IMG/VR virus record: IMGVR_UViG_2576861459_000003 | Location: 1-64,000 of that record | Length of the DNA: 64,000 nucleotides | Source: an uncultured virus (IMG/VR IMGVR_UViG_2576861459_000003) | Taxonomy: Duplodnaviria > Heunggongvirae > Uroviricota > Caudoviricetes | Strand: one strand, 5' to 3' | Part shown: piece after piece, positions 1 to 64,000 of the stretch | How positions within the stretch are numbered: the stretch's first letter is position 1 | How the letters are laid out: every line of letters begins with the position of its first letter | Notes under the pieces: generated by a model | What the model saw: only the letters and a program-made list of their open reading frames with translations | Databases searched by the model: none | Told to the model about the DNA's origin: nothing | Translations under genes and position numbers: made by a program

Positions 1-147
1 CTAATTTGCAGTCTTCTTCTGCTCATTGTACAATTTTCTCTGATAATCCATAAACGCTCTTGTCATCAATTCAAGATTAGGCTCATTCATAAACGTGACA
101 GTGCAATTTTGCAGGTTGTACTTCTGGATTAATTCTTTCTCCGTCAC
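1..147 (-). CDS. small protein (48 aa, GTG start, MTEKELIQKY...), at the position of yotN/sprB; function unknown
   Basis: Manually read ORF overlapping the yotM stop (GTGA) and ending in TAG at 1-3. Confidence 0.5.
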   Translation of the reverse strand: MTEKELIQKYNLQNCTVTFMNEPNLELMTRAFMDYQRKLYNEQKKTAN

Positions 148-731
148 AGTATCACCTTCTTATTATCAGGTGTATGAAGAGAAGAGGTTGTCCTATTCTT
201 GGATTTATTAATCAAATCATCGCAAAGCTTGTTCAAATAATATGTATAGTTAACTTTTTTCTTCATCAAGCGTACCTCAGTGCCTATCTCTTCACATATG
301 GAGATCGGGATACTGGATTTGTTTACTTTATTCTTATATGTATGTGACAACTGATTTTCAGCTACGTTCTTATATGTAAGGAAATCATTAATATGTACGA
401 AATAAACTTTGTTTTCCGGCTCTCTAAACTGAAATAGAAAACCAGGAATTATGTTTGGATATTGCGCTGCCTCTTTTAAGTGTTTAATCTGTTGTGGTTT
501 GATGATCTTTTCACTGAAGGATACAGACTTGTTCTTTGTTGATTTAAGTTCAAAAGGGAATAAGTAACCTTTAAAGTGCAGGAAACAATCATATTTGTTT
601 TTTGATACTGCTGCTCCCCTTTTCAAAAACATTGGGTTAACATCTTTAATTCTGTAGAAGAATAACTTCTGATCTTTTGCAGATTTTTCTATATTCGATT
701 CAAAAACCTTACCTTGGTTTGTACCTCCCAA
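144..731 (-). CDS. yotM: RecU-like PD-(D/E)xK nuclease / Holliday junction resolvase
   Basis: GKVFE..YD..FELKST motif pattern, 195 aa, position at the end of the yot cluster. Confidence 0.75.
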   Translation of the reverse strand: MGGTNQGKVFESNIEKSAKDQKLFFYRIKDVNPMFLKRGAAVSKNKYDCFLHFKGYLFPFELKSTKNKSVSFSEKIIKPQQIKHLKEAAQYPNIIPGFLFQFREPENKVYFVHINDFLTYKNVAENQLSHTYKNKVNKSSIPISICEEIGTEVRLMKKKVNYTYYLNKLCDDLINKSKNRTTSSLHTPDNKKVIL

Positions 732-828
732 TCAATCACTCTCCTAAAATATTGAAACCAAAATTGAAATTAGAATAAACCTTTGCTACACTGTTTTATG
801 TTAATTAATATTGAAAGAAGTGTTCGAA

Positions 829-1068
829 ATGAAGCAATGGACACCCCTGCGCCCTCGTTTAAATGAATTAATGTTTGAATATGACCTCACAGTTGATGAC
901 CTTTTTAAACGTACAGGATACCCCAGACAACGTATCCATGATTATATAAGTGGAGCTAAAGCAAATATGAACTTAGCTACTGGCATGACTTTTGCTGATG
1001 CCATTGGTTGCTCAATTGAAGAGCTGTACGAATGGAACCACGAAGAAAGAAGAAAAGTTAAATCTTAA
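829..1068 (+). CDS. yotL: XRE-family HTH regulator
   Basis: HTH pattern RTGYPRQRIHDY...ADAIGCSIEELYEW; synteny. Confidence 0.75.
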   Translation: MKQWTPLRPRLNELMFEYDLTVDDLFKRTGYPRQRIHDYISGAKANMNLATGMTFADAIGCSIEELYEWNHEERRKVKS

Positions 1069-1246
1069 TCCCTTTCCGAGCCCATCTGATTTCCTGCATC
1101 AATTCTTCATTTTTATCTGAAAGGTTGATTAGGTTACGGTGGGCTCTTTCGTATTCTTTGTTCTCGAGAGCTTCTTTCACCGTACCCATTTGTCTTTCCA
1201 TTTTGTTGAACAGTATTTGAATGTTCTTAAAGTGCTCAGTTATCAC
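1058..1246 (-). CDS. hypothetical protein (YotK-like)
   Basis: ORF track; GTG start after GGAGGTGG RBS. Confidence 0.6.
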   Translation of the reverse strand: MITEHFKNIQILFNKMERQMGTVKEALENKEYERAHRNLINLSDKNEELMQEIRWARKGIKI

Positions 1247-1482
1247 CCTCCACCTCCAATACACTTATTTTATTTTCACTCTAAATAAATGACCGATTTT
1301 ATTTAAATATCTTACCTACCCTTGAAATGCTCTTCATAATCTTCATTTGATGTCTTCAGTAACTTCCATTACAAAGAGCTTATATTGCTCCCATGTAAGT
1401 CCCAAGTACTGGTGTAATTTTAAATCAGTATCGCTCTTATGCCATTCATCAACTAACTGATCAATATTTTCTTTTGTGAGTT

Positions 1483-1653
1483 TCATTGAAATAACCCTCC
1501 CCATATTACACCTGCTGCAATTGCAACAATGAAAACTGAAACAAATTTTATTACACCAATATACACTGCAAATTTAATATCCCCTTCGGAATCCACATTT
1601 GCTAAAAGCACAAGCCCAAATACAACTAATAAAACCCATGCAGTAACAATCAT
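1483..1653 (-). CDS. small two-TM membrane protein (YotH-like, 56 aa)
   Basis: Manually read [16 protein letters not shown]...GGLFQ, translationally coupled to neighbours. Confidence 0.6.
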
Positions 1654-2202
1654 CTACTTAGAACCCCTTTCGACTGTGTAACCACCGGTAATATCATTTA
1701 AGATCGCGCTATTTGAAGAAAGCTGCTTGCTCTCACTATCTTTATTTTTAGTGTAATTAATAAAATCCTCAAATTGGTTTAAATACACTCCGTAAGCTGT
1801 GTTGTTCAATTTATCAATTGTTTCGTCACTTGGTTTCAAAAACCAGCTATCAGTACCTTGTCCATACACTTCAAAAATTTGAACAATTACGTCCTTATAC
1901 TCAAAGTAAGCCAGTTTATTTTCAAATTCACATTCCTCATCAACTGGATTTCCTACATGATTTGTCGCATATTCCATCATTGAAGTAAGCATGTAACCTA
2001 ATTCAACATCCGAGAAACTTAGCTGTGGTTTAGGTGTTCCATAGTAAATAACCGCTTCATTAAATACTCCTCTTTGGTTCACTTCTTTAATGATTTCCTC
2101 GATAGCCGTGTAGCCCTCATGAATGATGAAATCTCTTTGCATCTCATCCATTCGTCTATACTCCTCTAATAAACTTGCTATCTTAAACTCTGTATTCTTC
2201 AT
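1654..2202 (-). CDS. hypothetical phage protein
   Basis: 182-aa ORF with RBS, in operon. Confidence 0.7.
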   Translation of the reverse strand: MKNTEFKIASLLEEYRRMDEMQRDFIIHEGYTAIEEIIKEVNQRGVFNEAVIYYGTPKPQLSFSDVELGYMLTSMMEYATNHVGNPVDEECEFENKLAYFEYKDVIVQIFEVYGQGTDSWFLKPSDETIDKLNNTAYGVYLNQFEDFINYTKNKDSESKQLSSNSAILNDITGGYTVERGSK

Positions 2203-2596
2203 TTAACTCCCCCTTGTGCAAATCAATTATTTCTGGTACTCGTTGAAAGAAAGTAATAATGCAATCCCTAGCATCATACGGATATTCGCAATCAATTTCG
2301 GCACTGGATATGTAAATTTCATATTCTATGCTGGATATTAGTTGATGATTATAAGGTAGCTCGAACTGTAAGTACCTCTTCACATTAGGTAACTGCTCAT
2401 TGACAAACTTCAAGAACTTCTTCTCATACTCAGGAATCTGTTCATATAATTTGTTTACATGTTCTTCAATTGTGTTTGCGTGCACTTTGTACAAATTCTC
2501 GAACAGTGTTTTGTTGATGTCCATTAACTCACTTAGAGCTTTAACAGCTCTCTCGTTTCCATTTAGAGTAACACCCCACCATTTATCCAAATGCAC
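2183..2596 (-). CDS. hypothetical phage protein
   Basis: 137-aa ORF, AAAGGA RBS. Confidence 0.65.
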   Translation of the reverse strand: MHLDKWWGVTLNGNERAVKALSELMDINKTLFENLYKVHANTIEEHVNKLYEQIPEYEKKFLKFVNEQLPNVKRYLQFELPYNHQLISSIEYEIYISSAEIDCEYPYDARDCIITFFQRVPEIIDLHKGELNEEYRV

Positions 2597-2630
2597 TTAA
2601 TCATCCTTTCTATATAGAATCAACATTTTA

Positions 2631-2759
2631 TCACTTTTTTCTATCATCAAACATTTTTTGGTTTTCTAGTAACTTAATGGCATAAACAAAATCAAGCGCA
2701 TATTCACTATCTTTGTTCTTCTTTAGTTCTTCCCTCAAAAACTCAATTACTTTATCCAA
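2631..2759 (-). CDS. small hypothetical protein (42 aa, YotD-like)
   Basis: Manually read ORF MDKVIEFLREEL..., TTG start after AAAGGA; bracketed by two boundary repeats. Confidence 0.55.
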   Translation of the reverse strand: MDKVIEFLREELKKNKDSEYALDFVYAIKLLENQKMFDDRKK

Positions 2760-2792
2760 TGTAAATCATCCTTTCTGCATAAAATTAGAATT

Positions 2793-3623
2793 TCATTTGA
2801 TTTCAAATGTCTTCAGGTCAAACATTTTATACGTATCAACTTGCTTACCTGGTATCTCATTTACTCTAGGATACATATCATAGTCATATGGATATCCAAT
2901 GCAGTTCATGTGAAAGCTCGTTCCTTCTTTATAAAACTCAGCTTGTAAATGATCGTGTCCACAAACCCAATGTTCAGCATTAATAAATGGCAAATCGACC
3001 ATATAGCAGCTGTTAGGCTCAAACGGAGAATAAGGATTGTGAACAGGTGGGACATGAGATACAAATACATCAATATCAGAGTTTTCAAGAGTGTCATACC
3101 AGTCCATTGATTCTTTCCACATTGCTCTTACTCCATCTTCTTTGCTGTATCCATTAAGGCTGATGTAGTTTGAATCATTAGAGACACCTTTGAAGAAATC
3201 CCATCCTTCATTTCCTTTTGGAAGATACCACATGACATCTCCACCAAAGACTTTTCCTTTGTATGTATCCGTAGACTTTATTAATGGAGTGACATTATTG
3301 ATGTTGGTAGCCTTCTGAATTAAATCATTCACCCTCCCCAAAGAATCGGAATATTTTCGGCGCTGATTCTTACTGAGTAAATAAAGATCATGATTACCAT
3401 ATGTGAAGTAAACCTTTTCATACTGCTTTGCTACTTCATCAAGTACCCACAGTGTCTGTTGATTCCACTCAGTAAAGTCACCGGCAATGATTAATACCTC
3501 ACCATTTCCATTCGATATTAACCTTCTAACAATCTCCCTTGTTCGCTTTTCCCACTTGATTTGGTTATTGTTCCAAGGGATCCAGTGATTAATATGCAGA
3601 TCTGAAACATAATCGATTTTCAT
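2793..3623 (-). CDS. yotB: calcineurin-like metallophosphoesterase
   Basis: DLH, GD, GNHD, SHVPP, GHDH motifs. Confidence 0.85.
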
Positions 3624-3709
3624 TTTATCCCCCTTCTTTGTTTAAGTACGTGTTAACTCATGCTCCATGACCAATTGACATTTAAATCACCTCACTTCAA
3701 ATTTAATGT

Positions 3710-3738
3710 GTATATTTTCAAAACATCTCCACACAATA
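3710..3738 (+). promoter_or_regulatory. putative sigma-G promoter of sspC
   Basis: GTATA-17 nt-CACAATA fits the sigma-G consensus upstream of a SASP gene. Confidence 0.55.
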
Positions 3739-3782
3739 CAATTGTACAAACTTGTTTACATACTACTTTAGGAGATGATCAT

Positions 3783-3995
3783 ATGGCTAAACAAAACAGA
3801 TCAAACAACAGCAATGAATTACTTGTGCCTCAAGCTGCTGGTGCTCTTGAACAAATGAAGTATGAAATTGCTTCTGAGTTCGGTGTGAACTTAGGGCCTG
3901 AGACAACAAGTAGAGCAAACGGATCAGTAGGTGGAGAGATCACAAAACGTTTAGTACGTTTAGCTCAACAAAGCATGAATGGCCAATTTCATTAA
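3783..3995 (+). CDS. sspC: alpha/beta-type small acid-soluble spore protein
   Basis: [26 protein letters not shown] signature; GGAG RBS before ATG 3783. Confidence 0.95.
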
Positions 3996-4000
3996 TGTAT

Positions 4001-4026
4001 GAGGGGATTACTCCCCTCTCTTTTTA
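4001..4026 (+). terminator. intrinsic terminator after sspC
   Basis: gagggg-attact-cccctc hairpin followed by T tract. Confidence 0.65.
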
Positions 4027-4076
4027 TGCTCCTCTTCCAAATCCATAAAGTACTACTGGCATTGTATTCACCTCCT

Positions 4077-4265
4077 TTAGTGAACAAATGTACTTCGTCT
4101 AATCAGCTCGTCTAAAACGATTTGAAGTTTTCTTCTCTGGTCTTTTATGTATGCATTGTTATCGGTACTCAATCCATCATTAATTCTATTTTGTATGTCT
4201 GTTTTCAGTCTCTCTAAGCTTTCAATTGGTAATTTTTCTAGACTAACTTTATATGATTGATTCAT
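4077..4265 (-). CDS. hypothetical protein
   Basis: ORF track, probable ATG at 4265. Confidence 0.55.
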   Translation of the reverse strand: MNQSYKVSLEKLPIESLERLKTDIQNRINDGLSTDNNAYIKDQRRKLQIVLDELIRRSTFVH

Positions 4266-4417
4266 TTTAATAGCCCCCAGCAAAAACAAGTGAAATTATC
4301 AATAACCAAAAGACTGCTCCAGAAACAGCAAGAAAGCTTTTTGCAATACTCATAAACTCTTGAAAATCATTCTTCAACGACTCTTTCACTGCATCACCTT
4401 CTCTTTAAAATACAGAT

Positions 4418-4594
4418 TTAAAGCACCTCTTCACTCAACAACTCTATAAAAACACTGTTGCGTTCTTTGCGCTCCTCATGTAATGCTTCGATTTCGTAGA
4501 TAAGCCGCCAAACGTGATGATAAAGGTGTTTGGGTACGCCGAGCTTCAGCGCCGCTATTGATTCGTTTAATTCGTACGGTGTTGGCCGTTTCAT
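4418..4594 (-). CDS. small hypothetical protein (58 aa, MKRPTPYEL...)
   Basis: Manually read ORF coupled to upstream gene; stop overlaps boundary repeat at 4406. Confidence 0.55.
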   Translation of the reverse strand: MKRPTPYELNESIAALKLGVPKHLYHHVWRLIYEIEALHEERKERNSVFIELLSEEVL

Positions 4595-4953
4595 CAAACA
4601 TTCACTCCTTCGATTTTGATTTCGAGAAGGTCAAGTGTATTGCATATTCCGGTTAATACTCCAGCATTATGGCGTTTAGCTTCAATATCCCCTGCTACAT
4701 ACCTCTCATCCCGCGATCTTTTTATATGCTCATAATAGTCCCGTAGTTTTTCCTCAGGCGTCGGTTCAGATTCATAACCGTTAATTAATGCAGCAGCTAA
4801 TGTTAATAGATCAAGATTATATAAACAACCACTCCTATTATCGCCAACTGTTAAGCTATCATTTGTATATGATAGTAATATTCCTTCATCGCACAATCTT
4901 AATCGGAGTTCTTCTATAGCCTCTGCCTGTTCCTTCGTGATTGTCGGCTTCAT
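4594..4953 (-). CDS. hypothetical phage protein
   Basis: ORF track, ATGA coupling. Confidence 0.7.
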   Translation of the reverse strand: MKPTITKEQAEAIEELRLRLCDEGILLSYTNDSLTVGDNRSGCLYNLDLLTLAAALINGYESEPTPEEKLRDYYEHIKRSRDERYVAGDIEAKRHNAGVLTGICNTLDLLEIKIEGVNV

Positions 4954-5333
4954 TTTAACGCCTCCTTTGCGATTGTTTGAATAAGATATACCGTATTTGA
5001 ATACTGCATGATATCTGGTTTTATAATATAAGTACCGTTAGCAACCGAATTATCCTCAACGTAAAAGTTATCAGCGAGCTCCGTGATTTCCTGAAAAGAC
5101 GCCTTCAAGCGTTCATTCTCGCCAATCAAATTCGCCACTGTACAACGTAGTTGTTTGACTTCCTCAGTCATTGGTTCCGTAAATAAATCCTCTGCAGAGA
5201 TTTCTCTGTCAGCTCCATCCTCGTTTATGATGTAAAGACCGCCCTTTGCATCAGGATCATCATGTCGCATTTTAATCGCAAGTTTCTGGGCACTCTCCTT
5301 AATGCGTTCATTATTAAACTCAAACCCTTTCAT
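4950..5333 (-). CDS. hypothetical phage protein
   Basis: ORF track, ATGA coupling. Confidence 0.7.
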   Translation of the reverse strand: MKGFEFNNERIKESAQKLAIKMRHDDPDAKGGLYIINEDGADREISAEDLFTEPMTEEVKQLRCTVANLIGENERLKASFQEITELADNFYVEDNSVANGTYIIKPDIMQYSNTVYLIQTIAKEALK

Positions 5334-6070
5334 ACGCCCACCTCTTCACGTGAGTCGTTGATGATTTTTGCATAATGCGATGGGTACTGTATAATCCTTC
5401 CCGGCAAATGCGCATTTAGACTTCCTGCTTTTAAAGAAATAACGGGCTTTTTCTCTATTTCTCCGCTATCTAATGTAACTTCTATAACATCGCCCACACG
5501 AACCTCAGTCGGCTGCGGTGCGTTCAGGCATTCGTCCGGCACCGCCAAGCCTAGCGCACGTCTTAGTGCAATCGACTTTCCGATGTGAACGTTGAAGCAG
5601 TCGTCCGGTGTGGCTTTGGCGATTCCTTTTGCGTAAACCTTCCCGGTGCGGAGGCCTTTTAATAGCGCAACAACTGTTCGTTTATCGCTATTCACTACGA
5701 ACTCCACGTTACAGGTTGCGACACTCCCCGTACCCGTTACATATCGTACGCCATCACCATAATTAGACAGTTTCTCAACGTCCGCCTTCGCCTGCTCAAC
5801 GATTTCATCACGGCGGGCTTGGGCGCTTTTCTCCGGCTTCCATAAACGTTCCTCTAGTGTTGTACAGACCGGAGTCGTTACCGTATTTACATCGCCAGAT
5901 ATAATAACAACATCTTGATTCGTTTTTGCATAGTGAACAACGAATCTATAAGAATACGCGCCGCCAATAACAATATCTCCAAAACGAGATTTATAACCGA
6001 AATATTTATCGTCCTTCTTTTCAAATACCGTATTCGCATTATTGATCACCGTTTGATTTACGTTTTCCAT
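5330..6070 (-). CDS. hypothetical phage protein (possibly mosaic)
   Basis: 246-aa ORF with RBS. Confidence 0.7.
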   Translation of the reverse strand: MENVNQTVINNANTVFEKKDDKYFGYKSRFGDIVIGGAYSYRFVVHYAKTNQDVVIISGDVNTVTTPVCTTLEERLWKPEKSAQARRDEIVEQAKADVEKLSNYGDGVRYVTGTGSVATCNVEFVVNSDKRTVVALLKGLRTGKVYAKGIAKATPDDCFNVHIGKSIALRRALGLAVPDECLNAPQPTEVRVGDVIEVTLDSGEIEKKPVISLKAGSLNAHLPGRIIQYPSHYAKIINDSREEVGV

Positions 6071-6414
6071 TCCTTATCTCCCCCATTCTCAATTAAATTA
6101 ATTTGATTCTCAATTTCCTCAATAAATCTCTCTAAAGCTTCTTCATCAACCAATACTTGTCCATGATGGACTTTGATGATTTCTTTCATTCGGTCATCCA
6201 TATTTCTAAATTCTTCTGCTTCCTCAACAGTTAATGCTTCTCTGTATTTTTTTATGTAAAGAAGAATATTTTTAAGGGATCCAATCTCCCCAATTTTTTG
6301 GAGATTGAAATCTATTTGTTCCACTTCTAGCCGGAGTAAAGCTGCTTCCTTTTCTAAAACATCAATTTCAAGCTGTTCTTTCTTTGACAACAATTCTTGC
6401 TCTTTTTGTTGCAA
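6058..6414 (-). CDS. hypothetical coiled-coil protein
   Basis: ORF track, AAGGAGGTG RBS. Confidence 0.7.
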   Translation of the reverse strand: MQQKEQELLSKKEQLEIDVLEKEAALLRLEVEQIDFNLQKIGEIGSLKNILLYIKKYREALTVEEAEEFRNMDDRMKEIIKVHHGQVLVDEEALERFIEEIENQINLIENGGDKEWKT

Positions 6415-6473
6415 CCTATCACCTCCTTATAAGGATTAACTATGTATTCACAATGTGAATGTGGATCATGTCT

Positions 6474-6839
6474 TTAAACTGATTCATACTGTAAATGCTT
6501 GTTTTTCTTTTTGCTAATTTTATACTCTGCAATTTTTAGTGATTCAAGAGTCCATCCGTTATTGTTCAAACTCCCGAAAAGTGTGTTCATTAATTGGAGC
6601 TCTTGTTTTAAGTTTCTTCTCTTTCTCAATATCTTTTGACCTTTTAACGAAAGATGATATCCCTCTGATGCATTAAATTTGTCCTCTTCTAGCTTGTGAT
6701 AAAATTCATTGAGCTCTTTATCAACTTTCCCCAGCTCTTTATAAAGGTTATCAATTTCATTTTGAAGTCGTTGTTTAGTCTCCTCAATTGCAACAAGAGG
6801 TTTGGAAATGGAAACAAGATAATCTTTTGCAGTTTTCAT
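6474..6839 (-). CDS. hypothetical coiled-coil protein
   Basis: ORF track, AGGAG RBS. Confidence 0.7.
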   Translation of the reverse strand: MKTAKDYLVSISKPLVAIEETKQRLQNEIDNLYKELGKVDKELNEFYHKLEEDKFNASEGYHLSLKGQKILRKRRNLKQELQLMNTLFGSLNNNGWTLESLKIAEYKISKKKNKHLQYESV

Positions 6840-6914
6840 AACGCCACTCCTATTTATTATTTTATTTTTATTCTAAAAGTATGTAAAAAAAAGACAAGAT
6901 TTTAACTTGTCTTT

Positions 6915-6964
6915 ATCTTATCATTCAGCCTCTCAAAAGTCTATAACTATTTTATTTTTATTCT
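6915..6964 (-). promoter_or_regulatory. sigma-A promoter with upstream SPBRE-like element
   Basis: Minus strand AGAATAAAAATAAAA..TAGACT-17-TAAGAT. Confidence 0.6.
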
Positions 6965-6967
6965 TAA

Positions 6968-7474
6968 TTATTTTGAGTAAGTCACAAATGAATAATTATA
7001 TGTGGTATTGTTTTCTGCTTTTCTGTGATCCTTTTCAATTACTCTCCAGTCATCATTTAACCTTGGAAAATATGAATCTGCCTTCGCAACGACTGAATCA
7101 ACAATCGTTAAATAAACCTTATCAGCATGTGGTAAGAATGCCTCGTATATAGCACCTCCTCCAATTACCATTACTTCTTCATCTTTATGCAATTGTCCTC
7201 TTATAAGCTTTAATACATCATCAATTGAATGATAAACAAATGAAGAGTGGTCAGGCTTGAAATCCTTGTTTTTGGTTAATATTATATTCCTTCGGTTTTG
7301 AAGTGGCTTACCTGTAATGTTTACGATCGATTCGTATGTAAGCCTTCCCTGAATACACAACTTTCCTGTAGTGAGTTCTTTAAAACGTTTCAAGTCTTCA
7401 GGAATATGGTAAAGCAAATTATTTTCATATCCAATGGCCATTGATTTGTCGCAACAAGCAATAAGAGATAGCAT
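6968..7474 (-). CDS. folA: dihydrofolate reductase
   Basis: IG..N.L...PEDLKRFK, GR.TYESI, PL.NRRNIILT, IGGGAIY motifs. Confidence 0.93.
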   Translation of the reverse strand: MLSLIACCDKSMAIGYENNLLYHIPEDLKRFKELTTGKLCIQGRLTYESIVNITGKPLQNRRNIILTKNKDFKPDHSSFVYHSIDDVLKLIRGQLHKDEEVMVIGGGAIYEAFLPHADKVYLTIVDSVVAKADSYFPRLNDDWRVIEKDHRKAENNTTYNYSFVTYSK

Positions 7475-8313
7475 TATACTGCTACCTCAAAGTAAAGCTT
7501 GTCTCCATGCTTATAATTAACCAATCTGAAATCATCAATTGTGAAATCATAAAAGTCTTTTACATCTGGATTAATCCATAACTCAGGTGCTTCATGCTGC
7601 TCTCTGTCCATTTGAATTTTCAAATTGTCTATATGACGAGTGTATACATGACAGTCTCCGATATTGAAGATATACTCACCTAGCTCATAGCCAGTAACTT
7701 GAGCAATCATACGCTGCAATACATTGTACTGAAACACATTAAACGGATTCCCGAGTGCGAGATCATTACTGCGACAGAAAACTTCTAAATGCAATTTCCC
7801 GCCTTTTACAAGCCATTGAGTACCATAGACACAGGGAGTCAATGCCATCGAGTCTAATTCATCAGGATTCCAAAGCATTGTAATATGCCTACGTGAAGAT
7901 GGGTTGTTTTTTAACTGATGGAGAAGATAGTCAACCTGATCAACCTTTTCACCGTTTAGCATTCTGTTCTTCTTACCAAGCTGATATCCATATGCTTTGC
8001 CAATTGTACCGTCTTCTTGTTTCCATTGATCCCAGATATGTACGCCCATCTTGTTTAATTCGTTAACATCATTTGATTTAAGCTGCCATATCCAAAGTAA
8101 TTCCTTGATAGCTGTTTTCCAAGCGACTTTTTTAGTCGTTAAAATCGGTACTTCTGAATTATCAAAGCGCATTTTCTTACTGATTACACTTAGTGTATGT
8201 GCTGGTGTTCCATCAGTATCCCATTTGGTTCTGACATTGAATTCTTCGTCTGATGCCCCATTATTAATAATGTCATTTATGATTGTGTTGTATTGCCTAT
8301 CAAATTGACTCAT
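7474..8313 (-). CDS. thyA: thymidylate synthase (ThyA / phi3T ThyP3 type)
   Basis: SRRH, ALTPC catalytic Cys, RSND, PFN, GDCHVY motifs; 279 aa. Confidence 0.96.
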   Translation of the reverse strand: MSQFDRQYNTIINDIINNGASDEEFNVRTKWDTDGTPAHTLSVISKKMRFDNSEVPILTTKKVAWKTAIKELLWIWQLKSNDVNELNKMGVHIWDQWKQEDGTIGKAYGYQLGKKNRMLNGEKVDQVDYLLHQLKNNPSSRRHITMLWNPDELDSMALTPCVYGTQWLVKGGKLHLEVFCRSNDLALGNPFNVFQYNVLQRMIAQVTGYELGEYIFNIGDCHVYTRHIDNLKIQMDREQHEAPELWINPDVKDFYDFTIDDFRLVNYKHGDKLYFEVAV

Positions 8314-8374
8314 AATTTCCTTCCTTTCAATTCCATCGTTTGGTAAAATATTCTTGCCTACATAATGGAAAGAG

Positions 8375-9010
8375 GTGATCTTTTTGTCTGTTTACAAATA
8401 CAAGCCAGCGGTGGTTAAAGAAGTACTGGAATGTAAAACTGAAAGATTAACAGACTCAATTGAAGCAAGATATTGTCTATCAATCAAGCTTAATAATAAT
8501 TTAGACTCTTCATATGTGTTTATTATGTTAAATCCCAGTATTGCTGACAAAGAAGTATCCGATCTCACTATAACTAAGTTGTGTAATTTTAGCCACTCAT
8601 TAAATGAAGTTGGATCCATTCATATTGTCAATCTCTATCCTTTTTACGAAACAAATTCAGCGGAATTATCCTCAATAGTTCATAAGCTTCAAAAAGAGTA
8701 CAGGAGCCTGTATGAAGCTACCGTTAAGACTAATCATCAAATTATAGCCAATTTAGCTAAAGAATCTAAAAAGGTAATCTTTGCTTGGGGTGATTGTCCA
8801 AAGCAATTCGATAAACGAAGTTTTAATAAACAATGTCAAGATGTTAAACAGCTCCTAAAAGGAATAAATAAAGACGAGGCATTTGTTATCAAAACCCATC
8901 ACAACAGGCTTCTCACAGTTAAGAATTCACCAAGACATCCATGTATGAATCGCCTTAATGGCCTTATGCCGTATCAAGAGCCATATGAACTGTCTCAGAT
9001 GACACAATAA
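8375..9010 (+). CDS. DUF1643-family protein
   Basis: IMLNPSIAD, VNLYP, FAWG, PRHP motifs. Confidence 0.75.
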   Translation: MIFLSVYKYKPAVVKEVLECKTERLTDSIEARYCLSIKLNNNLDSSYVFIMLNPSIADKEVSDLTITKLCNFSHSLNEVGSIHIVNLYPFYETNSAELSSIVHKLQKEYRSLYEATVKTNHQIIANLAKESKKVIFAWGDCPKQFDKRSFNKQCQDVKQLLKGINKDEAFVIKTHHNRLLTVKNSPRHPCMNRLNGLMPYQEPYELSQMTQ

Positions 9011-9408
9011 ATATAGTTGCCTACAAAAATAAGATTACCGCAAACAAATAGCATGTATACGAGCTTGTTTTGTTTATTGTTTGAGTCACCGTCCAAAACA
9101 TCAAGAATTTTAAACATTGTTAAACCGATGTAAATTAAAGCAAAAGCTGTCCAAGCTAACATTAGCAAATTACCGTGCGTAATCAGTCCAATAGTAGCCA
9201 AGGGGATGATGAATGAAATCCCCTTGAATAATGTCATTGCATACACTAAGTTCTTATTTTTCTTCAGTTCTTTATATGGTGTGTTAGAAAGCATATGCGT
9301 AACTTTAGCGTAAACGTTCTGTTCTCCTCGTGTAATTAGTCTAATTTCATTAATGTTTAGTGCAAATAAGTATGCTGCAAGTAATAATGTAAAGTATGTA
9401 ATCCTAAT
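8995..9408 (-). CDS. membrane protein (frame open up to an ATT codon at 9408)
   Basis: Hydrophobic ORF; frame extends 38 codons beyond track start to ATT after AAGGAG. Confidence 0.5.
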   Translation of the reverse strand: MRITYFTLLLAAYLFALNINEIRLITRGEQNVYAKVTHMLSNTPYKELKKNKNLVYAMTLFKGISFIIPLATIGLITHGNLLMLAWTAFALIYIGLTMFKILDVLDGDSNNKQNKLVYMLFVCGNLIFVGNYIYCVI

Positions 9409-9448
9409 ACATCTCCTTATTTTATTTTTATTCTATAAATAACTATAC

Positions 9449-9769
9449 TTAATCAAACAACTCTCCTGCTCTCTTCATGTCTTGGATTTCTTCACTTACA
9501 CTTTCTTTGATTGTGTGAGGCAACTGATCAATTCCCCGTTGAATTCTTTTCTGACCTGTATTTCTTATATGTAAAGTTAATTCTTTAAACCCTTCCATTG
9601 ATTCATCTGAAATTAAATCAAACTGATGTTGAATCTTAGCTAATAAGCTTATATGTTCCTCTTCATCCTCGCTGAATAATTGGAGGCCTTGTTTAAGATT
9701 TTCTATTTCTTTTAGATGGGCTTTTATTTTCTCTATGTGTTTATCCATGATTGCTAAACCTTTCAACAA
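9449..9769 (-). CDS. hypothetical protein
   Basis: ORF track. Confidence 0.6.
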   Translation of the reverse strand: MLKGLAIMDKHIEKIKAHLKEIENLKQGLQLFSEDEEEHISLLAKIQHQFDLISDESMEGFKELTLHIRNTGQKRIQRGIDQLPHTIKESVSEEIQDMKRAGELFD

Positions 9770-10007
9770 TTTCTAAAACTTCAGCGAGCTTATCTGTTAG
9801 CTGTCTTCCCAGGTCTGTTTTTTGTTTCTGATCGAGTTTGTTCATTTTTCCTTTGCCATTAAGAAGCTCTCTTTTTTCCTCCAAAATTCCAATTTCAATT
9901 TTAATCAGTTCTCTATAAGCTTCGCTTTCTTTAGGAAAGAGCCCAGAGACAACTTTCACAGCCTGTAGTCCTTTGTTTAATTTATAATAACGATAAATAT
10001 TTTCCAT
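9741..10007 (-). CDS. hypothetical protein
   Basis: ORF track with RBS. Confidence 0.6.
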   Translation of the reverse strand: MENIYRYYKLNKGLQAVKVVSGLFPKESEAYRELIKIEIGILEEKRELLNGKGKMNKLDQKQKTDLGRQLTDKLAEVLEIVERFSNHG

Positions 10008-10064
10008 ATCTTTGCCCCTTTTTGTTTAATTTGATTCTGTCTCATATAATCAATGGAATTTTTT

Positions 10065-10463
10065 CTAAAACACATAGTTGCACACAACTGGGATTGAGAC
10101 TGCTGTTTTCTGCTTAGCTCTATAAAAATCATTCACCAGCTCAATGTCACCAACTACATAGCTAATGTCTTTAAGTTCTTCGATTTCTTTATCAACTGGA
10201 AAAGTGTTTGGACAATATGTTTTTCGATTTATCAATTTAATTAGAGCTTCTTCAATGGTTTGAATTTCAAATAACAGAGTCCCATCATGTGTGCTATTTG
10301 CAGTCAGTTTATAATCAAATTCTTCGTTAACACTTTTATCATAAGACACATGCCCAAGCTTAAGATTCTTTAAGTCTCCATGATAATCATCTAAATAACC
10401 GCTTCTTTTAAAAAAGAAGGCAATCTGTTCATTTGGATTTAAGTATTCAGTTCTTTTGCTCAT
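10065..10463 (-). CDS. hypothetical protein
   Basis: ORF track with AAGGGG RBS. Confidence 0.65.
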   Translation of the reverse strand: MSKRTEYLNPNEQIAFFFKRSGYLDDYHGDLKNLKLGHVSYDKSVNEEFDYKLTANSTHDGTLLFEIQTIEEALIKLINRKTYCPNTFPVDKEIEELKDISYVVGDIELVNDFYRAKQKTAVSIPVVCNYVF

Positions 10464-10580
10464 GGCTTCCCCTTCCTAAATTTTAGATAAAAGTCTTCTT
10501 TTATTTAGTCCTTTTTCCTGATTACTGGTATAATATACTTGTCTCAAAATTCTCAATATACGAAAAGGTGGTAATATTTA

Positions 10581-11015
10581 ATGAGCATTACTCAATATCC
10601 TATTATTCAAGGTTCTATTAAAAATGTAGGTTTCCATAGCAAGAGTGCATTTACCTACACATATGAAATGGACAAGGAAATTCTTCATGTTTATGACAAC
10701 TTAAAACATAAAAGCACATCTGCCATCAACTGCATTGAAGAAGTTATTTCGTTGCTAAAAGAAACACTTCAACCAAATAAAACTGGTGTTAGCAGGATTT
10801 TAGAAGTAATTAAAAATGCAATCTCACCAACTTCTCCATTTAAGAAGGTCATTATTTATACAGAGATGGATGAATTCACATCAGACTATACCAATAAAGG
10901 TCAGCAACTTAATATTTCCGCATACATTCCCGAGCAAAAAGACTTTAATGGCTGGGATGATTCAGAGCTTTACCAATTGTATTGCGATAATACCAAACAA
11001 GAAGCAAAAGCTTAA
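10581..11015 (+). CDS. hypothetical accessory protein in reverse orientation
   Basis: 144-aa ORF, AAGGTGG RBS, extended -10 TGGTATAAT near 10527. Confidence 0.7.
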   Translation: MSITQYPIIQGSIKNVGFHSKSAFTYTYEMDKEILHVYDNLKHKSTSAINCIEEVISLLKETLQPNKTGVSRILEVIKNAISPTSPFKKVIIYTEMDEFTSDYTNKGQQLNISAYIPEQKDFNGWDDSELYQLYCDNTKQEAKA

Positions 11016-11113
11016 TTAAATTCTTAAGAACAGGGTACTTTATAAAGAGTCCTGACTGCACCCCTCCACTGGATACACACATCATTAAGACCTCAGTCAG
11101 GACTTGTCTTCTG

Positions 11114-11542
11114 TTACTTAGTTCCAGTCGATCCATGACCTCCTCGATCATTGTTGCCTAAATGATTTACCTCAATCAATTCAACTGCAGGCATCTTCTC
11201 CATGATTCTGAACTGACAGATACGTTCCCCTTTTTTAATTTCTGTATCCCGTAATGCATAAGCCGGAAAGAACCAGAAATCATTGTCTCCCTTGTAGGAC
11301 TCATCGATAACACCCATTGAGTTTGTCTCAATGATGCCAAAGTTTTTAAATGTACTTCCCCGGGGAACGATATGAGCCTCATACCCTTCTGGTAGCTCCA
11401 TCGCTATTCCTAACGGAATAAGTTTAAATTCATCTTTTTTGAGCGCTACATCTTGAGCTGTCCGCAGATCAATCCAATCCCCTTGCTCAATTTTGTTGAT
11501 TCTTGTTTGTGTCTCATCTAAGTATTTGATTTTAATTTGCAT
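11114..11542 (-). CDS. yosS: trimeric dUTPase
   Basis: [30 protein letters not shown] motifs. Confidence 0.95.
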
Positions 11543-11614
11543 TATGTATTAGCTCCTTTTATTTTTAATGTTTGTACGTTCTTGTATTGTTTTTTTAGTT
11601 AAACAAATAGCTCA

Positions 11615-11977
11615 TTATTGTTCGAACTTTGCCCTCAACTCTTCATATAGTTTACGATCACTTTCTTCCTTCTCTTTGAGGTACTTTTCTCTTTCAGCAT
11701 CTTGCTTCTTTTTTAGCTCATTCTCATACTTTTCCCACTCTGTTTCATCGATCACACCTTTTTCATGTAATTCTCTTTTCAGAGGGTATAATATCTTCTT
11801 TGCTTCATGTGGGTATAAAATTCTTGTCTCACAGCCATCATCCCAGTCGCCTTGTTGACAAACCATAAACACACCTGCATCTTTAGTAATAATTGTTGTT
11901 TGCTCACAAAATTGATTTGCCCAAACGTAAGAAACTTCTTTCCCGATTAATTCTTCCTGACTTTCAATGAAATACAT
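11615..11977 (-). CDS. hypothetical protein
   Basis: ORF track with AAGGAG RBS. Confidence 0.7.
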   Translation of the reverse strand: MYFIESQEELIGKEVSYVWANQFCEQTTIITKDAGVFMVCQQGDWDDGCETRILYPHEAKKILYPLKRELHEKGVIDETEWEKYENELKKKQDAEREKYLKEKEESDRKLYEELRAKFEQ

Positions 11978-12025
11978 TTATTAGCTCCTTTATTATTAGT
12001 TTGTTTAAACTTGCCCGTTTATTGA

Positions 12026-12532
12026 CTATTCAAGGTCAACATTATATTCCTGGGTAACTGTATGCTCCGGTAAAAAGAAATCGTATGATCTTTCCTTAAA
12101 AGGCGGAGATTCCCCAAACATGAGCCTTACAAATTTATTCGTATATTCATAGCGATACTTTTTCATATATGGAGTTTTATAGTCTCCTTCTTTTACTCTA
12201 GAAGTTTCTGCTTTCACTTTATGTACTGACTTAAACCCTTCTTTTTCTATTACGAAATAGAAATATTGTGTATCGTCGATGACCCCTGAGCCCATTACAA
12301 ATTTGCCACTGATATTAATGTTGTCCTTAATTGAATAAACATTTACCTTTTCTTCTAATACTGCGTGGTTATCAAAAGGAAAAAACACTGCAATAAGCCC
12401 AGCAAAAATTACTACAACAACTGCAGCAACGAATCCACAGATTATAGAAAAAATCAATTCCCCGTATGTATCTATTAAAACAACTATTGTTGTTGCAACA
12501 AGAACAATTCCAGCCAATATCAATAATCCCAT
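12026..12532 (-). CDS. membrane protein (two N-terminal TM segments)
   Basis: Hydrophobic N-terminus; coupled to redoxin gene. Confidence 0.7.
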   Translation of the reverse strand: MGLLILAGIVLVATTIVVLIDTYGELIFSIICGFVAAVVVVIFAGLIAVFFPFDNHAVLEEKVNVYSIKDNINISGKFVMGSGVIDDTQYFYFVIEKEGFKSVHKVKAETSRVKEGDYKTPYMKKYRYEYTNKFVRLMFGESPPFKERSYDFFLPEHTVTQEYNVDLE

Positions 12533-12780
12533 TATTGACCCCTTAAATCATTTATTAAGGTGTCTAACTCACCAGGTATAAAACCGATACTTCGTTTTAC
12601 TTCCTCTCCTTGCTCATTAAGCAAGATAGTTACCGGTACACCCATTACTCCATATTGTGCTGCCACTTCCGGATTCTGTGTTACATCAACTGTCTCATAT
12701 TCAACTCCTGCATCATTTAAGTAATTGGACACCATTTTGCAGGGATTGCAATTTGGTTGCTCTAATTTAATTAATCTCAT
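12532..12780 (-). CDS. yosR: thioredoxin/NrdH-like redoxin
   Basis: CNPC and GVP motifs downstream of nrdF. Confidence 0.88.
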
Positions 12781-14571
12781 TGAATACATCCTTTCTCAGT
12801 AAAAATGAAATCTGAATCCTTTAATGGCTCCACCGTTGCTTTTTTGTACCCATTCCCTTTTTGGCTAAAGAAGTCATGTGACTTAGTCTTTGTGCTTAAT
12901 CCATTAATAACGATCGGATTAACATCCTCTTCTTCAAACCAATGATCAAAGCCCAGATTGTTTAATGCTTTATTTGCGTTGTATCTGATGAATTTCTTTA
13001 CATCTGGAGCTAAACCAACCTGATCATAAACATCTTCTGTATACTCCAATTCATTTTCATAAAGCTCTTGTAGCAAGCTTAAAGCCCATTCATACATTTC
13101 TTTTTGCTTCTGAGGCGTTTGTTTCTTATATATCTCTTGAGCTAATAAACCGATGTATACGCCGTGTAGCGCCTCGTCTCTAATACCTTTAGTTCAACCG
13201 AGTTCGCTACTCTCGGCTCGTTGCCCTGTCGCAACCGCCTTACGTTACCGTAAGGAGCAGACTATATCATCATCCCTGTAGGATGCCTCCCGTTTCGATT
13301 TAAGGGGTTCTCACCCACGCCAATAGCTTGCGCCCTACTCGTTTTGCGGAATTTCGCCGCCTATGCGATAGTCGTTGAACGTTCTATGCGATCCCATAAA
13401 GTCTTCCATCTTCTTTTATGTCGAATCAGACTAACGTAACGAGGATGAAGGCTGTATTTTTCACCAGCTTCAACATTATTCATTCCAGCAAGCAAATCAT
13501 AGATTAAATTTGTTGCCTCTGAGTCTGTGAGCTTTGACATTGAATTACTTTCTCCAGGTTGTCCTGACATTAATCCAATTTTCATTGCGTGTAGAGTATT
13601 TTCTTTAGGTGTAACTATCTCTAAATTCCGAACGTGATTGTTTAGTTTATTTCCATCTATGTGGTTTACAAACATTCCTTTTGGTATTTCATGAATAAAA
13701 TATTTTGCGACTAACCTATGTACTAAAAAGTTCTGTGTTCCTTTATTCGGATGCGTGTATCCTATCATTTCATAGCCATGTGGAGTAATAAATGTCTTTC
13801 TTGGTTTCTTTAATTTTTTTGATATGATAACTCCCGTTTCCGTTATCCACCAAGGTGCTTCATCGACTTCTTTCCTTATCATTTTCACCTCCTTTGGGTT
13901 CGCATAGCTTCGCTGCTGATTGTCCTAAAAAGGATTTTCCAGCAATTAGAGAGGTTCACATTTGCCGTTGCCGACAAAAGGGACTATTAAATAATCAGGT
14001 TAATGATCTCTCCACTCTGCATGAGCTTCCCTTGTCCATAAAAGTAAAGTGGGTAATAAAACCCTGAGTAGAAAAGGAAACTCTCCAGAAACACAGATGC
14101 AACCATTGCTTTGAATAAGGAAATATCATCGTTTTTCTGAACCGCTTCATAAATCGAAACAATTGTTTTTGCTTTCCTTTGAAGAAACCTATTGTTTTTC
14201 ACCCATTCGAAGACTTCATTGATCTTCTCGGTTGGAGCCAAAGTTAGAAAGATGTTGCTGTAAGATTTCGCATGGACAGCATTTTCCATCATCGCCATGA
14301 AATTAAGAACCGCTTTTCGCTGATGGCCTTCGACGTGCTCGGCCACAATCGGCATGCCTGTGTTCCCCTGCTCTGTGTCCAATAATGTAAGCCCAGCTAA
14401 AACTTTCATATAAGTATCTTGTTCCTTTGTTCCAAGATACTTCCAAGTGAGAAGATCGCCGTTTAATGCGATCTCTTCCGGAAGCCAAAACTGCTTTACG
14501 TTTTGGTTGTAGAACATTTGGGTGAAATCATCTTCATGCTTTGACCAGTTTGCTGCTGTATATTGCGTCAA
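12777..14571 (-). CDS. nrdF: class Ib ribonucleotide reductase beta subunit, spliced: exons 14571-13994 and 13185-12777 (328 aa)
   Basis: Removing 13186-13993 restores [22 protein letters not shown] and FYSGF motifs present. Confidence 0.93.
13186..13993 (-). ncRNA. group I intron (808 nt) in nrdF carrying an HNH endonuclease
   Basis: Exon ends in U, intron ends in G, conserved GATATAGTCT core element near 13259-13268, frame restored on removal. Confidence 0.92.
13361..13882 (-). CDS. yosQ: intron-encoded HNH homing endonuclease
   Basis: [23 protein letters not shown] motif; AAGGAGGTG RBS; inside intron. Confidence 0.9.
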
Positions 14572-14574
14572 TTA

Positions 14575-14799
14575 TTAGTCCTCCTTCTTAGATATAAACT
14601 CTTGTTCAATTGTGAATTTCCCTTCAGGCAATATAATAGGTCTATCATCAGCAGACCTATAATTAACATCAAATAATACGTTGTCGTAAGTTAGTGCGTG
14701 TTTATTAAGGGTTTTAATACATCCGCCCTTTAGGTGACACCCAATCAGTACTGACTTTTTTCTTTTTCTCAAATACCAAACTGCCAATGAACTTAACAT
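14575..14799 (-). CDS. small hypothetical protein between nrdE and nrdF
   Basis: GAGGAGG RBS, 74 aa, fills the gap. Confidence 0.55.
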   Translation of the reverse strand: MLSSLAVWYLRKRKKSVLIGCHLKGGCIKTLNKHALTYDNVLFDVNYRSADDRPIILPEGKFTIEQEFISKKED

Positions 14800-14817
14800 C
14801 TTTCAGCGCCTCCTCGC

Positions 14818-17450
14818 TTAAACCACGCAACTCAAGCACGAATCCTGCCCTGTATCCTTCGTTCGAGCATAATACAGCGTCTTAATTCCTTTATGATGCG
14901 CATATAAGTCGATCCGGTTTAAATCTCTTGTTGTCATCGTATCCTTTAAGAACAACGTAAAAGAAATTCCTTGGTCGACGTGCTGCTGAATTGTTGCAAT
15001 AAGATCAACTACCTTAAACATATCCATGTCGTATGCTTCCTTATAAAAGAACCAATTCTGAGCCGATAAACCTGGCATTGGATAATATGTCTTACTGTTT
15101 CCGTATGTACGTTCCTCGATTCTCTCCATAATGGGCATTACACCGGCCGTAGATGATTGAACATATGAGATGCTTCCAGTAGGTGCAACAGCTTGCCTGT
15201 ATGAATGATACAAGCCATATTTCATAACATTCTCTTTAAGCTTCATCCAATCTTCAATGTTAGGAATATGTTGATCTCCAAACAGGTTTTTAACCTTTTC
15301 ATATTTAGGGCTATAATCATTTGTCACGTACTTATCAAAATACGCGCCTGATTTGTAGGTTGATCCATCAAACTTGTAGTACGTCTCCCCTGTTTCTCTT
15401 GCAATTTCCATTGAACGCTGCAGGGAGTAAAAGTTAACCATCATAAAGTATGTATTTGCAAAGTCTTTTGCTTCTTCACTTTCATAAGCAATTTTATTTT
15501 GAGCTAGAAAACCGTGCAGGTTCATCTGCCCTAGACCAATTGATCGCATTAGTGTATTTGCTCTCGCAACGGCTGGGGCATTTACAATGTTTGTTTTCCT
15601 TGTGACAGTTGTCAGTGAGTCAATTGCTATTCTGACCGTTGAAGCAATTGATTGGTTACTCATTACATTTACAATGTTCATGGATCCAAGATTACATGAG
15701 ATATCTAATCCAATTTCATCTTCCTGATCGTAATCTGTATAAACTGACACTTGTGATGCTTGGAGTACTTCTGACTTTAATATTCAACGAAAGGCGCAAC
15801 ACTCTCGTCCGTTCTCTTATGAACTGCTTACGATCACTCGTAAGAATAGACTATATCATCGACCTATAAGGCCGCCCGCCGTTTCCATCGCCATATGCTT
15901 GCGATGTACTCTACTCCCTTACGCGTATGCGTGGTTTCGATAGTCGTTCGGCATTTCCGCAAGGTGCGGTTTAGCACGGTATTGTCTATTGAATAGAGTT
16001 TCACCGTTTAGGCGGGTTTGCTACGGCCATTGCTGACCGAAGGTGCTACAGTTAACACAAATTAGAAAACTTCACTTTTGAAATATGTTCATTTGGATGC
16101 ACTTTATTTACATTGTCAGCAAACATAATATAAGGATAGCCAGATTCACTTCTCAGAATGGCCAATTGCTCCAACAGCTTCCGAGCATTCCCCTTTGCTT
16201 TTCTAACCCTTGGATTTTCAACAAGCTCCTCATACATTTTATTGATGTCCATCTCATCAAGATACTGTCCATATTCTTTGTAAACTGAATGAGGATAGAA
16301 CATGTAAAAGTCCTTATCTTCTCTTGCCAATTCAATGAATTTATCAGGAAGTACTACACCAATGGAGAGTGTTTTAACCCGGACATCTTCATCTGCTGAG
16401 ATTTTTTTGGTATCCAGGAAGTCTGTAATATCTGGATGGAACACGCTTAGATAAGCTGCTCCAGACCCTTGTCTTTGCAGACCATTCAGACGTGTTCGCT
16501 AAGCACGTCCCGCCATATGGCTGCTTCATGTTACCATGAAGGTTAGACTATATCTTCACCCACTAAGGGTGCCTCCTGTTTCGACTGCCAATAGCTTGCA
16601 GCCTACGCCTTTCGGCTAGTCGTTGCACGTTCAAGACTTTAGTCTAGCTTCGCTCATGATTGTCCTTGTAGGAGTTCCCATGAATTAAAGAGGTTTTCGA
16701 TCGCCATTTCTGACGAAAGGGGCCAAATCAACCCATTTGATCGGCATATCTAAAAGCATTATCCAATAGCTTCATAACACCTACGACGCCTTTTGTTACA
16801 TTTTCCACATCTTTAATGGCTTCGCCTTTGGCTCTTAATTTATTTAAGTTTAATGCTACGCCACCGCCTAACTTAGACAGTTGCATTGAAATATCAATAG
16901 CACGTGAAATATCATTCAAACTGTCACCTACTTCAAGTAGGAAGCAACTGACCATTTCACCCCTTCGCTTACGACCAGCATTAATGAAAGCCGGCGTAGC
17001 TGGTTGATACTCTTGTTTCATCATAGTACGCACATTCTTAACCGCTTTCTCATAGTCTCCACCTGCGAAAAATAAAGCTACAATTGAGACACGATCCTCG
17101 TATCTCTCCAGGATCTTTGTTTTGTCGTTTGTCTTCAATGCATAGTCATTGTAGAACTTAAAGGCACTCATGAAAGATGGGAATCTGAATTTGTAACTGT
17201 AAGCAAGTTTAAAAATCGTTTTAATCTGGTCAAATGTGTACTCGCTTAAGAATTCTTCTTCGTAATAATCATTTTTAATCAGATAATCCAGTTTCTCTCT
17301 TAAATCATGGAAAAAGACTGTATTTTGATTAATATAATCTACAAAGTAACTGTGTACTGCCTCCTTATCCTTCTCAAATTGAAACTTCCCGTCTTTCTGA
17401 ATCATGATCTCATTATTGAGCTTGATCCACTTTGGTATGGTGTTTGTCAA
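14818..17450 (-). CDS. nrdE: class Ib ribonucleotide reductase alpha subunit, spliced: exons 17450-16731, 16477-16055, 15774-14818 (699 aa)
   Basis: Splicing restores YADQMG|QRQGSG and SNLC|SEV; SCF, SCNLGS, APTGSIS and C-terminal CLSC motifs; TTG start after GGGAGG. Confidence 0.93.
15775..16054 (-). ncRNA. group I intron 2 of nrdE (280 nt, no ORF)
   Basis: Exon ends TGT, intron ends G, GATATAGTCT element near 15849, frame restored. Confidence 0.88.
16478..16730 (-). ncRNA. group I intron 1 of nrdE (253 nt, no ORF)
   Basis: Exon ends GGT, intron ends G, AAGATATAGTCT element near 16545, frame restored. Confidence 0.9.
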
Positions 17451-17808
17451 TAAGTTGTACCTCCCGATTAATCTTCTGCAAATCTTGTTTTGTTCCACTA
17501 AGTTCAAACTTTAATAACAATGGTACGCGGAACATTGCTGAAAGCTTCTCTCCAGCTAAACCATAGTTATCACCCCAAACCTTGTTACCACTCACAACAA
17601 CACCTTTTATTTTATTTTTATTCATAATAATAAAATTCAAAGTCCTTTCAGGCACTTCCCCAAAGCCTATCGTATATGTAATATGTATAAATTCTTCTTC
17701 AATGATTAAGTCATCTGTAATTTCAATGACATCGAAGTTTAACTCCCTTTGTAAAGCTTGAGCAAACCTTTTCACATTGCCTGTCTTGCTTTCATATGTA
17801 ATAATCAA
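17413..17808 (-). CDS. nrdI: NrdI flavodoxin-like protein
   Basis: YESKTGNVKRF, TYTIGFGEVP, SGNKVWG, FELSGT motifs. Confidence 0.93.
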   Translation of the reverse strand: MIITYESKTGNVKRFAQALQRELNFDVIEITDDLIIEEEFIHITYTIGFGEVPERTLNFIIMNKNKIKGVVVSGNKVWGDNYGLAGEKLSAMFRVPLLLKFELSGTKQDLQKINREVQLIDKHHTKVDQAQ

Positions 17809-18155
17809 TATTCTTTATATTCTCCGTTAACCAAACTGTTGGTGGTTGTTTCTGCTTCATTTTCAGCATGATGAAAAGCTTCAGACATTTCTAAATTAAT
17901 GTCTCCCATTTCAGCATAGCCTTTGGCCATTTGAGCTTCATAGTCTGATAGCTCTGTCATCGGTACTGGAATGTAGTTATCCTTCTGCTCTTGCGTGATA
18001 ACCATTTGATCCCCTTCAAGATTGGTCGCAATCAGTTCGCCTTTTAAAGCAGTGTATGAGCCACCATTTTTCATATGTACTTGCGTATTTTCTTTTGCTT
18101 CATCCAAGGTTACAAAGTGACTGCGCTTAACGTATAACTGTTTAGCAGCTCCCAT
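17805..18155 (-). CDS. yosL: YosL, MazE/NdoAI-like antitoxin mimic
   Basis: C-terminal MAKGYAEMGDINLEMS..ENEAETT resembles B. subtilis MazE C-terminus; upstream of nrdI. Confidence 0.82.
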   Translation of the reverse strand: MGAAKQLYVKRSHFVTLDEAKENTQVHMKNGGSYTALKGELIATNLEGDQMVITQEQKDNYIPVPMTELSDYEAQMAKGYAEMGDINLEMSEAFHHAENEAETTTNSLVNGEYKEY

Positions 18156-18173
18156 TCCACAACTCCCTTTTCT

Positions 18174-18323
18174 CTATTTTTTGTTTTTATCTTTGTCATG
18201 TCTTACGTCTAACTTATCCATATCATTGAGAATATGGTCAATAACAACATCGCTGAACTTACCGTAGACCTTATATCCAATTAATTTGCTTCTCAAATCT
18301 CTCCACTTTCTTGTTGCACTCAT
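18174..18323 (-). CDS. small hypothetical protein (49 aa, MSATRKWRDL...)
   Basis: Manually read ORF with GGAAGGGG RBS. Confidence 0.55.
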   Translation of the reverse strand: MSATRKWRDLRSKLIGYKVYGKFSDVVIDHILNDMDKLDVRHDKDKNKK

Positions 18324-18357
18324 TTTGCTTCCCCTTCCTATGAAACTGTGATTTTAT

Positions 18358-18699
18358 TTAAACTAAAACCAAAACATTGTTTTTGATGTACTTGTCTATA
18401 TCTGATTTTGTATAAGTAAGAGTACTGTCGGTTGTAGTGTCAGTTATTTCGAATTGTTCAGTATTATGATTCATTCTTGCTGTGTATACAGTATTGCTGA
18501 CTACAGCAATAGCTTCTTCTGATAGCTTAAATTTAAATTCGTTTAAATCAGTTATTTCATCAATCTCTCTTACCTCATGCGGTACTCCGCTTTCTTCTTG
18601 AGCATACACAGCATCATTATGAGCCTCAATAGCGTCATCAAAAGTGTTAACAAGTGTTCCCATGCAATAAAGTCCGTATTTTTTATTCATCCTCATCAT
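18358..18699 (-). CDS. hypothetical protein
   Basis: ORF track. Confidence 0.65.
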   Translation of the reverse strand: MMRMNKKYGLYCMGTLVNTFDDAIEAHNDAVYAQEESGVPHEVREIDEITDLNEFKFKLSEEAIAVVSNTVYTARMNHNTEQFEITDTTTDSTLTYTKSDIDKYIKNNVLVLV

Positions 18700-18710
18700 C
18701 CTTTTTACTC

Positions 18711-19073
18711 TTAGAGTTTTTTATTAACAATGCCTTTAATGCTTTGTAATGTTTGCTTGTACTCGCTATCCAAGCCACTTACATCAAGATTTGTTGAGAT
18801 TCGATAGTTTCCTGAGTCGTCGTACATTGTTATGAAAGCTTCCGTATCATCCTCTTTAGCACTAAAAGTGATATCATGAACCTCAACCTGATCTGCACCG
18901 TTTTCTTGCTTTAGTTCTTCAATATAGTCTGGCTGCATCATGTTGAATAACTCTTTAACTGTGGTGAATTTTACTTGTTCTAATAAGCTATCTTCTTTGT
19001 ATTCAAATGACTCAAAATAAAGATTGAATGTTAAATAGCCTTCTACTAAATTTCCATGTTTAGTGTATTCCAT
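18711..19073 (-). CDS. hypothetical protein
   Basis: ORF track with AAGGAG RBS. Confidence 0.7.
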   Translation of the reverse strand: MEYTKHGNLVEGYLTFNLYFESFEYKEDSLLEQVKFTTVKELFNMMQPDYIEELKQENGADQVEVHDITFSAKEDDTEAFITMYDDSGNYRISTNLDVSGLDSEYKQTLQSIKGIVNKKL

Positions 19074-19112
19074 CCTATTCTCCTTTTCTGATTTCTCTTT
19101 AAAATCATCCTT

Positions 19113-19469
19113 TTAAAGTAATGAATAAAATCCCAGTTCGCTGACCGCCCCGCCAGCCATTGTTTTGAGCACTTTGAATTCTAATTTAACTGCCAAGTCT
19201 CCTGCCATGTTGAAATGAATTTTATTAATGTCCGCCTTTAACACCTTTGTTTCGCCCTCATAACTTGTCAATTTCATTTTAAGTGGACTTTTTATCCCCT
19301 CATTCAAATCAAACACCTTATATGCTGTTGAATTCTTACCAGTGTTTATAGTAATCCTGTCCTCATCCTCAACAGCTTCAATGTTCTGGTAGTGAAGAAC
19401 AATTTTCGTTTCCTTCGGTAAATAATTATTAAATTTTTCTTTAAAAACAGAGATTTCTTTTAAAATCAT
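19113..19469 (-). CDS. hypothetical protein
   Basis: ORF track with AAGGAG RBS. Confidence 0.7.
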   Translation of the reverse strand: MILKEISVFKEKFNNYLPKETKIVLHYQNIEAVEDEDRITINTGKNSTAYKVFDLNEGIKSPLKMKLTSYEGETKVLKADINKIHFNMAGDLAVKLEFKVLKTMAGGAVSELGFYSLL

Positions 19470-19505
19470 ATCTGACTCTCCTTTTGAAAAAAACTATTTT
19501 TCTGG

Positions 19506-19787
19506 TTAATCCTCTTGAGGGACTTTAATATAATTTGGAGCTTCCTCTAGCATCTCATCAAATATTTCGTCAATTGCTTCCTGAAATACAGTTAACCCGG
19601 TTTCACTATTTGTTGAGGTTTCATTAATCTTTTCAGCAAACCCTTTAGCAAATTGTCTTTTAAATTTAACCTTAATTGATTCATCCCAGTTGTTTGGATT
19701 ATTGTTGAATGCCACTTCTAACAAATCGATCGGTAGAGTAATGACTACATTTTTCCCTTTGACTTTCGCGTAATCCATGATTTCCAT
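19506..19787 (-). CDS. hypothetical protein
   Basis: ORF track. Confidence 0.65.
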   Translation of the reverse strand: MEIMDYAKVKGKNVVITLPIDLLEVAFNNNPNNWDESIKVKFKRQFAKGFAEKINETSTNSETGLTVFQEAIDEIFDEMLEEAPNYIKVPQED

Positions 19788-19824
19788 CTCCTCTTTTGTT
19801 TAAAATAAAACTTTTAATTAAATC

Positions 19825-20022
19825 TCAATCAACTGATTCGTATTTAACCCTTGGATAAGTTGTTTGCATATAAACTTTTTTCATGCACAATGGACATTGA
19901 AACGGATACTTCGGTGGGTTTGATGTGAGCATCATATTTGCAAACACGAGCTCTGGAGCTTCCTCGCATTCATCACAATGCAACGTCTCTCTAAAAACTT
20001 TAACTTGCTGCGATTTAATCAT
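19825..20022 (-). CDS. small zinc-ribbon protein
   Basis: CDEC..CPLC motifs; AAGGAGG RBS. Confidence 0.65.
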   Translation of the reverse strand: MIKSQQVKVFRETLHCDECEEAPELVFANMMLTSNPPKYPFQCPLCMKKVYMQTTYPRVKYESVD

Positions 20023-20040
20023 ATTCAGATTCCTCCTTCG

Positions 20041-20388
20041 TTAAATAAACAATGTACTGACATACAGAACAATCAATGCAAAAGCTGAATGAAGTAAAGA
20101 CTTACCGGCTTTCTTGAAAATGTTCTCATCTTTTTCCTGATCTGACCGTTTTACACCTTTGACAAATACGTTGAGTAAAACACCAATAACAAATGCATGA
20201 GGTAAAGTGATATGGACATTTTGAATGTTGTATGTATCAATAAGCAAAGGATTTAACACGTGATTCAATCCATAATAGACAACTAGTGACATAGTCAATG
20301 CTTCAACAAAAATGAGTAACCCAACTACAATCAGGGAACCTGATCCAATAAAGAAACCGTTCCAAATATCTTTTGTATTCTTATTCAA
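20041..20388 (-). CDS. membrane protein (YosE-like)
   Basis: Three hydrophobic segments, 115 aa. Confidence 0.65.
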   Translation of the reverse strand: MNKNTKDIWNGFFIGSGSLIVVGLLIFVEALTMSLVVYYGLNHVLNPLLIDTYNIQNVHITLPHAFVIGVLLNVFVKGVKRSDQEKDENIFKKAGKSLLHSAFALIVLYVSTLFI

Positions 20389-20402
20389 TAAATATCTCTC
20401 CT

Positions 20403-20810
20403 TTAGTCTTTTTTAGTTAGCCTCTTCCACCAGGAAGTTTTACGTTTTTCTTCTTCCTCTTTAAAGCGTTCATAGTTTTCTTTAACTTGCTGATTCCATT
20501 TCTGTATTTTTTCTTGTGTTTGAATCGCTTTTTCAAGGCTCTCTTTATCCTCAATTGTTTTAATTACCTTGTCAGTCTGATATGTCCATTCATTTTTTGT
20601 GTTGCGCTGCCTGTCTGTTACAACTACGTATTCATTAAACCCAGGAATATAAACCTTTCCACCAACTTCAATTGGGTCTAAGTCGATGATTCCTTCAAAA
20701 AATGTCTGGAATTCACATTGCTGCTCAATTGGAACAAGAGCATCACACAGGCCTAACCTCCAACTTTTCTTAATTATCTTCCCTTCAAATGTTGCTTTAT
20801 GTCGTCCCAC
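20403..20810 (-). CDS. hypothetical protein (YosD-like)
   Basis: GGAGGTG RBS; paralogue of next ORF. Confidence 0.7.
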   Translation of the reverse strand: MGRHKATFEGKIIKKSWRLGLCDALVPIEQQCEFQTFFEGIIDLDPIEVGGKVYIPGFNEYVVVTDRQRNTKNEWTYQTDKVIKTIEDKESLEKAIQTQEKIQKWNQQVKENYERFKEEEEKRKTSWWKRLTKKD

Positions 20811-20821
20811 TTATTCACCTC

Positions 20822-21271
20822 CTACTGTTGCATCTCTTTCTTAAAAGCATGTTTCAAATGTTGCCAAAATGATATCCTTTTATTTCCTAGCTGATTATCA
20901 TACTTTTCTTTTCCTTTACTTCCGTCTAAATACTCCCTTAATTGTTTTTCAGCTTGAATTTTACTCTCCTTATTCTCGACTGTACTTATGACATAATCAG
21001 TGAAGTAAATCCATCCTCCATCAAGCATTTTGACCTTTTTTTCTATATGAACATTTTCATCAAGTTCATTTATGTAAAGAGTGTCGCCGCAGTTAACTTC
21101 AAAATTAATTTCATCCTCATAAAAAGTTTCAGTAGATATATCTAACTCCTCGTGCTCAATAGTTGGTGGCTTTTGTTTGGCAGGGACGCCATGAAAACAC
21201 GATGGATATACCCTGAAAAGGTAAATCTTTTCTATTTTCTTGCCTTTAAATACCGCTCTATGCTTCTCCAT
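20822..21271 (-). CDS. hypothetical protein, paralogue of 20403-20810
   Basis: Probable start MEKHRAVF after AAGGGAG. Confidence 0.65.
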   Translation of the reverse strand: MEKHRAVFKGKKIEKIYLFRVYPSCFHGVPAKQKPPTIEHEELDISTETFYEDEINFEVNCGDTLYINELDENVHIEKKVKMLDGGWIYFTDYVISTVENKESKIQAEKQLREYLDGSKGKEKYDNQLGNKRISFWQHLKHAFKKEMQQ

Positions 21272-21287
21272 GTTAGTTTCTCCCTTC

Positions 21288-21467
21288 TCACATTTCATTA
21301 AATGCCGTTATTGCCACCAACAGTTGCTTTGCCTCAACTTCTGCTATTTGATCTCCAATTTGAACCTTTACCCATGTATCTGGATAATCAATACTCTTAG
21401 TTGCCAGGAGTTTCAGAGTTTTTCTGTTTACTCCTCTCAATGTGAATTCGGATGTAATGTCTCTCAT
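21288..21467 (-). CDS. small hypothetical protein (59 aa, MRDITSEF...)
   Basis: Manually read ORF after AAGGAG. Confidence 0.55.
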   Translation of the reverse strand: MRDITSEFTLRGVNRKTLKLLATKSIDYPDTWVKVQIGDQIAEVEAKQLLVAITAFNEM

Positions 21468-21502
21468 GTTTTTCTCCTTTCTTTATAAAAATTGAATTTT
21501 AT

Positions 21503-21706
21503 TTAGACATTGTTGATAATCAGTAAAACCAAACCTGCCAAGAATAACAAACCAGCTAAAACTAATAATCCTAGAGCTATTTGAGCTTTTATTCTCCTTT
21601 TAATTCCATATGTATCTAGTGAAACTATTCCAATCAACAAAAGACCCGTGATTTCAAGAATGTTAATGACTAGCTGCAATATTTTCACACCCATCCAGTT
21701 TTGCAA
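21503..21706 (-). CDS. small two-TM membrane protein
   Basis: ORF track, hydrophobic. Confidence 0.55.
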   Translation of the reverse strand: MQNWMGVKILQLVINILEITGLLLIGIVSLDTYGIKRRIKAQIALGLLVLAGLLFLAGLVLLIINNV

Positions 21707-21950
21707 GCTTGCACCATACTCCTAATGAGCCTCCTGCTTTCAGTTCTTGAGCTGCAGTCATTGCTTGCTCTCCTTTATTAAATACTGCTACCTTTCCATC
21801 TAAGCCAGTCATCTTTCCAACGAATTCTTTACCTGCATAGACCTCAACTACCCATTTTTCATTGTTCATGATTATTCTCTCCTCATTATTTGTTTTGATT
21901 TGTCGTATACTGCGCTTGCCCGGGAAATTGTGAATATTCCTTCTGAACAT
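21663..21950 (-). CDS. hypothetical protein (true start probably MNNEKW)
   Basis: ORF track, internal GAGGAG RBS. Confidence 0.55.
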   Translation of the reverse strand: MFRRNIHNFPGKRSIRQIKTNNEERIIMNNEKWVVEVYAGKEFVGKMTGLDGKVAVFNKGEQAMTAAQELKAGGSLGVWCKLAKLDGCENIAASH

Positions 21951-21965
21951 TTTCCTTGCTCTTGT

Positions 21966-22145
21966 TCATATCACTGTAAGAATAACTCCGAGAAGGAGTG
22001 AACATCCTCCGATTAAGAAAACCGTAAGATAAAATGGTTTGCCTTCTTTAAAGTTCTTATTCTCAACTAAACATGCCATTCCATTGCCTAAGAATATTGA
22101 TCCGAACAAGATCAGACCCAGTATCAAATATGAAATTACATTCAT
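21966..22145 (-). CDS. small two-TM membrane protein (59 aa)
   Basis: Manually read ORF MNVISYLILG... after AAGGAG. Confidence 0.55.
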   Translation of the reverse strand: MNVISYLILGLILFGSIFLGNGMACLVENKNFKEGKPFYLTVFLIGGCSLLLGVILTVI

Positions 22146-22163
22146 CGCACATTATCTCCTTAT

Positions 22164-22427
22164 CTACTCATGAGTTGACTCGCGATTAGCTTTCATTGTA
22201 GCCACAAAGCTATCATCAAAAGTTTTTTCAGTTAATACATGCTTGCTATACGGTTCCACTAATGTCCAGATTCCTCTTCCTTCTTTCTCAACCCTCAATG
22301 CAAACTTTTCTGCCACTTCCAGAGAATCAAAAATCAAATCTTCTCCTGTGACAAAGTTGTTGTACACTCTGCCTTTATTTGTCTCCCCATCACGTCTAAC
22401 CACTACTACCCATTGTTCTTGTTTCAT
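22164..22427 (-). CDS. hypothetical protein
   Basis: ORF track with GGAG RBS. Confidence 0.65.
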   Translation of the reverse strand: MKQEQWVVVVRRDGETNKGRVYNNFVTGEDLIFDSLEVAEKFALRVEKEGRGIWTLVEPYSKHVLTEKTFDDSFVATMKANRESTHE

Positions 22428-22483
22428 TTAACATCTCTCCATTTCATTTGATTCTCTATAAAAGGAATATTTTATTTTTACTC

Positions 22484-22669
22484 TTAAAGTAATTGCAAGT
22501 AATCCAATGTCTTTTCTAATTTCATGTCTTTACATTTCTCAATGCATTCTTTCTTGATTGCTTCTCCACATTCTTTATGTACCGGGAATTCCCTGTATTC
22601 TTTGTTGTCGGATATTCTTATGTAATATACGATGTCTCCAATGTGATCCTTGCATTTAACACACTCCAA
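22484..22669 (-). CDS. small Cys-rich protein (YorY-like)
   Basis: CVKC..HKEC; GAGGTG RBS. Confidence 0.6.
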   Translation of the reverse strand: MECVKCKDHIGDIVYYIRISDNKEYREFPVHKECGEAIKKECIEKCKDMKLEKTLDYLQLL

Positions 22670-22695
22670 TGCATCACCTCGATTCTTATATTTCT

Positions 22696-22745
22696 AATAT
22701 ACTCGCATTCTCTCAAACAATCAACAACTATTTTATTTTTATTCT
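22696..22745 (-). promoter_or_regulatory. sigma-A promoter with upstream SPBRE-like element
   Basis: AGAATAAAAATAAAA..TTGATT-17-TATATT. Confidence 0.65.
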
Positions 22746-22942
22746 TAAAAAGTTTCTTTTAAATTTCTTAGCTTTACTGTTGCAGCCAAAATATCCGAGT
22801 CACACCTTTTCCATATGTGGTTATCCTCTGGCCTTAAATTGTTCTCTAAATATACCCAAAGCTTATCTAATATCTCCTCAATCTGATCAACGTCATTATT
22901 AATGATATCCCTGGCAATATCCCTAATTACACGAAACCTCCT

Positions 22943-23170
22943 CTACGAGAATATGATTATAGCTTTCCCGTTGTCATTCTTTATGTACGGCGAATGTTTT
23001 CTCTGAAGGTAATTTGCCCCTCTGCCTTCACCAATACTTGCGTTATAAACAATCTTTACTTTATGTATGTCTAATGCCTTTCGTTTAGCCTCTTCTACAG
23101 ATGTTGCTTCAATTACCAAAGACGCATTTTCGCCTTTGTGATCTTTACATCTAACATAGTACCTTTTCAA
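22943..23170 (-). CDS. hypothetical protein
   Basis: ORF track. Confidence 0.6.
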   Translation of the reverse strand: MKRYYVRCKDHKGENASLVIEATSVEEAKRKALDIHKVKIVYNASIGEGRGANYLQRKHSPYIKNDNGKAIIIFS

Positions 23171-23207
23171 TAAACATCCCTTTATCCTTTCTTTTTATCC
23201 CGTTGTA

Positions 23208-23435
23208 TTAATCCTCTTTTAGATAAGACTTGAAGAACTCATCTAGGTTTGTAGCAATCGCTCCGGCTACTTCTGCACAATGAGCATGACTCTTTTCTTG
23301 AGATCTTAAAAACTCAACTGCAGACTTTGCAATGGTTTTTATTTTCTCCTCGTCTAATTTTCCACTTCTTATTTCGTCTTTAATTTTTTCGGCTTCCTCT
23401 TTTAAGCTTTCTGGATAGTTCACCGCAGACTTCAC
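23208..23435 (-). CDS. hypothetical protein
   Basis: ORF track. Confidence 0.6.
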   Translation of the reverse strand: MKSAVNYPESLKEEAEKIKDEIRSGKLDEEKIKTIAKSAVEFLRSQEKSHAHCAEVAGAIATNLDEFFKSYLKED

Positions 23436-23565
23436 CTCTTATATTTTTATTTTTACTCTTTAAAAGAGATATTTCAAACAGTTTCACAAACACTTCACAC
23501 ATTTCAAATATTTAACATGCTGGACTGGAGTTATAATCACAATCAAAACCTAGGAGGTAATTCTT

Positions 23566-23913
23566 ATGAAAAAGTTTTACAAAGGATTGATTGTTTCTGC
23601 TCTATCGCTTACAACACTAGCTCTCCCTGCATTCACATCACAAGCTTCAGCTCTAACGCCTGTCAAACCAGTTGACCAAGTAGAGCAGCTAGGTGATCCG
23701 CTTGGTACAGTTGATTACCACATGCTTAGGAATTCTAACGTATCTCTATTAAAAGGCTACACCCGATGGGAAATTGTATCTGGAAGCAACCTTATAAGCA
23801 TTAGTTCCAGTGGTGTCGTATCCTCTCATTCAACTTTGGGCACAGCATTGGTTTACGCGTATGACATTAACGACAATTATGTGATTTATAAAATTACAGT
23901 AGAAGCACGTTAG
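23566..23913 (+). CDS. secreted protein with Ig-like (Big_2-like) segment, moron-like
   Basis: Sec signal MKKFYKGLIVSALS..ASA; AGGAGG RBS; TATAAT near 23533; own terminator. Confidence 0.75.
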   Translation: MKKFYKGLIVSALSLTTLALPAFTSQASALTPVKPVDQVEQLGDPLGTVDYHMLRNSNVSLLKGYTRWEIVSGSNLISISSSGVVSSHSTLGTALVYAYDINDNYVIYKITVEAR

Positions 23914-23918
23914 TTTAC

Positions 23919-23944
23919 TAAGGAGTGTTAATTCACTCCTTTTA
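23919..23944. terminator. terminator between convergent genes
   Basis: aaggagtg-ttaatt-cactcctt hairpin plus T tract. Confidence 0.7.
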
Positions 23945-23975
23945 ACTTTATTTTCACTCTAAATATAATGATATT

Positions 23976-24494
23976 TTAAAGTAATTTCCGTTCAATCTCC
24001 TCCCAATTCATAACACGAATAAATCTATTGTCATTCCTGTTATGCGGTGCATCAAATAGTATCTTCATTCCATCAAATGTTTCTAAGTTATGCACTCCGT
24101 CATCAATCATGATGTCTGCTTTAATTATGTTTTTATTGCCACAAAGCACAACATTACTATGTGGAATATATGGAAAATGCTCTGTGAGCCATTCTAACTT
24201 TGCTTTAAGGGATTCTGGATGGTTTGTTGCTGTAGTAACAACATATACTTCATATTTCTTCGCCAGCTCCTTAACTGCTCTCTGACTTCCTTCTATAACA
24301 TCCAGATTTCTGAATAATTCGTAATCCAAATGCCTGTAAACATTGTTTTGGGTATTTGAATATTTGCTAATATCCCAGCACAGTATATCTTCCTCTTTTA
24401 GAAAAGGATCATCATAGGTGTTAATGTAGGCTACCCAATCACTTAGTAAATCGGCTAAAACTTGATCCATGTCAATTGCAATTACTTTCTTCAT
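23976..24494 (-). CDS. yorS: 5'(3')-deoxyribonucleotidase (HAD family)
   Basis: DMDQVLAD and IDD motifs, 172 aa. Confidence 0.9.
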   Translation of the reverse strand: MKKVIAIDMDQVLADLLSDWVAYINTYDDPFLKEEDILCWDISKYSNTQNNVYRHLDYELFRNLDVIEGSQRAVKELAKKYEVYVVTTATNHPESLKAKLEWLTEHFPYIPHSNVVLCGNKNIIKADIMIDDGVHNLETFDGMKILFDAPHNRNDNRFIRVMNWEEIERKLL

Positions 24495-24999
24495 AAATCA
24501 CCCCATCCGTTAAAAAGATTATGCCTTTAGCAATTTCTTCGCTAGACCACTGTTCTGTATCCCATGAATATGTATGTAACCCTACATCGCTCATTACTTC
24601 TCTGTATAATCCTAATACCGGCTCAATATCACGATCATTTATGTATTCGTCACCACGTTCAAGTAAACGCTGCTTAATAACTTTCGGATCAGCATGTAAG
24701 TAGATCACCTTGGCTTTATCCCTAATCTTCTCCTCGATGACCCTTTGTTGCTCTTCCGTTAAGATTGAGTAATCCTTGAACTTCTTCGCATAAACTAAAT
24801 TTGAATATATGTATCGGTCAATAATTACATTGTCCTCATCAGCCAGCTTGCTAAAGTGTTCAAACAGCTTCTCATTACCGCTCTTAGCTAATTCAAAGCT
24901 GGATCCTTTTATTACCGGATATCCGAGTTCTTTGCTTAGCTTATCTGCTACTGTTGATTTGTAGCAGCAGTCAGTGCCTTCTAAAATAATCATCGTCAT
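24472..24999 (-). CDS. yorR: deoxynucleoside monophosphate kinase
   Basis: P-loop EGTDCCYKST, DRY motif. Confidence 0.88.
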   Translation of the reverse strand: MTMIILEGTDCCYKSTVADKLSKELGYPVIKGSSFELAKSGNEKLFEHFSKLADEDNVIIDRYIYSNLVYAKKFKDYSILTEEQQRVIEEKIRDKAKVIYLHADPKVIKQRLLERGDEYINDRDIEPVLGLYREVMSDVGLHTYSWDTEQWSSEEIAKGIIFLTDGVIYEESNCN

Positions 25000-25154
25000 T
25001 TATCTTCCACCCTTCTTACATTGCTGAAGCCAATCACTCTATATGAGCCGTCTGGATACTCAACTTCTAATTGCTCATGTCCTTTATCAACTTGTGCAAC
25101 AACACCAATCTCTCCTGTGAAACCAGCAATCACCTTCTCTCCCTTTTTAAACAT
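24996..25154 (-). CDS. yorQ: small hypothetical protein (52 aa)
   Basis: Manually read ORF MFKKGEKVI... between yorP and yorR. Confidence 0.6.
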   Translation of the reverse strand: MFKKGEKVIAGFTGEIGVVAQVDKGHEQLEVEYPDGSYRVIGFSNVRRVEDK

Positions 25155-25158
25155 ACAA

Positions 25159-25362
25159 TCAACCTCCTTTAGCTGGATTTAATTCATGCTCCTTGAAGAA
25201 TGTAATATCACCTGTTTCATCACTGACTGCGTAATCATATGTGGCAGAGTGTAGCAGCTCAATAATTTTCCCTTCCCGTCCAACATGATGAGGACAAGCG
25301 TTCTTTGCATTCTCATTTATGATGACTTTTAACCCTTCTGGATAAGACCAAAACTTCGGCAA
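25159..25362 (-). CDS. yorP: YorP-family protein
   Basis: MPKFWSYPEGLKV sequence and synteny. Confidence 0.75.
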   Translation of the reverse strand: MPKFWSYPEGLKVIINENAKNACPHHVGREGKIIELLHSATYDYAVSDETGDITFFKEHELNPAKGG

Positions 25363-25373
25363 TTAATCGCCTC

Positions 25374-26081
25374 CTAACTAATAATTGAGATTGTCCCCTT
25401 TTGCTTGCCAAAATTAATTGCGTCACGCTCGGTTGCTACAAGCAAGTCCACTTTATTTCCAACAATTGCTCCTCCAGTATCAATTGCAATTGCTTTGAAC
25501 TTTTTCCCACCAATGCTTACTTCAACTATTGAATTCAAGGGAATAACACTAGGGTCGGTTGCAATAACACGATACCCTTTGTAATAGATTGATTGAGTGA
25601 CATCAACACCTGTTCTAGTTGTTCCTGTGCATCCTTCTTGGCAGTGGGCAATATAAGCACTCAGCTTAACCTGGATGGTTTTCTTTGCGGCCGGTGGCTT
25701 GTTTTCTTTTTCTTTAATACTAATTTTATTTTTACTCTTAAAAAGTTTATGCTTTACCGTCTCACCTCCCTTCCTGTGCCTTTTCTTACTTTGCTTAGGT
25801 TTAATGAGTTTTGCTGAGATAATCTTCTCTGTATGCCTTTTTAATTGTTGTTCTTTGTTCGTTTGAGCTTTTTTAAATAGCCGTAAGACAATATTCTCAC
25901 TTGATGGGATCCTAATCTGTCTAGGCTTCTTATAAACTGATTCTTTTATTGAGTCTTCATTTCCCTCTGTTTTATGTAAATGTTGCTCATAACTTATGTA
26001 AGAAAAAGTGGTTAACGGAATTAAAATCATCATACCATAAACGGATTTGAAAATGTGTGTTTTTATTTTATTTTTATCCAT
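25374..26081 (-). CDS. yorM: membrane-anchored 3D-domain protein (putative cell-wall hydrolase)
   Basis: N-terminal TM; IATDPSVIPL..AIDTGGAI.GNKVDL motif. Confidence 0.82.
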   Translation of the reverse strand: MDKNKIKTHIFKSVYGMMILIPLTTFSYISYEQHLHKTEGNEDSIKESVYKKPRQIRIPSSENIVLRLFKKAQTNKEQQLKRHTEKIISAKLIKPKQSKKRHRKGGETVKHKLFKSKNKISIKEKENKPPAAKKTIQVKLSAYIAHCQEGCTGTTRTGVDVTQSIYYKGYRVIATDPSVIPLNSIVEVSIGGKKFKAIAIDTGGAIVGNKVDLLVATERDAINFGKQKGTISIIS

Positions 26082-26107
26082 AAAATTTTTATTGATAATC
26101 CCGCCTC

Positions 26108-29100
26108 CTATACCTCAGCTCTTTTGGTTGTTAAACTAATATTGCCTTCACTATCAACATGATCAATCCTACAGACCGTGTGGCTATAGATGCTGTTCTT
26201 ATATACTTTAGGAATAAAGTTATTGCCTCTTCTGAATCCAGTAAACATCAGCAGAGTTCCTCTGGTATACCAAGACTTCTCAACAACCTCTTTCTTGCCG
26301 CCGGCAACAGGTCGAGAAATCTGTTTATTATAATGTCCAAAGCTACCAGCCCACTGTTTAACTGTTACCACCCCTGTAGGTGTAAGGAGTGTAATTGTAT
26401 GTTTGTTTTTATCCCTGTCTAATACGGTTCCTGCAATCCGAGTTGTTCCATATTCGTAGAGAGTTCTCCCTCTCCATTGATATGGCTTCCCTTTAATCGG
26501 TTCTTCAGGAAGCTCATAAAAATCAGCAATGCCATATTTTTCAAAGTTAATACCAGAAAGCTCATGATCGTTATAATAATAGCTCAATGAATCCATTTCC
26601 CATTTGCCATATGTGCCGCTAGCATATTTAATCCACTCATTGTTAAGTAGTCTTCGATTTAAAAGATTTAGAGCCTCATCAGTTCCCAACCATTTTTTTA
26701 ATGCAATCATCTTTTTGTCATATTCTTTTTTGAATGCATTCTCTGAGATTATAAGATGTTCATTGTGAAAATCCACCACACAATTTTCATCAAAGTTTTG
26801 ATTAAAGAACTCAGACGCTGCATCATCTAACAAATAAAGCTTATCATTAGGTGATTCAATTGTCTTAAAGACTTTCTTTGAAATATATTCTTTAAATTTA
26901 AAGCACCTAATTTCTAAAGCAAATTGGTCAGGAATTAAGTCGTTTTCTAACATCATACCTATATTTGCCATGGTTAATTTCTTTTTAGGTTCGGCAATTA
27001 TTGTGATGTACTTTTTCATGATTTCTTTTCGGTCATCAAAGGTATCAAAGCAGCCTCCCTTAATCAATTGTATTACTTGGCCTTTTTTGATTTTTCCGGT
27101 ATAGAATAATTTATCAAGGAATTCTTCAAAGGACTCGTATGGTCTATTTGAAATTATTCGGTGAACTATTTCATCTCCAATTCCATTCATGCCCTTCATT
27201 CCAAAGATAATTGAATTGTTTTGAATATCAGCTTTAAAACCAAAACCTGCTTTATTAACATCCGGCAAATCAACCTTTATACCTCGATGGCGTATGCTTC
27301 CTATAGCCGAAGCAACTTTCCCATAGTCGGTTTTCTGAGTCTTTTTATTTCCGTCTTTGTCTTCTGTTTGTTCTTCATTTTCAACACCTCCACTGTTAAC
27401 TGTCAAACAGGCAGTATTCCAGTATAAGGGGTTATATCGATAGTTTAAGTTCAATTCCTGTAACGCAATAATGGAATACGCTAAAGTATGAAGTAGACTG
27501 AAACTGTAGCCAAACTGTCTTTTAAATTGAACATTCCATACATAATTCAAAAGAGCGTCTGACGCACCACATTCCTTCCCTTTCTTGAAGAACAAGTTCT
27601 GAACTTCTTTTAATACATCTTCTTTTTTCTTTGCTATGGATTTTCTTAAATAATTTGACTCCTTAATATCGAAGCCGGCTATATCTTTATCCATTACCAT
27701 TTGCATGACAACTTCTTGAGTATCAGCAACTCCATAAATGTCTTTTAAATATCGTTCAACCACCTTTATCCCAGCATTGCTTAGGCCATAATTGCGCATT
27801 TCTTCATACCATAGTGACATATTGTTCTTATACTTTACGTATGTGTCAACAGGTTGCTCTTCGCTATCAGACATTAACCGCATTAAAGAGTTTGTGACTG
27901 CCGCCTCAAGCAGGCTTTTGGGTTTAACTTTAATCACGGATTGGTGGCCGACCTCGGTCGAAAACTGGAACAAATCCATTACCTCTCCATTACCAGCCAT
28001 TTCCCACAGCCTTGGATCTTCATATTCGATTACGTCTGGATGTATGTACTTCTTGTATGTTTCCTTTAAGTTCCCTTGCCATTCAATTTCTTTGTTCTCG
28101 ATTAATTGGTCTAAGGTTACTCGAATCTTGTCTAAAGCCTCAATGGTAAGAAGATCAAACTTTACCGAACCCATGGCTTCACTATCACCCATATTAAACT
28201 GTGTAATAAAAGCTCCTTTAGGAGTTTTCATCATTGCATTCGACTTCGTGTATTCATTGTTAAAGATGATAACTCCAGCTGCGTGAGAAGACCGTTTATT
28301 AGTTAACCCTTCAATTTTCAGAGCTGTTTCTTTAAGATTGGGATATTGTTCAACCTCTCTAATAAACTCTTTCATTGGTTTTCTATTAGTTTCTTTGTCA
28401 CCATAAAAACAATGCGTTAAAGGCCAGTTAGACCCTCTTTCATAAGGAATCATCCCACTCAAATATTCAGATATATCGTTATCTATCCCTAAGCCTCTAC
28501 ATGCTGTCTTAAGCGCTGATTTTGAGCCCTCAGTTCCAAAAGTAGCAATTTGAAGAACACGTTTGTCTCCAAATCTTTTTCTAAGTGCCTTAAGAATTTT
28601 TTGTCTTTTTGATCCTTCAGTATCAATATCGATATCTGGAAGATCAGGTCTAGATTTATGTATATGTCTCCAATGTGGTAAATCATATTGCATTGGGTTA
28701 AATTGAGTGTTGTCGAGTAAATAGTTAACGAGATATCCTGCCGCACTTCCCCTGGCTGCCCCAACTAAACTATCTCCACCACACTCATCATCCCAAATAA
28801 TATTAATTATTTCTCTGACTGTTATGTAATAAGAAGGCATGGACTGGTTTAGCTTTTGGCTAATTTCCCAAAGCTCTCCTAGCTCAACATTAATCCTATT
28901 TAATATTTTGTGAAATGCTTCCTTTGTTAGTTCATTTGTTTTGAGCTTATCATCAAAGCCATCTTCAATTAATTTCAAGAGATATCTGTCCTGCTCATCT
29001 TTTGATTCAGACATCTTCTTTATGTACTCATACTCATTATATGCTGGTTTAAATAAATGCCTTAATTTAAACTGTGGTAGCTCCATTTTTGGAATAATTG

Positions 29101-30037
29101 GTTCGTGCTCAATAGTATAGTCTTCAATCATCTCTCCAATTAGTAATGTGTTTTCAATGGCCTCATTGATGATCTCTTTGTCCATGTAGTCCATTCTCTC
29201 ATGAATTTCATCAACATTCTGAACAAAACATGCCTCATAAAAAGAGTCGACTTCTCTCTCTCCATCCTTGGCATTTAAAAAGGCTTGATGAATTGCCCTG
29301 TCTTCCGGTCTAAGAAAGTGTGCATCAGTTGTGACTATCATTTTTAATCCATAGCCGTTAGCTATATCAACAAGTTTCTTATTACAATAAATCTGCTCTT
29401 CACTTAAAGCTGGCTGAAGCTCAATAAAGAACTTATCTTTCCCAAAGACTTTTACACACCATGTTATAAACTCATGAATTTTTAATTTGTGCTGCTTGAT
29501 TGACTGAATGTTTCCACTTTCTTCGCAATCTTTGATTCTGAGTAAATTGATATTCACCTCAGAGCCGAGACAAGCTGTTGTAGCGATAATGTGACCTGGA
29601 TCTTTGCTAAGCAGTTCTTCTACATCCTTTTTAACTGTTGGCACTCTTTCCATTGTTCCTGTGTAAAATGAATTTCCCCAGGCTTGTGAAGACAGTGTTC
29701 TTAGCTGCTCATGTCCTATAGGGTCGATTGCCAACATTAAAAAGTGCGGAAACTTTGTCTGTCCTGACTTATAATTATCACGAACTTCTTCCAGTGAATC
29801 GACTAAATATGCTTCATTCCCAAGTATGAGTTTAAAATCTGCAGGCATATCCCCTTTCTTCTTCATTTCTCTGACAGTCTTAATCGCTTCCAAATGAGCT
29901 GAAAGAACCTCATGGTCAGTAATGGCTAATCCTTTATAATTCATCTGAACTGCTGTTTTAAGCAATTCTCCTACTGAATTTGTTGAATCGAGAAGCCTTA
30001 TGTTACTTTTATCAGTGTGACAGTGGCATCCAATCAA
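26108..30037 (-). CDS. yorL: DNA polymerase III alpha subunit (DnaE-like)
   Basis: PHP domain HCHT..ITDHE, RGSAAG, PDIDID, KFDLL motifs; 1309 aa. Confidence 0.96.
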   Translation of the reverse strand: MIGCHCHTDKSNIRLLDSTNSVGELLKTAVQMNYKGLAITDHEVLSAHLEAIKTVREMKKKGDMPADFKLILGNEAYLVDSLEEVRDNYKSGQTKFPHFLMLAIDPIGHEQLRTLSSQAWGNSFYTGTMERVPTVKKDVEELLSKDPGHIIATTACLGSEVNINLLRIKDCEESGNIQSIKQHKLKIHEFITWCVKVFGKDKFFIELQPALSEEQIYCNKKLVDIANGYGLKMIVTTDAHFLRPEDRAIHQAFLNAKDGEREVDSFYEACFVQNVDEIHERMDYMDKEIINEAIENTLLIGEMIEDYTIEHEPIIPKMELPQFKLRHLFKPAYNEYEYIKKMSESKDEQDRYLLKLIEDGFDDKLKTNELTKEAFHKILNRINVELGELWEISQKLNQSMPSYYITVREIINIIWDDECGGDSLVGAARGSAAGYLVNYLLDNTQFNPMQYDLPHWRHIHKSRPDLPDIDIDTEGSKRQKILKALRKRFGDKRVLQIATFGTEGSKSALKTACRGLGIDNDISEYLSGMIPYERGSNWPLTHCFYGDKETNRKPMKEFIREVEQYPNLKETALKIEGLTNKRSSHAAGVIIFNNEYTKSNAMMKTPKGAFITQFNMGDSEAMGSVKFDLLTIEALDKIRVTLDQLIENKEIEWQGNLKETYKKYIHPDVIEYEDPRLWEMAGNGEVMDLFQFSTEVGHQSVIKVKPKSLLEAAVTNSLMRLMSDSEEQPVDTYVKYKNNMSLWYEEMRNYGLSNAGIKVVERYLKDIYGVADTQEVVMQMVMDKDIAGFDIKESNYLRKSIAKKKEDVLKEVQNLFFKKGKECGASDALLNYVWNVQFKRQFGYSFSLLHTLAYSIIALQELNLNYRYNPLYWNTACLTVNSGGVENEEQTEDKDGNKKTQKTDYGKVASAIGSIRHRGIKVDLPDVNKAGFGFKADIQNNSIIFGMKGMNGIGDEIVHRIISNRPYESFEEFLDKLFYTGKIKKGQVIQLIKGGCFDTFDDRKEIMKKYITIIAEPKKKLTMANIGMMLENDLIPDQFALEIRCFKFKEYISKKVFKTIESPNDKLYLLDDAASEFFNQNFDENCVVDFHNEHLIISENAFKKEYDKKMIALKKWLGTDEALNLLNRRLLNNEWIKYASGTYGKWEMDSLSYYYNDHELSGINFEKYGIADFYELPEEPIKGKPYQWRGRTLYEYGTTRIAGTVLDRDKNKHTITLLTPTGVVTVKQWAGSFGHYNKQISRPVAGGKKEVVEKSWYTRGTLLMFTGFRRGNNFIPKVYKNSIYSHTVCRIDHVDSEGNISLTTKRAEV

Positions 30038-30049
30038 TTTTCATCCCCC

Positions 30050-31777
30050 TTAAAACACAAGCTCTTTTTTCTTTGTGCGAACCACCTCCAAGTCATAAAT
30101 TTCAATTTGAGGTGTTTGTCTGCCCTTGTATTCATTTACCCTTGCCTTACCAACAACATTAAGTATTAAAGTTCCATTTGATTGAGTAAGTTTCTCAAAG
30201 TATTCTGTTTCGCTTTTAAAGCGTATGTATTCAATATCTCCATGTTTAAACTTGACTGTTGTCTTGTTCTTTTTTCCTATGTGTTCTATTTTATCAACTT
30301 CAACTTCTAGTTCTGTTACTGCTACTAATGGTTCTTCGACCTTATAGCCCCAATAATCTTTATAGCTATACAGCTTAATTAAAAATTCCTTTCTAAGTTG
30401 ATTAGCTGGTATCTCAAAGTCAACATTTTGAACTTCTTCACCTGTCTTTACATCTTTAAATTTTTCATTTAGAACTTCATTAACCAAAATCAAGTTTTCA
30501 CGCTTGATTGCAAATCCGGCTGCATTTGGATGGCCTTCAACAAATTCAAACAGCCCTGTATCTGTTAGCTCTTTTTTAAAGTCTTTGATGTAGCCAATCT
30601 CATACCCTCGAATAGACCCGCTCAACATCCCTTCTTCTTCATCGCTTTTTCTAGCCAGCAAAACTGGCTTTTTATATTCACCTGCAAGTACATTTGCTAC
30701 TAGCCCAGTCAAGCTTTTATCCAAAATTCCCTCAGTGTAGACTATAAGCACTTTATTAGCTGCCAAATTCTTTTCTTCAATTCTGTTTTTAATTTCCACT
30801 GTAGCTGCATCAACAATGCGTTTCTGTTTAGCTTTAAGGTTCCCCAGAATCCTGGCCGTGTCCTCGTGAATTGACACCAGATTGATTTCATCTTGTCCGC
30901 GTTTCTTATATGGAACTTTTTCTTTAGACAACAAAAATGACCTCAACAATTGATCTTTTTCTTCAGTGCTACCGACTCTTATAGCTGCATTAATTAATGG
31001 ATTAATAAAGAACTGTGTGTTCTGTATGTTTTTGCAACCCTTGGTTGAAAACTCTTGCTTTTTAAAAAGCTTTTTGATTAATGGGTGCTTAATGTTCCTC
31101 AAGCCTTCATTCATAAAGTACCTGGTCTCTAAATTTCTTGAATCAGCTGAATCTGCTATGTTACCAATAGAAACAAGATCTAAAAATTGTTCCGCTTTGG
31201 TTTTACCTAGCTTATAATCAATGGACTGGCAAAGCTTATATGCCATTCCAGCACCCGTTAATGTTTTGTTTGAATACTCAGTCGAGAGTTGATTATTGAC
31301 TACTATAGCGTGCTTAGATTCTCTTTCACATTCATGATGGTCAATAACAATTACATCTACGCCATTCTTTTTTAGCTCTTCATGTTCATCGAATTGGCCT
31401 GATCCAGCATCCGGAATTAAAACTAAGTCGACATCATCCGGAATTGTATCAATAAAAATGCCGTGCTCTTTACCCTCATGAATTCGGTATCGTATATCAG
31501 CTTTCGGATAAATTGCTTTTATGTAATTGATAATAATTGAACTGGATGTGTACCCATCTACATCGCTATCCACCTGAACAAATATTTTATTTTTAGTCTC
31601 TAAATGCTTTATTAAACAATCAGCTGCTTTATCAATGTTGTTGAGTTTTGAAAAATGAATGACTGAGCTCTGGTTCACATCAATAAAGCTCTGAGGATTT
31701 TCAATTCCTCTGTTCTTTAAGATTGTAAATAATGGGTTGAAATTATAATCATTGTTGCCAATGAGCTTATAAGCCAC
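30050..31777 (-). CDS. yorK: RecJ-like ssDNA exonuclease (DHH family)
   Basis: DSDVDG, DHH, GSIR, GHPNAAG motifs. Confidence 0.93.
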   Translation of the reverse strand: MAYKLIGNNDYNFNPLFTILKNRGIENPQSFIDVNQSSVIHFSKLNNIDKAADCLIKHLETKNKIFVQVDSDVDGYTSSSIIINYIKAIYPKADIRYRIHEGKEHGIFIDTIPDDVDLVLIPDAGSGQFDEHEELKKNGVDVIVIDHHECERESKHAIVVNNQLSTEYSNKTLTGAGMAYKLCQSIDYKLGKTKAEQFLDLVSIGNIADSADSRNLETRYFMNEGLRNIKHPLIKKLFKKQEFSTKGCKNIQNTQFFINPLINAAIRVGSTEEKDQLLRSFLLSKEKVPYKKRGQDEINLVSIHEDTARILGNLKAKQKRIVDAATVEIKNRIEEKNLAANKVLIVYTEGILDKSLTGLVANVLAGEYKKPVLLARKSDEEEGMLSGSIRGYEIGYIKDFKKELTDTGLFEFVEGHPNAAGFAIKRENLILVNEVLNEKFKDVKTGEEVQNVDFEIPANQLRKEFLIKLYSYKDYWGYKVEEPLVAVTELEVEVDKIEHIGKKNKTTVKFKHGDIEYIRFKSETEYFEKLTQSNGTLILNVVGKARVNEYKGRQTPQIEIYDLEVVRTKKKELVF

Positions 31778-32913
31778 TAAATCCCTCCTTCATTCGTATT
31801 GATTTCAATTTTTCTTCTCATCAACTCCTCTAAAACGTCTTTTCCCTTATCAGCTGGACTGTCTTTATAATCCAACATGTTTTCAAAATCCCATAAAACA
31901 TACACACGAACATACGGCGTAAATTTTGCTGCAAGCTTCAAGATTTTTTTCTGATACTCTAGCAGTTTACGTTGATACATTTCCTCCGTTTCATGGTCTT
32001 TCGGTGGCCGGTATTTATCGAGAGCAATAAACACTTCTTCCACTCCAAGAGAAAGTAAGATATCACGGTGAAAATTTGAAATGTTGTTTGAACAGACTGC
32101 ACATGTGAAATTTGCTTCACCATAAAAGTCCTGGCATTTTAAAACAGATTTTTCTGATTCAAAAATTAAGGCTTTTTTAAACCTTTCAATAGAATCTTTT
32201 GTTTTATGTAATCCATATAAATTCATCATGGTCTGATGATTATACAAGGTGTTCCCAACTTTTAAAGGCATATATTTATACCCGGCATCAACTTCTTCTT
32301 TAATAAGAGATCGTCTACGTATACCAATCAATCTATTATTTAAATCTCGATGTGGAATGGTTATACCTTCTGTGTAGCTTCTAAAATAGTAACCAATTTC
32401 AAAGTCATTTAATGTTTGCATGCTTATTCCCTCGTCCAACCACATTTGATGGGGATAAGGCATAAACACATCTAAAACAGTCTCATTGAAGCTGGGAAGT
32501 TCAATACCTATCTTTTTCCTCTTTTTGAACTTCCCCATCCATTCCCAGTCATCAATTAAATCATTATTCGTGAATGTCACCCTATTACCGAAACCAAATG
32601 TTCTCCCAGCTAGCCTTGCAACATACTCAATGGCTTGATTGAAGGATATATTGATCCCTTTTTGTCTTTTTGCTCGTATTACAAGCTCAAAGACATCGAA
32701 TGTGTCTCCACATTCTGTATAGCAATGAAATTGCTTTGCTTCGTGGTAATAATACAGTTTGTAGCTTCCACTAGAAGCGTTATGGCAAACGGTTCTGTAT
32801 ATTGGGTTTCCTTGTTGATCCCATTGATTATTTTCGCTACCCAATTCTTTTAATATTTTATGTATATCCTCAAGCGTAAGACTTTCTTTTATTCTGTCTT
32901 TATCATATTTCAA
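31777..32913 (-). CDS. yorJ: phage DNA primase
   Basis: N-terminal Zn finger CH..C..C, TOPRIM-like E and D motifs. Confidence 0.85.
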   Translation of the reverse strand: MKYDKDRIKESLTLEDIHKILKELGSENNQWDQQGNPIYRTVCHNASSGSYKLYYYHEAKQFHCYTECGDTFDVFELVIRAKRQKGINISFNQAIEYVARLAGRTFGFGNRVTFTNNDLIDDWEWMGKFKKRKKIGIELPSFNETVLDVFMPYPHQMWLDEGISMQTLNDFEIGYYFRSYTEGITIPHRDLNNRLIGIRRRSLIKEEVDAGYKYMPLKVGNTLYNHQTMMNLYGLHKTKDSIERFKKALIFESEKSVLKCQDFYGEANFTCAVCSNNISNFHRDILLSLGVEEVFIALDKYRPPKDHETEEMYQRKLLEYQKKILKLAAKFTPYVRVYVLWDFENMLDYKDSPADKGKDVLEELMRRKIEINTNEGGI

Positions 32914-32928
32914 AGGGTGCTACACCCC

Positions 32929-34443
32929 TTATCCTGCTTTAACATTCAATTTTTCAACTGTAATTAATTCGTTATCGAGATTTGTTGTGAAACAATCCTT
33001 GATCCGCATATTTCCCATATTTATATGGGAGAAGACTTTTACTTTGTCGTACTCATTTCCCCTGTTCTTAAATACGTGTGTAACAAAATTTGGCTCTGAG
33101 TAAAAACCTGCTTTTAAAATCGGATCAATAGCATCCTTCTCTTTTTTACTTAAGGGTAGAATAATCATTGCAGCATCAGTCTTATCTGCAATAGCTTTAC
33201 TTCCTCTAAGGTAAGATGCATCTATAACTTGTCCTTTTTGCCATGCCTCTTTCCATTCACCATTTAATTGAGTAGCACTCATCATATAGACATCGTATTT
33301 GTTGCATAAGCCCTTTAACTTATCAGACATAAGCAAAAGGATTTGATCCTCTCTTAGGTTGACGCCGCTTTTTTTACTCATCTCCGAAAAAATTGTCACC
33401 GATGAGTGAATATAATCAAAGTAAATGTACTCAACATTATTTTTAATTACATTCTTTTCAATCGTTCTCTCGATCTCCTGGATATTGAAATCTGGAAGAT
33501 GCTCGAACCAAATATTGGACTCTTGAAGAACTTTAGCAGCTTTGCGCACAAGCTGTTTTTCTTGCTCATTAATAGTATTTCTGAGTATTTTTTTCTCTTC
33601 TACACCACTGATATAGGCAAGAGCCAAGCTTTGCAATTCCTCTGCCATCATTTCCGTTGAGATGACCGCGGAACTTTCATTCCAAGGATTTTTCACCCAT
33701 TCTTTCTTTTTAAGGTCGTACAACTCAGTTGCACTTAATCGACAAGCATCAGCAACCATATTTCTTGTTTTACCTCCGCCTGTAATACTTGAGCGAATAT
33801 AAAACTTTTTCTTACGAGACCCACGGAAAATTGACGTAAGCATTTCGCTATTTAGTGGTACTCCAATATCTGGCGACTCCTCAAAAGAATCTAATAACTC
33901 ATCAATGCCTTCTCCACCTTGAATTCCCACGCTTTCGGATGAGGTTCGAAACTTCTCTTTTACATCTACAATCTTCATTTCATAAGCTGCTAGAATTTCA
34001 TCAATCGATTTCTTATCAAACTGTTCCTGCATTTTTTCTTGTTCTTTTGGATCAATTATAGTTTCATCATAAATCTCCTTGATATCGAAACCTAAGCCGC
34101 TCATTTCTCTGAGCAAACTAAATTTTTTTAGTCTTTTATAGTGGTAATCAAAGTTTTCGACTACAGCCAACTCTTGAATTCTCTCGATGTATTCAAGGCC
34201 ATTGTTATCATGAAAAATCTTATATTGAATGTCGTAATCTTTTAGATATCCATCTATCTCAACCTCATTCAATACTTCCGTCCCTTGCTGGAATAAGTTA
34301 CTCATAGCAAAAAACAGTATTGAGTGAAATCTTGAAGGGAAATCATCCGAAGTAATCCTATACTTGTTGCTTTCAGACAAGATTGTGGGATCCTTGAGTA
34401 TGCTTCCTAAAACCTGAATAATTGCTTTTTTGTCTTGTAGCAA
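32929..34443 (-). CDS. yorI: DnaB-like replicative helicase
   Basis: TGGGKT Walker A, STEM, FDYI, ATQLN, KNR motifs. Confidence 0.9.
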   Translation of the reverse strand: MLQDKKAIIQVLGSILKDPTILSESNKYRITSDDFPSRFHSILFFAMSNLFQQGTEVLNEVEIDGYLKDYDIQYKIFHDNNGLEYIERIQELAVVENFDYHYKRLKKFSLLREMSGLGFDIKEIYDETIIDPKEQEKMQEQFDKKSIDEILAAYEMKIVDVKEKFRTSSESVGIQGGEGIDELLDSFEESPDIGVPLNSEMLTSIFRGSRKKKFYIRSSITGGGKTRNMVADACRLSATELYDLKKKEWVKNPWNESSAVISTEMMAEELQSLALAYISGVEEKKILRNTINEQEKQLVRKAAKVLQESNIWFEHLPDFNIQEIERTIEKNVIKNNVEYIYFDYIHSSVTIFSEMSKKSGVNLREDQILLLMSDKLKGLCNKYDVYMMSATQLNGEWKEAWQKGQVIDASYLRGSKAIADKTDAAMIILPLSKKEKDAIDPILKAGFYSEPNFVTHVFKNRGNEYDKVKVFSHINMGNMRIKDCFTTNLDNELITVEKLNVKAG

Positions 34444-34457
34444 ATGGACTCTCCTTC

Positions 34458-34928
34458 CTATAATGTTGAGATGTCAACAAGTCCCCTTTTCTTTCTCAAT
34501 CCCTTTTTTATAACTAACGTGATTTCTTCTCTTTTGTGATTTTTAGGGTCTTCAGCTGATTTTTGGATTGCCTTTTGTTTAATGTAATGTCGCTTGGCCT
34601 CGTCATATACAAAAGGGACGATTCCAATGCCGTCACCTTCTCTTGGATGATTCTCCAGTGTTTCATAAAAGTACTTAAGCGCAAGCTCGATTCCTTTTAG
34701 CTTATACCCATATTCCTCTTGAAACTCTTTGATCTGTTTTAGCATCATACCTGTCGGAGATGCAAGACCATATAAGTTGCATATGTATTGAAGTAAATCT
34801 TTTCGATGGTCTGCCTCTTGTCTCCACGTGTTGAAGCACTGTTCATGGTAGTATCTTTTTTTATAAGGAATCGCTAAATCCTTATCTAATTTAGTCTCAC
34901 AATATGGACATTTGACTTGTCTTCCCAA
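34458..34928 (-). CDS. yorH: zinc-binding replication accessory protein
   Basis: CPYC..HEQC; synteny. Confidence 0.75.
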   Translation of the reverse strand: MGRQVKCPYCETKLDKDLAIPYKKRYYHEQCFNTWRQEADHRKDLLQYICNLYGLASPTGMMLKQIKEFQEEYGYKLKGIELALKYFYETLENHPREGDGIGIVPFVYDEAKRHYIKQKAIQKSAEDPKNHKREEITLVIKKGLRKKRGLVDISTL

Positions 34929-34969
34929 ATAATCACCCCTAATAAGGAGGAGGGAATAATCCCCCCAGT

Positions 34970-35941
34970 TTATTTAGATAGAAGATCTTTTAGGTCATCC
35001 AAGATTACAGACATGACGTTTACTTGTTTGCGGCTGCATTCAGTCACTTTAACTCCCTTGCCTAAATGCTTCTCTGTAATCTCATTAACCTCTTCCAATC
35101 GTCCCTCTCCATTGAGCTTAATTCCAACTTCTTTGATTTGCTCCATCAAAGAGTCATAATCAAGCTCCTCTGAAGCATTGTTTTGTTTTTGCTCTTCATA
35201 TGTAACAGCAACAATACCTTCTGCTTCTTCCTGTCTTTCAACTGCCTCGATAATGGCCTTCTCCAGGTTCTCTGCAGTGAATTCAGGAAGGTATGTGTCA
35301 ATGTAATCGAATCGGCTTCGAGCGAAATACTCATCTGTTTCAGCCAGCCAGGCGCTTGATTTAATAACCTTTCCATCTTCATCAACTCCATTAGAAGTTA
35401 GATAGAGGACAATATCACTGTTATCAAGTACTGGAGCTAAAACTCGCTTATCTCCTTTCGGTTGTACCTTCCCTTTTTTGTCTTCTGCAGCATGAGCTAT
35501 AAAAATAACGGTAAATCCGACACTGATTAGTTTGTTAATTTCTTCCCATACTTCAGTTTCATACTCTTTCCAAAGTCCATAACCGTCATTTCCGTCTTTA
35601 ATCCGTTCAACATCATATTGTTCACAAACATATCTTGTTGCATATTTAGCGAATGCGTCTACTTCATCAACAATGATTGACTGATACCTTTCTTTGGCCT
35701 TTTCAGCATTTTTGTTTAACTGCTTGTTTACCTTTTTAAAATCAGCCCAACTATTGACAGGCATGAATGGAACACCAGCAATAGCATTCAATCCTTTTTC
35801 GAATGGGAGATATAAGGGTTTTTTCATTCTTGTGCTCTGTTTTGTCTTACCTAGATTATTCGGCCCATAGACTGTTATAACTTTTCCTTCTGTTCCTTTT
35901 GCTACTACAGAAATTTGAGGGTTGAAAATATCGATTGCCAT
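34970..35941 (-). CDS. yorG: AAA ATPase, Sak4-like recombinase
   Basis: YGPNNLGKT Walker A, IVDE, FIAH. Confidence 0.82.
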   Translation of the reverse strand: MAIDIFNPQISVVAKGTEGKVITVYGPNNLGKTKQSTRMKKPLYLPFEKGLNAIAGVPFMPVNSWADFKKVNKQLNKNAEKAKERYQSIIVDEVDAFAKYATRYVCEQYDVERIKDGNDGYGLWKEYETEVWEEINKLISVGFTVIFIAHAAEDKKGKVQPKGDKRVLAPVLDNSDIVLYLTSNGVDEDGKVIKSSAWLAETDEYFARSRFDYIDTYLPEFTAENLEKAIIEAVERQEEAEGIVAVTYEEQKQNNASEELDYDSLMEQIKEVGIKLNGEGRLEEVNEITEKHLGKGVKVTECSRKQVNVMSVILDDLKDLLSK

Positions 35942-36030
35942 TTAAGCTCTCCTTTATTTTTGAATTTGATGGGTGAGTCGAAGCCCACCCCAGATATGTA
36001 TCTTAAGTTAATAGATTTTATTTTTATCTA

Positions 36031-36945
36031 TTAAAATGGGAGGTCATCATCTGAAATTTCAACCGGCTTTGAAGGCTTGTTATTAGGAGCGCTTCCTCCA
36101 AACCCAGACTTTTTATCGTTTTCTTTATTTCCTTCCTTCTTCAGCTCATCTAGGTAAATCTCTCTTTCAGTCAACGCTTTTTTAATTGCATCTGCCTTAA
36201 AAGCATTTTTGCTATCCTCATCATATGGATCATTGCCACCTGTAATTAGGTACTCTCTTTTCGAATTAGTAGTGATTTCTTTCTTGTCTTCGCCAAATGC
36301 TGCTGTTTTGGTCGTTACTTTTTGCTCTTTAAAGTTAATAATCTTTCCAAAAACGTTAACCGTAGACCCTTTTTCATAATTATTTTCAACGTATTGAGAC
36401 CCTTCTTTTGTGACTACAAATTCAAAAGGAATTACTTTCCCACCATATAAAGGAATATAACCATTTAAATTAACTCTGCCCGTTTCTTCACCTTTTACTT
36501 TCTCTTCGGTTACATTCTTTACAAACAGCTCAACATCAAATTCAGCTCTTGGATTGAATTCTTCATTGGCATCTAGCCTGTTTACAAAATTAGTTGTTAA
36601 TTGTGGGTATGATTTGAAAATCCCTTGGGCGTAATATTCGTTCAATCCAATCTTTCCTTGGGTAATTCTCACTTTGTCAGCTTCATCTCTCCCATGTTCT
36701 GCAATGGACTTATATTCACTGATAATGGTTTGATAACCTTTTGCAATAGCATTGTCGGTGCCGTCGTCTTTCTTATACTTTGAAAAGCCTTTTACTGTAT
36801 GCACTTCATTTGGTGCAACCTCAATATCTAGTTCAATATTTAGCCCTTTACCACTTTTCCACTCAGTGTGTTTTACCTCAGCAAGTGTCCCCTCAATAGT
36901 TACAACATTTGATGCTTCACGTAATACTGTTTTATTTTCTGCCAT
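36031..36945 (-). CDS. yorF: ssDNA-binding-like protein
   Basis: Acidic tail DDDLPF; start MAENK, 304 aa. Confidence 0.8.
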
Positions 36946-36967
36946 GTAAATAATCAACCTCTTTCTT

Positions 36968-37348
36968 TTAATTATTAATTTTATTTTTATTCTTAAAATG
37001 CCTATAATGAGACTTGCTACTAAACTTACAATCCTTGATGCCAAGTAGCTTATTTAATTCTATGTATCTCTTTTTTGGAAAGTCCCAAGGTTCAGGATCA
37101 CCTTTTACATTTTCAATCCTTATTACTGTTCCATGCCGGATTGTGATCTTTAAGTTTCCATATGAGTATGTTTTAGAAAAAAGACCTCTTTTAATTCCTC
37201 TTGGTTTAAATTCCTTTACCAACATCACATTCCTGGTTAACTTTCTTCTTGCTTGGTCTTCGTCAATGTCGTAATTCCTTTTGACATCATTTTTGTAGGT
37301 ATGTAAGGCTTCGGCAGATACTTTCAGTATCTTTAATTCCTTTTTCAT
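36968..37348 (-). CDS. yorE: hypothetical protein
   Basis: First gene of replication operon, AAGGAGG RBS; synteny. Confidence 0.65.
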
Positions 37349-37381
37349 CTCTTTCCTCCTTTCTCTCTTTGGGATAACTTA

Positions 37382-37431
37382 ATCTTACATCACCAAAACG
37401 GATTGGTCAATAACTATTTTATTTTTATTCT
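37382..37431 (-). promoter_or_regulatory. sigma-A promoter of the replication operon with SPBRE-like element
   Basis: AGAATAAAAATAAAA..TTGACC-17-TAAGAT. Confidence 0.72.
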
Positions 37432-37486
37432 CAAAAGTTTTAAAAAGAGTTGAGCTACTATCTGCAGCTCGACAAAGTGCTTTTAT

Positions 37487-37870
37487 TTAGCTGGAAAAGT
37501 TGCTAATCCTTTTAAGGTTGTTATCAATATGTTTTAATAAATGAAGTTTTTCATTAAAATTCGTATATTCCTCTTTAGTGATTTTCTTTGCTAATTGGTA
37601 TTGACTTGAATCTAATTGAACTTTATGACCGAGTTTATCTTTAATGATTACATGCTTAACATTAAATATCCTGTATACTTCATAAAAAGAGTTGATATCT
37701 AGATCATCATATTTATTTGCGCTATTGCCACTTTCTTTAATTCTATTGCCATCAATGTCTACAGGTCGTGTATCGATTGGTTTCACAAAATCACCCAATC
37801 GAGGTCTTCTATTAAGAGTTTTAAAGTAAACCGTTTCACCGTACTCGTTTTTTGCTGTTAAGAAATTCAT
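37487..37870 (-). CDS. hypothetical protein
   Basis: ORF track with AAGGAG RBS. Confidence 0.65.
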   Translation of the reverse strand: MNFLTAKNEYGETVYFKTLNRRPRLGDFVKPIDTRPVDIDGNRIKESGNSANKYDDLDINSFYEVYRIFNVKHVIIKDKLGHKVQLDSSQYQLAKKITKEEYTNFNEKLHLLKHIDNNLKRISNFSS

Positions 37871-38061
37871 CAGTTTCTCCTTTATCGACGATATTTTTTA
37901 GAATACCTCATAAAAGAAGAGCCGCTTAAATAGCAACTCAAAATGTTTATCTTATTAGCCTCCCACTCTAACTCCCATGACTCAGCCTCCAATAGAATTG
38001 ATGGACATAATACCACTCCTTTATTAATTCAATTATACCATTTACAAAGGAGTTTGAATAA

Positions 38062-38439
38062 TCAAATAACCTCACTCCAAGACCACATGTTCATTGTTTG
38101 CAGCGTAAACCCATCAGGAAGCTTTTTCATTTTAACATTCACATTGTATCTCTTCCCAGTAGTCTTATGGATCACAGCAAGTTCTTCACCATCATAGAAC
38201 CGCACAATTGCTTCATTAAATTCAATTGGCTGATCAACCACATAACCTTCTTTAAGCGCTCTGATATACAGATAAGGGTCTGTCTTATAAAGCTCATATA
38301 GTCTATTACCAAAGTCTTCGTGTTTATCTCTAAGTAGATTAAAATTAATCAGGGATATGTACAGTTTTTCAGATATGTTCAGCTTGTTCTTGAAATACCG
38401 GATTGCTTCATCTTGTTCTTTGGTTAAAATGTTGATCAT
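38062..38439 (-). CDS. hypothetical protein (YorC-like)
   Basis: 125 aa, AAGGAG RBS, synteny. Confidence 0.65.
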   Translation of the reverse strand: MINILTKEQDEAIRYFKNKLNISEKLYISLINFNLLRDKHEDFGNRLYELYKTDPYLYIRALKEGYVVDQPIEFNEAIVRFYDGEELAVIHKTTGKRYNVNVKMKKLPDGFTLQTMNMWSWSEVI

Positions 38440-38496
38440 TTAATCAAGCTCCTTTAAGTATAATGTTTAAGTGTTTTTATATGGGGGAATACGTGA

Positions 38497-38748
38497 ATGG
38501 AGGTGGTTCATTTGGAAAATAATCAGAAAATAACGCTAAACTCTTCTTTCGCGTTATCCACTCTTATTGTCTTACTTATTGCATTGTTCCCGGCCTATTC
38601 CTTTTGGTTTGTCACGATATTCTTTTTAGGATTTGCACTAATATACACATTTCAAAAAAATAAGAGTAAATCCTCAAAATTAATTGCCATTATCTCTTAT
38701 CCATTGTTTGTTGTAGCATTAGTTTACAGCATAATAAACAGCATATAA
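38497..38748 (+). CDS. small multi-TM membrane protein
   Basis: Hydrophobic ORF convergent with a secreted-protein gene. Confidence 0.6.
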   Translation: MEVVHLENNQKITLNSSFALSTLIVLLIALFPAYSFWFVTIFFLGFALIYTFQKNKSKSSKLIAIISYPLFVVALVYSIINSI

Positions 38749-38749
38749 G

Positions 38750-38780
38750 AATCCTCCCTTAGGTGGGAGGATCATTTTTT
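38750..38780. terminator. terminator between convergent genes
   Basis: atcctccc-ttaggt-gggaggat hairpin plus T tract. Confidence 0.7.
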
Positions 38781-39304
38781 TACATCACAGCAACTTTTGG
38801 GCCGCCTTTGTCCGTTATGATAAAGCTGTCACTTCCGATTTTTTTCTTTCGATCCTTATCTTCATAAATCGTTACATGGTGCTTTGTCATTAGAGTTGCC
38901 CCTGCCATCTTAAATTCCTGCTTATCCTTAAAGTAAACAATTTTATATTCGCCTAGAATAATCATGTTAGCTAGTCCAGCTAAATAAGAAGACCATCCCC
39001 CTGTAGGCAAATTTAATGCAAATCCTAATGTTTGAACGACTGCAGCAGTTGAATACTTGTCAAACTTGGTATCGCCGTATGTAGTTCCGGCATCTTGCCA
39101 ATCATCTGCAGTTGTCGAAAAATCTGGGCTCTTAATATTTGAGGCGGTCTTAAGTACATTGATTGGTTGGTGGTAATTATTGCTTTCAGTATCTTTCCTA
39201 CTTTGATTTAGCTCTTTTGCATTTACTCCTGCCCCAAAATCACAAAGCAAACCACTTACGAGTAAAGTTCCAACAACTCCAATTTTACCAATGTTGTTTT
39301 TCAC
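38780..39304 (-). CDS. secreted protein of unknown function (174 aa)
   Basis: GTG start after GAGGAGG; signal peptide MKNNIGKIGVVGTLLV..VNA. Confidence 0.7.
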   Translation of the reverse strand: MKNNIGKIGVVGTLLVSGLLCDFGAGVNAKELNQSRKDTESNNYHQPINVLKTASNIKSPDFSTTADDWQDAGTTYGDTKFDKYSTAAVVQTLGFALNLPTGGWSSYLAGLANMIILGEYKIVYFKDKQEFKMAGATLMTKHHVTIYEDKDRKKKIGSDSFIITDKGGPKVAVM

Positions 39305-39416
39305 ACCTAATTCCTCCTCTGAGTGTTTTATTATATTACACTCAGACATTACCCCAAAAATATCCATATAAACCACTTTCTATTTAATTTGTTTTCTTTT
39401 AAAACTACAGTTTTAT

Positions 39417-41159
39417 TTAGACTACAATATCTCCTTCTGCAGTCTTCAGCGTCCCACTGTCATATGTGTTATGGATTAGGGTTGTATTCTTTGCTTTATC
39501 TGTGCAATACGGGTGAGACAATAACTTCCCTCCAATTCCCCGCGCATCGTTTCTTACCAGACGTACTTTGTCCGTATTCTCCAAATACACTCCATATCCC
39601 TGGTCTGTTGAACGATTAAACATAATCTCATTATCCTTCAGCATGTGTTCTGATCCACCAGTCAGTTGAATAGCGATTAATGCTTTACAGAAATAAATCT
39701 GATTCTCACTAATTTGACAACTGTACTTCTCAGGAGTACCTTTAATTGCTACGTTTCTAGGCTCATGAATTTCATTTCGTTGCAGCGAAACGGAAGAGTC
39801 TTTATCCCAGAAGATGCCGTACCCAATCCCACTTAACAACAAGTCATTTCCCTTTAAACGAACTGACTGAGACCTTTCGCAATAAATTCCTCCGTACACA
39901 TTTACAAATTCATTATTAATTAGACTGATCCGGGTAGAGTCCATTATCTTTACAGCGTATGCTGAGATTGTTCCTTTCCCTTTGTTGTTCACAACCCTTA
40001 CATCATTTGAGTTTCTAACCTGGACTTGAATGCAGTCACTGTTCTCTATTCTGTTGTCTGTGATTAATACATCTTCTGCCTGATGTGTTGCAATTGGACA
40101 TGCCTTTATCCCTTCTAGAGTATTATTTGATATCGACACGCCTTTTCCTCTTGCGCAAATTCCTACTTCAAACCCTCTTACCGTATTGCCCTCAATTTGA
40201 ACTCTGTTTCCGGATTCCGTACTTGATACACCAACCGAGTCAATTCCGTATTTCTTAACCTCTGCATCATTGATTATCTTGTTGTTTTTAATGCTGACAT
40301 CAGTGCTGAATCCGTAAGAAATAACATTGTCACTGTAGTTTCCCTCAAGATTTACTTCACCGCTTGTGTGGGCTGTAACGGATCCACGCCCATTATTTTT
40401 AAACCTGCAGTTTCGTACAGTTAATTTGTATGGGTGATCATACTTAATTCCGTTTTCTCCAAAACCCTCTAAATCAATTCCTAATTGTGGCCCAATGGTA
40501 TCTCCCCCAGCTTCCTCTATATCACAGTCGTCTACAAGAAGACCTTCACAACCATTGGTAGCCAGATTATTTCTTCTCCCTCTTAAAAGAGTACACTTTC
40601 GAACGGTAACATTCTTTGAAGGCGTATACGCTCCTGAAGTGTTCATCATCCCATCGGCTGCTATCCAAATGTTATCTCCAATACAGTCAGAGACTTGCAC
40701 ATTTTCAATTAATACATTACTGCTGCCATGAATATGAATTCCGTATCCCCATTCATGTGTCCTTTTAATTGAAGTTACTTTTGAATAATCATGCTCGTAT
40801 CGATCCCCTATAATTTGACCGCCACGAATCGTTACATTGCTCGCTTGGCCAATATAAAAACAGGAGTAGCCTTGAGAATCATTAGGCAACACTTTAAAAA
40901 CAGCCTCTGGATGAAGTATTAACTCAATATTCGAAGGAATATTAATACCTCCGCCGAATTCAGGCAACCGCCTTGATGTATTCACAGCATCAATTAGATA
41001 GGTACCTTTTGGTATATGTACTTTATAGAATGATTTTGAGCTTGCGTACTTTAAAGCTCGGTTTATCCCTTCTGTCGTTTCAATAGCATTTGACCCTTTA
41101 TCATCAATTCCCCAATCCAGAGCATCAACAGAATAGTATAAGGGCTGCTGCATGTTCAT
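39417..41159 (-). CDS. yorA: right-handed beta-helix (pectin lyase-like) protein
   Basis: Repetitive I..N.I beta-helix pattern, IPKGTYLI; synteny. Confidence 0.82.
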   Translation of the reverse strand: MNMQQPLYYSVDALDWGIDDKGSNAIETTEGINRALKYASSKSFYKVHIPKGTYLIDAVNTSRRLPEFGGGINIPSNIELILHPEAVFKVLPNDSQGYSCFYIGQASNVTIRGGQIIGDRYEHDYSKVTSIKRTHEWGYGIHIHGSSNVLIENVQVSDCIGDNIWIAADGMMNTSGAYTPSKNVTVRKCTLLRGRRNNLATNGCEGLLVDDCDIEEAGGDTIGPQLGIDLEGFGENGIKYDHPYKLTVRNCRFKNNGRGSVTAHTSGEVNLEGNYSDNVISYGFSTDVSIKNNKIINDAEVKKYGIDSVGVSSTESGNRVQIEGNTVRGFEVGICARGKGVSISNNTLEGIKACPIATHQAEDVLITDNRIENSDCIQVQVRNSNDVRVVNNKGKGTISAYAVKIMDSTRISLINNEFVNVYGGIYCERSQSVRLKGNDLLLSGIGYGIFWDKDSSVSLQRNEIHEPRNVAIKGTPEKYSCQISENQIYFCKALIAIQLTGGSEHMLKDNEIMFNRSTDQGYGVYLENTDKVRLVRNDARGIGGKLLSHPYCTDKAKNTTLIHNTYDSGTLKTAEGDIVV

Positions 41160-41980
41160 GTTGCCAAACCCTTCCCTTCTACATTTCCATTGATAAACCG
41201 TGACAGAGTGTCAATGAAGTTATAAAAGTTCTCATTTCTGGTGCCTGAGCGTCCTTTTAGAGAAAAGGTGTTAAACATTGATTTGCGCAGTCCAGTGCTT
41301 AACTCAAGTTGAATGCTCTTTCCTGTTTTATTTTTATTCGCAACATTGTTCGGACTGCTGCCAGATAACCTTGTCCCCTCATCAAGAAGCTCTGCAGAGT
41401 AGCCGGCATTATTTAATGTGATTGTTATCGCTTCAGCTTTGTTCCGATCTGTGCCGCCAACTAAAACATGTTGATCATTGCTTGCGTAGCCGTGAAGTGA
41501 CAGTGTGAACTCATGCTCCTTCAACATTTCAAGTGCTTGAGGTTCATCGAAATTTGTACTGGTTAAATGTAAATCAAATGCTCCTGGTGTCTTTAAAGCT
41601 TCAAAAAGATATGTAGAGTATGTTTCGCTTAATTCCTCTGCAAGCTCACTTGTTCCCCCTTCTATGCCACCTCCATGGGGAGCAAGAATTAATACATCAG
41701 TGCCCTGCTCTTTTGAGAATACACTAAAATTGAACGGTGATTCATTCGCTTTAAGCTCTTCAAAGTTGCGATACTTGTCCGCTGCTAAAATACTCAATGG
41801 ATTCAGGAATGAAACCAGAGCAGTCACCAGGACTGGAAAAGTCTTCTTAACTGTGATACACTTTAATAGCTTCGTAGTGATACGATGCATGCAGAGTTGG
41901 GAGCGCCCGTCATAGCAAACCCTCTCTGCCTCTTCAATCTTTTTTAACATTTCCTCTATTCTGTTTTTAATCCTCAACAA
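41156..41980 (-). CDS. pghZ: poly-gamma-glutamate hydrolase
   Basis: APHGGGIEGGTSE, HLTST.FDEP, SLHG, QLE motifs; equivalent of yoqZ. Confidence 0.9.
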   Translation of the reverse strand: MLRIKNRIEEMLKKIEEAERVCYDGRSQLCMHRITTKLLKCITVKKTFPVLVTALVSFLNPLSILAADKYRNFEELKANESPFNFSVFSKEQGTDVLILAPHGGGIEGGTSELAEELSETYSTYLFEALKTPGAFDLHLTSTNFDEPQALEMLKEHEFTLSLHGYASNDQHVLVGGTDRNKAEAITITLNNAGYSAELLDEGTRLSGSSPNNVANKNKTGKSIQLELSTGLRKSMFNTFSLKGRSGTRNENFYNFIDTLSRFINGNVEGKGLAT

Positions 41981-42076
41981 TTAATAACCACTCCTTTTTA
42001 TTTTTGTTTTATTCTTAAAACTCAAATCACATAGGTAACTCACATTGTTATCACCCCCTTAAATAAAAAATTACTT

Positions 42077-42475
42077 TTATTTAGACTCAATACTGATTCC
42101 TGAATCCTTTAGCAATCCCATTTGTTCCCCTGATATATTTGCTTTCACTACGTCCCACCCGACTAATGTTTGACCGTAATACAAATCAGTTAACTCTACA
42201 TCACCATCATTCAAATCACCTTTTAATCGAATTATTCTTTCTCTATACGTTTCGTGCCCTACAATTTCATAGTCGTCATTATAAATTTCAAACGTTTTGT
42301 TGTCGGTTTCATAGTCTTCGAAAGATGTACATAAATATCTGCCGTCAGAAAGGGACGGGTTAGTTTTCAGCCATTCATATACTTCTTCATTAGATCTAGC
42401 AAGCAAGTATGTAAAGATACCCCGTTCACTTCCTCTAGGAGCAAAGTGTTTTAACATAATTTCATATAAATTCAT
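42077..42475 (-). CDS. hypothetical protein (YoqY-like)
   Basis: Start MNLYEI after AAGGAG. Confidence 0.65.
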   Translation of the reverse strand: MNLYEIMLKHFAPRGSERGIFTYLLARSNEEVYEWLKTNPSLSDGRYLCTSFEDYETDNKTFEIYNDDYEIVGHETYRERIIRLKGDLNDGDVELTDLYYGQTLVGWDVVKANISGEQMGLLKDSGISIESK

Positions 42476-42541
42476 CCGTTTCTCCTTTTTAAATGTATTT
42501 AAAATCTCTGTTTCACCTTCATTAAAGCTATCTGTCTTCAA

Positions 42542-42763
42542 TCACCTCGATACACTTATTTTATTTTTATTAAATAAATCAATTATGTAAGCCTCGTACA
42601 TCTCATCCCAATAGGGATCTGTTTTAGCTATGTACTTCGTTACCTTCCCATTTTCCTCAATCTTAAAAGTTTGCCCCTTTTTAATATCAGTGAACTTCTT
42701 CTTTGTCCATATCCCTCTAATTAACACATCCACTTCTTTAACCTCAACTGTTTGCTGCTTCAT
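42542..42763 (-). CDS. hypothetical protein (YoqX-like, 73 aa)
   Basis: Start MKQQTV after AAGGAGG. Confidence 0.65.
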
Positions 42764-42833
42764 CACATTCCTCCTTTTTGATTTTCGTGTATCAAGCCTG
42801 TACAATATTCAAAAACCCTAAAGGATGATGAAC

Positions 42834-43508
42834 ATGTGTGGCAGGTTCACTTTGTTCTCTGAGTTTGACGACATCATCGAACAGTTCAATATAGATCAAT
42901 TTTTGTCTGAGAACGAATACCATCCAAGCTATAATGTAGCTCCTTCACAGAACATCCTGACAATCATTAATGATGGATCAAACAACCGTCTGGGTAAGCT
43001 GAAATGGGGTCTTATTCCTCCCTGGGCTAAGGATGAAAAGATCGGCTATAAAATGATTAATGCTCGTGCTGAAACATTGGCCGAGAAAGCAAGCTTTAGA
43101 AAGCCGCTTGTCAGCAAACGCTGCATTATCCCTGCGGACAGTTTTTATGAATGGAAGCGTCTTGATCCAAAGACTAAGATTCCTATGCGGATTAAGCTTA
43201 AATCCTCTAATCTCTTTGCATTTGCCGGCTTATATGAAAAGTGGAATACACCTGAAGGCAATTCGTTATTCACCTGCACAATCATTACTACAAAGCCCAA
43301 TGAGCTTATGGAGGACATACATGATCGTATGCCGGTTATCCTTACTGATGAGAACGAAAAGGAATGGCTAAACCCCAAAAACACGGATCCTGATTATCTT
43401 CAAAGCTTACTGATGCCCTATGACGCTGATGACATGGAGGCTTATCAAGTTTCATCTTTAGTGAATTCACCTAAAAACAATTCACCTGAGCTCATTGAAT
43501 CCCATTAA
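42834..43508 (+). CDS. yoqW: SRAP/HMCES-family abasic-site protecting protein
   Basis: MCGRF N-terminus, NARAET, FYEW, HDRMP motifs. Confidence 0.93.
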   Translation: MCGRFTLFSEFDDIIEQFNIDQFLSENEYHPSYNVAPSQNILTIINDGSNNRLGKLKWGLIPPWAKDEKIGYKMINARAETLAEKASFRKPLVSKRCIIPADSFYEWKRLDPKTKIPMRIKLKSSNLFAFAGLYEKWNTPEGNSLFTCTIITTKPNELMEDIHDRMPVILTDENEKEWLNPKNTDPDYLQSLLMPYDADDMEAYQVSSLVNSPKNNSPELIESH

Positions 43509-43577
43509 GTACCACAGTCATTTTGCTTTATATATCACCTTCGCTTAGCTATTATGTTCTAAGTAGGAGGTGATATT

Positions 43578-44390
43578 TTGTTTGTATCGCCAATGTTATT
43601 GCATTCAATAAAAGAGCCATTTGACGACGAGAACTATATCACTGAGCTCAAATTTGATGGAATCAGACTCATCCTTTCTAAATTTGATAATCAGATTAAG
43701 CTATACACTCGTCACAACAACGAAGTAACAAGCAAGTTTCCAGAACTCTTGGACTTAGATATTCCAGATGGAACAGTACTCGATGGTGAAGTTATTGTAG
43801 CTGCCTCAGGTGGTGCTCCTGACTTTGAAGCTGTAATGGAACGTTTCATGTCCAAAAAGTCAGCTCATAAGATTGTTTACTGTGTTTTTGATGTTATCTA
43901 TAAAGACGGTCAGTCAATAGCAGCTAAGCCAATCACTGAGCGTAAGATAGTCCTGAACTCACTTGAGTTAAATCATCCTAATGTCTTTGTAATCGAAGGA
44001 ATTCAAGGTAACGGACTCGCTTACTTCAACCTGGCCAAAGAAAAGAATTTAGAGGGAATCGTACTCAAAAAAGCTGACTCCCCTTATGAGATCAATAAAC
44101 GTTCACATAATTGGCTCAAAGTGATCAATTACGATTACACCGAAGTTCTTATTACCGGCTACACCAAAAAGGATATAAAATTCCTTCTGTCTTATCCTGA
44201 TGGAACAGCAGCTGGATTTATGGAATTCATGCCCCATGCAGAACGCGGCAAATTTCATTCTATGAAACAAGTACAGTCTGAATCTGAAGAATATGTATTT
44301 ATTGAGCCTATATTATGTAAGGTTAAGCACAGATTTAAGACTAAGCACGGTAAACTCCGTATTCCTTCCTTCGAATCCTGGAGAGTGTAA
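43578..44390 (+). CDS. ligB: ATP-dependent DNA ligase
   Basis: ELKFDGIR, LDGE, FDVI, EGIVLK motifs. Confidence 0.92.
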   Translation: MFVSPMLLHSIKEPFDDENYITELKFDGIRLILSKFDNQIKLYTRHNNEVTSKFPELLDLDIPDGTVLDGEVIVAASGGAPDFEAVMERFMSKKSAHKIVYCVFDVIYKDGQSIAAKPITERKIVLNSLELNHPNVFVIEGIQGNGLAYFNLAKEKNLEGIVLKKADSPYEINKRSHNWLKVINYDYTEVLITGYTKKDIKFLLSYPDGTAAGFMEFMPHAERGKFHSMKQVQSESEEYVFIEPILCKVKHRFKTKHGKLRIPSFESWRV

Positions 44391-44495
44391 TCTCTCCGTT
44401 ACATAGCTCCTTAGAGCCTAGCTTTTAAAATCCGAGTGAAAATTTAGTACATTGATCAATAAGTTATCATCCAATCATCGAAGCTATAAGCATAA

Positions 44496-44867
44496 TCAAC
44501 ACTCTCTAAACCCTATTTCTTTTGCCTTCTGACGGATTTTCATGCATCCTTCATAGCTGTAAGCCCATATTTCTTTATAATCCCTCAGTTCGCCGCATTT
44601 CCCTGTTATAATGAACTTTCTAAAACTGTTGACCAGTTGCCACATGTTTCCTCCATGCGAAAAGCCGTTTGGACTACCGTACCCCATTTCATATGGATAA
44701 ACATCAGCCCCCGTATAATCATCAACGAAGAATAGTTTCTTCTTAAACCTGAAATACGCTTTGCGATTCATTTGCTTACAGAAGAAAGTGCGTCTATCAA
44801 TATCAGCAATTAGCTTTATCAAGTCATTAATATCATTCATGCGTTTTATTTGCTCTTGATTTGGCAA
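44496..44867 (-). CDS. hypothetical protein
   Basis: ORF track with AAGGAGG RBS. Confidence 0.65.
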   Translation of the reverse strand: MPNQEQIKRMNDINDLIKLIADIDRRTFFCKQMNRKAYFRFKKKLFFVDDYTGADVYPYEMGYGSPNGFSHGGNMWQLVNSFRKFIITGKCGELRDYKEIWAYSYEGCMKIRQKAKEIGFREC

Positions 44868-45029
44868 TTTGGTTGCCTCCTTTCATTAAAATAAATATTT
44901 TATTTTGATCCAAATTTGATCACCAATCAAGTTCTAAATCGTCCATAATATTTGTCATTGCATCGTCCTCTTCTTCTGTTAACCCGTAATCAGCAAGCCT
45001 GTTTAAATAGTCTTCTCGCTCGTGTTTGG

Positions 45030-45863
45030 TCAATTTCTTTCCTCCTTTAATTCCACATTAATGTTCAATACATTTGCAATACGCTTACCTACCTCATTGG
45101 AAACTGTTTGTGACACCCTTTCTTTAAATCCATGCAGCAGCCGACTTCCATTTCCAAAACCTTCTGCAATAAGTGATTCAATCTTTTCTCCCGCAACTCT
45201 ATCCAGTTTTCCTGACTCAGACATCTTCTGAACTTCATTAGAAACCGCAATACTAATCATTTCTTGTACGTCTTGTCTTGAAATACCTAATTCATTATGT
45301 ATGAGATTTTTCAATTCTTTGTATGCACTATTTTTATTTTCAATGGTATCTTTATGTTCATCTAATGGAACGAGTACGCGATATTCATCACCAAACACCA
45401 GCCCAATACTTTTTACGCCTACATCTCCGTCAGAATAACGCGATCTAACCGTACCCACGATACCGACCTCCTTATCGTTCCCTATACATTGATCAGGTAT
45501 GTCAACGATAATCTTCTCGCCCACTTCCGCTTTGCGATCGACCATTTCGTAGCGCTGCCCGCCAATGTGAACGATGTCTGTCGGTTCGAGTACGTGGTAT
45601 TCGCGATCATATAAGGCAATCGATTGCCCATTTGCGAGAATAGATTCCGCATAATGACCGAATTTTGAGTCGTCTTTTACAAATCGACTGACAAACGCCC
45701 TATCACCGTTTCTATATTCTGATTGACAGTCTGCCTCAACAATAATTATCCTTTCGCCAACCTCCGCCTTCCTATCGACCTCGATGTATTCCCGCTTGAT
45801 GCCACCTAGTTTTTCATCAGCCAATACGTGAATCTTTGTATTTGTGTTCGCCTTAGTTTCCAT
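45030..45863 (-). CDS. hypothetical protein with internal DRKAEVGE repeat
   Basis: 277-aa ORF, GAGGTGG RBS. Confidence 0.7.
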   Translation of the reverse strand: METKANTNTKIHVLADEKLGGIKREYIEVDRKAEVGERIIIVEADCQSEYRNGDRAFVSRFVKDDSKFGHYAESILANGQSIALYDREYHVLEPTDIVHIGGQRYEMVDRKAEVGEKIIVDIPDQCIGNDKEVGIVGTVRSRYSDGDVGVKSIGLVFGDEYRVLVPLDEHKDTIENKNSAYKELKNLIHNELGISRQDVQEMISIAVSNEVQKMSESGKLDRVAGEKIESLIAEGFGNGSRLLHGFKERVSQTVSNEVGKRIANVLNINVELKEERN

Positions 45864-45993
45864 TATTTATCCCACCTCAATATTTTTTAAAAGTTTTTTG
45901 ATTTTCATATTGCTTTTCACTCTTTTATTAATAGAGGCATGTCTTACGCATGCCATCTAAGAGAGATAGGGCATTCTTGGGAGGTGAAAGGCA

Positions 45994-46146
45994 ATGAAAA
46001 TTCTAATGGATCTTTTCACAAATTGGACTTTTGATAAAGTCATGGATTACATGCTAGCTGCTGTAATTTGGCTTGTATTCAAGTCCAAGCCAAAGCAGAA
46101 TGAGTATCCCAATGACTTTGAGAAAAGGCGCCGCTGGAGAGATTGA
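45994..46146 (+). CDS. small single-TM peptide (50 aa), type I toxin-like
   Basis: Manually read ORF MKILMDLFTNWTFDKVMDYMLAAVIWLVFKSK..RRRWRD after GGGAGGTG. Confidence 0.6.
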   Translation: MKILMDLFTNWTFDKVMDYMLAAVIWLVFKSKPKQNEYPNDFEKRRRWRD

Positions 46147-46198
46147 TATTCTCTCTATGATCGTTATCTATATGGTTACTGCTTTAGATAGCGATCTT

Positions 46199-46582
46199 CT
46201 AGTGGTTTAATTTAAATTCAACACCCAAAAAGTCACATAACTCTTCCTTAAAATCCGGTTCTCCAAATGTTCCATTCAACAACCTGTGTTCTAAAACATT
46301 GAGAGTAACCTCTTCAGGTTCCCACTGATCTTCTAAACCGTGGCATGAACAGTGGGAACCATTAACCTCGAACAATTTCCCTCTCTCTTCAAATAGAACC
46401 CAAGCGTGCCCTTCACAAATGTCGCCATCATAAGAGGCAAACAGAATGTTTACATCAGTTTCTTTTTCTTCAAAGTCTGACAAAACGTCAACCTTTTCTT
46501 TTCCTTCCCATTCGTTCAGAAGTACTGATTTTTGCTTAATGATTTCTTCAAATTTTTTCATTGTTACTTCCCCCATTTTCAC
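46199..46582 (-). CDS. hypothetical protein with HCSC motif
   Basis: ORF track. Confidence 0.65.
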   Translation of the reverse strand: MKMGEVTMKKFEEIIKQKSVLLNEWEGKEKVDVLSDFEEKETDVNILFASYDGDICEGHAWVLFEERGKLFEVNGSHCSCHGLEDQWEPEEVTLNVLEHRLLNGTFGEPDFKEELCDFLGVEFKLNH

Positions 46583-46597
46583 TTTGAAAACTATCTT

Positions 46598-46999
46598 TTA
46601 TCTGAACTCTAATGGCTCATTCAACTCAAATGCCAATCTACACCCATTGATAAACTGTTTTAAAGTTTCTATGTATCTATTAGGCAACATATAATCATGA
46701 GGCATTTCCACATTTGCCAACTCTTCTGCATAGGGTAAGATGGCTTCTAATTCCTCTGCAACAACTTTACACATTTCAGGTGTAATTACACCATCACAAT
46801 CTGAATGACCGAAAAACTCTGTTAGCCCCTTATGGGTTATTGTTGAATAGCCTTTGCCAAAGTACCAATAACCATCCTTAAATTTTTGGTTATCATGTGG
46901 TGGCCAACTCCCTCCAATTGATTTTAATAAAAATCTTCTAAGATTATTGAATGACGAGTACGCCCCATCGAATGCTCCGTGTGTTACATATAAACCCAT
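46598..46999 (-). CDS. hypothetical protein with HSDCDG motif
   Basis: GGAGG RBS; bracketed by boundary repeats. Confidence 0.7.
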   Translation of the reverse strand: MGLYVTHGAFDGAYSSFNNLRRFLLKSIGGSWPPHDNQKFKDGYWYFGKGYSTITHKGLTEFFGHSDCDGVITPEMCKVVAEELEAILPYAEELANVEMPHDYMLPNRYIETLKQFINGCRLAFELNEPLEFR

Positions 47000-47122
47000 G
47001 TATCAAGGCCTCCAATTCTGTTTAAAATCACGATTTTAATTTAACTTTAATGTGTATCATCTTGAGAAAATCCCCTTTAATTGGTAAACTCATACCTAAC
47101 TTACGTAAGAGTGGGTGATTCC

Positions 47123-47497
47123 TTGAATAAAACAATCGGTATTACTGGATTAATCATCAGCATAGTAGTGCAATCATTTTCGGCCGATGATTCGTTATCC
47201 CACAGGATTGCTACGGGTTTGTTATTTGTATCAATCATGATTTATAATTTTGAACACGCTAAAGATTATTCTAAAAAGTCACTTGTGATTTTAGGTGTTT
47301 CCTTTATCGTTTTTATGCTAGGGATTTATAAACTCCTCTCTTTTGCCAGCGATTACTTTGAAGAGCTTAATGTAAATTTTGGATACATTCTTTTATTTGA
47401 AATAGCATTGATTATTGCCTTAGTGTCGATTGCAGTAAACGTAATGAAGTACATTGCGAACCGGCTAAGGAAAACACCTAATGGTAAAGAGCTTTGA
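47123..47497 (+). CDS. yoqO: YoqO-family membrane protein
   Basis: Four TM segments, 124 aa from TTG; synteny. Confidence 0.65.
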   Translation: MNKTIGITGLIISIVVQSFSADDSLSHRIATGLLFVSIMIYNFEHAKDYSKKSLVILGVSFIVFMLGIYKLLSFASDYFEELNVNFGYILLFEIALIIALVSIAVNVMKYIANRLRKTPNGKEL

Positions 47498-47510
47498 CTC
47501 TTTGCCTTTT

Positions 47511-47726
47511 TTAAGCTAAATACTTCTTCTTATGTGGTCTTCTATGTATGAAATCAAACGCAATATCGACTTGTGCCGGTTCCTTCTCCTCTGCTACTCG
47601 CTCTGTAACAACAATCAGTTGTCCATTTTCCTGGCGGTCAATGCTATGGACTGAATATCCTTTAGCAGCGTAATATTCACTAATAATCTCATCAACGTGG
47701 TTACTAAGCAGATTCCTCTTTATCAC
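47511..47726 (-). CDS. hypothetical protein (YoqN-like)
   Basis: GTG after GGAGG. Confidence 0.6.
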   Translation of the reverse strand: MIKRNLLSNHVDEIISEYYAAKGYSVHSIDRQENGQLIVVTERVAEEKEPAQVDIAFDFIHRRPHKKKYLA

Positions 47727-47875
47727 CCTTGTAACCTCCACTTATTTTTATTCTTTAAATATCTATATGTATTCCATCCGCAGCCGTCAAATACGCTTAT
47801 GTCCGCTCCAAGATGCCATCTAAACCAAACTAAATTAAACCAGGCTGTATCAATTATGTGCTTTAAATAACCTAT
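47723..47875 (-). CDS. small ORF (50 aa) with ATA start
   Basis: AAGGAGG 7 nt before ATA; stop overlaps next GTG (GTGA). Confidence 0.45.
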   Translation of the reverse strand: MGYLKHIIDTAWFNLVWFRWHLGADISVFDGCGWNTYRYLKNKNKWRLQG

Positions 47876-47909
47876 GTGTCTTCCTCCTTACAATGAAATA
47901 ATCCTTTTA

Positions 47910-48134
47910 TTATGATTTATATTTCAACGCTTTTAGTTCATCTTCATACAAAGGAAGAATAGCCTTTTCAGCTTCTGTTTTAGACACACCATGCTGCTCC
48001 ATATAAGTTACAATATCCATTCCAATGTTATTCCCTAGTTCAGTTTCCCAAACTATGTGATTAGCCATAGCAAGATTGCCGTCCACTAAGTCTGTCCCCT
48101 CTCTCTTTAAAACAGTCTTTTTATTAAATCCCAA
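47910..48134 (-). CDS. hypothetical protein
   Basis: ORF track. Confidence 0.5.
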   Translation of the reverse strand: MGFNKKTVLKREGTDLVDGNLAMANHIVWETELGNNIGMDIVTYMEQHGVSKTEAEKAILPLYEDELKALKYKS

Positions 48135-48720
48135 TCATACTTTCCCTTAGATTCTTTATCCATTCGTTTCGTCTGTTTACTCTCTCAACTTCTTCCTGAT
48201 GCATTTGTTTATACCATTCGATATTATCCCTTGTCTTCTCAATTTTCATTTTCAACCATTCTTCAGGATCATGTCGTACGACCTCTCTAATGAGACTGGG
48301 ATTACAATCAGTTTTAATACTGCCTTTTAACTGCTCAATTGCAAACTCTTTAAGACTTATGTGCTCACTTGTAGGTGGCTCCCATTCTTTGATACATTCT
48401 AATAATTTCGTATACCGTTTTAGGAGTTGCTTTTGGTTATCAGAGATTTTCTTATATTCATTTAATTGATTTTGATACAGGGCGTCTACAGCCATCTCCG
48501 CTTCTTTTAGTGACATATTTGTATACCTGTCTAACTCTGATAACTCCTTGGTTAAAGCATCTTTATAGTAGCTACTCGGTTCAAACTCAGGTATTTCAGC
48601 ATTTAAAGGTTCTTCCCTCATTGAAATGGTTGCACCAAAAGCCCGTGCACATGTCAATAAAAAGTCCTTAGGGGATACCTCTTCTCCCTGATAAATTTCG
48701 CTTGTATATCCTGTTGGCAT
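48124..48720 (-). CDS. hypothetical phage protein (MPTGYT family)
   Basis: 198-aa ORF with RBS. Confidence 0.75.
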   Translation of the reverse strand: MPTGYTSEIYQGEEVSPKDFLLTCARAFGATISMREEPLNAEIPEFEPSSYYKDALTKELSELDRYTNMSLKEAEMAVDALYQNQLNEYKKISDNQKQLLKRYTKLLECIKEWEPPTSEHISLKEFAIEQLKGSIKTDCNPSLIREVVRHDPEEWLKMKIEKTRDNIEWYKQMHQEEVERVNRRNEWIKNLRESMIGI

Positions 48721-48764
48721 ATTTAAACTCCCTTTCTCTTTTAAATTTTACTTTCATTTAGATA

Positions 48765-49952
48765 TTAAATAACCAGAACTAACCTTTCTGAGCTTCGTGT
48801 AATTGCTGTATATAACCACCTATGATGAGTTTCTTTGTTTAAAACCTCATTTAGTACAACAACATTTTTCCATTGCGATCCTTGTGATTTATGACATGTT
48901 ATTGCGTAGCCAAAATCGAAACTGTTGTAAACTTTATGTTCATATGGCAGCAGCTTAAATGTCGGATCGGTTAATAATTTATTTGGGATAGTAATTTTCC
49001 TGAAGTATGACTCTTCTGAAAAGTCAGGTCTGAAATCAATTGTTGTTGCCTCGTGTGTGAACTTTTCTTTGATCTCCTCTCTTTTATATACCTTTTTAAC
49101 ATATCCGGTCATTCCATTTACAAGGCTCACATCATCAATACTTTTATTCCAATCATTATTTAAACAAATCATTTTATCTCCATTTAAAGGTACATCACCT
49201 GTAAAACCTAAGACCTCTCTAATTTCCGAATTTAACTGTTTTCTTGTTCTGTTGTAACCGCATATGATTTGATCTGCTTTTTTATACAACCTATCTTTGA
49301 CGTTTTCCCAAGTAGCATGCGTTATAACAACAGCCTCTCCATCTTTCCCATAAACGCCTGGTTCAATTTCTTGCTTAGTTCTGGCCAACATTGAAAGTTT
49401 AATTATTGGATTTTCAGCTGCCTGTCGATGGATCTCCGTCAACTGAAAATCAGGATTATTAAACATCTTTAAAAACTCTTCGTTCCCATTCTGTGATACT
49501 GGAGGCAACTGTCCAGTGTCACCAATAAATAATATCTTAATTCCGAAAGACTTTAGGTCTTGCATTATTTGACCATCCACCATTGAGGCTTCATCGATAA
49601 CAATCAATTTTAAATCCTGTAACATACTCTTAGCTTTTTTAGCAACCTTGATTTCTCCGCTCTTATCCGTATAAACCTTGTATATTAAGCTATGTATAGT
49701 GCTCGCTTTGTATCTTCCCTGTGCTTTCTGTGTTACTACTAACGCTGCTTTACCGGTATAACAAGCAAAAGCCACTTCATCTAGCTTAATCCCTAATTTT
49801 TCAATAACATAATTCACCAATGTTGTTTTGCCTGTACCTGCGTAACCAGATAAAAAATATGTTTGATCTTGATTGCCTTTAAACCATTTTTCAATGCTTT
49901 CTACAGCTTGTTCTTGCGTCTTAGAAAGGCTGATATCCACTATCACATACAT
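48765..49952 (-). CDS. SF1B RecD/Dda-like 5'-3' DNA helicase
   Basis: GYAGTGKT, DEASM, GD..QLPPV, HRQA, TCHKSQGS, YTAITR motifs. Confidence 0.9.
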   Translation of the reverse strand: MYVIVDISLSKTQEQAVESIEKWFKGNQDQTYFLSGYAGTGKTTLVNYVIEKLGIKLDEVAFACYTGKAALVVTQKAQGRYKASTIHSLIYKVYTDKSGEIKVAKKAKSMLQDLKLIVIDEASMVDGQIMQDLKSFGIKILFIGDTGQLPPVSQNGNEEFLKMFNNPDFQLTEIHRQAAENPIIKLSMLARTKQEIEPGVYGKDGEAVVITHATWENVKDRLYKKADQIICGYNRTRKQLNSEIREVLGFTGDVPLNGDKMICLNNDWNKSIDDVSLVNGMTGYVKKVYKREEIKEKFTHEATTIDFRPDFSEESYFRKITIPNKLLTDPTFKLLPYEHKVYNSFDFGYAITCHKSQGSQWKNVVVLNEVLNKETHHRWLYTAITRSSERLVLVI

Positions 49953-50003
49953 CCTTTTTATTTTTATTTAAAATGCATCTTTTAACTGGTTGAACTTATA
50001 CGG

Positions 50004-50339
50004 TTATTCTTGTCCACTCCACGCTTCAAATTTCTCTATGGCAGCCTTTTGTTTATTTTCATGATTAATTTGCTCCTGAACGGAATTTTCGTATGTAATG
50101 ACTTCATTAATCGCCATCTCTATGTAATTGTAATCCCACTTTGCTTCACAATAACTTGGAGCAAAATTTCCTTCTCTTGTGAGACACTTGAACTTTTCTT
50201 TCCCGAATAATCCGCGTAGCTTTTTATATAAAGAGACTCTGACCAAACCTTTCGAGTATCTGTCACTGTAAATACTTACGGCATACTCATTACCTTCAAC
50301 TGAAGTCACTGGATATTTGTGTAAGTGAAATTCGTTCAT
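50004..50339 (-). CDS. hypothetical protein
   Basis: ORF track, ATGA coupling. Confidence 0.7.
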   Translation of the reverse strand: MNEFHLHKYPVTSVEGNEYAVSIYSDRYSKGLVRVSLYKKLRGLFGKEKFKCLTREGNFAPSYCEAKWDYNYIEMAINEVITYENSVQEQINHENKQKAAIEKFEAWSGQE

Positions 50340-50641
50340 TCCGTACCCTCCTTCACGATATAACCATTTAAAATTGCCTTATTAAGATCATAAGCATGCA
50401 GGGTGTTCAACGGTTCAAACAATCCAGTCCACGGATAAGTAACACCCATGTTAATACCAAATTGTTTCCCTACAAATTGAAGACGCGCAAATTCTTTTTT
50501 ATCCCCATTTGTTAAGTCGTTCACTCTCTGAGGATCATTATCAGCCATTCTTAAATAAAACTTCATGCCTTCTTTGATCGCCCGCGCCTGTTCCCGCGTG
50601 ACCTCAACCTTATCGCTTGTTTTGATTTTTGTCTTTCTCAT
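50336..50641 (-). CDS. hypothetical protein
   Basis: ORF track, ATGA coupling. Confidence 0.7.
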   Translation of the reverse strand: MRKTKIKTSDKVEVTREQARAIKEGMKFYLRMADNDPQRVNDLTNGDKKEFARLQFVGKQFGINMGVTYPWTGLFEPLNTLHAYDLNKAILNGYIVKEGTE

Positions 50642-50808
50642 TCCGCGTCCTCCTTCTTTTCATTGACCCGATCAATGAAAATGTGTTCGGAATCTTTATG
50701 TGATTCATCATAATGACGGAGGATGAATCTTACACATTCTGTATTGTCTCCCGACTGAAAAATGGTTTCATTAGTTCTTTCATCATAAACACGATATTTT
50801 TCACTCAT
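50638..50808 (-). CDS. small hypothetical protein (56 aa, MSEKYRVYDE...)
   Basis: Manually read ORF coupled on both sides. Confidence 0.65.
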   Translation of the reverse strand: MSEKYRVYDERTNETIFQSGDNTECVRFILRHYDESHKDSEHIFIDRVNEKKEDAE

Positions 50809-51008
50809 TCCGCGCCCTCCTCAGTCCAAAGCAATGTCTCATTCGTTATTTTTTCCACTTTATAATTTATGATATAGTTATTTTTTGCGTATTCCTCTGC
50901 ATATTTCAATGCAGTTTTATCATCCTTAGCGCCGAAACTGAAATGCTTCCAACCGAACTTAACTTCGTACCAAATCTTATATTCAATACGCTTTACTTCA
51001 GCATTCAT
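50805..51008 (-). CDS. hypothetical protein (start MNAEVK)
   Basis: GGAGG RBS. Confidence 0.6.
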   Translation of the reverse strand: MNAEVKRIEYKIWYEVKFGWKHFSFGAKDDKTALKYAEEYAKNNYIINYKVEKITNETLLWTEEGAE

Positions 51009-51195
51009 AAGCACCCTCCTTTGTGACCCGATTACTCCTTCTATCTGCAAACATGTTTGTTTGATATTCCTGCAACTGATTTTCAATAATTTCCACAGAA
51101 GCTAAAGGGAAAGCAGTTTTTTCCCACAATATAAAATCACACTGCTTATCATTGGCATCGGGAAAGTAATTCCTCACTAAATCTATCCACGTCAT
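50998..51195 (-). CDS. hypothetical protein
   Basis: ORF track, ATGA coupling. Confidence 0.65.
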   Translation of the reverse strand: MTWIDLVRNYFPDANDKQCDFILWEKTAFPLASVEIIENQLQEYQTNMFADRRSNRVTKEGAYEC

Positions 51196-51419
51196 TCTAA
51201 ACCCTCCTTTGCTTTCATAAGATTTTTATCACTCCATTGAAAAATTTCTTTCAACTCGTTTACAGGGTTACTGAATACCATTCGATCCCCGTTACTAAGC
51301 GTAATACGCGCTTGACCACCAGGTTGCTCTTCAATAGCTACTATATCCTCATTGGTAAACTCGAGTTCAATCCCGCCTCTAAATCCAACTTTGAATTTTT
51401 TAAATCCATTTTGCATCAT
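51192..51419 (-). CDS. hypothetical protein
   Basis: GGAGG RBS. Confidence 0.65.
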   Translation of the reverse strand: MMQNGFKKFKVGFRGGIELEFTNEDIVAIEEQPGGQARITLSNGDRMVFSNPVNELKEIFQWSDKNLMKAKEGLE

Positions 51420-51453
51420 TATTCCTCCCTCGTTTCCAACAACTCAATAAAAC

Positions 51454-51678
51454 TTACATTTTATTTTTATTCTTAAAATAACCGTGCTGATTTACAACAT
51501 CTCGAAGTATGTATTGTATTTCCTCTAAATTGTCTTTAACGAAATCTAGATCTCCAATTGCCATTCTGATTTCATTATTCTCTATGCTGCGTAAAGACCT
51601 TTCACATGATACTAAGAGCTTTGTATATTTCCTTAAAACCATAGTTCTTATTTGATCGTTAATTGGTTCATTAATCAA
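51454..51678 (-). CDS. hypothetical protein
   Basis: ORF track. Confidence 0.55.
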   Translation of the reverse strand: MINEPINDQIRTMVLRKYTKLLVSCERSLRSIENNEIRMAIGDLDFVKDNLEEIQYILRDVVNQHGYFKNKNKM

Positions 51679-51713
51679 TAATTAAAGCTATCTCCTTTCC
51701 TGATTCTAATTTG

Positions 51714-51763
51714 ATTATATAACCTCAACCATATGTTGTAAATACTTATTTTATTTTTACTCT
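51714..51763 (-). promoter_or_regulatory. sigma-A promoter with SPBRE-like element
   Basis: AGAGTAAAAATAAAA..TTTACA-17-TATAAT. Confidence 0.7.
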
Positions 51764-51786
51764 AAATAATTTTAAAAAAATCAGCT

Positions 51787-52032
51787 TTACTCATACTGTA
51801 AAGCTGCTGTCTTCATAAACGTCTTCATGCCGTCCAGTTTCCAAAGAGTTTCATTTATTTTATCTCTAAATTCTAAAACTGAAGCATGATCCATTCTAAT
51901 CCTCAAACAATCCCCATTGTTTTTAAAAATAATGTCTATGTAGTACTCTCCACTTTGGATGTTCTTAGAACCAACACTCATGGAAACTGATCTCATAATG
52001 TCTTTCAAGTCAATTTCAAGATTAAAATCCAT
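51787..52032 (-). CDS. hypothetical protein
   Basis: ORF track, GGAG RBS. Confidence 0.6.
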   Translation of the reverse strand: MDFNLEIDLKDIMRSVSMSVGSKNIQSGEYYIDIIFKNNGDCLRIRMDHASVLEFRDKINETLWKLDGMKTFMKTAALQYE

Positions 52033-52106
52033 TGTATGCTCCAGTCTGACTAAAAAGTCACCAATTTTTTATGTCTCATGATGACTGACAAGATGTGTGT
52101 GTATTT

Positions 52107-52406
52107 TTACTTCGATGATAACAATTGTGAAGATTTATAATCCTCATTTTCAAACGAATCGTCTATTTCTTCGGCATAAGAGGTTGTTAATTCAGCATCC
52201 TCTGTACACATGATATCTACATCAAATAGTGCCTCATATTTTTCATGATCTTTTTGAAGAAACCCCATTTTTCCTGTTTTATTTCTCAGTTTCTTTTTAA
52301 TTGATTGATATGCGAACAAAAGTGCTTCCTCTTCATTCTTGGCTTTTATTCTGCCGAAAAAAGGTATGCACAGCTCCCCTTGAATGAAATAATCCTTTTC
52401 TGACAT
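52107..52406 (-). CDS. hypothetical protein, probably SOS-inducible
   Basis: ORF downstream of a promoter with a LexA box. Confidence 0.65.
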   Translation of the reverse strand: MSEKDYFIQGELCIPFFGRIKAKNEEEALLFAYQSIKKKLRNKTGKMGFLQKDHEKYEALFDVDIMCTEDAELTTSYAEEIDDSFENEDYKSSQLLSSK

Positions 52407-52435
52407 ACGTTTCCCTCTCTCTGGTAGTAATTAAC

Positions 52436-52494
52436 CGAACTTACGTTCCCTTTTTTGTTGACTTAATTATAACCTTTTACCTAGTTAGTGGCAA
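52436..52494 (-). promoter_or_regulatory. sigma-A promoter with downstream LexA (Cheo) box
   Basis: TTGCCA-17-TATAAT (52494-52466); CGAAC-TTAC-GTTCC at 52436-52449. Confidence 0.75.
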
Positions 52495-52571
52495 ATCTTT
52501 TTTCTTTCATTTAAAAACTTGGAAAGAATTGATATAGTATGATAAGCAATACTATATCAGGAGGTTGTCCG

Positions 52572-52793
52572 ATGCTTGAGGTTGAAATCGGACAATGTTT
52601 GATATCCATTCTCCTTGAACGTAGAGGAATGTCCCTAGGGCAACTTTCAAACCTAACAGGCATCAGTAAGCAAAGGTTAAGTGATTACGCTAATGGCGTT
52701 AGACCTTCTATGAATATAAAAACAGCGAAAATCATTGCAATTGCCCTTAACTGTTCGATTGAAGACCTCTATGAATGGAAAATCAAACATTGA
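52572..52793 (+). CDS. yopS: XRE-family HTH regulator
   Basis: HTH TGISKQRLSDY..ALNCSIEDLYEW; convergent with yopR. Confidence 0.8.
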   Translation: MLEVEIGQCLISILLERRGMSLGQLSNLTGISKQRLSDYANGVRPSMNIKTAKIIAIALNCSIEDLYEWKIKH

Positions 52794-53013
52794 CTTAATC
52801 GCTAGGGAGTTTGACCTAGCGAACCTCCTTGTACCCTTTTTAGTGTATAGAACTATTTTACTGCATATGTACAAATTTGTCTCTGTCTAACTTTGTCGAA
52901 TTCTGAAAAATATGAACAAAATCCTGATATTTTGTAAAAAATATCACGAGTTAATTCATATTGTTTTTATTTTTACTCTAAAAGTTATGTAAAGTTAATC
53001 CCTGTAACAGGGA

Positions 53014-53997
53014 TTAAGAATTAGTCTCAATTACTTCAGACTTGATACAATATTTTTCTAAGTTCTCCATATTCACTACTTTCCTCAGTGATTGAGAATT
53101 AAACTCCGCGTCTTCATTCAGGAACCCATATTGTCGAGTTATTTTTTTATAATCAGGTACTTTTAATTCGCCCTTCTCTTTGTATATCTCATACGCCATG
53201 TTGAGCTTTCCTGAGTTGATAAGATTCTTGGGTGAAAAGAAGGGTTCTTCTAAAAATTTTTGAAACTGACTAAAAGAACGGTGAACTAAAAATTTATCAG
53301 CTTTCATACTCTGATTAGAACTCTTATATTTTAGCCTAAAAATGTTTTCGCTTTTAACTAATGTAGCAAATTTGTTTTTAAGTCCACTCTCTGGCGAACC
53401 ATTGCTAAGATGATATGTTGTTTGATCATTAGCGCGCTTAAGCAACTCATAACATTTATCGCTTACAGTAATTATTCTTACACCATGTTTATCATCTACC
53501 AGCTTTACCTTGTTATCATCAAGTAAATCGTCACCTGTTAAATTCAGTAACTCTGAATGCTGATAACCATCTATACCTTCATAAATAGCCTGTATCATCG
53601 CTTTATCCTGATCATTAACCATAAAATCAACATATTCTTCTACTTCTTTATTGGTGAATAGTGTTTTTTTGTTTTTATCTATAAACTGCTTTAAGTCACC
53701 ATCCTGTATCTGATACACTTTGTTGATGTTACTGTTTGCCAAGCCATTTTCCATTGCCCATGTTGTGTATTGTCCAATTACAGCTCTTGCTCCTCTTAGT
53801 GAATCTATAGATTTACTATCTAAATCTAAAAATAACGTACGCAGCTCTTCCAAAGAAAAATTAAATATGTCTTTTTGAAGTATTTTTTCTGTAGCTGAGA
53901 AATCCCTTAGCCTTAGCCAATAAAGGTTTCTTGTTACTTCACTTTCGTATTTCTCTAAAAACTTTTCCTTTAATTCAGCATTATACATTTCACTCAT
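53014..53997 (-). CDS. yopR: YopR/MrpR (SroF) master repressor, degenerate tyrosine-recombinase fold
   Basis: [11 protein letters not shown] start, [18 protein letters not shown]; last gene of sro operon. Confidence 0.85.
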
Positions 53998-54017
53998 ATT
54001 AAATTCTCCTTTAAGCT

Positions 54018-55367
54018 TTAAACAACAGCAATTTCATCATAAAATATTCTCTTTAGTTTCTTCTTCATAGCAGTCTTCAGTTGATTTTCATTATTTCGTC
54101 TTCCTAATTCTTCAAACACTCTTCCGCTCTTACTAAAGTCAATTGTATTAAGGATACTTTCAAGCTTGTTTAGTTCTACATTGTTTTCCTTCATCTTCTT
54201 GGCCAAATAAACATAACCGTAAAACATTACGTTATGATTAATGTATGATTGCTTTCTAATGGACGATAAATCATCTTCAAGAAATTCATCTGGGAAGGCA
54301 TAAAAAAGGTTATCAAAAAAGTCGACCAGGTATTTCGCAATTTTCAACGCATCTTTTCGAGATTTCAACTCAAATGCATCATCTATAGCTTCGGATAAAG
54401 TATAATATGTCACAAGGAAATTGCTATCGATACCAATTTCACTTTGTGGGCTTATTTTATTTTTAAGTTCACTTTTAAATTTCAGCTGCTCGACAACTGT
54501 TGAAGAATACCGTTTTTGCCCTAATTCTTCAATTCTGGATTTTTCAACTGGGTTTATTGTGTTCATTTGAGCAAAGTGAACCTTAGCCTTTTCTTCATCG
54601 TAATTGAGCACATTTAAAATGAATGGTTGATCTAATTCAGGGACTTCAGCAATGGCCTTAACAATACCTGAAATTCGATGGTACCCATCTAGAGCATCTA
54701 ATAAGGTTCCTCGCGTTACAGTGAGGGTTTGGTCGCTTGGATCATATTCAACTTCTTCATCCCCATCTGATGTTCCAAGACGAGCGTTAAAAGTTAACAT
54801 AGATACAATTAAATCGCCTTTGATAAACAATTCTTTGATCTCATCAACTGATTTAGGGTTTGTTTTAGGTACAGGGATAAGGCTGCCCTTAATGTACTTT
54901 CCTTCACGCTGAGTGTTGTAATTGTACTGCAGAATGGAGCTATTATATAACTCACTAAGTTCTTTGGCAGTAATGGAAGTGACATAGTTATCCTCTTTAA
55001 TTTTAATCACATTTTTAAACTTGTATGGAAGCTTAACTACTTCTTCACCGGCGAATACTCTCCCACCTTCAAGCTCTTTTGCCAATCTGGTTGGAAAATA
55101 ATTTGACGGATCTAAAGCGTGCGCCCCAAGAATTGAATACATCTCTTTTGAAACAATGTAGACTTCTTTTTCGTTTAAACGCTGTACGTTGTTATCATTA
55201 TTATTTAAAATTTCTTGGATATAACCAGGGAGTGCCTTGTATTTTTCCGCCATCGTAGCTTTTAATTCCTTCACCATATTGGAATCATCTTTAATATCAA
55301 TAAGCCTTTCCTCTATTTCACTTTTTAACTTATAAAGTTTATCCGTTGTTAACAAAACATCAGACAC
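54018..55367 (-). CDS. yopQ: YopQ (SroE), DndB/DGQHR-like domain protein
   Basis: LDGYHR and FAQMN motifs; synteny. Confidence 0.82.
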
Positions 55368-55443
55368 ATTATCACCTCACATAATCATATTAAATTTATC
55401 ATTATTTTCATAAGCAAGTAAAGCTTTTATATGATAATTTGTA

Positions 55444-56502
55444 TCACTTATTCAAAAACATTTTAAGTTTACTCTGTATATACATGTCTGATTTTAAAAA
55501 GAATTCTTTATATTGCTCTAATGTAACATCATCTAAAAAGGTCATATCTTCTTTTTGATCAACCAAAACCCCTGGATCTTGAGAATAATCCCTTTCATTG
55601 ACTAAATAATGATCATTCAAAACATTGATATTGCTGTGACCAGAGAACGCTGCCACTTTTTTAATATCACCATTAACGCTGTAAGAAAAGTTTGTTGCAG
55701 TATTGCGTAAACTATGCGGAGTTATCTTTCTTTCTTTGGGAATACCCATAACTCTACATACGCGATTCCACATATCCTGTATTGAATCAACTGTTAACTT
55801 ATGAAATAACAGTTCATGTTCCCCATACTCTTGCTTTAACAGCAACAACTCTTCATAAAAAGCTGTGGAAATTCCAACTGGCCTAGCCTTTTTTTGCTTA
55901 GTTTTTTTAAAGTTGACGAGATAACATTGATGCTTTTCTGAATAAGTAATATCATCCCACCCAACTCTAAGCACCTCTGATTTACGCCCACCAGTACGTG
56001 CACTAAACAAAATAAACATCTTTTTCATTAATCTGTTCTGACGCTCAGTAGCATAAGCTGCCTCAGCAAATTCATCAGCTTCCGATATTCCTTCAAAAGA
56101 CCCTGCTGGATTCTTTTCTGTTGGAAGAGGTCTAAAATTAAATACAGATGAATCACACTCATGTTCAGATTCAAGATACTTAATCATGCTTTTCAGTGCG
56201 GCAATCTTATTGTTAATTGTTGAATTGGAGTTACTTTTATTTTTAGCCAAATGGGTTCGATAATCATACAGGTCGCTTTTCTTGATCGCCAGGTCACTCT
56301 CAGTTAAATATTCAATATCCTTGGCAGCATAGTGGTTGAAAAACTCTCTTATATGCCTTTCATACGTGGCTCTAGTATTAGACTTTTCAATTTCTCCAGT
56401 TTCTCGATCCCTGTTTCTTAAATCTAATTCATCAAACCACCTATTTATGTTATTGTATATTGAATAATCCCTTAGTGTTGACGCTTTCTTTTGAGCTCCC
56501 AT
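55444..56502 (-). CDS. yopP: YopP (SroD) tyrosine recombinase with complete catalytic set
   Basis: TGGRKSE (R), KKTK (K), HSLR, SGH, DHY. Confidence 0.88.
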   Translation of the reverse strand: MGAQKKASTLRDYSIYNNINRWFDELDLRNRDRETGEIEKSNTRATYERHIREFFNHYAAKDIEYLTESDLAIKKSDLYDYRTHLAKNKSNSNSTINNKIAALKSMIKYLESEHECDSSVFNFRPLPTEKNPAGSFEGISEADEFAEAAYATERQNRLMKKMFILFSARTGGRKSEVLRVGWDDITYSEKHQCYLVNFKKTKQKKARPVGISTAFYEELLLLKQEYGEHELLFHKLTVDSIQDMWNRVCRVMGIPKERKITPHSLRNTATNFSYSVNGDIKKVAAFSGHSNINVLNDHYLVNERDYSQDPGVLVDQKEDMTFLDDVTLEQYKEFFLKSDMYIQSKLKMFLNK

Positions 56503-56511
56503 AATGACACC

Positions 56512-56676
56512 TCATATCATTTTTTTCATTAAGTATTGATCAAATTCTTGCCATGCAACAACCCATTCATTTTCACCTTGAATATTGCTCAGTAGCATTA
56601 TATTGGCGTTACAGATTTCCATTTGCTTTAACATGTCGTATTCTTTAAGAGCGTTAATTAAGTTGTCTGCATTCAT
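56512..56676 (-). CDS. small sro-operon protein (54 aa, MNADNLINAL...)
   Basis: Manually read ORF between SroB-like gene and yopP. Confidence 0.6.
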   Translation of the reverse strand: MNADNLINALKEYDMLKQMEICNANIMLLSNIQGENEWVVAWQEFDQYLMKKMI

Positions 56677-56714
56677 TTTATCACACCTAATTTATTTTTA
56701 TTCTATAATAAAAT

Positions 56715-56945
56715 TTAGTTTAGGACATTTACCCTTTCGTCCTTACAGACGTTTATAATTGGCATTCCCGTCAATTCCTCATAAAGCTCCTCTTCGAACC
56801 CAACCCATTCATCACTCGTTGCTTCTCTTCGTAGGAACTCATTATAAGCTACTGCTATCTCAGGCTGCTCTAAAAACTTTAAAACGATCATATGCTTTTT
56901 CCAAACTTTAGCCTTGTTTTCTTCTGTGTAATATTTATTATTCAT
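56715..56945 (-). CDS. phi3T_93 / SroB-like lysogeny factor
   Basis: MNNKYYTEENKAKVWKKHMIVLKFLEQP sequence as recalled for phi3T_93; second gene after aimX. Confidence 0.72.
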   Translation of the reverse strand: MNNKYYTEENKAKVWKKHMIVLKFLEQPEIAVAYNEFLRREATSDEWVGFEEELYEELTGMPIINVCKDERVNVLN

Positions 56946-56959
56946 TTTATTTTTACTCC

Positions 56960-57172
56960 TTAAATACATTTTATAGAATTTTTTTGTTCTTTAATGAGGT
57001 TGTATTCTTTATGGTTTTTTCTCATTGTAGTTACATTATTAGGTGTAAACACATCTGGATCCTCTAGATGGAGATTGACTCGTGTGAAGTTCTTTAGTTG
57101 TTTTATGTATTGATATTGTCTTAATGATGTAATCTTCAACTCTTCTTTTTGAGTGGCACTGGTTGTTTCCAT
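56960..57172 (-). CDS. first sro-operon gene (phi3T_92 position)
   Basis: ATG after GGGGGA, 70 aa. Confidence 0.6.
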   Translation of the reverse strand: METTSATQKEELKITSLRQYQYIKQLKNFTRVNLHLEDPDVFTPNNVTTMRKNHKEYNLIKEQKNSIKCI

Positions 57173-57208
57173 TGTTTCATCCCCCAACAACGTTCATCTT
57201 GTAACTTC

Positions 57209-57259
57209 ATTATATATGTTACCACAATAATATGCAATGATTTATTTTATTTTTATTCA
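57209..57259 (-). promoter_or_regulatory. sigma-A promoter of the sro operon with SPBRE-like element
   Basis: GAATAAAAATAAAA..TTGCAT-17-TATAAT. Confidence 0.7.
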
Positions 57260-57321
57260 CGACAAATAACACATCCCCTATGTATGTGTTAAAATGTCTG
57301 CTGATTTGTCTTTAATCCTCA

Positions 57322-57477
57322 TTAGGATACCTTTGCTTTATATTTTGATCTAATCATTTCTGCTTCATTTTCAAGATGATTATCTTCCTGGGAAATTTCT
57401 AAATTAATATCTCCCATTTCCATGTATCCCTTAGCCATTTCCTCATAAGAAAGTGCTTTTCCGAAATGCTTTTTCAT
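57322..57477 (-). CDS. aimX: AimX (51 aa), MazE-mimic lysis-promoting protein
   Basis: MKKHFGKALSYEEMAKGYMEMGDINLEISQEDNHLENEAEMIRSKYKAKVS directly downstream of aimP. Confidence 0.88.
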   Translation of the reverse strand: MKKHFGKALSYEEMAKGYMEMGDINLEISQEDNHLENEAEMIRSKYKAKVS

Positions 57478-57489
57478 TTTAATTCCCCC

Positions 57490-57526
57490 ATGGTCTTATA
57501 TTTGGTTTTATAAAATATAGGAACTT
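57490..57526 (-). promoter_or_regulatory. putative AimR operator
   Basis: AAGTTC-N25-GACCAT imperfect palindrome between aimP terminator and aimX RBS. Confidence 0.6.
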
Positions 57527-57539
57527 CCCCTTTAAATTA

Positions 57540-57572
57540 GAAAAGACGCCTGATCCTTTGGATCAAACGTCT
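57540..57572 (-). terminator. intrinsic terminator between aimP and aimX
   Basis: AGACGTTTGATCC-AAA-GGATCAGGCGTCT hairpin followed by TTTT. Confidence 0.75.
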
Positions 57573-57602
57573 AACCGTTGACTATGTAAATTCCTAGTTG
57601 TG

Positions 57603-57728
57603 TTATGCTCCTCTGCTAGCTGAAGCCACTGTGATATCTCCGTTAGCAGTTTGGACTGATTGTTGTCCACTTACAAATCCTACAGTTAAAGCTAGTAAAA
57701 TGACAATCGCGCAATTAAATTTCTTCAT
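57603..57728 (-). CDS. aimP: arbitrium peptide precursor (41 aa; predicted mature SASRGA)
   Basis: MKKFNCAIVILLALTVGFVSGQQSVQTANGDITVASASRGA; AAGGAGGTG RBS; directly after aimR. Confidence 0.93.
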   Translation of the reverse strand: MKKFNCAIVILLALTVGFVSGQQSVQTANGDITVASASRGA

Positions 57729-57756
57729 TCTTTCACCTCCTTTCAAGTGAAGAAAA

Positions 57757-58911
57757 CTATAGCGCAATTAAATTTAATATTTCATCTGAGTATCCATGCT
57801 TTTTCAATTCAATCAAAGGTAGATTTAGACAGAGCCTATCGCCTGACTTTTTGAATTTCTTTATACTCTCGTGAAAATGGGACATATCATTATACAGCAA
57901 GCCCTTAACGTGATAAAGAAACCCTAAATCATCATCCAGAACATCATGTTCTTCAATTTTTTTAATAACATCTTCTGCTTTCTTAGTTTCTTTGATATTA
58001 GTCAAATAAAAAGCAGCTTCAATCATATCCGGTATTTCTTGAGACTCGAAATCTACCCATTTGTTTTCTCTCGCCCAGACATTATCTAAAAAGCAAAGTG
58101 CGAGTCGTAATTTATAATGATGATGGCTATTGTCTTTTGCAAAGTTCAAGCCTTTTTCATAGCATAGTTTTGCTTTAGCATAATCTTCAAAAATGTATGT
58201 ATTCCCAAGTGTTAAATAACTAAATACAATCAATCTGTTATTATTGCATTCTTCAATTACAGCGCTACAATGTTTTCGGGTTTCTTCTAGTTCATAATCA
58301 TTTAAGCTTATATTGGCCTTTAACAGTTCAATTCGACCACTGTACGAATCTTTTATAAATCCATTAGACAGTTCGTCAATCTCCAGAAACTGAGCTGTAC
58401 TTTTCATTAAGCCAAATTCTCCAATTTTCAAGTATTCGTACATAATCATAATATTCGAAAATGAATACATTTCAGGAGATTTAATTCTATATTTCCCAGT
58501 TTCCCGGATCGCTTCATTTATAGAAATTTTATTATTATTCAGTTTTCTATGTAGGGAATAAACCTGTCCCCATTCACGACTTATTGAATTAGATGATTCG
58601 CAAAGATTGCTTACGATCTTATCAGTCAATGCATTCCATTGGTTTAAATCTGCATACTCGACAGACTGTCTTGCGCTTTTTTTATTGGGATCCAATGATA
58701 AGAAGTAGTCACTTAGAAGCTGCTCTTCATTATCCGGAAACAAGCTCTTAACAATATTAATTAAACCGCCTAAGTTGTCCATTTCTTTCTCTGGGGTGTT
58801 GATGAATTTGTAAAAACCATTAACCTTTTCGTACCCTGCTATTTTTGAGAGTTTCGCTGCGAGCTGGTTGTCTTTTTCACATTCATTCTTAATCATCTGC
58901 TTAAGATTCAT
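57757..58911 (-). CDS. aimR: arbitrium receptor AimR (HTH plus TPR, RRNPP family)
   Basis: 384 aa, SREW..VY, TPR-like helices, followed by aimP. Confidence 0.93.
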   Translation of the reverse strand: MNLKQMIKNECEKDNQLAAKLSKIAGYEKVNGFYKFINTPEKEMDNLGGLINIVKSLFPDNEEQLLSDYFLSLDPNKKSARQSVEYADLNQWNALTDKIVSNLCESSNSISREWGQVYSLHRKLNNNKISINEAIRETGKYRIKSPEMYSFSNIMIMYEYLKIGEFGLMKSTAQFLEIDELSNGFIKDSYSGRIELLKANISLNDYELEETRKHCSAVIEECNNNRLIVFSYLTLGNTYIFEDYAKAKLCYEKGLNFAKDNSHHHYKLRLALCFLDNVWARENKWVDFESQEIPDMIEAAFYLTNIKETKKAEDVIKKIEEHDVLDDDLGFLYHVKGLLYNDMSHFHESIKKFKKSGDRLCLNLPLIELKKHGYSDEILNLIAL

Positions 58912-58952
58912 TGGTTACTCCACCCCTTCCCAACTAATGTTCCCTTGTTTAT

Positions 58953-59003
58953 AATATACATTAGAGTTGTCAGAATTACAAGTATTTATTTTATTTTTAT
59001 TCT
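58953..59003 (-). promoter_or_regulatory. sigma-A promoter of aimR with SPBRE-like element
   Basis: AGAATAAAAATAAAA..TTGTAA-17-TATATT. Confidence 0.7.
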
Positions 59004-59055
59004 AATTATTTTTTAAGGATTAATTATCTGTTTAAAATTCGTATTTTATGAAGAC

Positions 59056-59081
59056 ACAATGAGGATTAACCCTCATTGTGC
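59056..59081. terminator. stem-loop upstream of the aimR promoter
   Basis: cacaatgagg-attaac-cctcattgtg inverted repeat. Confidence 0.55.
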
Positions 59082-59359
59082 ATATTTGGCCAAATACAAC
59101 TTACCACCTTTATCTTAGTTCCTCTTGTGCTTTATCATCTAGCTTGTTAAAAGCTCTCTCATAGGCTTTCTTTGGTGTTGAATATGTTCAATTAAATAGT
59201 CTTTTTTGTAATTCTTTTTTTAGCTCTGGTTTAGTCAGTAGCCATTCGTCTTCATACCCAAAGTCTATATTGCAGCTAAACTAATAATTTTACAGGATGC
59301 AATCTATTGGTGGAGCAATTGTTTATTTTCAAAAAATGCTCTCTACATTTGTACAGTTA

Positions 59360-59905
59360 TTACATCCACAACTTCCAACCACGATAGTGTTTTTGATAAT
59401 AAAAATCCTTTTTTTCTGACATCAGAGAATTCAGCTTGTCTCCTTTATCACTTATAATGTCCAATCCTAATAATTGTCCATCAACGAATGCTTTAATTCT
59501 TTCAACTGGTTCATCAGATTCAACTTTAAATACATTAAATTCTTTCTGGATTTTTTGTAATTCTTCAAAACTTTCAGTTAAGAAATCCATTGTTTGATTA
59601 TATGTTTCTGAATCTATAAAAAGAGCATAGTAAGGCAAGTCTCTCCCTTTTTTAAATATTCCTTTTGAAACTAAATTAGCAACTTCTCTTAAAACACTTA
59701 GTAGTTCTTCTCTTTGTGCATTTTTCAATTTAAATCTTAAATCTGTTGTTTCAGATAAGAATATCTCTAAATCTGTCATAAGGTTATAGATACAATCTAG
59801 TCTCTTTTCCTTCTTTTTCTTATGCTCAGATAGCAAATAGATAATAAATGGAACAATGCCACCTATGATTGCTCCAATTATACCTGCAAGTATTGTGTCA
59901 GTCAT
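59360..59905 (-). CDS. membrane-anchored accessory protein
   Basis: N-terminal TM followed by helical domain; GGAG RBS. Confidence 0.7.
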   Translation of the reverse strand: MTDTILAGIIGAIIGGIVPFIIYLLSEHKKKKEKRLDCIYNLMTDLEIFLSETTDLRFKLKNAQREELLSVLREVANLVSKGIFKKGRDLPYYALFIDSETYNQTMDFLTESFEELQKIQKEFNVFKVESDEPVERIKAFVDGQLLGLDIISDKGDKLNSLMSEKKDFYYQKHYRGWKLWM

Positions 59906-59955
59906 ATATCTCCACCCACTTATTTTAATAAAAGGATTCTTTTATCTAAATTCAT

Positions 59956-60636
59956 TCAAAGGAAATTCTTTATTCGATCCCAATCTTCTCTTTGTTTCTC
60001 TAAGGGCCTTGAACTTCGAGCCAACTTACCAATATGATAAACAGGGAACCACTTTGCTTCATTTATGATTATGGGTTCCTCGAACTTAATCACATCTCCT
60101 AAATGATTCGAGCATCTTATGTTATACACTCTTTTAACAGTCCTAAAGGGTTTTACTCCTAAGGTAATAATAATTTTAGGATTAACAATTTCAATTTCAT
60201 ATTTCAAAAAGTTTTCGCTACAATTCCTATACCAAGCAGATTTTGTTCTACCGGACAAGTTTTCTGTCTCTTTCATGCATAGTATTGCATTCGTCAAGTA
60301 TGTATCTTCTGGCCTGATACCTATAATAGCTAGCATTTCAATCAGTTTATTGTTTGTTGGATTTAATGGGTTCACTTGGCCCTTATTTCTAATAAATGCA
60401 TCTACATGACCCCAATCTTGTCCTATGATTAACACTTTAGCATTTAAATTGCCGTGCCATTTAGTCCAAGGATTTATGTGATTGGAATCATATCTCCCAT
60501 TTAGTATTACTGCCGGATTCTTGACTCCTTGACATAAAGTGCATTGTTTCCTGCGAAGAACTAATTCTCTGTACTTCCTATTTTTTGAGACTTGCCTTAG
60601 TGTATCAGACAAAAGATAACCACTCCTTTTGTTCAC
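59956..60636 (-). CDS. uracil-DNA glycosylase superfamily protein (family 4/5-like)
   Basis: CTLC, GQDWG, YLTNAILC, PKIIITLG, PVYH motifs. Confidence 0.82.
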   Translation of the reverse strand: MNKRSGYLLSDTLRQVSKNRKYRELVLRRKQCTLCQGVKNPAVILNGRYDSNHINPWTKWHGNLNAKVLIIGQDWGHVDAFIRNKGQVNPLNPTNNKLIEMLAIIGIRPEDTYLTNAILCMKETENLSGRTKSAWYRNCSENFLKYEIEIVNPKIIITLGVKPFRTVKRVYNIRCSNHLGDVIKFEEPIIINEAKWFPVYHIGKLARSSRPLEKQREDWDRIKNFL

Positions 60637-60690
60637 CTGAGTTAACCTACACTTTAAATAAGGTAATTATTTCAAGATCTCACTCTTTAT

Positions 60691-60822
60691 TTAAAGCCGT
60701 TTCCATTCAACATACTCAAATCTCTGTTGATAAAGGTCTTCCAGGATTGAAGCCCATTCAATCCAACCTTCAGCAACGATGCTTTTCTTCTCCCCATCCT
60801 CAATCCATTCAATCCAGTACAC
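60691..60822 (-). CDS. yopG: small Trp-rich protein (43 aa)
   Basis: Manually read ORF MYWIEWIEDGEKK...; size and synteny. Confidence 0.6.
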   Translation of the reverse strand: MYWIEWIEDGEKKSIVAEGWIEWASILEDLYQQRFEYVEWKRL

Positions 60823-60833
60823 CTGAACACTCC

Positions 60834-61049
60834 TCACCTAGTAATAACTTCAATTTGTCTTATGGCAGAAATGGCTTTAAACTCTGTATGCAGCTCGTTT
60901 GCGATCACTAAAGCTTCTGACATTGTAGTAAATTTAGAAGCGCCATGTAGCCCATTAGATAATATATAACCACTGCCATCTAATTTAAATGACTTGAAGT
61001 AATCATCATTTTCAAATTGAATAACAAAAAAGATATCGATAACCGGCAT
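60834..61049 (-). CDS. yopF: hypothetical protein (71 aa)
   Basis: Size and synteny. Confidence 0.6.
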   Translation of the reverse strand: MPVIDIFFVIQFENDDYFKSFKLDGSGYILSNGLHGASKFTTMSEALVIANELHTEFKAISAIRQIEVITR

Positions 61050-61051
61050 AG

Positions 61052-61303
61052 CTAACTCCTCTTCAAAAGACCACCAATTTTTATGGCCAGTGGTAGCAAT
61101 CCAATCAGTATGTAAAACACCATGATATTTATTTTATTTTTAAAGAACAGTTCAATCAAATTCTGCTCCATACCTGGTGAAAATGAATCAATCAGTTCCT
61201 GCTTAAACTCTTCATCATAAACCTGATCAACAAATAAGGCCTTAAATCCCGTTAGAAAGCCAACACCGAGCCAGAGTATTAAGAAATATGCTATTCCAAT
61301 CAA
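61052..61303 (-). CDS. yopE: two-TM membrane protein (83 aa)
   Basis: Size and synteny. Confidence 0.6.
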   Translation of the reverse strand: MIGIAYFLILWLGVGFLTGFKALFVDQVYDEEFKQELIDSFSPGMEQNLIELFFKNKINIMVFYILIGLLPLAIKIGGLLKRS

Positions 61304-61373
61304 ATTAAAGCCCTCCTTATATACATCGTCTGGTATTATAGTAGTGTTAAATACTTTGTGCAGGTGAAATTTA

Positions 61374-61556
61374 ATGGAAGAGAAAGATTTTGAGACGAAT
61401 GGTTTCGATGTAACAGTTGTGTATGATTATAAGGAGTATCCCGATGTTAAATATGGACGCTGTGACAACTGTGATTACGCTTTGTTCAAGAGTTCAGTGA
61501 AAAGTGGTGTGTTTTTACGTGAGTGTCGTAGGTGTGGTATGAAGAAGAGCATTTAG
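61374..61556 (+). CDS. small zinc-ribbon protein
   Basis: CDNC..CRRC; AGGTG RBS; terminator-like hairpin at its end. Confidence 0.65.
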   Translation: MEEKDFETNGFDVTVVYDYKEYPDVKYGRCDNCDYALFKSSVKSGVFLRECRRCGMKKSI

Positions 61557-61569
61557 TTTAATGCTCTTT

Positions 61570-61800
61570 TTATTTCACTGGATCCATGTAGCTTACATAT
61601 ACTTCAATTCCGTCTTCAGTTTTATATTCTGCAATCCTGTCTGGATCAGCTTCAATCTTCTCTATTAGTCGTTTCGCATCCTTGTTCCTCTTTGCAGTAT
61701 TGGAAACTACAATCCAAGACCAATAATTCCATTCAGAGATGCAAGACTTAATCTTTTCTGGTATCTTATGACCTCTTGTATAAACCTTGATCATTTGCAT
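61570..61800 (-). CDS. hypothetical protein
   Basis: ORF track, GGGGGAG RBS. Confidence 0.6.
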   Translation of the reverse strand: MQMIKVYTRGHKIPEKIKSCISEWNYWSWIVVSNTAKRNKDAKRLIEKIEADPDRIAEYKTEDGIEVYVSYMDPVK

Positions 61801-61818
61801 ACTCCCCCTGCCGGTTCA

Positions 61819-62046
61819 TTATTTAATCCAATTTGCTGGTGGAAAGCTCAATACTCGATGTTGTCCATCTAAATAAGCATGTTTCCTTTCCCAGGTACTT
61901 TTCTTCCATGCTTTTTGATTTGTATATGATGGATCTAATGGCTTTGGATATTCTCCGTTCACCCATCCATCTTCAATATGATTCAGTTTGGCTTCGGTAC
62001 CTTTATCATCGTATTTGTACCAGACAGTAATCATTTTGGCTGCCAT
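61819..62046 (-). CDS. hypothetical protein (start MAAKMI)
   Basis: ORF track. Confidence 0.6.
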   Translation of the reverse strand: MAAKMITVWYKYDDKGTEAKLNHIEDGWVNGEYPKPLDPSYTNQKAWKKSTWERKHAYLDGQHRVLSFPPANWIK

Positions 62047-62094
62047 ATGTTCACCTGCTTCCCTTAAAAACACAACTTTATTTTAATCTATTAT

Positions 62095-62574
62095 TCACTC
62101 ATCTATAAAATCACTCGCACACTGATAAAGCTTTTGATATATATCTTCATCAACTGGTGGCTCAATTTGCTTAACGCCATTTTCCACTTCACTATAACGA
62201 CGACCATCGTATGGATTTTTCTCCCATACAACTGGAATGGACACGTCTCTGTATTTAAAATATACACCGCCATCTTCAAACTCTTGTCTTTGAGTTAGGC
62301 CCACTGGGGCAATGTCAATAATTTCATCATCTAATTTCACCCACATGTGAAATTCATAAGGCGGATCCCATCTATAGGCCAAAGGAAGAATCATAGGATT
62401 GAAAATTAATTCACCTGCTTTTAGTTCAGCATTAATACCATACTTTTTTTGAAGCAACTCTTTTGTTAAATATGAAGTATATGCACATTTATCTCCAATC
62501 GACACTCTAAGTTTATTGAACGCAGTTATTATCCCTTCAACAATGTTTTTTTGCATACGCTCTTTTTCGTTCAT
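62095..62574 (-). CDS. hypothetical accessory protein with C..H.W..D pattern (possible transglutaminase-like fold)
   Basis: DKCAYTS, FHMWV, IIDI; bracketed by boundary repeats. Confidence 0.65.
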   Translation of the reverse strand: MNEKERMQKNIVEGIITAFNKLRVSIGDKCAYTSYLTKELLQKKYGINAELKAGELIFNPMILPLAYRWDPPYEFHMWVKLDDEIIDIAPVGLTQRQEFEDGGVYFKYRDVSIPVVWEKNPYDGRRYSEVENGVKQIEPPVDEDIYQKLYQCASDFIDE

Positions 62575-62621
62575 ATTGCCCTCCTACCAGGTCTTTGTTT
62601 ATTTTATTTAAAAGAATGATT

Positions 62622-63011
62622 TTATTCAGTAACACCATTTTCATATTCAAGGTTGTATGTTGCTATTTCGTGTACTCCTATATCCCCTGCAAAGTTTCCA
62701 TCCTCATGTTCCTGTTGTAAATAAACCTCTTTATCTTTTTCAAAGATTTCTCTTGCTTCATCTAATTCAGTTACAGCTTGCGATCCCATTCGATCTGTTA
62801 CAGTAAATACTAAGCACCGTTTTAACTCGGTACCATCTTTAAGGACTACGTCTGCCATGACGTACCCATTTGGCTTTAGTTCGCCAATTTCATTACGTCT
62901 TTTATCGATTGCCTCTTGAAGAACCACAGAAACAGTATTGTTATCAGACTCACTTAAAGCCATTTCTAATTCTTCAATTTCCTCAAGTAGTACTTGAATT
63001 TCCTCTCTCAT
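62622..63011 (-). CDS. hypothetical protein
   Basis: ORF track, AAGGAG RBS. Confidence 0.7.
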   Translation of the reverse strand: MREEIQVLLEEIEELEMALSESDNNTVSVVLQEAIDKRRNEIGELKPNGYVMADVVLKDGTELKRCLVFTVTDRMGSQAVTELDEAREIFEKDKEVYLQQEHEDGNFAGDIGVHEIATYNLEYENGVTE

Positions 63012-63039
63012 TCTTCATCTCTCCTTTTTAATATACGCC

Positions 63040-63414
63040 CTATGAAACCCATAAAAATTTCTCATTGTTGCACCTTAAATCACCTAAAATGGTTACAGCA
63101 TCGCCAATATCATACAAACAATCAAGGTATTCGTTTAAAGCATCTGCCCAGCTATCAAAATCGAATTCAGTAGATTCTTCACCATTTTCAATTGACTGTT
63201 TGATCCATTCAAAGTTCTCAACAACTATTTTAAAGTCATCTAGAAAAATTTCATCTAGAGCATTATTGTTTCCTTTTTCAATTCGTCGTTCTTCTTTCCT
63301 GAGTATGTATTTCAATTCAGAAAGCACATTTTTCGCAACCTCATGTACAGCATCATTTGTTTCTTTGTTTGTAAGGTATTGCTTGATATTAATTTGATTT
63401 CTCCATTTCGGCAT
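63040..63414 (-). CDS. hypothetical protein
   Basis: ORF track. Confidence 0.7.
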   Translation of the reverse strand: MPKWRNQINIKQYLTNKETNDAVHEVAKNVLSELKYILRKEERRIEKGNNNALDEIFLDDFKIVVENFEWIKQSIENGEESTEFDFDSWADALNEYLDCLYDIGDAVTILGDLRCNNEKFLWVS

Positions 63415-63475
63415 TTCTATATTCCCCTTTCATGTGTGGTTTTCACCTTCTAATTTTGTAAAAGTACGATTTTAT

Positions 63476-63853
63476 TTAAACATTGCATTTAATATATTCG
63501 TCAAAATCCGGAAAGATAAGCCAGTCATTTGTCATCAGCTCATCCACTTTTTGCAAAAATTCTTTTGATCTGCCTTTCAATTTAAAATCGCCGTCTCCTC
63601 CATAAAATTCGCTCAAGCCTTCATAACCGCCTGATTTGTAGTCTGATATAAAACATCTCCCATCAAAATTCCTATTGTTTCCTGCCTTTTCTGAATCTAT
63701 AATTGCACGAGTTTCTTCCTCTATTGCTTCAAAATTGTAACTCTTTGCAATCCGATTTACCTCTGTCAATCTGGAGATGATTTCATCTGACCAGTTACCC
63801 CTCACATCTCTTAGAAGTGCTTCCATTAAGATGATTTCTTCTTGCTTTATCAT
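63476..63853 (-). CDS. hypothetical protein (start MIKQEE)
   Basis: GAGGAGG RBS before ATG 63853. Confidence 0.65.
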   Translation of the reverse strand: MIKQEEIILMEALLRDVRGNWSDEIISRLTEVNRIAKSYNFEAIEEETRAIIDSEKAGNNRNFDGRCFISDYKSGGYEGLSEFYGGDGDFKLKGRSKEFLQKVDELMTNDWLIFPDFDEYIKCNV

Positions 63854-64000
63854 GGTCTTTCCTCCTCTAATTAAGTTTGTATTCCTACTCCATAACCTTC
63901 CCTTCAAGTACAACCTCACTTGCAGTCCAAGTGATCTCATTAACTCCATTCTCATCCATCAAGGTTTTCGCTTTACTATCCGCGCTCACTTTTAGGTCTT

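Follow-up and report, generated by a model that had tools for sequence, protein, structure and literature searches.

What are the short inverted repeats that recur between the genes of a large SPbeta-like Bacillus phage, and what might they do there? The window analyzed here comprises the first 64 kb of a phage genome of 123,854 bp. A preliminary description of this DNA had listed 15 perfect copies of TAAAA-N6-TTTTA, nine copies with a single mismatch, and a variant altered in both arms, TAAAC-ttgccc-GTTTA, and had interpreted them as possible recombination sites bounding cassettes in an integron-like, shuffling array. All 15 perfect copies and all nine single-mismatch copies proved to be where they had been placed, as did the variant (12006-12021).

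Abundance and location of the motif

The window contains 18 perfect copies, against 0.79 expected and a maximum of 3 over 100 dinucleotide shuffles; the three overlooked previously lie at 22746, 33101, and 48108. With up to one mismatch allowed, 42 copies were found against 18.1 expected, so that about 17 of the 24 single-mismatch copies are possibly due to chance, and the credible ones are those located at gene junctions. Gap lengths of 0 to 14 were scanned in the window, with about 1 copy expected for each: N6 gave 18, and all other lengths gave 0 to 5. The enrichment is confined to the 6-base gap. For the whole phage, a ribosome-site-aware gene model assigned 21 of 25 perfect copies to intergenic DNA and 3 to coding DNA, with 1 straddling a gene end. 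The intergenic count (in 24,082 nt) compares with 0.53 expected and a maximum of 4 in 200 shuffles, and the coding count compares with 1.0 expected. The observation made in the preliminary description is confirmed.

Sites usually follow the stop codon of one gene and precede the ribosome site of the next. They also occur in divergent intergenic regions without an upstream stop codon and, in either orientation, in late-gene regions, and many small genes are each flanked by two of them. As read off the copy listing, 13 of 17 noncoding perfect copies sit 16 to 34 nt 5' of a start codon, a spacing that would also suit a regulator and so counts against regarding the sites as joints between genes. 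The claim that every copy is at a junction holds for all copies listed at the time and fails for the overlooked copy at 33101, inside a helicase gene, which is probably a product of chance or coding constraint. As had been stated, no junction of the replication operon carries a copy, 33101 being intragenic there. The sites in the window are as follows (strand given as. throughout).

1286..1301, one-arm-mismatch dyad at a gene junction
2615..2630, one-arm-mismatch dyad immediately 3' of a stop codon
2780..2795, TRAAA-N6-TTTYA dyad; center identical to SPBc2 131162
4406..4421, one-arm-mismatch dyad; 97% homology to three phages ends within the upstream arm
10488..10503, perfect dyad with divergent genes on either side
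12006..12021, TAAAC-N6-GTTTA variant at a junction
18341..18356, TRAAA-form dyad; C23 homology stops 4 bp past the site
19100..19115, perfect dyad overlapping a stop codon; center as at SPBc2 118867
19801..19816, perfect dyad; center common to six other phages, 40-nt flanks just 25 to 45% identical
21486..21501, perfect dyad; BUCT083 and phi3T homology crosses the site and ends just downstream
22459..22474, perfect dyad; center as at SPBc2 116415, phi3T having an additional arm plus six bases
22746..22761, perfect dyad in a 273-nt gap with minus-strand genes around it
23461..23476, TTTCA-arm dyad; a hybrid of the left arm of one C23 site and the center and right arm of another, the two lying about 600 bp apart in C23
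33101..33116, perfect match within the helicase gene of the replication operon
39400..39415, perfect dyad following a stop codon; C23 homology boundary 5 bp off
42064..42079, perfect dyad; left edge of a module replaced in C23 (436 bp against 837 bp)
42500..42515, TTTCA-arm dyad; right edge of the module beginning at 42064
44887..44902, perfect dyad; 90% homology to SPBc2 and BUCT082 begins 4 nt upstream
46585..46600, TGAAA-arm dyad; center as at SPBc2 92394 with unrelated flanks; C23 boundary
47023..47038, perfect dyad between divergent genes; SPBc2 and phi3T homology stops within the downstream arm
47894..47909, TGAAA-arm dyad; left edge of an approximately 2-kb module replaced in C23
48108..48123, perfect dyad abutting a stop codon; center as at SPBc2 88400 with unrelated flanks
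49969..49984, perfect dyad; right edge of the approximately 2-kb module replaced in C23; center as at SPBc2 86074
51448..51463, perfect dyad overlapping a stop codon; a 7.6-kb block with 97% identity to C23 begins 5 bp before it
59033..59048, perfect dyad just past a terminator-like hairpin upstream of aimR; the 97% C23 block that begins near 51448 stops 8 bp beyond
59929..59944, perfect dyad at a junction
62065..62080, one-arm-mismatch dyad; C23 homology stops within the site
62609..62624, perfect dyad overlapping a stop codon
63459..63474, perfect dyad 1 base 3' of a stop codon

Symmetry and phage specificity

SPbeta-like prophages of Bacillus and Paenibacillus share the motif, there in the form TRAAA-N6-TTTYA. 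In each arm the 5 bp next to the center are strict, symmetry farther out is weak and reaches to about 11 bp (positions -6/-5/-4 are mirrored by +20/+21/+22), and the first and last bases of the 6-bp center are mirror-related (T/G against A/C). Positions 2 and 15 vary independently of each other in three Paenibacillus prophages, with AT/GC/GT/AC counts of 13/11/17/11, 12/12/14/19, and 24/3/15/16; A-C combinations (46) are commoner than G-C combinations (26). Because R and Y assort independently, a hairpin is ruled out, and two half-sites on double-stranded DNA, contacted by a paired protein, fit. Judged by sequence, the symmetric R/Y degeneracy is a signature of two-fold recognition on duplex DNA. 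The known SPBRE/MrpR operator was also considered as the identity of the motif and was rejected, the SPBRE sequence being different.

A parallel is difH, TGAAAA-N6-TTTTCA (PMC3325230), which likewise has a 6-bp center; according to PMC5241119, XerH contacts, in both arms of difH, the 5 bp nearest that center. The agreement in layout with a tyrosine-recombinase core site, pointed out in the preliminary description, is thus supported by the pattern of strict and weakly symmetric positions.

The motif proved specific to SPbeta-like phages. Of the 25 copies in a high-GC assembly, 24 belong to a single 133-kb phage contig, and in B. pseudomycoides 27 copies fall within 72 kb of prophage. Host chromosomes showed no enrichment, with copies numbering 105 against 111 for the reversed control pattern in the whole B. 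pseudomycoides genome and 47 against 57 and 27 against 47 for copies and control in the others.

Shared centers and homology boundaries

The phage and SPBc2 have 14 six-base centers in common, against 0.32 expected, and these are fully colinear. The 120-nt flanks of the 14 sites are homologous on neither side at 7, on one side at 6, and on both sides at 1, and tblastx of 500-nt flanks gave no match on either side at 6 of them. Either flank may be the exchanged one. Where site pairs have a single homologous flank, the entire 16-mer is retained in 60 of 67. Among the phages compared, shared sites keep a fixed order and no homologous module was seen at a different slot, a result at odds with the proposed shuffling. 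No center is repeated within a genome (0 pairs among 302 sites in 7 genomes); the expectation depends on the null, being 7.8, 6.3, or, when calibrated on unrelated genome pairs, about 2.5 to 3.4, with P ranging from <0.001 to about 0.08. The remark that no spacer occurs twice is true of this genome, but chance alone predicts as much for one genome.

Boundaries of gene gain, loss, and replacement between related phages were found at sites at nucleotide resolution, which supports that part of the earlier interpretation. Alignment with the most closely related phage gave 73 informative ends. Of these, 14 are no more than 10 bp from a site (0.76 under a uniform null), as are 10 of the 36 ends in intergenic DNA (2.7 expected; maximum of 9 in 2,000 draws), whereas 57 of the 73 lie near no site in either genome, which counts against the sites being joints. 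When SPBc2 was compared with six phages, 9 of 33 unique ends of near-identical blocks were at most 10 bp from a site (P = 5e-4 even with a null of 7.5%) and 23 had no site nearby in either genome, again counting against joints. SPBc2 and phi3T show 100% identity in mtbP as well as in the yopW-yoqD block, and each of these two segments has sites at both ends. The first boundary test, with six more distant phages and an intergenic null, was not significant (5 versus 3.9, p = 0.33), and a junction-level test in which two sites were double-counted and the controls included conserved operons gave a modest result (11/12 versus 43/76, p = 0.025). For laboratory phi3Ts-SPbeta hybrids, a preprint places 15 of 16 junctions in ordinary homologous regions, which also counts against joints; the one junction of Hyb2 that was mapped lies inside a 1.4-kb identical stretch and is uninformative. 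Since identical 16-mers can also guide ordinary or relaxed homologous recombination, boundaries cannot separate the mechanisms.

Candidate proteins

Four genes bear on which protein might recognize the sites.

53017..53997, strand -, MrpR (YopR) homologue (Pfam MrpR_C_cat and MrpR_N_CB), which binds the separate SPBRE element and serves as a contrast
54021..55367, strand -, YopQ-like DndB/ParB-type gene (Pfam DndB, 2.8e-16), rival candidate binder
55447..56502, strand -, YopP-like tyrosine recombinase gene (Pfam Phage_integrase, 5e-14), candidate enzyme or binder
101719-102777 of the genome, YomM-like tyrosine recombinase gene (PF00589), the second Xer-like gene

The last two are PF00589 genes, and both are Xer-like. 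Among solved structures, the best match of the YopP-family profile was XerH (2.9e-9); the catalytic Arg, His-x-x-Arg, and His are aligned, and the nucleophile Tyr falls just beyond the aligned stretch, which counts against the assignment. SPbeta integration is ascribed to a serine recombinase in PMC8612738 and PMC10516654, which leaves YopP without an assigned role. A YopP-like query found a prophage-borne homologue in four of five other genomes, a YomM-like query found no match in the prophages of those genomes, and each Paenibacillus prophage has divergent PF00589 genes in its vicinity. YopQ-like homologues are present in all five of the other motif-bearing prophage genomes as well as in the window and SPBc2. 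The MrpR protein of the same operon is folded like a tyrosine recombinase yet is a repressor only, which counts against reading YopP as a recombinase. PMC10516654 counts yopQ, yopP, and mrpR among the core genes and presumes that they are active during lysogeny.

Interpretation of the sites

Related phages have exchanged genes precisely at the sites, which therefore look like built-in joints for gene exchange. Our preferred reading, still a tentative one, is that they are core-type sites of an Xer-like tyrosine recombinase and that modules are exchanged between matching centers. Each site would be a two-fold symmetric piece of double-stranded DNA, bound by a pair of identical or similar subunits and acting as a fixed crossover joint between genes. 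In a cell shared by a phage and a related phage or prophage, copies with the same center would pair and DNA on one side would be exchanged, with the outcome that modules would be replaced slot by slot and gene order left undisturbed. The most likely catalyst would be a phage-borne Xer-like tyrosine recombinase, YopP-like or, as the second candidate, YomM-like; it would cut at the borders between arms and center, and matching centers would be needed to complete the exchange. The enrichment, the restriction to phages, the independence of the half-sites, the ordered shared centers next to unrelated flanks, and the surplus of boundaries at the sites are observations; binding by a protein, the identity of that protein, and an exchange that is site specific rather than ordinary are inferences. 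The core layout, the two Xer-like genes, and the site-located boundaries support the earlier interpretation in part, and the integron-like array and the shuffling do not fit.

The main rival, a substantial possibility if a doubtful one, is that the dyads are docking sites of a phage protein other than a recombinase and that crossovers there are a by-product. The binder might be a helix-turn-helix regulator or the ParB/DndB-like YopQ, for which the dyads would be loading or silencing sites comparable to those of KorB on plasmid RK2; it would primarily control the expression of early genes or organize the genome, and ordinary or relaxed homologous recombination would cross at the 16-mers as the sole conserved sequence between fast-changing genes. 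Independent half-sites suit any dimeric DNA-binding protein, and the distribution of YopQ-like genes, the core status and presumed lysogenic activity of yopQ, yopP, and mrpR, and the placement of sites close 5' of ribosome sites and in divergent regions without an upstream stop codon all speak for docking. So do MrpR, a precedent in this phage for a repressor of repeated elements, and the junctions of the laboratory hybrids, and the retention of whole 16-mers is equally expected under homology-guided exchange. A center-blind regulator, however, leaves the lack of repeated centers unexplained (0 against 2.5 to 7.8 expected), and at the half of the 14 shared sites whose flanks are both unrelated, homologous recombination would have a very short stretch, 16 bp, to work with. 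Sigma-A-type promoters are not in excess around the sites (29 versus 36 expected, 42-52 kb), and the variable 2 to 7 nt from a site to the neighboring A-rich 12-mer, as read off the listings, does not define a fixed promoter geometry. The classical sites of ParB and KorB, moreover, are known as continuous palindromes with no free 6-bp center. Quite improbable is use of the sites by host XerC/XerD-type recombinases (CodV/RipX in Bacillus) borrowed by the phage, in the way known from Xer-exploiting mobile elements and from the pdif modules found on Acinetobacter plasmids. A 6-bp center with inverted arms is found in dif-type sites, Bacillus and Paenibacillus hosts have conserved Xer enzymes and the motif is kept across their phages, and plasmid accessory modules flanked by multiple pdif sites are described in PMC6449649; but the two arms of the motif mirror each other, unlike those bound by XerC and XerD, host chromosomes are not enriched, and the phages have Xer-like genes of their own.

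An integron-like platform, in which one integrase captures and reshuffles single-gene cassettes with folded sites, is highly improbable, even though many small genes lie between two sites each and one insertion/deletion of about 600 bp between two sites left a hybrid site. The sites are 16-bp duplex dyads with independent halves, not long, imperfect, folded attC-type sites; they are strictly colinear, with homologous segments never at another slot; and they extend into the late-gene region. The array is headed by neither integrase-family gene, nor by an integrase and attI with a common promoter, and the genes have their own ribosome sites. The system is not an integron. Close to refuted, too, is action in mRNA, as a small hairpin, an RNA-binding-protein site, or a processing signal near ribosome sites that would affect translation or stability of early genes. 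Its support is the position between stop codon and ribosome site together with some gene-sense asymmetry in the flanks (described below); against it stand the independent variation of the half-sites, with A-C exceeding G-C, the symmetric degeneracy expected of duplex DNA, and the copies between divergent genes and in either orientation in late-gene regions. The would-be pair is broken in 6 of 9 single-mismatch junction copies, as read off the listing, and by established thermodynamics a 5-bp A-U stem is very weak.

When copies are oriented by gene sense, the flanks show some asymmetry: in 19 oriented copies the first center base is never A, and the bases just after the site are purines.

Dyad complement of the phage and its relatives

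The window belongs to a mosaic SPbeta-like phage of 123,854 bp, and its genes lie mostly on the minus strand. Megablast with a 25-kb query returned matches to Spbetavirus Bacillus phages only, each with 30-42% coverage at ~79-88% identity, and Pfam searches of the window identified the SPbeta hallmarks MrpR, a DndB-type YopQ, a YopP-type integrase-family protein, AimR, YorP, and YoqO, together with thymidylate synthase and parts of ribonucleotide reductase.

The dyad TAAAA-N6-TTTTA (full form, TRAAA-N6-TTTYA) consists of two 5-bp arms around a six-base centre. The preliminary description had listed 15 perfect copies, nine copies with a single mismatch, and a variant at 12006, and each of these was found where it had been placed; its list of perfect copies was incomplete, however, lacking those at 22746, 33101, and 48108, and the window holds 18 against 0.79 expected. 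Among gaps of 0 to 14 bases only a gap of 6 was enriched (18 copies), the others giving 0 to 5 copies with ~1 expected for each. The location at gene junctions also held in a count over the whole phage with a ribosome-site-aware gene model, which placed 21 perfect copies in 24,082 nt of intergenic DNA (0.53 expected) versus 3 in coding DNA (1.0 expected); 21 of the 25 perfect copies in the phage are intergenic. In the site listing, the distance from the end of the dyad to the next start codon is 16-34 nt for 13 of 17 noncoding perfect copies, and the dyads at 10488, 23461, and 47023 lie between divergent genes. Allowing one mismatch gave 42 copies versus 18.1 expected, so many of the single-mismatch matches within genes are chance occurrences. 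The full motif occurs 36 times in the phage, with 26 copies in the window.

SPBc2, the SPbeta genome used for comparison, carries 34 perfect dyads in its early and late regions. A polymerase-based scan located nine prophage loci in Bacillus, Paenibacillus, and two metagenome bins. Within an assembly having a high-GC host, 24 of 25 copies fell on a single low-GC phage contig of 133 kb; a B. pseudomycoides genome held 105 copies versus 111 of a reversed control pattern, and 27 of the copies lay within 72 kb of prophage. The view from 24-kb polymerase-gene loci that the motif is lacking in Paenibacillus relatives was refuted by the accessory regions of the Paenibacillus prophages, which contain 13, 12, and 24 perfect copies and in which TGAAA/TTTCA arms are common too. 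The dyad is phage specific and widespread. The closest relative found for the window, a 133,358-bp SPbeta-like contig of ~35% GC (C23), lies within an assembly titled Streptomyces and is probably contamination or a mis-binned contig.

The dyad went undescribed in full-text literature searches and in passages of SPbeta papers other than the 1999 account of the SPBc2 genome and the supplement of the hybrid study. In the SPBc2 record, one copy (2629), which has an extended A/T palindrome, is annotated as a stem_loop at 2622-2651, and the other 33 perfect copies carry no repeat annotation.

Architecture of the site

Oriented by their flanking genes, 19 perfect copies gave the consensus T-Y-W-A-R-W / TAAAA / K-N4 / TTTTA / W-A-N-A-R-A. 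The arms are strict inverted repeats, invariant in their inner 5 bp. Farther out, positions -6 to -4 weakly mirror +20 to +22 (0.4-1.1 bits), a resemblance to which stop codons and purine-rich leaders may contribute, and the first and last centre bases show a mirrored bias, T/G against A/C. Two inverted arms around 6 bp correspond to the layout of a tyrosine-recombinase core-type site of the Xer/dif kind, in which the central region measures 6-8 bp. Arms of such sites are ~11 bp long, read specifically at the inner bases and loosely farther out, and the weak outer symmetry may reflect arms of this length.

In three Paenibacillus prophages, positions 2 (A/G) and 15 (T/C) assort independently, the classes AT/GC/GT/AC numbering 13/11/17/11, 12/12/14/19, and 24/3/15/16, and in total the unpairable A-C class (46 copies) exceeds the G-C class (26 copies). 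Independent assortment and the surplus of A-C over G-C copies exclude a selected stem, whether RNA or cruciform, and we therefore rejected the hairpin and regard an RNA signal as very improbable. Such symmetric R/Y degeneracy would be expected of two subunits reading half-sites on duplex DNA. The dyad is real and, as judged from the assortment at these positions, is a duplex, presumably protein-binding, site.

Sites at the joints of modules

Comparison of the window phage with SPBc2 revealed 14 six-base centres that are identical in the two (0.32 expected), and their order is perfectly colinear. The 120-nt flanks of these sites, judged by a homology threshold calibrated on unrelated site pairs, were homologous on neither side at seven sites, on one side at six, and on both sides at one; for 6 of the 14, a translated search of 500-nt flanks left both sides unmatched. 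In base-level alignments, homology stopped inside an arm or a few bases away; the break is upstream for 4406 and 44887 and downstream for 21486 and 47023, so that a site belongs to neither adjoining gene. Among 118 orthologous site pairs, which are not independent of one another, 67 had one homologous and one unrelated flank, and the centre was identical in 60 of these 67.

The expectation that boundaries between related SPbeta-like genomes would fall at the sites was borne out beyond chance for closer relatives. Between the window and C23 (60% alignable), 14 of 73 informative ends lay within 10 bp of a site (uniform null, 0.76; largest value in 2000, 5), and 10 of 36 intergenic ends did so (2.7 expected; largest value in 2000, 9). 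Of the modules replaced relative to C23, three are bordered left and right by sites (42064-42500, 46606-47009, and 47908-49967). In the comparison of SPBc2 with phi3T, tracts of 100% identity had 12 informative ends, 7 of them within 7 bp of a site, and sites stand on both sides of mtbP (113663-115066) and yopW-yoqD (83687-86899). Blocks that SPBc2 shares in near-identical form with six phages had 33 unique ends, of which 9 were no more than 10 bp from a site (P = 2e-11 under a uniform null; P = 5e-4 under a 7.5% null). The signal came with closer relatives only, BLAST ends against six distant phages not being enriched over the intergenic null (5 versus 3.9 expected). At the level of junctions the effect was modest: a breakpoint was present at 11 of 12 informative motif junctions versus 43 of 76 motif-free ones (p = 0.025), in a test that counts two sites twice and has conserved operons among its controls. 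The majority of homology boundaries lie away from sites. Dyads mark a significant share of module boundaries, and their centres behave as slot labels.

In the site at 23461, the left flank and arm are those of the C23 site 114478, whereas the right flank, right arm, and centre are those of another C23 site, which is degenerate; in C23 the two are ~600 bp apart, and their centres agree in the first two bases. A single exchange between two sites would leave such a hybrid, and deletion through microhomology would give an identical appearance. In phi3T, the orthologue of 22459 (~20418-20444) reads TAAAA-N6-TAAAA-N6-TTTTA, with an extra left arm and six bases before the full dyad; this duplicated half-site of 11 bases may be a scar of recombination. 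A preprint on phi3Ts-SPbeta hybrids gives a single "non-homologous" junction "following yosA"; the left junction of the laboratory hybrid Hyb2 lies within 1.4 kb identical in both parents and for that reason is uninformative.

Six-base centres within and between genomes

The preliminary description had noted that the spacer is never the same twice, and this extends to seven genomes with 302 sites, in none of which do two sites share a centre. Repeated centres numbered 0, against 7.8 expected from position-specific composition and 6.3 by a conservative count (P = 0.002). The composition null overpredicts matches between unrelated genomes (~16 seen versus 30 expected), and calibration on unrelated genome pairs lowered the expectation to ~2.5-3.4 repeated centres (P ~0.03-0.08), so the absence of repeated centres within genomes is suggestive only. 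Centre sharing between Bacillus and Paenibacillus phages, which at first hinted at deep conservation, proved to be at chance level.

Candidate proteins and the relation to SPBRE

Two integrase-family genes of the phage encode tyrosine-recombinase candidates:

55447-56502, YopP-like integrase-family gene (PF00589)
101719-102777 (genome coordinates), YomM-like integrase-family gene (PF00589), followed by a dyad at 102831

A profile of six YopP members had XerH as its best match among solved structures (2.9e-9), with Arg, His-x-x-Arg, and His of the full catalytic set (Arg, Lys, His, Arg, His/Trp, Tyr) aligned; the Tyr falls just past the stretch aligned to XerH, an invariant Tyr coming three residues on. 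The single YopP-like sequence had no match among solved structures at 1e-3. The YomM-like protein weakly matched XerA and XerH, with Arg, His-x-x-Arg, and His aligned to XerA. SPbeta integrates by a serine recombinase, and yopP is an orphan core gene (PMC8612738, PMC10516654). Among five other motif-bearing genomes, homologues of the YopQ-like protein (DndB/ParB type) were found in all five and of the YopP-like protein on the prophage contig in four, while the YomM-like query found none within the prophages; divergent PF00589 genes lie near every Paenibacillus prophage. Phyletic profiles do not decide among these proteins, singling out no binder.

SPBRE is a known 15-bp repeated element of SPbeta; its prediction dates from 1999, and work of 2023 established it as the operator of MrpR at ten promoters, among them those of yorE, aimR, yonT, yonP, yonX, yorZ, yosX, yopV, and yopM (PMC10516654, PMC4191935). 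Like the dyad it is repeated in this phage family, and its binder MrpR has a tyrosine-recombinase fold and is encoded in the same operon as YopP; it differs in being a repressor operator with about ten promoter sites and no recombination (PMC10516654). Within the 300 bases upstream of the ten MrpR-target genes of SPBc2, 9 of 10 regions share approximately AAATACAAAWAATATGTATA, which is unlike the dyad, and 3 of 10 contain a perfect dyad at other positions than AAATACAAAWAATATGTATA. Identity of the dyad with SPBRE was ruled out by this difference in sequence. Upstream of aimR and yorE (window 59033-59048; SPBc2 76171 and 99498), a terminator-like hairpin is followed by a dyad and then by SPBRE with its promoter, an order in which dyad and MrpR operator adjoin at the heads of these operons and yet are separate.

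Comparison with known systems

The preliminary description suggested that the dyads may form an integron-like array, and integron attC/attI arrays do consist of small genes separated by recombination-type sites. attC is a long imperfect palindrome that acts as a folded single strand, whereas the dyad is 16 bp long with halves that assort independently. Nothing resembling an integron head (integrase, attI, and common promoter) was present, both integrase-family genes lying away from the head of any run of sites, and the sites are spread over early and late regions. Cassettes did not occur at differing positions: alignments of at least 80 bp to seven relatives were colinear except for one 81-bp match. 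This part of the earlier claim is given up, an integron being hardly credible here.

Another analogy is cassette exchange between heterospecific lox or FRT sites, in which arms are identical, only matching centres recombine, and the intervening segment is swapped in register. It would work like the dyads if the recombinase reading is right, but it is an engineered use of Cre and Flp, and the enzyme for the dyads is a candidate only. We know of no natural multisite counterpart.

A close formal parallel among natural sites is difH, TGAAAA-N6-TTTTCA (PMC3325230), in which, as in the dyad, a 6-bp centre is enclosed by arms with inner A-tracts. Specific reading by XerH is confined to the 5 bp of each difH arm next to the centre; in the outer arm it contacts mainly the backbone, and the centre itself is barely contacted (PMC5241119). 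There is one difH per chromosome, serving dimer resolution with FtsK (PMC5241119, PMC3325230), whereas dyads number 25-58 per phage genome, stand at gene junctions, have a centre of their own at each copy, and have arms one A shorter. The pdif sites of Acinetobacter plasmids likewise are numerous Xer-type sites in accessory regions, flanking adaptive modules that differ between replicons; they have distinct XerC and XerD arms, are served by host enzymes, and delimit modules mobile among plasmids (PMC6449649), whereas dyad arms are symmetric, the elements are phages, and slot order is fixed. PeSLs (promoter-early stem-loops) of T4-type phages are short intergenic repeats concentrated among small nonessential genes, and they border the stretches that have been inserted, deleted, or replaced between related phages; they combine strong promoters with terminator stem-loops, and recombination between them exchanges DNA and can form mini-circles (PMC2839356). 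Dyads, in contrast, have no promoter or terminator signal and no stem, and their free centre differs at every copy; the strong sigma-70-type promoter and terminator stem-loop that define a PeSL-type cassette were not found.

Readings of the dyads

The ability of large temperate phages to trade genes and still keep a working gene order is usually explained by illegitimate events, which are rare, or by homology in conserved genes. In this model phage family, dozens of short, strictly built sites lie exactly at swap points. Dedicated site-specific exchange at the dyads by a candidate Xer-like recombinase, to which the core-type layout and the XerH match of the YopP profile point, has in our judgment close to an even chance. 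We advance more tentatively, as plausible and somewhat short of even, that the SPbeta-like phages of both Bacillus and Paenibacillus possess an "addressed" site-specific recombination system of natural origin, which would be the counterpart in nature of recombinase-mediated cassette exchange. Their 25-58 dyads per genome would have common arms and a six-base centre private to each site; the phage Xer-like recombinase would join only sites of equal centre; and co-resident phages would thereby swap modules in register, intragenomic deletions being avoided.

Binding of the dyads by a protein that is not a recombinase, with crossovers guided by homology, is a real possibility, clearly below even. 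MrpR offers a precedent for a recombinase fold acting as repressor, and YopQ-like homologues accompany the motif in all five genomes; the shared centres between flanks that are homologous on neither side sit less easily with it. The dyad might on this reading be a loading site of the ParB/parS or KorB type, a palindrome to which a dimer of the element's own ParB-family protein attaches, with the DndB/ParB-type YopQ of the window phage as candidate. Recruitment of host Xer enzymes, as at pdif, appears unlikely for sites with symmetric arms.

If a dedicated recombinase reads the dyads, they would represent a new viral way of organizing modular evolution, the orphan core gene yopP (or yomM) would gain a function, and naturally orthogonal recombination sites would become available for Bacillus genome engineering. 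Should their binder be a regulator or a ParB-like protein, they would define a new global control layer of SPbeta beside MrpR/SPBRE.

Other features near the dyads

A second repeat, TAAAAATAAAAT in gene sense, occurs in 33 copies with at most one mismatch (4.7 expected), 31 of the 33 on one strand. Examples are as follows:

6859-6870, copy of TAAAAATAAAAT
6949-6960, copy of TAAAAATAAAAT
22730-22741, copy of TAAAAATAAAAT
36015-36026, copy of TAAAAATAAAAT
37416-37427, copy of TAAAAATAAAAT
51748-51759, copy of TAAAAATAAAAT
58988-58999, copy of TAAAAATAAAAT

Many copies stand between a dyad and the ribosome site, 2-7 nt downstream of the former, and the repeat may be a promoter -10-like or leader element. 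Promoter-related ideas about the dyad were discarded. Promoter-like sites for sigma-A numbered 29 versus 36 expected in 42-52 kb; the spacing from the dyad to the neighbouring A-rich 12-mer varies (2-7 nt), which is not a fixed promoter geometry; and, for YonO late promoters, the paper reports a single start site, which lies upstream of yonK, but gives no sequence for a promoter, and the dyads are mainly early.

Contigs of public sequencing runs yielded no usable transcript ends, strand information, or excised circles, and their loose ends near 51458-51482 are too short to count. At 44524-44588, inside the gene 44496-44867, contigs of all four public runs break or have loose ends, suggesting that those genomes hold a short sequence of this gene in further places. 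At 42064-41980, a good ribosome site 18 bases after the dyad is followed by a one-codon frame, ATG-TGA; the poly-gamma-glutamate hydrolase gene starts ~83 nt downstream of this dyad, and the same arrangement precedes yoqZ in SPBc2.

Follow-up and report, generated by a model that had tools for sequence, protein, structure and literature searches.

YopP, a candidate Xer-like tyrosine recombinase of the sro lysogeny module in a predicted provirus, and a DNA dyad common to a clade of Firmicute siphophages

YopP is probably, though by no wide measure, a Xer-like tyrosine recombinase of the sro module that is a candidate catalyst and not the prophage integrase, and the TAAAA-N6-TTTTA dyads of the same genome would then form a separate element spread over a whole clade of phages. 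This reading draws on what was observed of the catalytic residues, the fold and the conservation of the family, of the reality and symmetry of the dyads and of their phyletic pattern. The window analysed is a stretch of 64,000 nucleotides (positions 1 to 64,000 of the provirus record IMGVR_UViG_2576861459_000003), in which yopP is surrounded by the following genes.

55444..56502, minus strand: YopP/SroD-like Xer-type tyrosine recombinase, 352 aa (ORF call, Pfam, alignment, AF2/Foldseek)
54018..55367, minus strand: YopQ/SroE-like DndB-family protein, 449 aa (Pfam DndB 2.8e-16; phrog_5732)
53014..53997, minus strand: YopR/SroF/MrpR-like integrase-fold repressor without catalytic residues (MrpR_N_CB and MrpR_C_cat)
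56512-56676, 56715-56969, 56960-57190 and 57322-57477, minus strand: small upstream ORFs of the sro operon (ORF calls)
57603..57767, minus strand: ORF with the AimP precursor, ending ...SASRGA (position and phi3T annotation)
57757..58911, minus strand: AimR arbitrium receptor (Pfam AimR 2.3e-85)

The aimR-aimP-sro context seen around the gene confirms its initial placement in the sro lysogeny operon, which is named sro (yopMNOPQR) in the accessible text of PMC10769878. The ORF at 57603..57767 presumably functions as the AimP precursor, judging from its position and the phi3T annotation. A Pfam search of the four small sro ORFs gave no match for three of them, and the fourth matches AimX/YosL-type phrogs. 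Gene order after aimR-aimP is the same in this phage, phi3T and SPbeta, and SroD (phi3T_95) and SPbeta YopP, encoded by the fourth gene of the sro operon, show no structural difference from the present YopP. The protein shares 77% of its amino acids with phi3T_95 and 31% with SPbeta YopP; this orthology and the aimR-aimP-sro position ahead of the DndB-like and MrpR-like genes make the protein a member of the SroD/YopP family. The YopP-DndB-YopR triplet was also found in Geobacillus E3, a Staphylococcus SPbeta-like phage and Psychrobacillus Perkons. YopP homologues lie outside any sro operon and adjoin replication genes in PBC2, Tsamsa, FADO, Sundance and AM1.

The catalytic hexad of YopP is complete, as the initial annotation had claimed: R173 (ARTGGRKSE), K202 (FKKTKQKK), H263 and R266 (TPHSLRN), H289 (FSGHSN) and Y299 (NDHYL). 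The companion claim that neighbouring YopR lacks these motifs was equally borne out, since a MAFFT alignment of tyrosine-recombinase-like proteins places Q, K, K, I, Q and F at its six catalytic columns. Alignment showed the active site to be lost in the YopR-like proteins of this phage, SPbeta, E3 and PBC2. Conservation was followed in 108 family members, namely the query and 107 proteins from the best 150 of 1209 matches. Within this set, R173 and H263 are each kept in 108/108 proteins, K202 and Y299 each in 107/108 and H289 in 104/108, while the R266 column holds Arg in 66 and Lys in 42. SPbeta YopP is among the members with Lys, a replacement that may weaken activity. Residue conservation across the 108 members suggests that the active site of YopP is under selection family-wide, and the protein is predicted to be a catalytically competent enzyme and not a dead DNA binder.

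The Pfam Phage_integrase profile (PF00589) matches YopP with 52.8 bits (53.5 in the genome search; cut-off 27.1), and the N-terminus also matches a SAM-like domain. The AF2 model (pLDDT 93.2) displays the core-binding and catalytic two-domain fold, and Foldseek ranks DNA-bound Tn1549 Int, XerH-difH, XerA, Cre and lambda Int highest, with a probability of 1.00 for all of these but XerA. Profile score, catalytic residues and two-domain fold thus all place YopP in the tyrosine recombinase superfamily. XerA, XerC and XerD are its best NCBIfam profiles, but it falls far under the Xer equivalog cut-offs (XerA 72.6 vs 220, XerC 51.7 vs 335, XerD 42.4 vs 330, XerS 36.6 vs 267), and the integron-integrase profile matches weakly at 27 bits. 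The fold and the R-K-H-R-H-Y hexad are held in common with the XerH/difH, XerS/difSL and XerA/dif systems. Unlike those systems, which use a single adjacent dif-like site of 28-31 bp, YopP genes do not have one: a search of the 350 bp around the YopP-like genes of 11 phages for inverted repeats with a spacer of 5-9 bp found none that is conserved, in agreement with the earlier remark that YopP has no evident att substrate.

Catalytic activity, dimeric binding and a role other than integration are what the proposed mechanism would add to these data. YopP belongs to the sroD-sroE-sroF (YopP-YopQ-YopR) module in the lysogeny operon under arbitrium. Its dimer would most likely bind an inverted-repeat core site, and it would cleave and rejoin phage DNA via Tyr299, distinct from the prophage integrase. 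The dyads would be double-stranded-DNA sites for a symmetric dimer, with YopP as one candidate reader.

These dyads, reported in the initial annotation, are real. The window contains 18 exact copies of TAAAA-N6-TTTTA against 0.79 expected, a number that 0/100 shuffles reached, and the other spacings from N0 to N20 give 0-5 sites each. All were located by exact match to the motif.

10488..10503, no strand: dyad, intergenic, 24 nt ahead of the next start
19100..19115, no strand: dyad
19801..19816, no strand: dyad
21486..21501, no strand: dyad
22459..22474, no strand: dyad, overlapped by a SroF-box-like core at 22469-22484
22746..22761, no strand: dyad, directly next to an exact SroF-box core (22730-22745)
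33101..33116, no strand: dyad within a DnaB-like helicase gene, a site kept in phi3T and SPbeta
39400..39415, no strand: dyad
42064..42079, no strand: dyad
44887..44902, no strand: dyad
47023..47038, no strand: dyad; a phi3T BLAST homology block begins 1 bp before it
48108..48123, no strand: dyad
49969..49984, no strand: dyad
51448..51463, no strand: dyad; an exact SroF-box core (51458-51473) overlaps it
59033..59048, no strand: dyad upstream of aimR; an exact SroF-box core (58988-59003) lies 30 bp away
59929..59944, no strand: dyad
62609..62624, no strand: dyad
63459..63474, no strand: dyad

The preference for N6 holds across genomes: this phage, phi3T, SPbeta, E3, PBC2, Perkons and FADO each have 25-36 sites with N6, whereas the other spacings give 0-8. 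The only enriched single-base variants are the mirror pair A2>G (28 vs 9) and T15>C (21 vs 6), giving a half-site T-R-A-A-A with weaker T-n-n-A flanks. Dyads occupy the junctions between genes, immediately ahead of ribosome-binding sites, often 2-12 nt from the Shine-Dalgarno sequence, and their core is identical across phages whose YopP homologues share only 23-32% identity. TAAAA-N6-TTTTA is a DNA-level dyad common to a large clade of Firmicute siphophages. No description of it was found in the literature searched, and the Tsamsa genome paper does not contain 'palindrom'. The host chromosome (4.5 Mb) shows no enrichment, with 72 sites against a control of 40, and 11 of the 50 sites listed fall in 19 kb of the prophage contig. 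SPO1, SPP1 and phi105 have 0 exact dyads.

Several readings of the dyad were rejected. As an RNA hairpin it is contradicted by the about equal enrichment of the G.U-type and A.C-type variants when read in the direction of the genes, by the lack of within-site covariation beyond the consensus, flanks included, and by Perkons, where the 52 dyads (17 exact) comprise 10 double variants and ~10 are predicted from independent half-sites. A promoter for the YonO RNA polymerase was set aside because YonO initiates at one site, upstream of yonK, in the available text of PMC5467207; moreover, a YonO homologue was not detected in E3, the Staphylococcus SPbeta-like phage or PBC2. A sigma-A promoter appears to fit neither the absence, by eye, of a consistent -35 element nor the short gaps to the Shine-Dalgarno sequence, and a host regulator fits neither the unenriched host chromosome nor the zero counts in SPO1, SPP1 and phi105. 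YopQ (DndB-like), YopR and the HU-like protein are each missing from some dyad-rich phages and were rejected as a universal reader. MrpR was rejected as well, with 10 SPBRE peaks by ChAP-seq in SPbeta, as far as the accessible part of PMC10516654 goes, against ~34 dyads in that phage.

A second family of sites accompanies the dyads. The window has 24 copies of the SroF operator core AGAATAAAAATAAAAT, of which 9 are exact. All are on the minus strand, which is the orientation of the genes, and such cores adjoin 4/18 of the window dyads. In mycobacteriophage L5, an HTH repressor acts on stoperators, which are asymmetric, oriented sites. With dozens of short conserved copies in tiny intergenic gaps of a temperate phage, stoperators resemble the dyads, but their description suits the SroF boxes of the window better than the symmetric dyads. 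One of the 24 cores lies in the sro operon itself.

56689..56704, minus strand: SroF/MrpR-operator-like core with 1 mismatch to the operator given in the accessible part of bioRxiv 10.1101/2025.11.27.690993

According to section 5 of that preprint, within the text available, the SroF monomer recognises a box of 24-26 bp that is not palindromic. The master repressor MrpR/SroF (YopR), encoded two genes downstream of YopP, has a paralogous fold; it has lost the catalytic residues that YopP retains.

Among the other explanations, the one that survives best, tentative as it is, holds that the dyads are read by a non-recombinase, either a small, fast-evolving phage DNA-binding protein such as a Cro/CI-type HTH dimer or the phage HU-like protein, and serve as operators or roadblocks at gene junctions. 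Two 5-bp half-sites separated by N6 lie on one face of the helix, which is the classic geometry of an HTH dimer, and the dyad spacing fits it. This phage has genes for three HTH_26/HTH_3 proteins and a single HU-like protein, and the unenriched host chromosome is consistent with a reader of phage origin. An HU-like gene is present in 13/15 dyad-rich records, but phiLM33_01 and phi36 lack it, and 5/12 dyad-poor records have it. When own ORFs were compared by tblastn between 9 dyad-rich and 5 dyad-poor phages, no gene unique to the dyad-rich phages was found; the ORFs of phiLM33_01 likewise yielded no gene exclusive to them, so that a shared candidate did not emerge. Of the 137 ORFs of phiLM33_01, 106 are without a tblastn counterpart in the other phages and could include a reader that escaped recognition, although it is difficult to imagine a fast-evolving protein whose 10-bp specificity stays constant in hosts from Leuconostoc to Clostridium.

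It is rather unlikely that a YopP dimer binds the dyads and nicks or recombines them, with a YomM-like paralogue substituting where YopP is absent, as in phiLM33_01, c-st and phiCD211. The dyad is Xer-like in its symmetric arms and 6-bp variable centre, its inner AAAA/TTTT arms resembling difH and difSL, whose arms read ...GAAAA, centre, TTTTC... in the accessible text of the review PMC5357621; XerH on difH is among the closest structural matches of YopP. Unlike dif, the phage dyad recurs 25-36 times in a genome, at the junctions between genes and with a centre that varies. The phyletic evidence comes from 27 records, 15 dyad-rich and 12 dyad-poor, which are related and not a random sample. 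In these related, non-random records a YopP-family gene was found in 12/15 dyad-rich against 2/12 dyad-poor ones (Fisher p=0.002), dyads occur in 12/14 strong YopP carriers, and each of the 15 dyad-rich records carries a YopP-family or YomM-like catalytic recombinase. However, catalytically dead YopR tracks the dyads as well as YopP does (11/15 vs 1/12), and the constant core across divergent YopP homologues also speaks against YopP as the reader. E3, PBC2 and Tsamsa have no YomM-like gene, which makes the YopP-or-YomM rule post hoc.

The exceptions run in both directions. The densest genome is that of Leuconostoc phage phiLM33_01, with 28 exact and 31 degenerate dyads in 81.6 kb against 1-6 sites at other spacings, and YopP, YopR, YopQ/DndB and the HU-like gene are all absent from it. 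Dyads are also enriched in c-st and phiCD211, which have a YomM-like recombinase and no YopP. Conversely, Sundance and AM1 encode strong YopP homologues and lack dyad enrichment, and dyads are also absent from vipetofem, which has an intact YomM-like gene. YopP therefore appears neither necessary nor sufficient for dyads, and phiLM33_01, c-st and phiCD211 leave the YopP-dyad link not established. The earlier proposal of YopP as the enzyme of the N6 sites is not supported in this specific form; a co-occurrence was found, but phiLM33_01, without a YopP-family gene, is just as rich in sites. The enzyme may, as that proposal also allowed, lie outside the window, where the same record holds a second intact tyrosine recombinase, of YomM type. 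Its suggestion of YopQ as a partner fares no better, YopQ being missing in 7/15 dyad-rich phages.

Homology breakpoints give a similarly divided picture. Between phi3T and SPbeta, a dyad is present in 12/32 intergenic gaps at breakpoints against 16/112 others (p=0.009), and one 3.2-kb block of 100% identity has a dyad at each end. Breakpoints are not enriched at dyads when this phage is compared with phi3T (p=0.8) or SPbeta (p=1.0), and the phi3T/SPbeta signal could come from BLAST extending into any conserved dyad.

That YopP is solely a DNA-binding auxiliary repressor like SroF/MrpR, its catalytic residues idle, appears unlikely. Brady et al. (2023, Cell Host Microbe) are said to have labelled SroD an auxiliary repressor, a role that need not require catalysis. 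The literature search returned no paper joining auxiliary repressor with arbitrium and no description of the function of SroD itself. The gene belongs to a lysogeny operon and was transcribed from the dormant SPbeta prophage in 1/3 data sets in the accessible part of bioRxiv 10.1101/2021.11.22.469490, and MrpR/SroF offers a precedent for integrase-fold repressors in the available text of PMC10516654 and bioRxiv 10.1101/2025.11.27.690993. Yet the repurposed YopR-like proteins lose the active site, whereas YopP keeps its residues (104-108 of 108 members drawn from the best 150 of 1209 matches), and the homologues beside replication genes in five phages also argue against a purely repressive function.

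A more speculative and improbable idea is that the dyads are working sites of YopP- or YomM-type recombinases, either as integron-like cassette borders or as nicking-closing sites. If true, the borders would serve site-specific gene exchange among co-resident SPbeta-like phages or, alternatively, the sites would support genome-wide topoisomerase-like nicking and closing; this would account for the retained catalysis, the variable 6-bp centres and the phi3T/SPbeta blocks ending at dyads. In integrons, too, a tyrosine recombinase (IntI) is paired with imperfect palindromes (attC) that flank promoterless gene cassettes. Unlike in integrons, cassette excision was not seen here, and the dyad core is fixed at 16 bp where attC is long and variable.

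Finally, it is very improbable that this provirus uses YopP or the YomM-like enzyme as its integrase, an idea that arises because a serine recombinase is absent from the 123,854-bp record (0 matches to Resolvase or Recombinase domains), whose only two PF00589 genes are YopP and a YomM-like tyrosine recombinase with an intact active site (101,719-102,777 of the same record, outside the window), and that can also appeal to the varied integrases of SPbeta-like phages, tyrosine type included (bioRxiv 10.1101/2021.11.22.469490, in its accessible part), but that meets a yopP gene ~55 kb inside the record and not at a prophage end, no att-like repeat next to it, phi3T/SPbeta orthologues that coexist with a proven serine integrase, and a record that is 96% complete by estimate and whose ends may be cut. 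The separate serine integrase SprA invoked in the initial annotation is the proven integrase of SPbeta in the available text of PMC8612738 and PMC10516654; it was not seen in the present record, and an integrase of that type may lie beyond its ends.

The preferred reading, that of a Xer-like recombinase other than the integrase beside a clade-wide dyad, bears on SPbeta and phi3T, the model phages of arbitrium signalling. In the three-protein repression module of these phages, SroD/YopP is the one member without a mechanism, the other two now having one. That the YopP family keeps an active site which its paralogue has lost argues for a hidden DNA breaking-rejoining step in this lysogeny system. 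The dyad, strictly conserved and in 25-50 copies, is found in phages of Bacillus, Geobacillus, Psychrobacillus, Staphylococcus, Mammaliicoccus, Leuconostoc and Clostridium, and identifying its reader would bring to light a layer of regulation or recombination that a large clade of phages has in common.

YopP is encoded by a 352-residue ORF on the - strand (55444-56502), and its translation contains the five motifs from which the initial annotation had read a full tyrosine-recombinase residue set: TGGRKSE, KKTK, HSLR, SGH and DHY, that is R173, K202, H263/R266, H289 and Y299. Pfam matched Phage_integrase (52.8 bits, cut-off 27.1) together with an N-terminal SAM-like core-binding domain, and the PHROGs category is integrases. 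The top NCBIfam profiles were XerA, XerC, XerD and XerS, every score lying far under the equivalog cut-off, and the Xer matches of a PDB sequence search were weak (E at least 0.05). Among 1.84 billion representative proteins, phmmer retrieved 1209 relatives at E up to 0.001 and 260 at E up to 1e-10. The query was aligned with 107 of the best 150 of these 1209; of the other 43, seven were short or fragmentary and 36 stood at the end of the 150.

Conservation of catalytic residues in the 108 rows of the YopP family alignment
R173: 108/108
K202: 107/108
H263: 108/108
R266: R in 66, K in 42
H289: 104/108
Y299: 107/108

In a separate alignment, most catalytic residues were gone from the YopR-like paralogues of the provirus, SPbeta, E3 and PBC2; the provirus YopR, correctly described earlier as devoid of the YopP motifs, has Q, K, K, I, Q and F at the six catalytic columns. 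An AlphaFold2 model of YopP built with the family alignment (pLDDT 93.2, pTM 0.86) found its best Foldseek PDB matches in DNA-bound Tn1549 integrase, XerH on difH, XerA, Cre and lambda Int. The kept active site, its loss in YopR-like proteins and the recombinase-fold model together provide good evidence that the YopP family is under selection as an enzyme. YopP is a member of a known family (SroD) with a well conserved and probably functional active site. SroD was reportedly characterised by Brady et al. 2023 in Cell Host Microbe, where it is said to be named an auxiliary repressor.

By ORF calls and Pfam, YopP has the gene neighbours of an SPbeta-like arbitrium phage:
57757-58911, AimR (ORF and Pfam)
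between AimR and YopP in the listed gene order, an AimP-type ORF ending in SASRGA
between the AimP-type ORF and YopP in the listed gene order, four small ORFs
54018-55367, YopQ, DndB family
53014-53997, YopR, MrpR family

The gene order is the same in phi3T and SPbeta. YopP is 77% identical in amino acids to phi3T_95 (SroD) and 31% to SPbeta YopP, while at the DNA level parts of the region match known phages, at only about 76% identity. This orthology and shared order bear out the placement of yopP in the sro lysogeny operon. The genes yopMNOPQR have been renamed sroABCDEF (PMC10769878), and one of three data sets has yopP among the transcribed genes of the dormant prophage (bioRxiv 10.1101/2021.11.22.469490). 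In PBC2, Tsamsa, FADO, Sundance and KKP_3916, a YopP-like gene lies 2.4-4 kb from an HU-like gene, a conserved neighbourhood that differs from the sro operon. The YopP-like gene adjoins transcriptional regulator, sigma factor and replication protein genes in the annotated PBC2, Tsamsa and Sundance, and unannotated genes of matching sizes and order in FADO. A YopP 98% identical to that of the provirus was also found on a 133-kb contig from an assembly that bears the title of a Streptomyces species; this contig is most likely a Bacillus prophage that got there by contamination or mislabelling.

SPbeta integrates by a separate enzyme, SprA, as the initial annotation had it, and its YopR (MrpR/SroF) is a master repressor with an integrase fold (PMC8612738, PMC10516654). 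The provirus record (G000:C1) is 123,854 bp long and estimated to be 96% complete; the window covers its first 64 kb. A domain search of this record found no Resolvase or Recombinase domains of serine recombinases and only two PF00589 genes, YopP and the following:
G000:C1:101719-102777, outside the window in the late region, YomM-like tyrosine recombinase in which R-K-H-R-H-Y are all intact

The YomM-like family, to our knowledge without a published function, has further members in SPbeta (yomM), FADO, phiCD211, c-st, vipetofem and phiLM33_01. YopP is unlikely to be the integrase, judging from its internal position and the coexistence of its orthologues with SprA; the integrase proper seems to be missing from the record and may be encoded outside the predicted ends of the provirus.

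Other genes of the provirus were recorded along the way:
window 12777-17507 (-), split ribonucleotide-reductase genes (small chain in two pieces, large chain in three)
window 13361-13888, HNH endonuclease ORF between these pieces
window 3660-3995 (+), alpha/beta-type small acid-soluble spore protein
G000:C1:75460-76572 (L080:11460-12572, -), tubulin/FtsZ-family GTPase
G000:C1:79137-81908 (+), two-barrel RNA polymerase resembling YonO, with only 28% identity to that of SPbeta
G000:C1:82784-83116 (+), HU-like gene, two genes after the polymerase

The split reductase genes suggest introns or inteins, as in SPbeta.

The window holds 18 copies of the TAAAA-N6-TTTTA dyad where 0.79 would be expected, all other spacings from N0 to N20 giving 0-5 sites. 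Per genome, 25 sites were counted in the provirus, 30 in phi3T and 34 in SPbeta, for 1-2 in the backwards control. A crude ORF call puts 14 of the 18 window dyads between genes and about 91% of the DNA in coding sequence; two others lie in spurious-looking + strand ORFs, one at a - strand ORF edge and one, at 33101, inside a DnaB-like helicase gene. In gene orientation, dyads follow the preceding stop codon and stand 13-45 nt ahead of the next start; those of PBC2 and E3 are only 2-12 nt ahead of the Shine-Dalgarno sequence. When all single-base variants were counted in six phages (phi3T, a near-duplicate of SPbeta, was left out), just two were enriched over other spacings, A2>G (28 vs 9) and, as its mirror image, T15>C (21 vs 6), and the true core is T-R-A-A-A-N6-T-T-T-Y-A. 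In logos the core is flanked on both sides by a weak, symmetric T-n-n-A, with the consensus TGGATAAAA...TTTTATCCA in FADO. The mirror variants, half-sites that vary independently and flanks that do not covary beyond the consensus speak against an RNA hairpin and argue for a double-stranded DNA site that would be read by a symmetric dimer.

The published phi3T SroF-operator core AGAATAAAAATAAAAT is present in 24 window copies with at most 2 mismatches (9 exact; 1.1 expected), all on the - strand, which is the gene orientation. It is an oriented repeat, separate from the symmetric dyad, and adjoins or overlaps 4 of the 18 window dyads. Examples, all on the - strand:
6859-6874
6949-6964
9419-9434
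36978-36993
37416-37431
58988-59003

The phi3T SroF protein recognises, as a monomer, a box of 26 bp that is not palindromic (bioRxiv 10.1101/2025.11.27.690993, section 5), and ChAP-seq of MrpR gave ten peaks on the 15-bp SPBRE (PMC10516654). By sequence matching, the provirus probably carries more SroF/MrpR boxes than these ten SPbeta peaks.

YopP had been proposed as the enzyme of the dyads, and its co-occurrence with them was followed in 27 records, a sample neither random nor phylogenetically independent: the provirus, 10 phages from YopP tblastn matches, 13 from YorJ-type primase matches, SPO1, SPP1 and phi105. Dyad status was scored as N6 enrichment relative to either other spacings or the backwards pattern; for SPO1, SPP1, phi105 and Tsamsa the scoring used just the exact pattern. 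Dyads were clearly enriched in 13 records (the provirus, phi3T, SPbeta, E3, Staphylococcus SPbeta-like, PBC2, Tsamsa, Perkons, KKP_3916 as TGAAA variants, FADO, Mammaliicoccus phi36, Leuconostoc phiLM33_01 and c-st), moderately in two (phiCD211, vB_BcoS-136) and not in 12 (SPO1, SPP1, phi105, AM1, Sundance, SEP9, vipetofem, EF1, CB473P3, Ldl1, VRE9_1, TR-TP2).

Gene families in dyad-rich and dyad-poor records, with Fisher p
YopP family (profile E up to 1e-70): 12/15, 2/12, p 0.002
MrpR_C_cat (YopR): 11/15, 1/12, p 0.001
HU-like: 13/15, 5/12, p 0.04
DndB (YopQ): 8/15, 0/12, p 0.003

As these counts indicate, YopP follows the dyads no better than its catalytically dead paralogue YopR, and all four families are markers of one phage clade. 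Co-occurrence of YopP and the dyads holds in number, with discordant cases on both sides. In phiLM33_01 (81.6 kb), 28 exact and 31 degenerate dyads, vs 1-6 at other spacings, occupy the same gene-junction context; no YopP, YopR, DndB or HU-like gene was found there, and seven YopP-like queries reached at best E 0.13 outside its single recombinase gene:
phiLM33_01 8017-9006, YomM-like, of the second catalytic family

Equally abundant sites thus occur in a phage without catalytic YopP, and YopP is not supported as their necessary reader. In c-st and phiCD211, too, the YomM-like family was the only one of such recombinases matched. Conversely, strong YopP homologues are present in Sundance and AM1, and an intact YomM-like gene in vipetofem, yet none of the three shows dyad enrichment. 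Other palindromes are over-represented in place of the dyad in four dyad-poor phages:
Sundance, AATAC-N2-GTATT, 8 vs 0.3
AM1, ATTAT-N3-ATAAT, 14 vs 2.3
vipetofem, CTCCA-TGGAG, 9 vs 0.1
EF1, TATAA-N4-TTATA, 18 vs 2.2

Some points still favor a catalytic recombinase, of YopP or YomM type, serving the dyads. One or the other is present in all 15 dyad-rich records, although this rule was framed post hoc and three dyad-poor phages fit it as well. The dyad also has the look of a Xer core site: the difH arms end in ...TGAAAA and begin with TTTT... around a 6-bp centre, and those of difSL are ...CCGAAAA and TTTTC... (PMC5357621). Between phi3T and SPbeta, a dyad lies in 12 of 32 intergenic gaps with a BLAST homology breakpoint vs 16 of 112 others (p=0.009; reverse comparison 9/29 vs 18/120, p=0.06), and one block of 100% identity runs from dyad to dyad:
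KY030782.1 76354-79566, 3.2 kb, starting 1 bp before one dyad and ending inside the next

Nevertheless, comparing the provirus with phi3T or SPbeta gave a flat breakpoint test (p=0.8 and 1.0) and BLAST extends into any conserved dyad, so that this association is only a lead. The host is an unlikely source of the reader; a 4.5-Mb Bacillus genome with a related prophage holds 72 dyad sites vs 40 for the control, and among the 50 of these 72 places listed, 11 are within 19 kb of the prophage contig. YonO was rejected, having a single start site (PMC5467207) and no detected homologue in three dyad-rich phages. Profiling by tblastn, which is insensitive to small proteins, returned no gene unique to dyad-rich phages.

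The dyads are a real, clade-wide DNA element, and the literature searched yielded no description of them; YopP as their putative reader remains one hypothesis among several.
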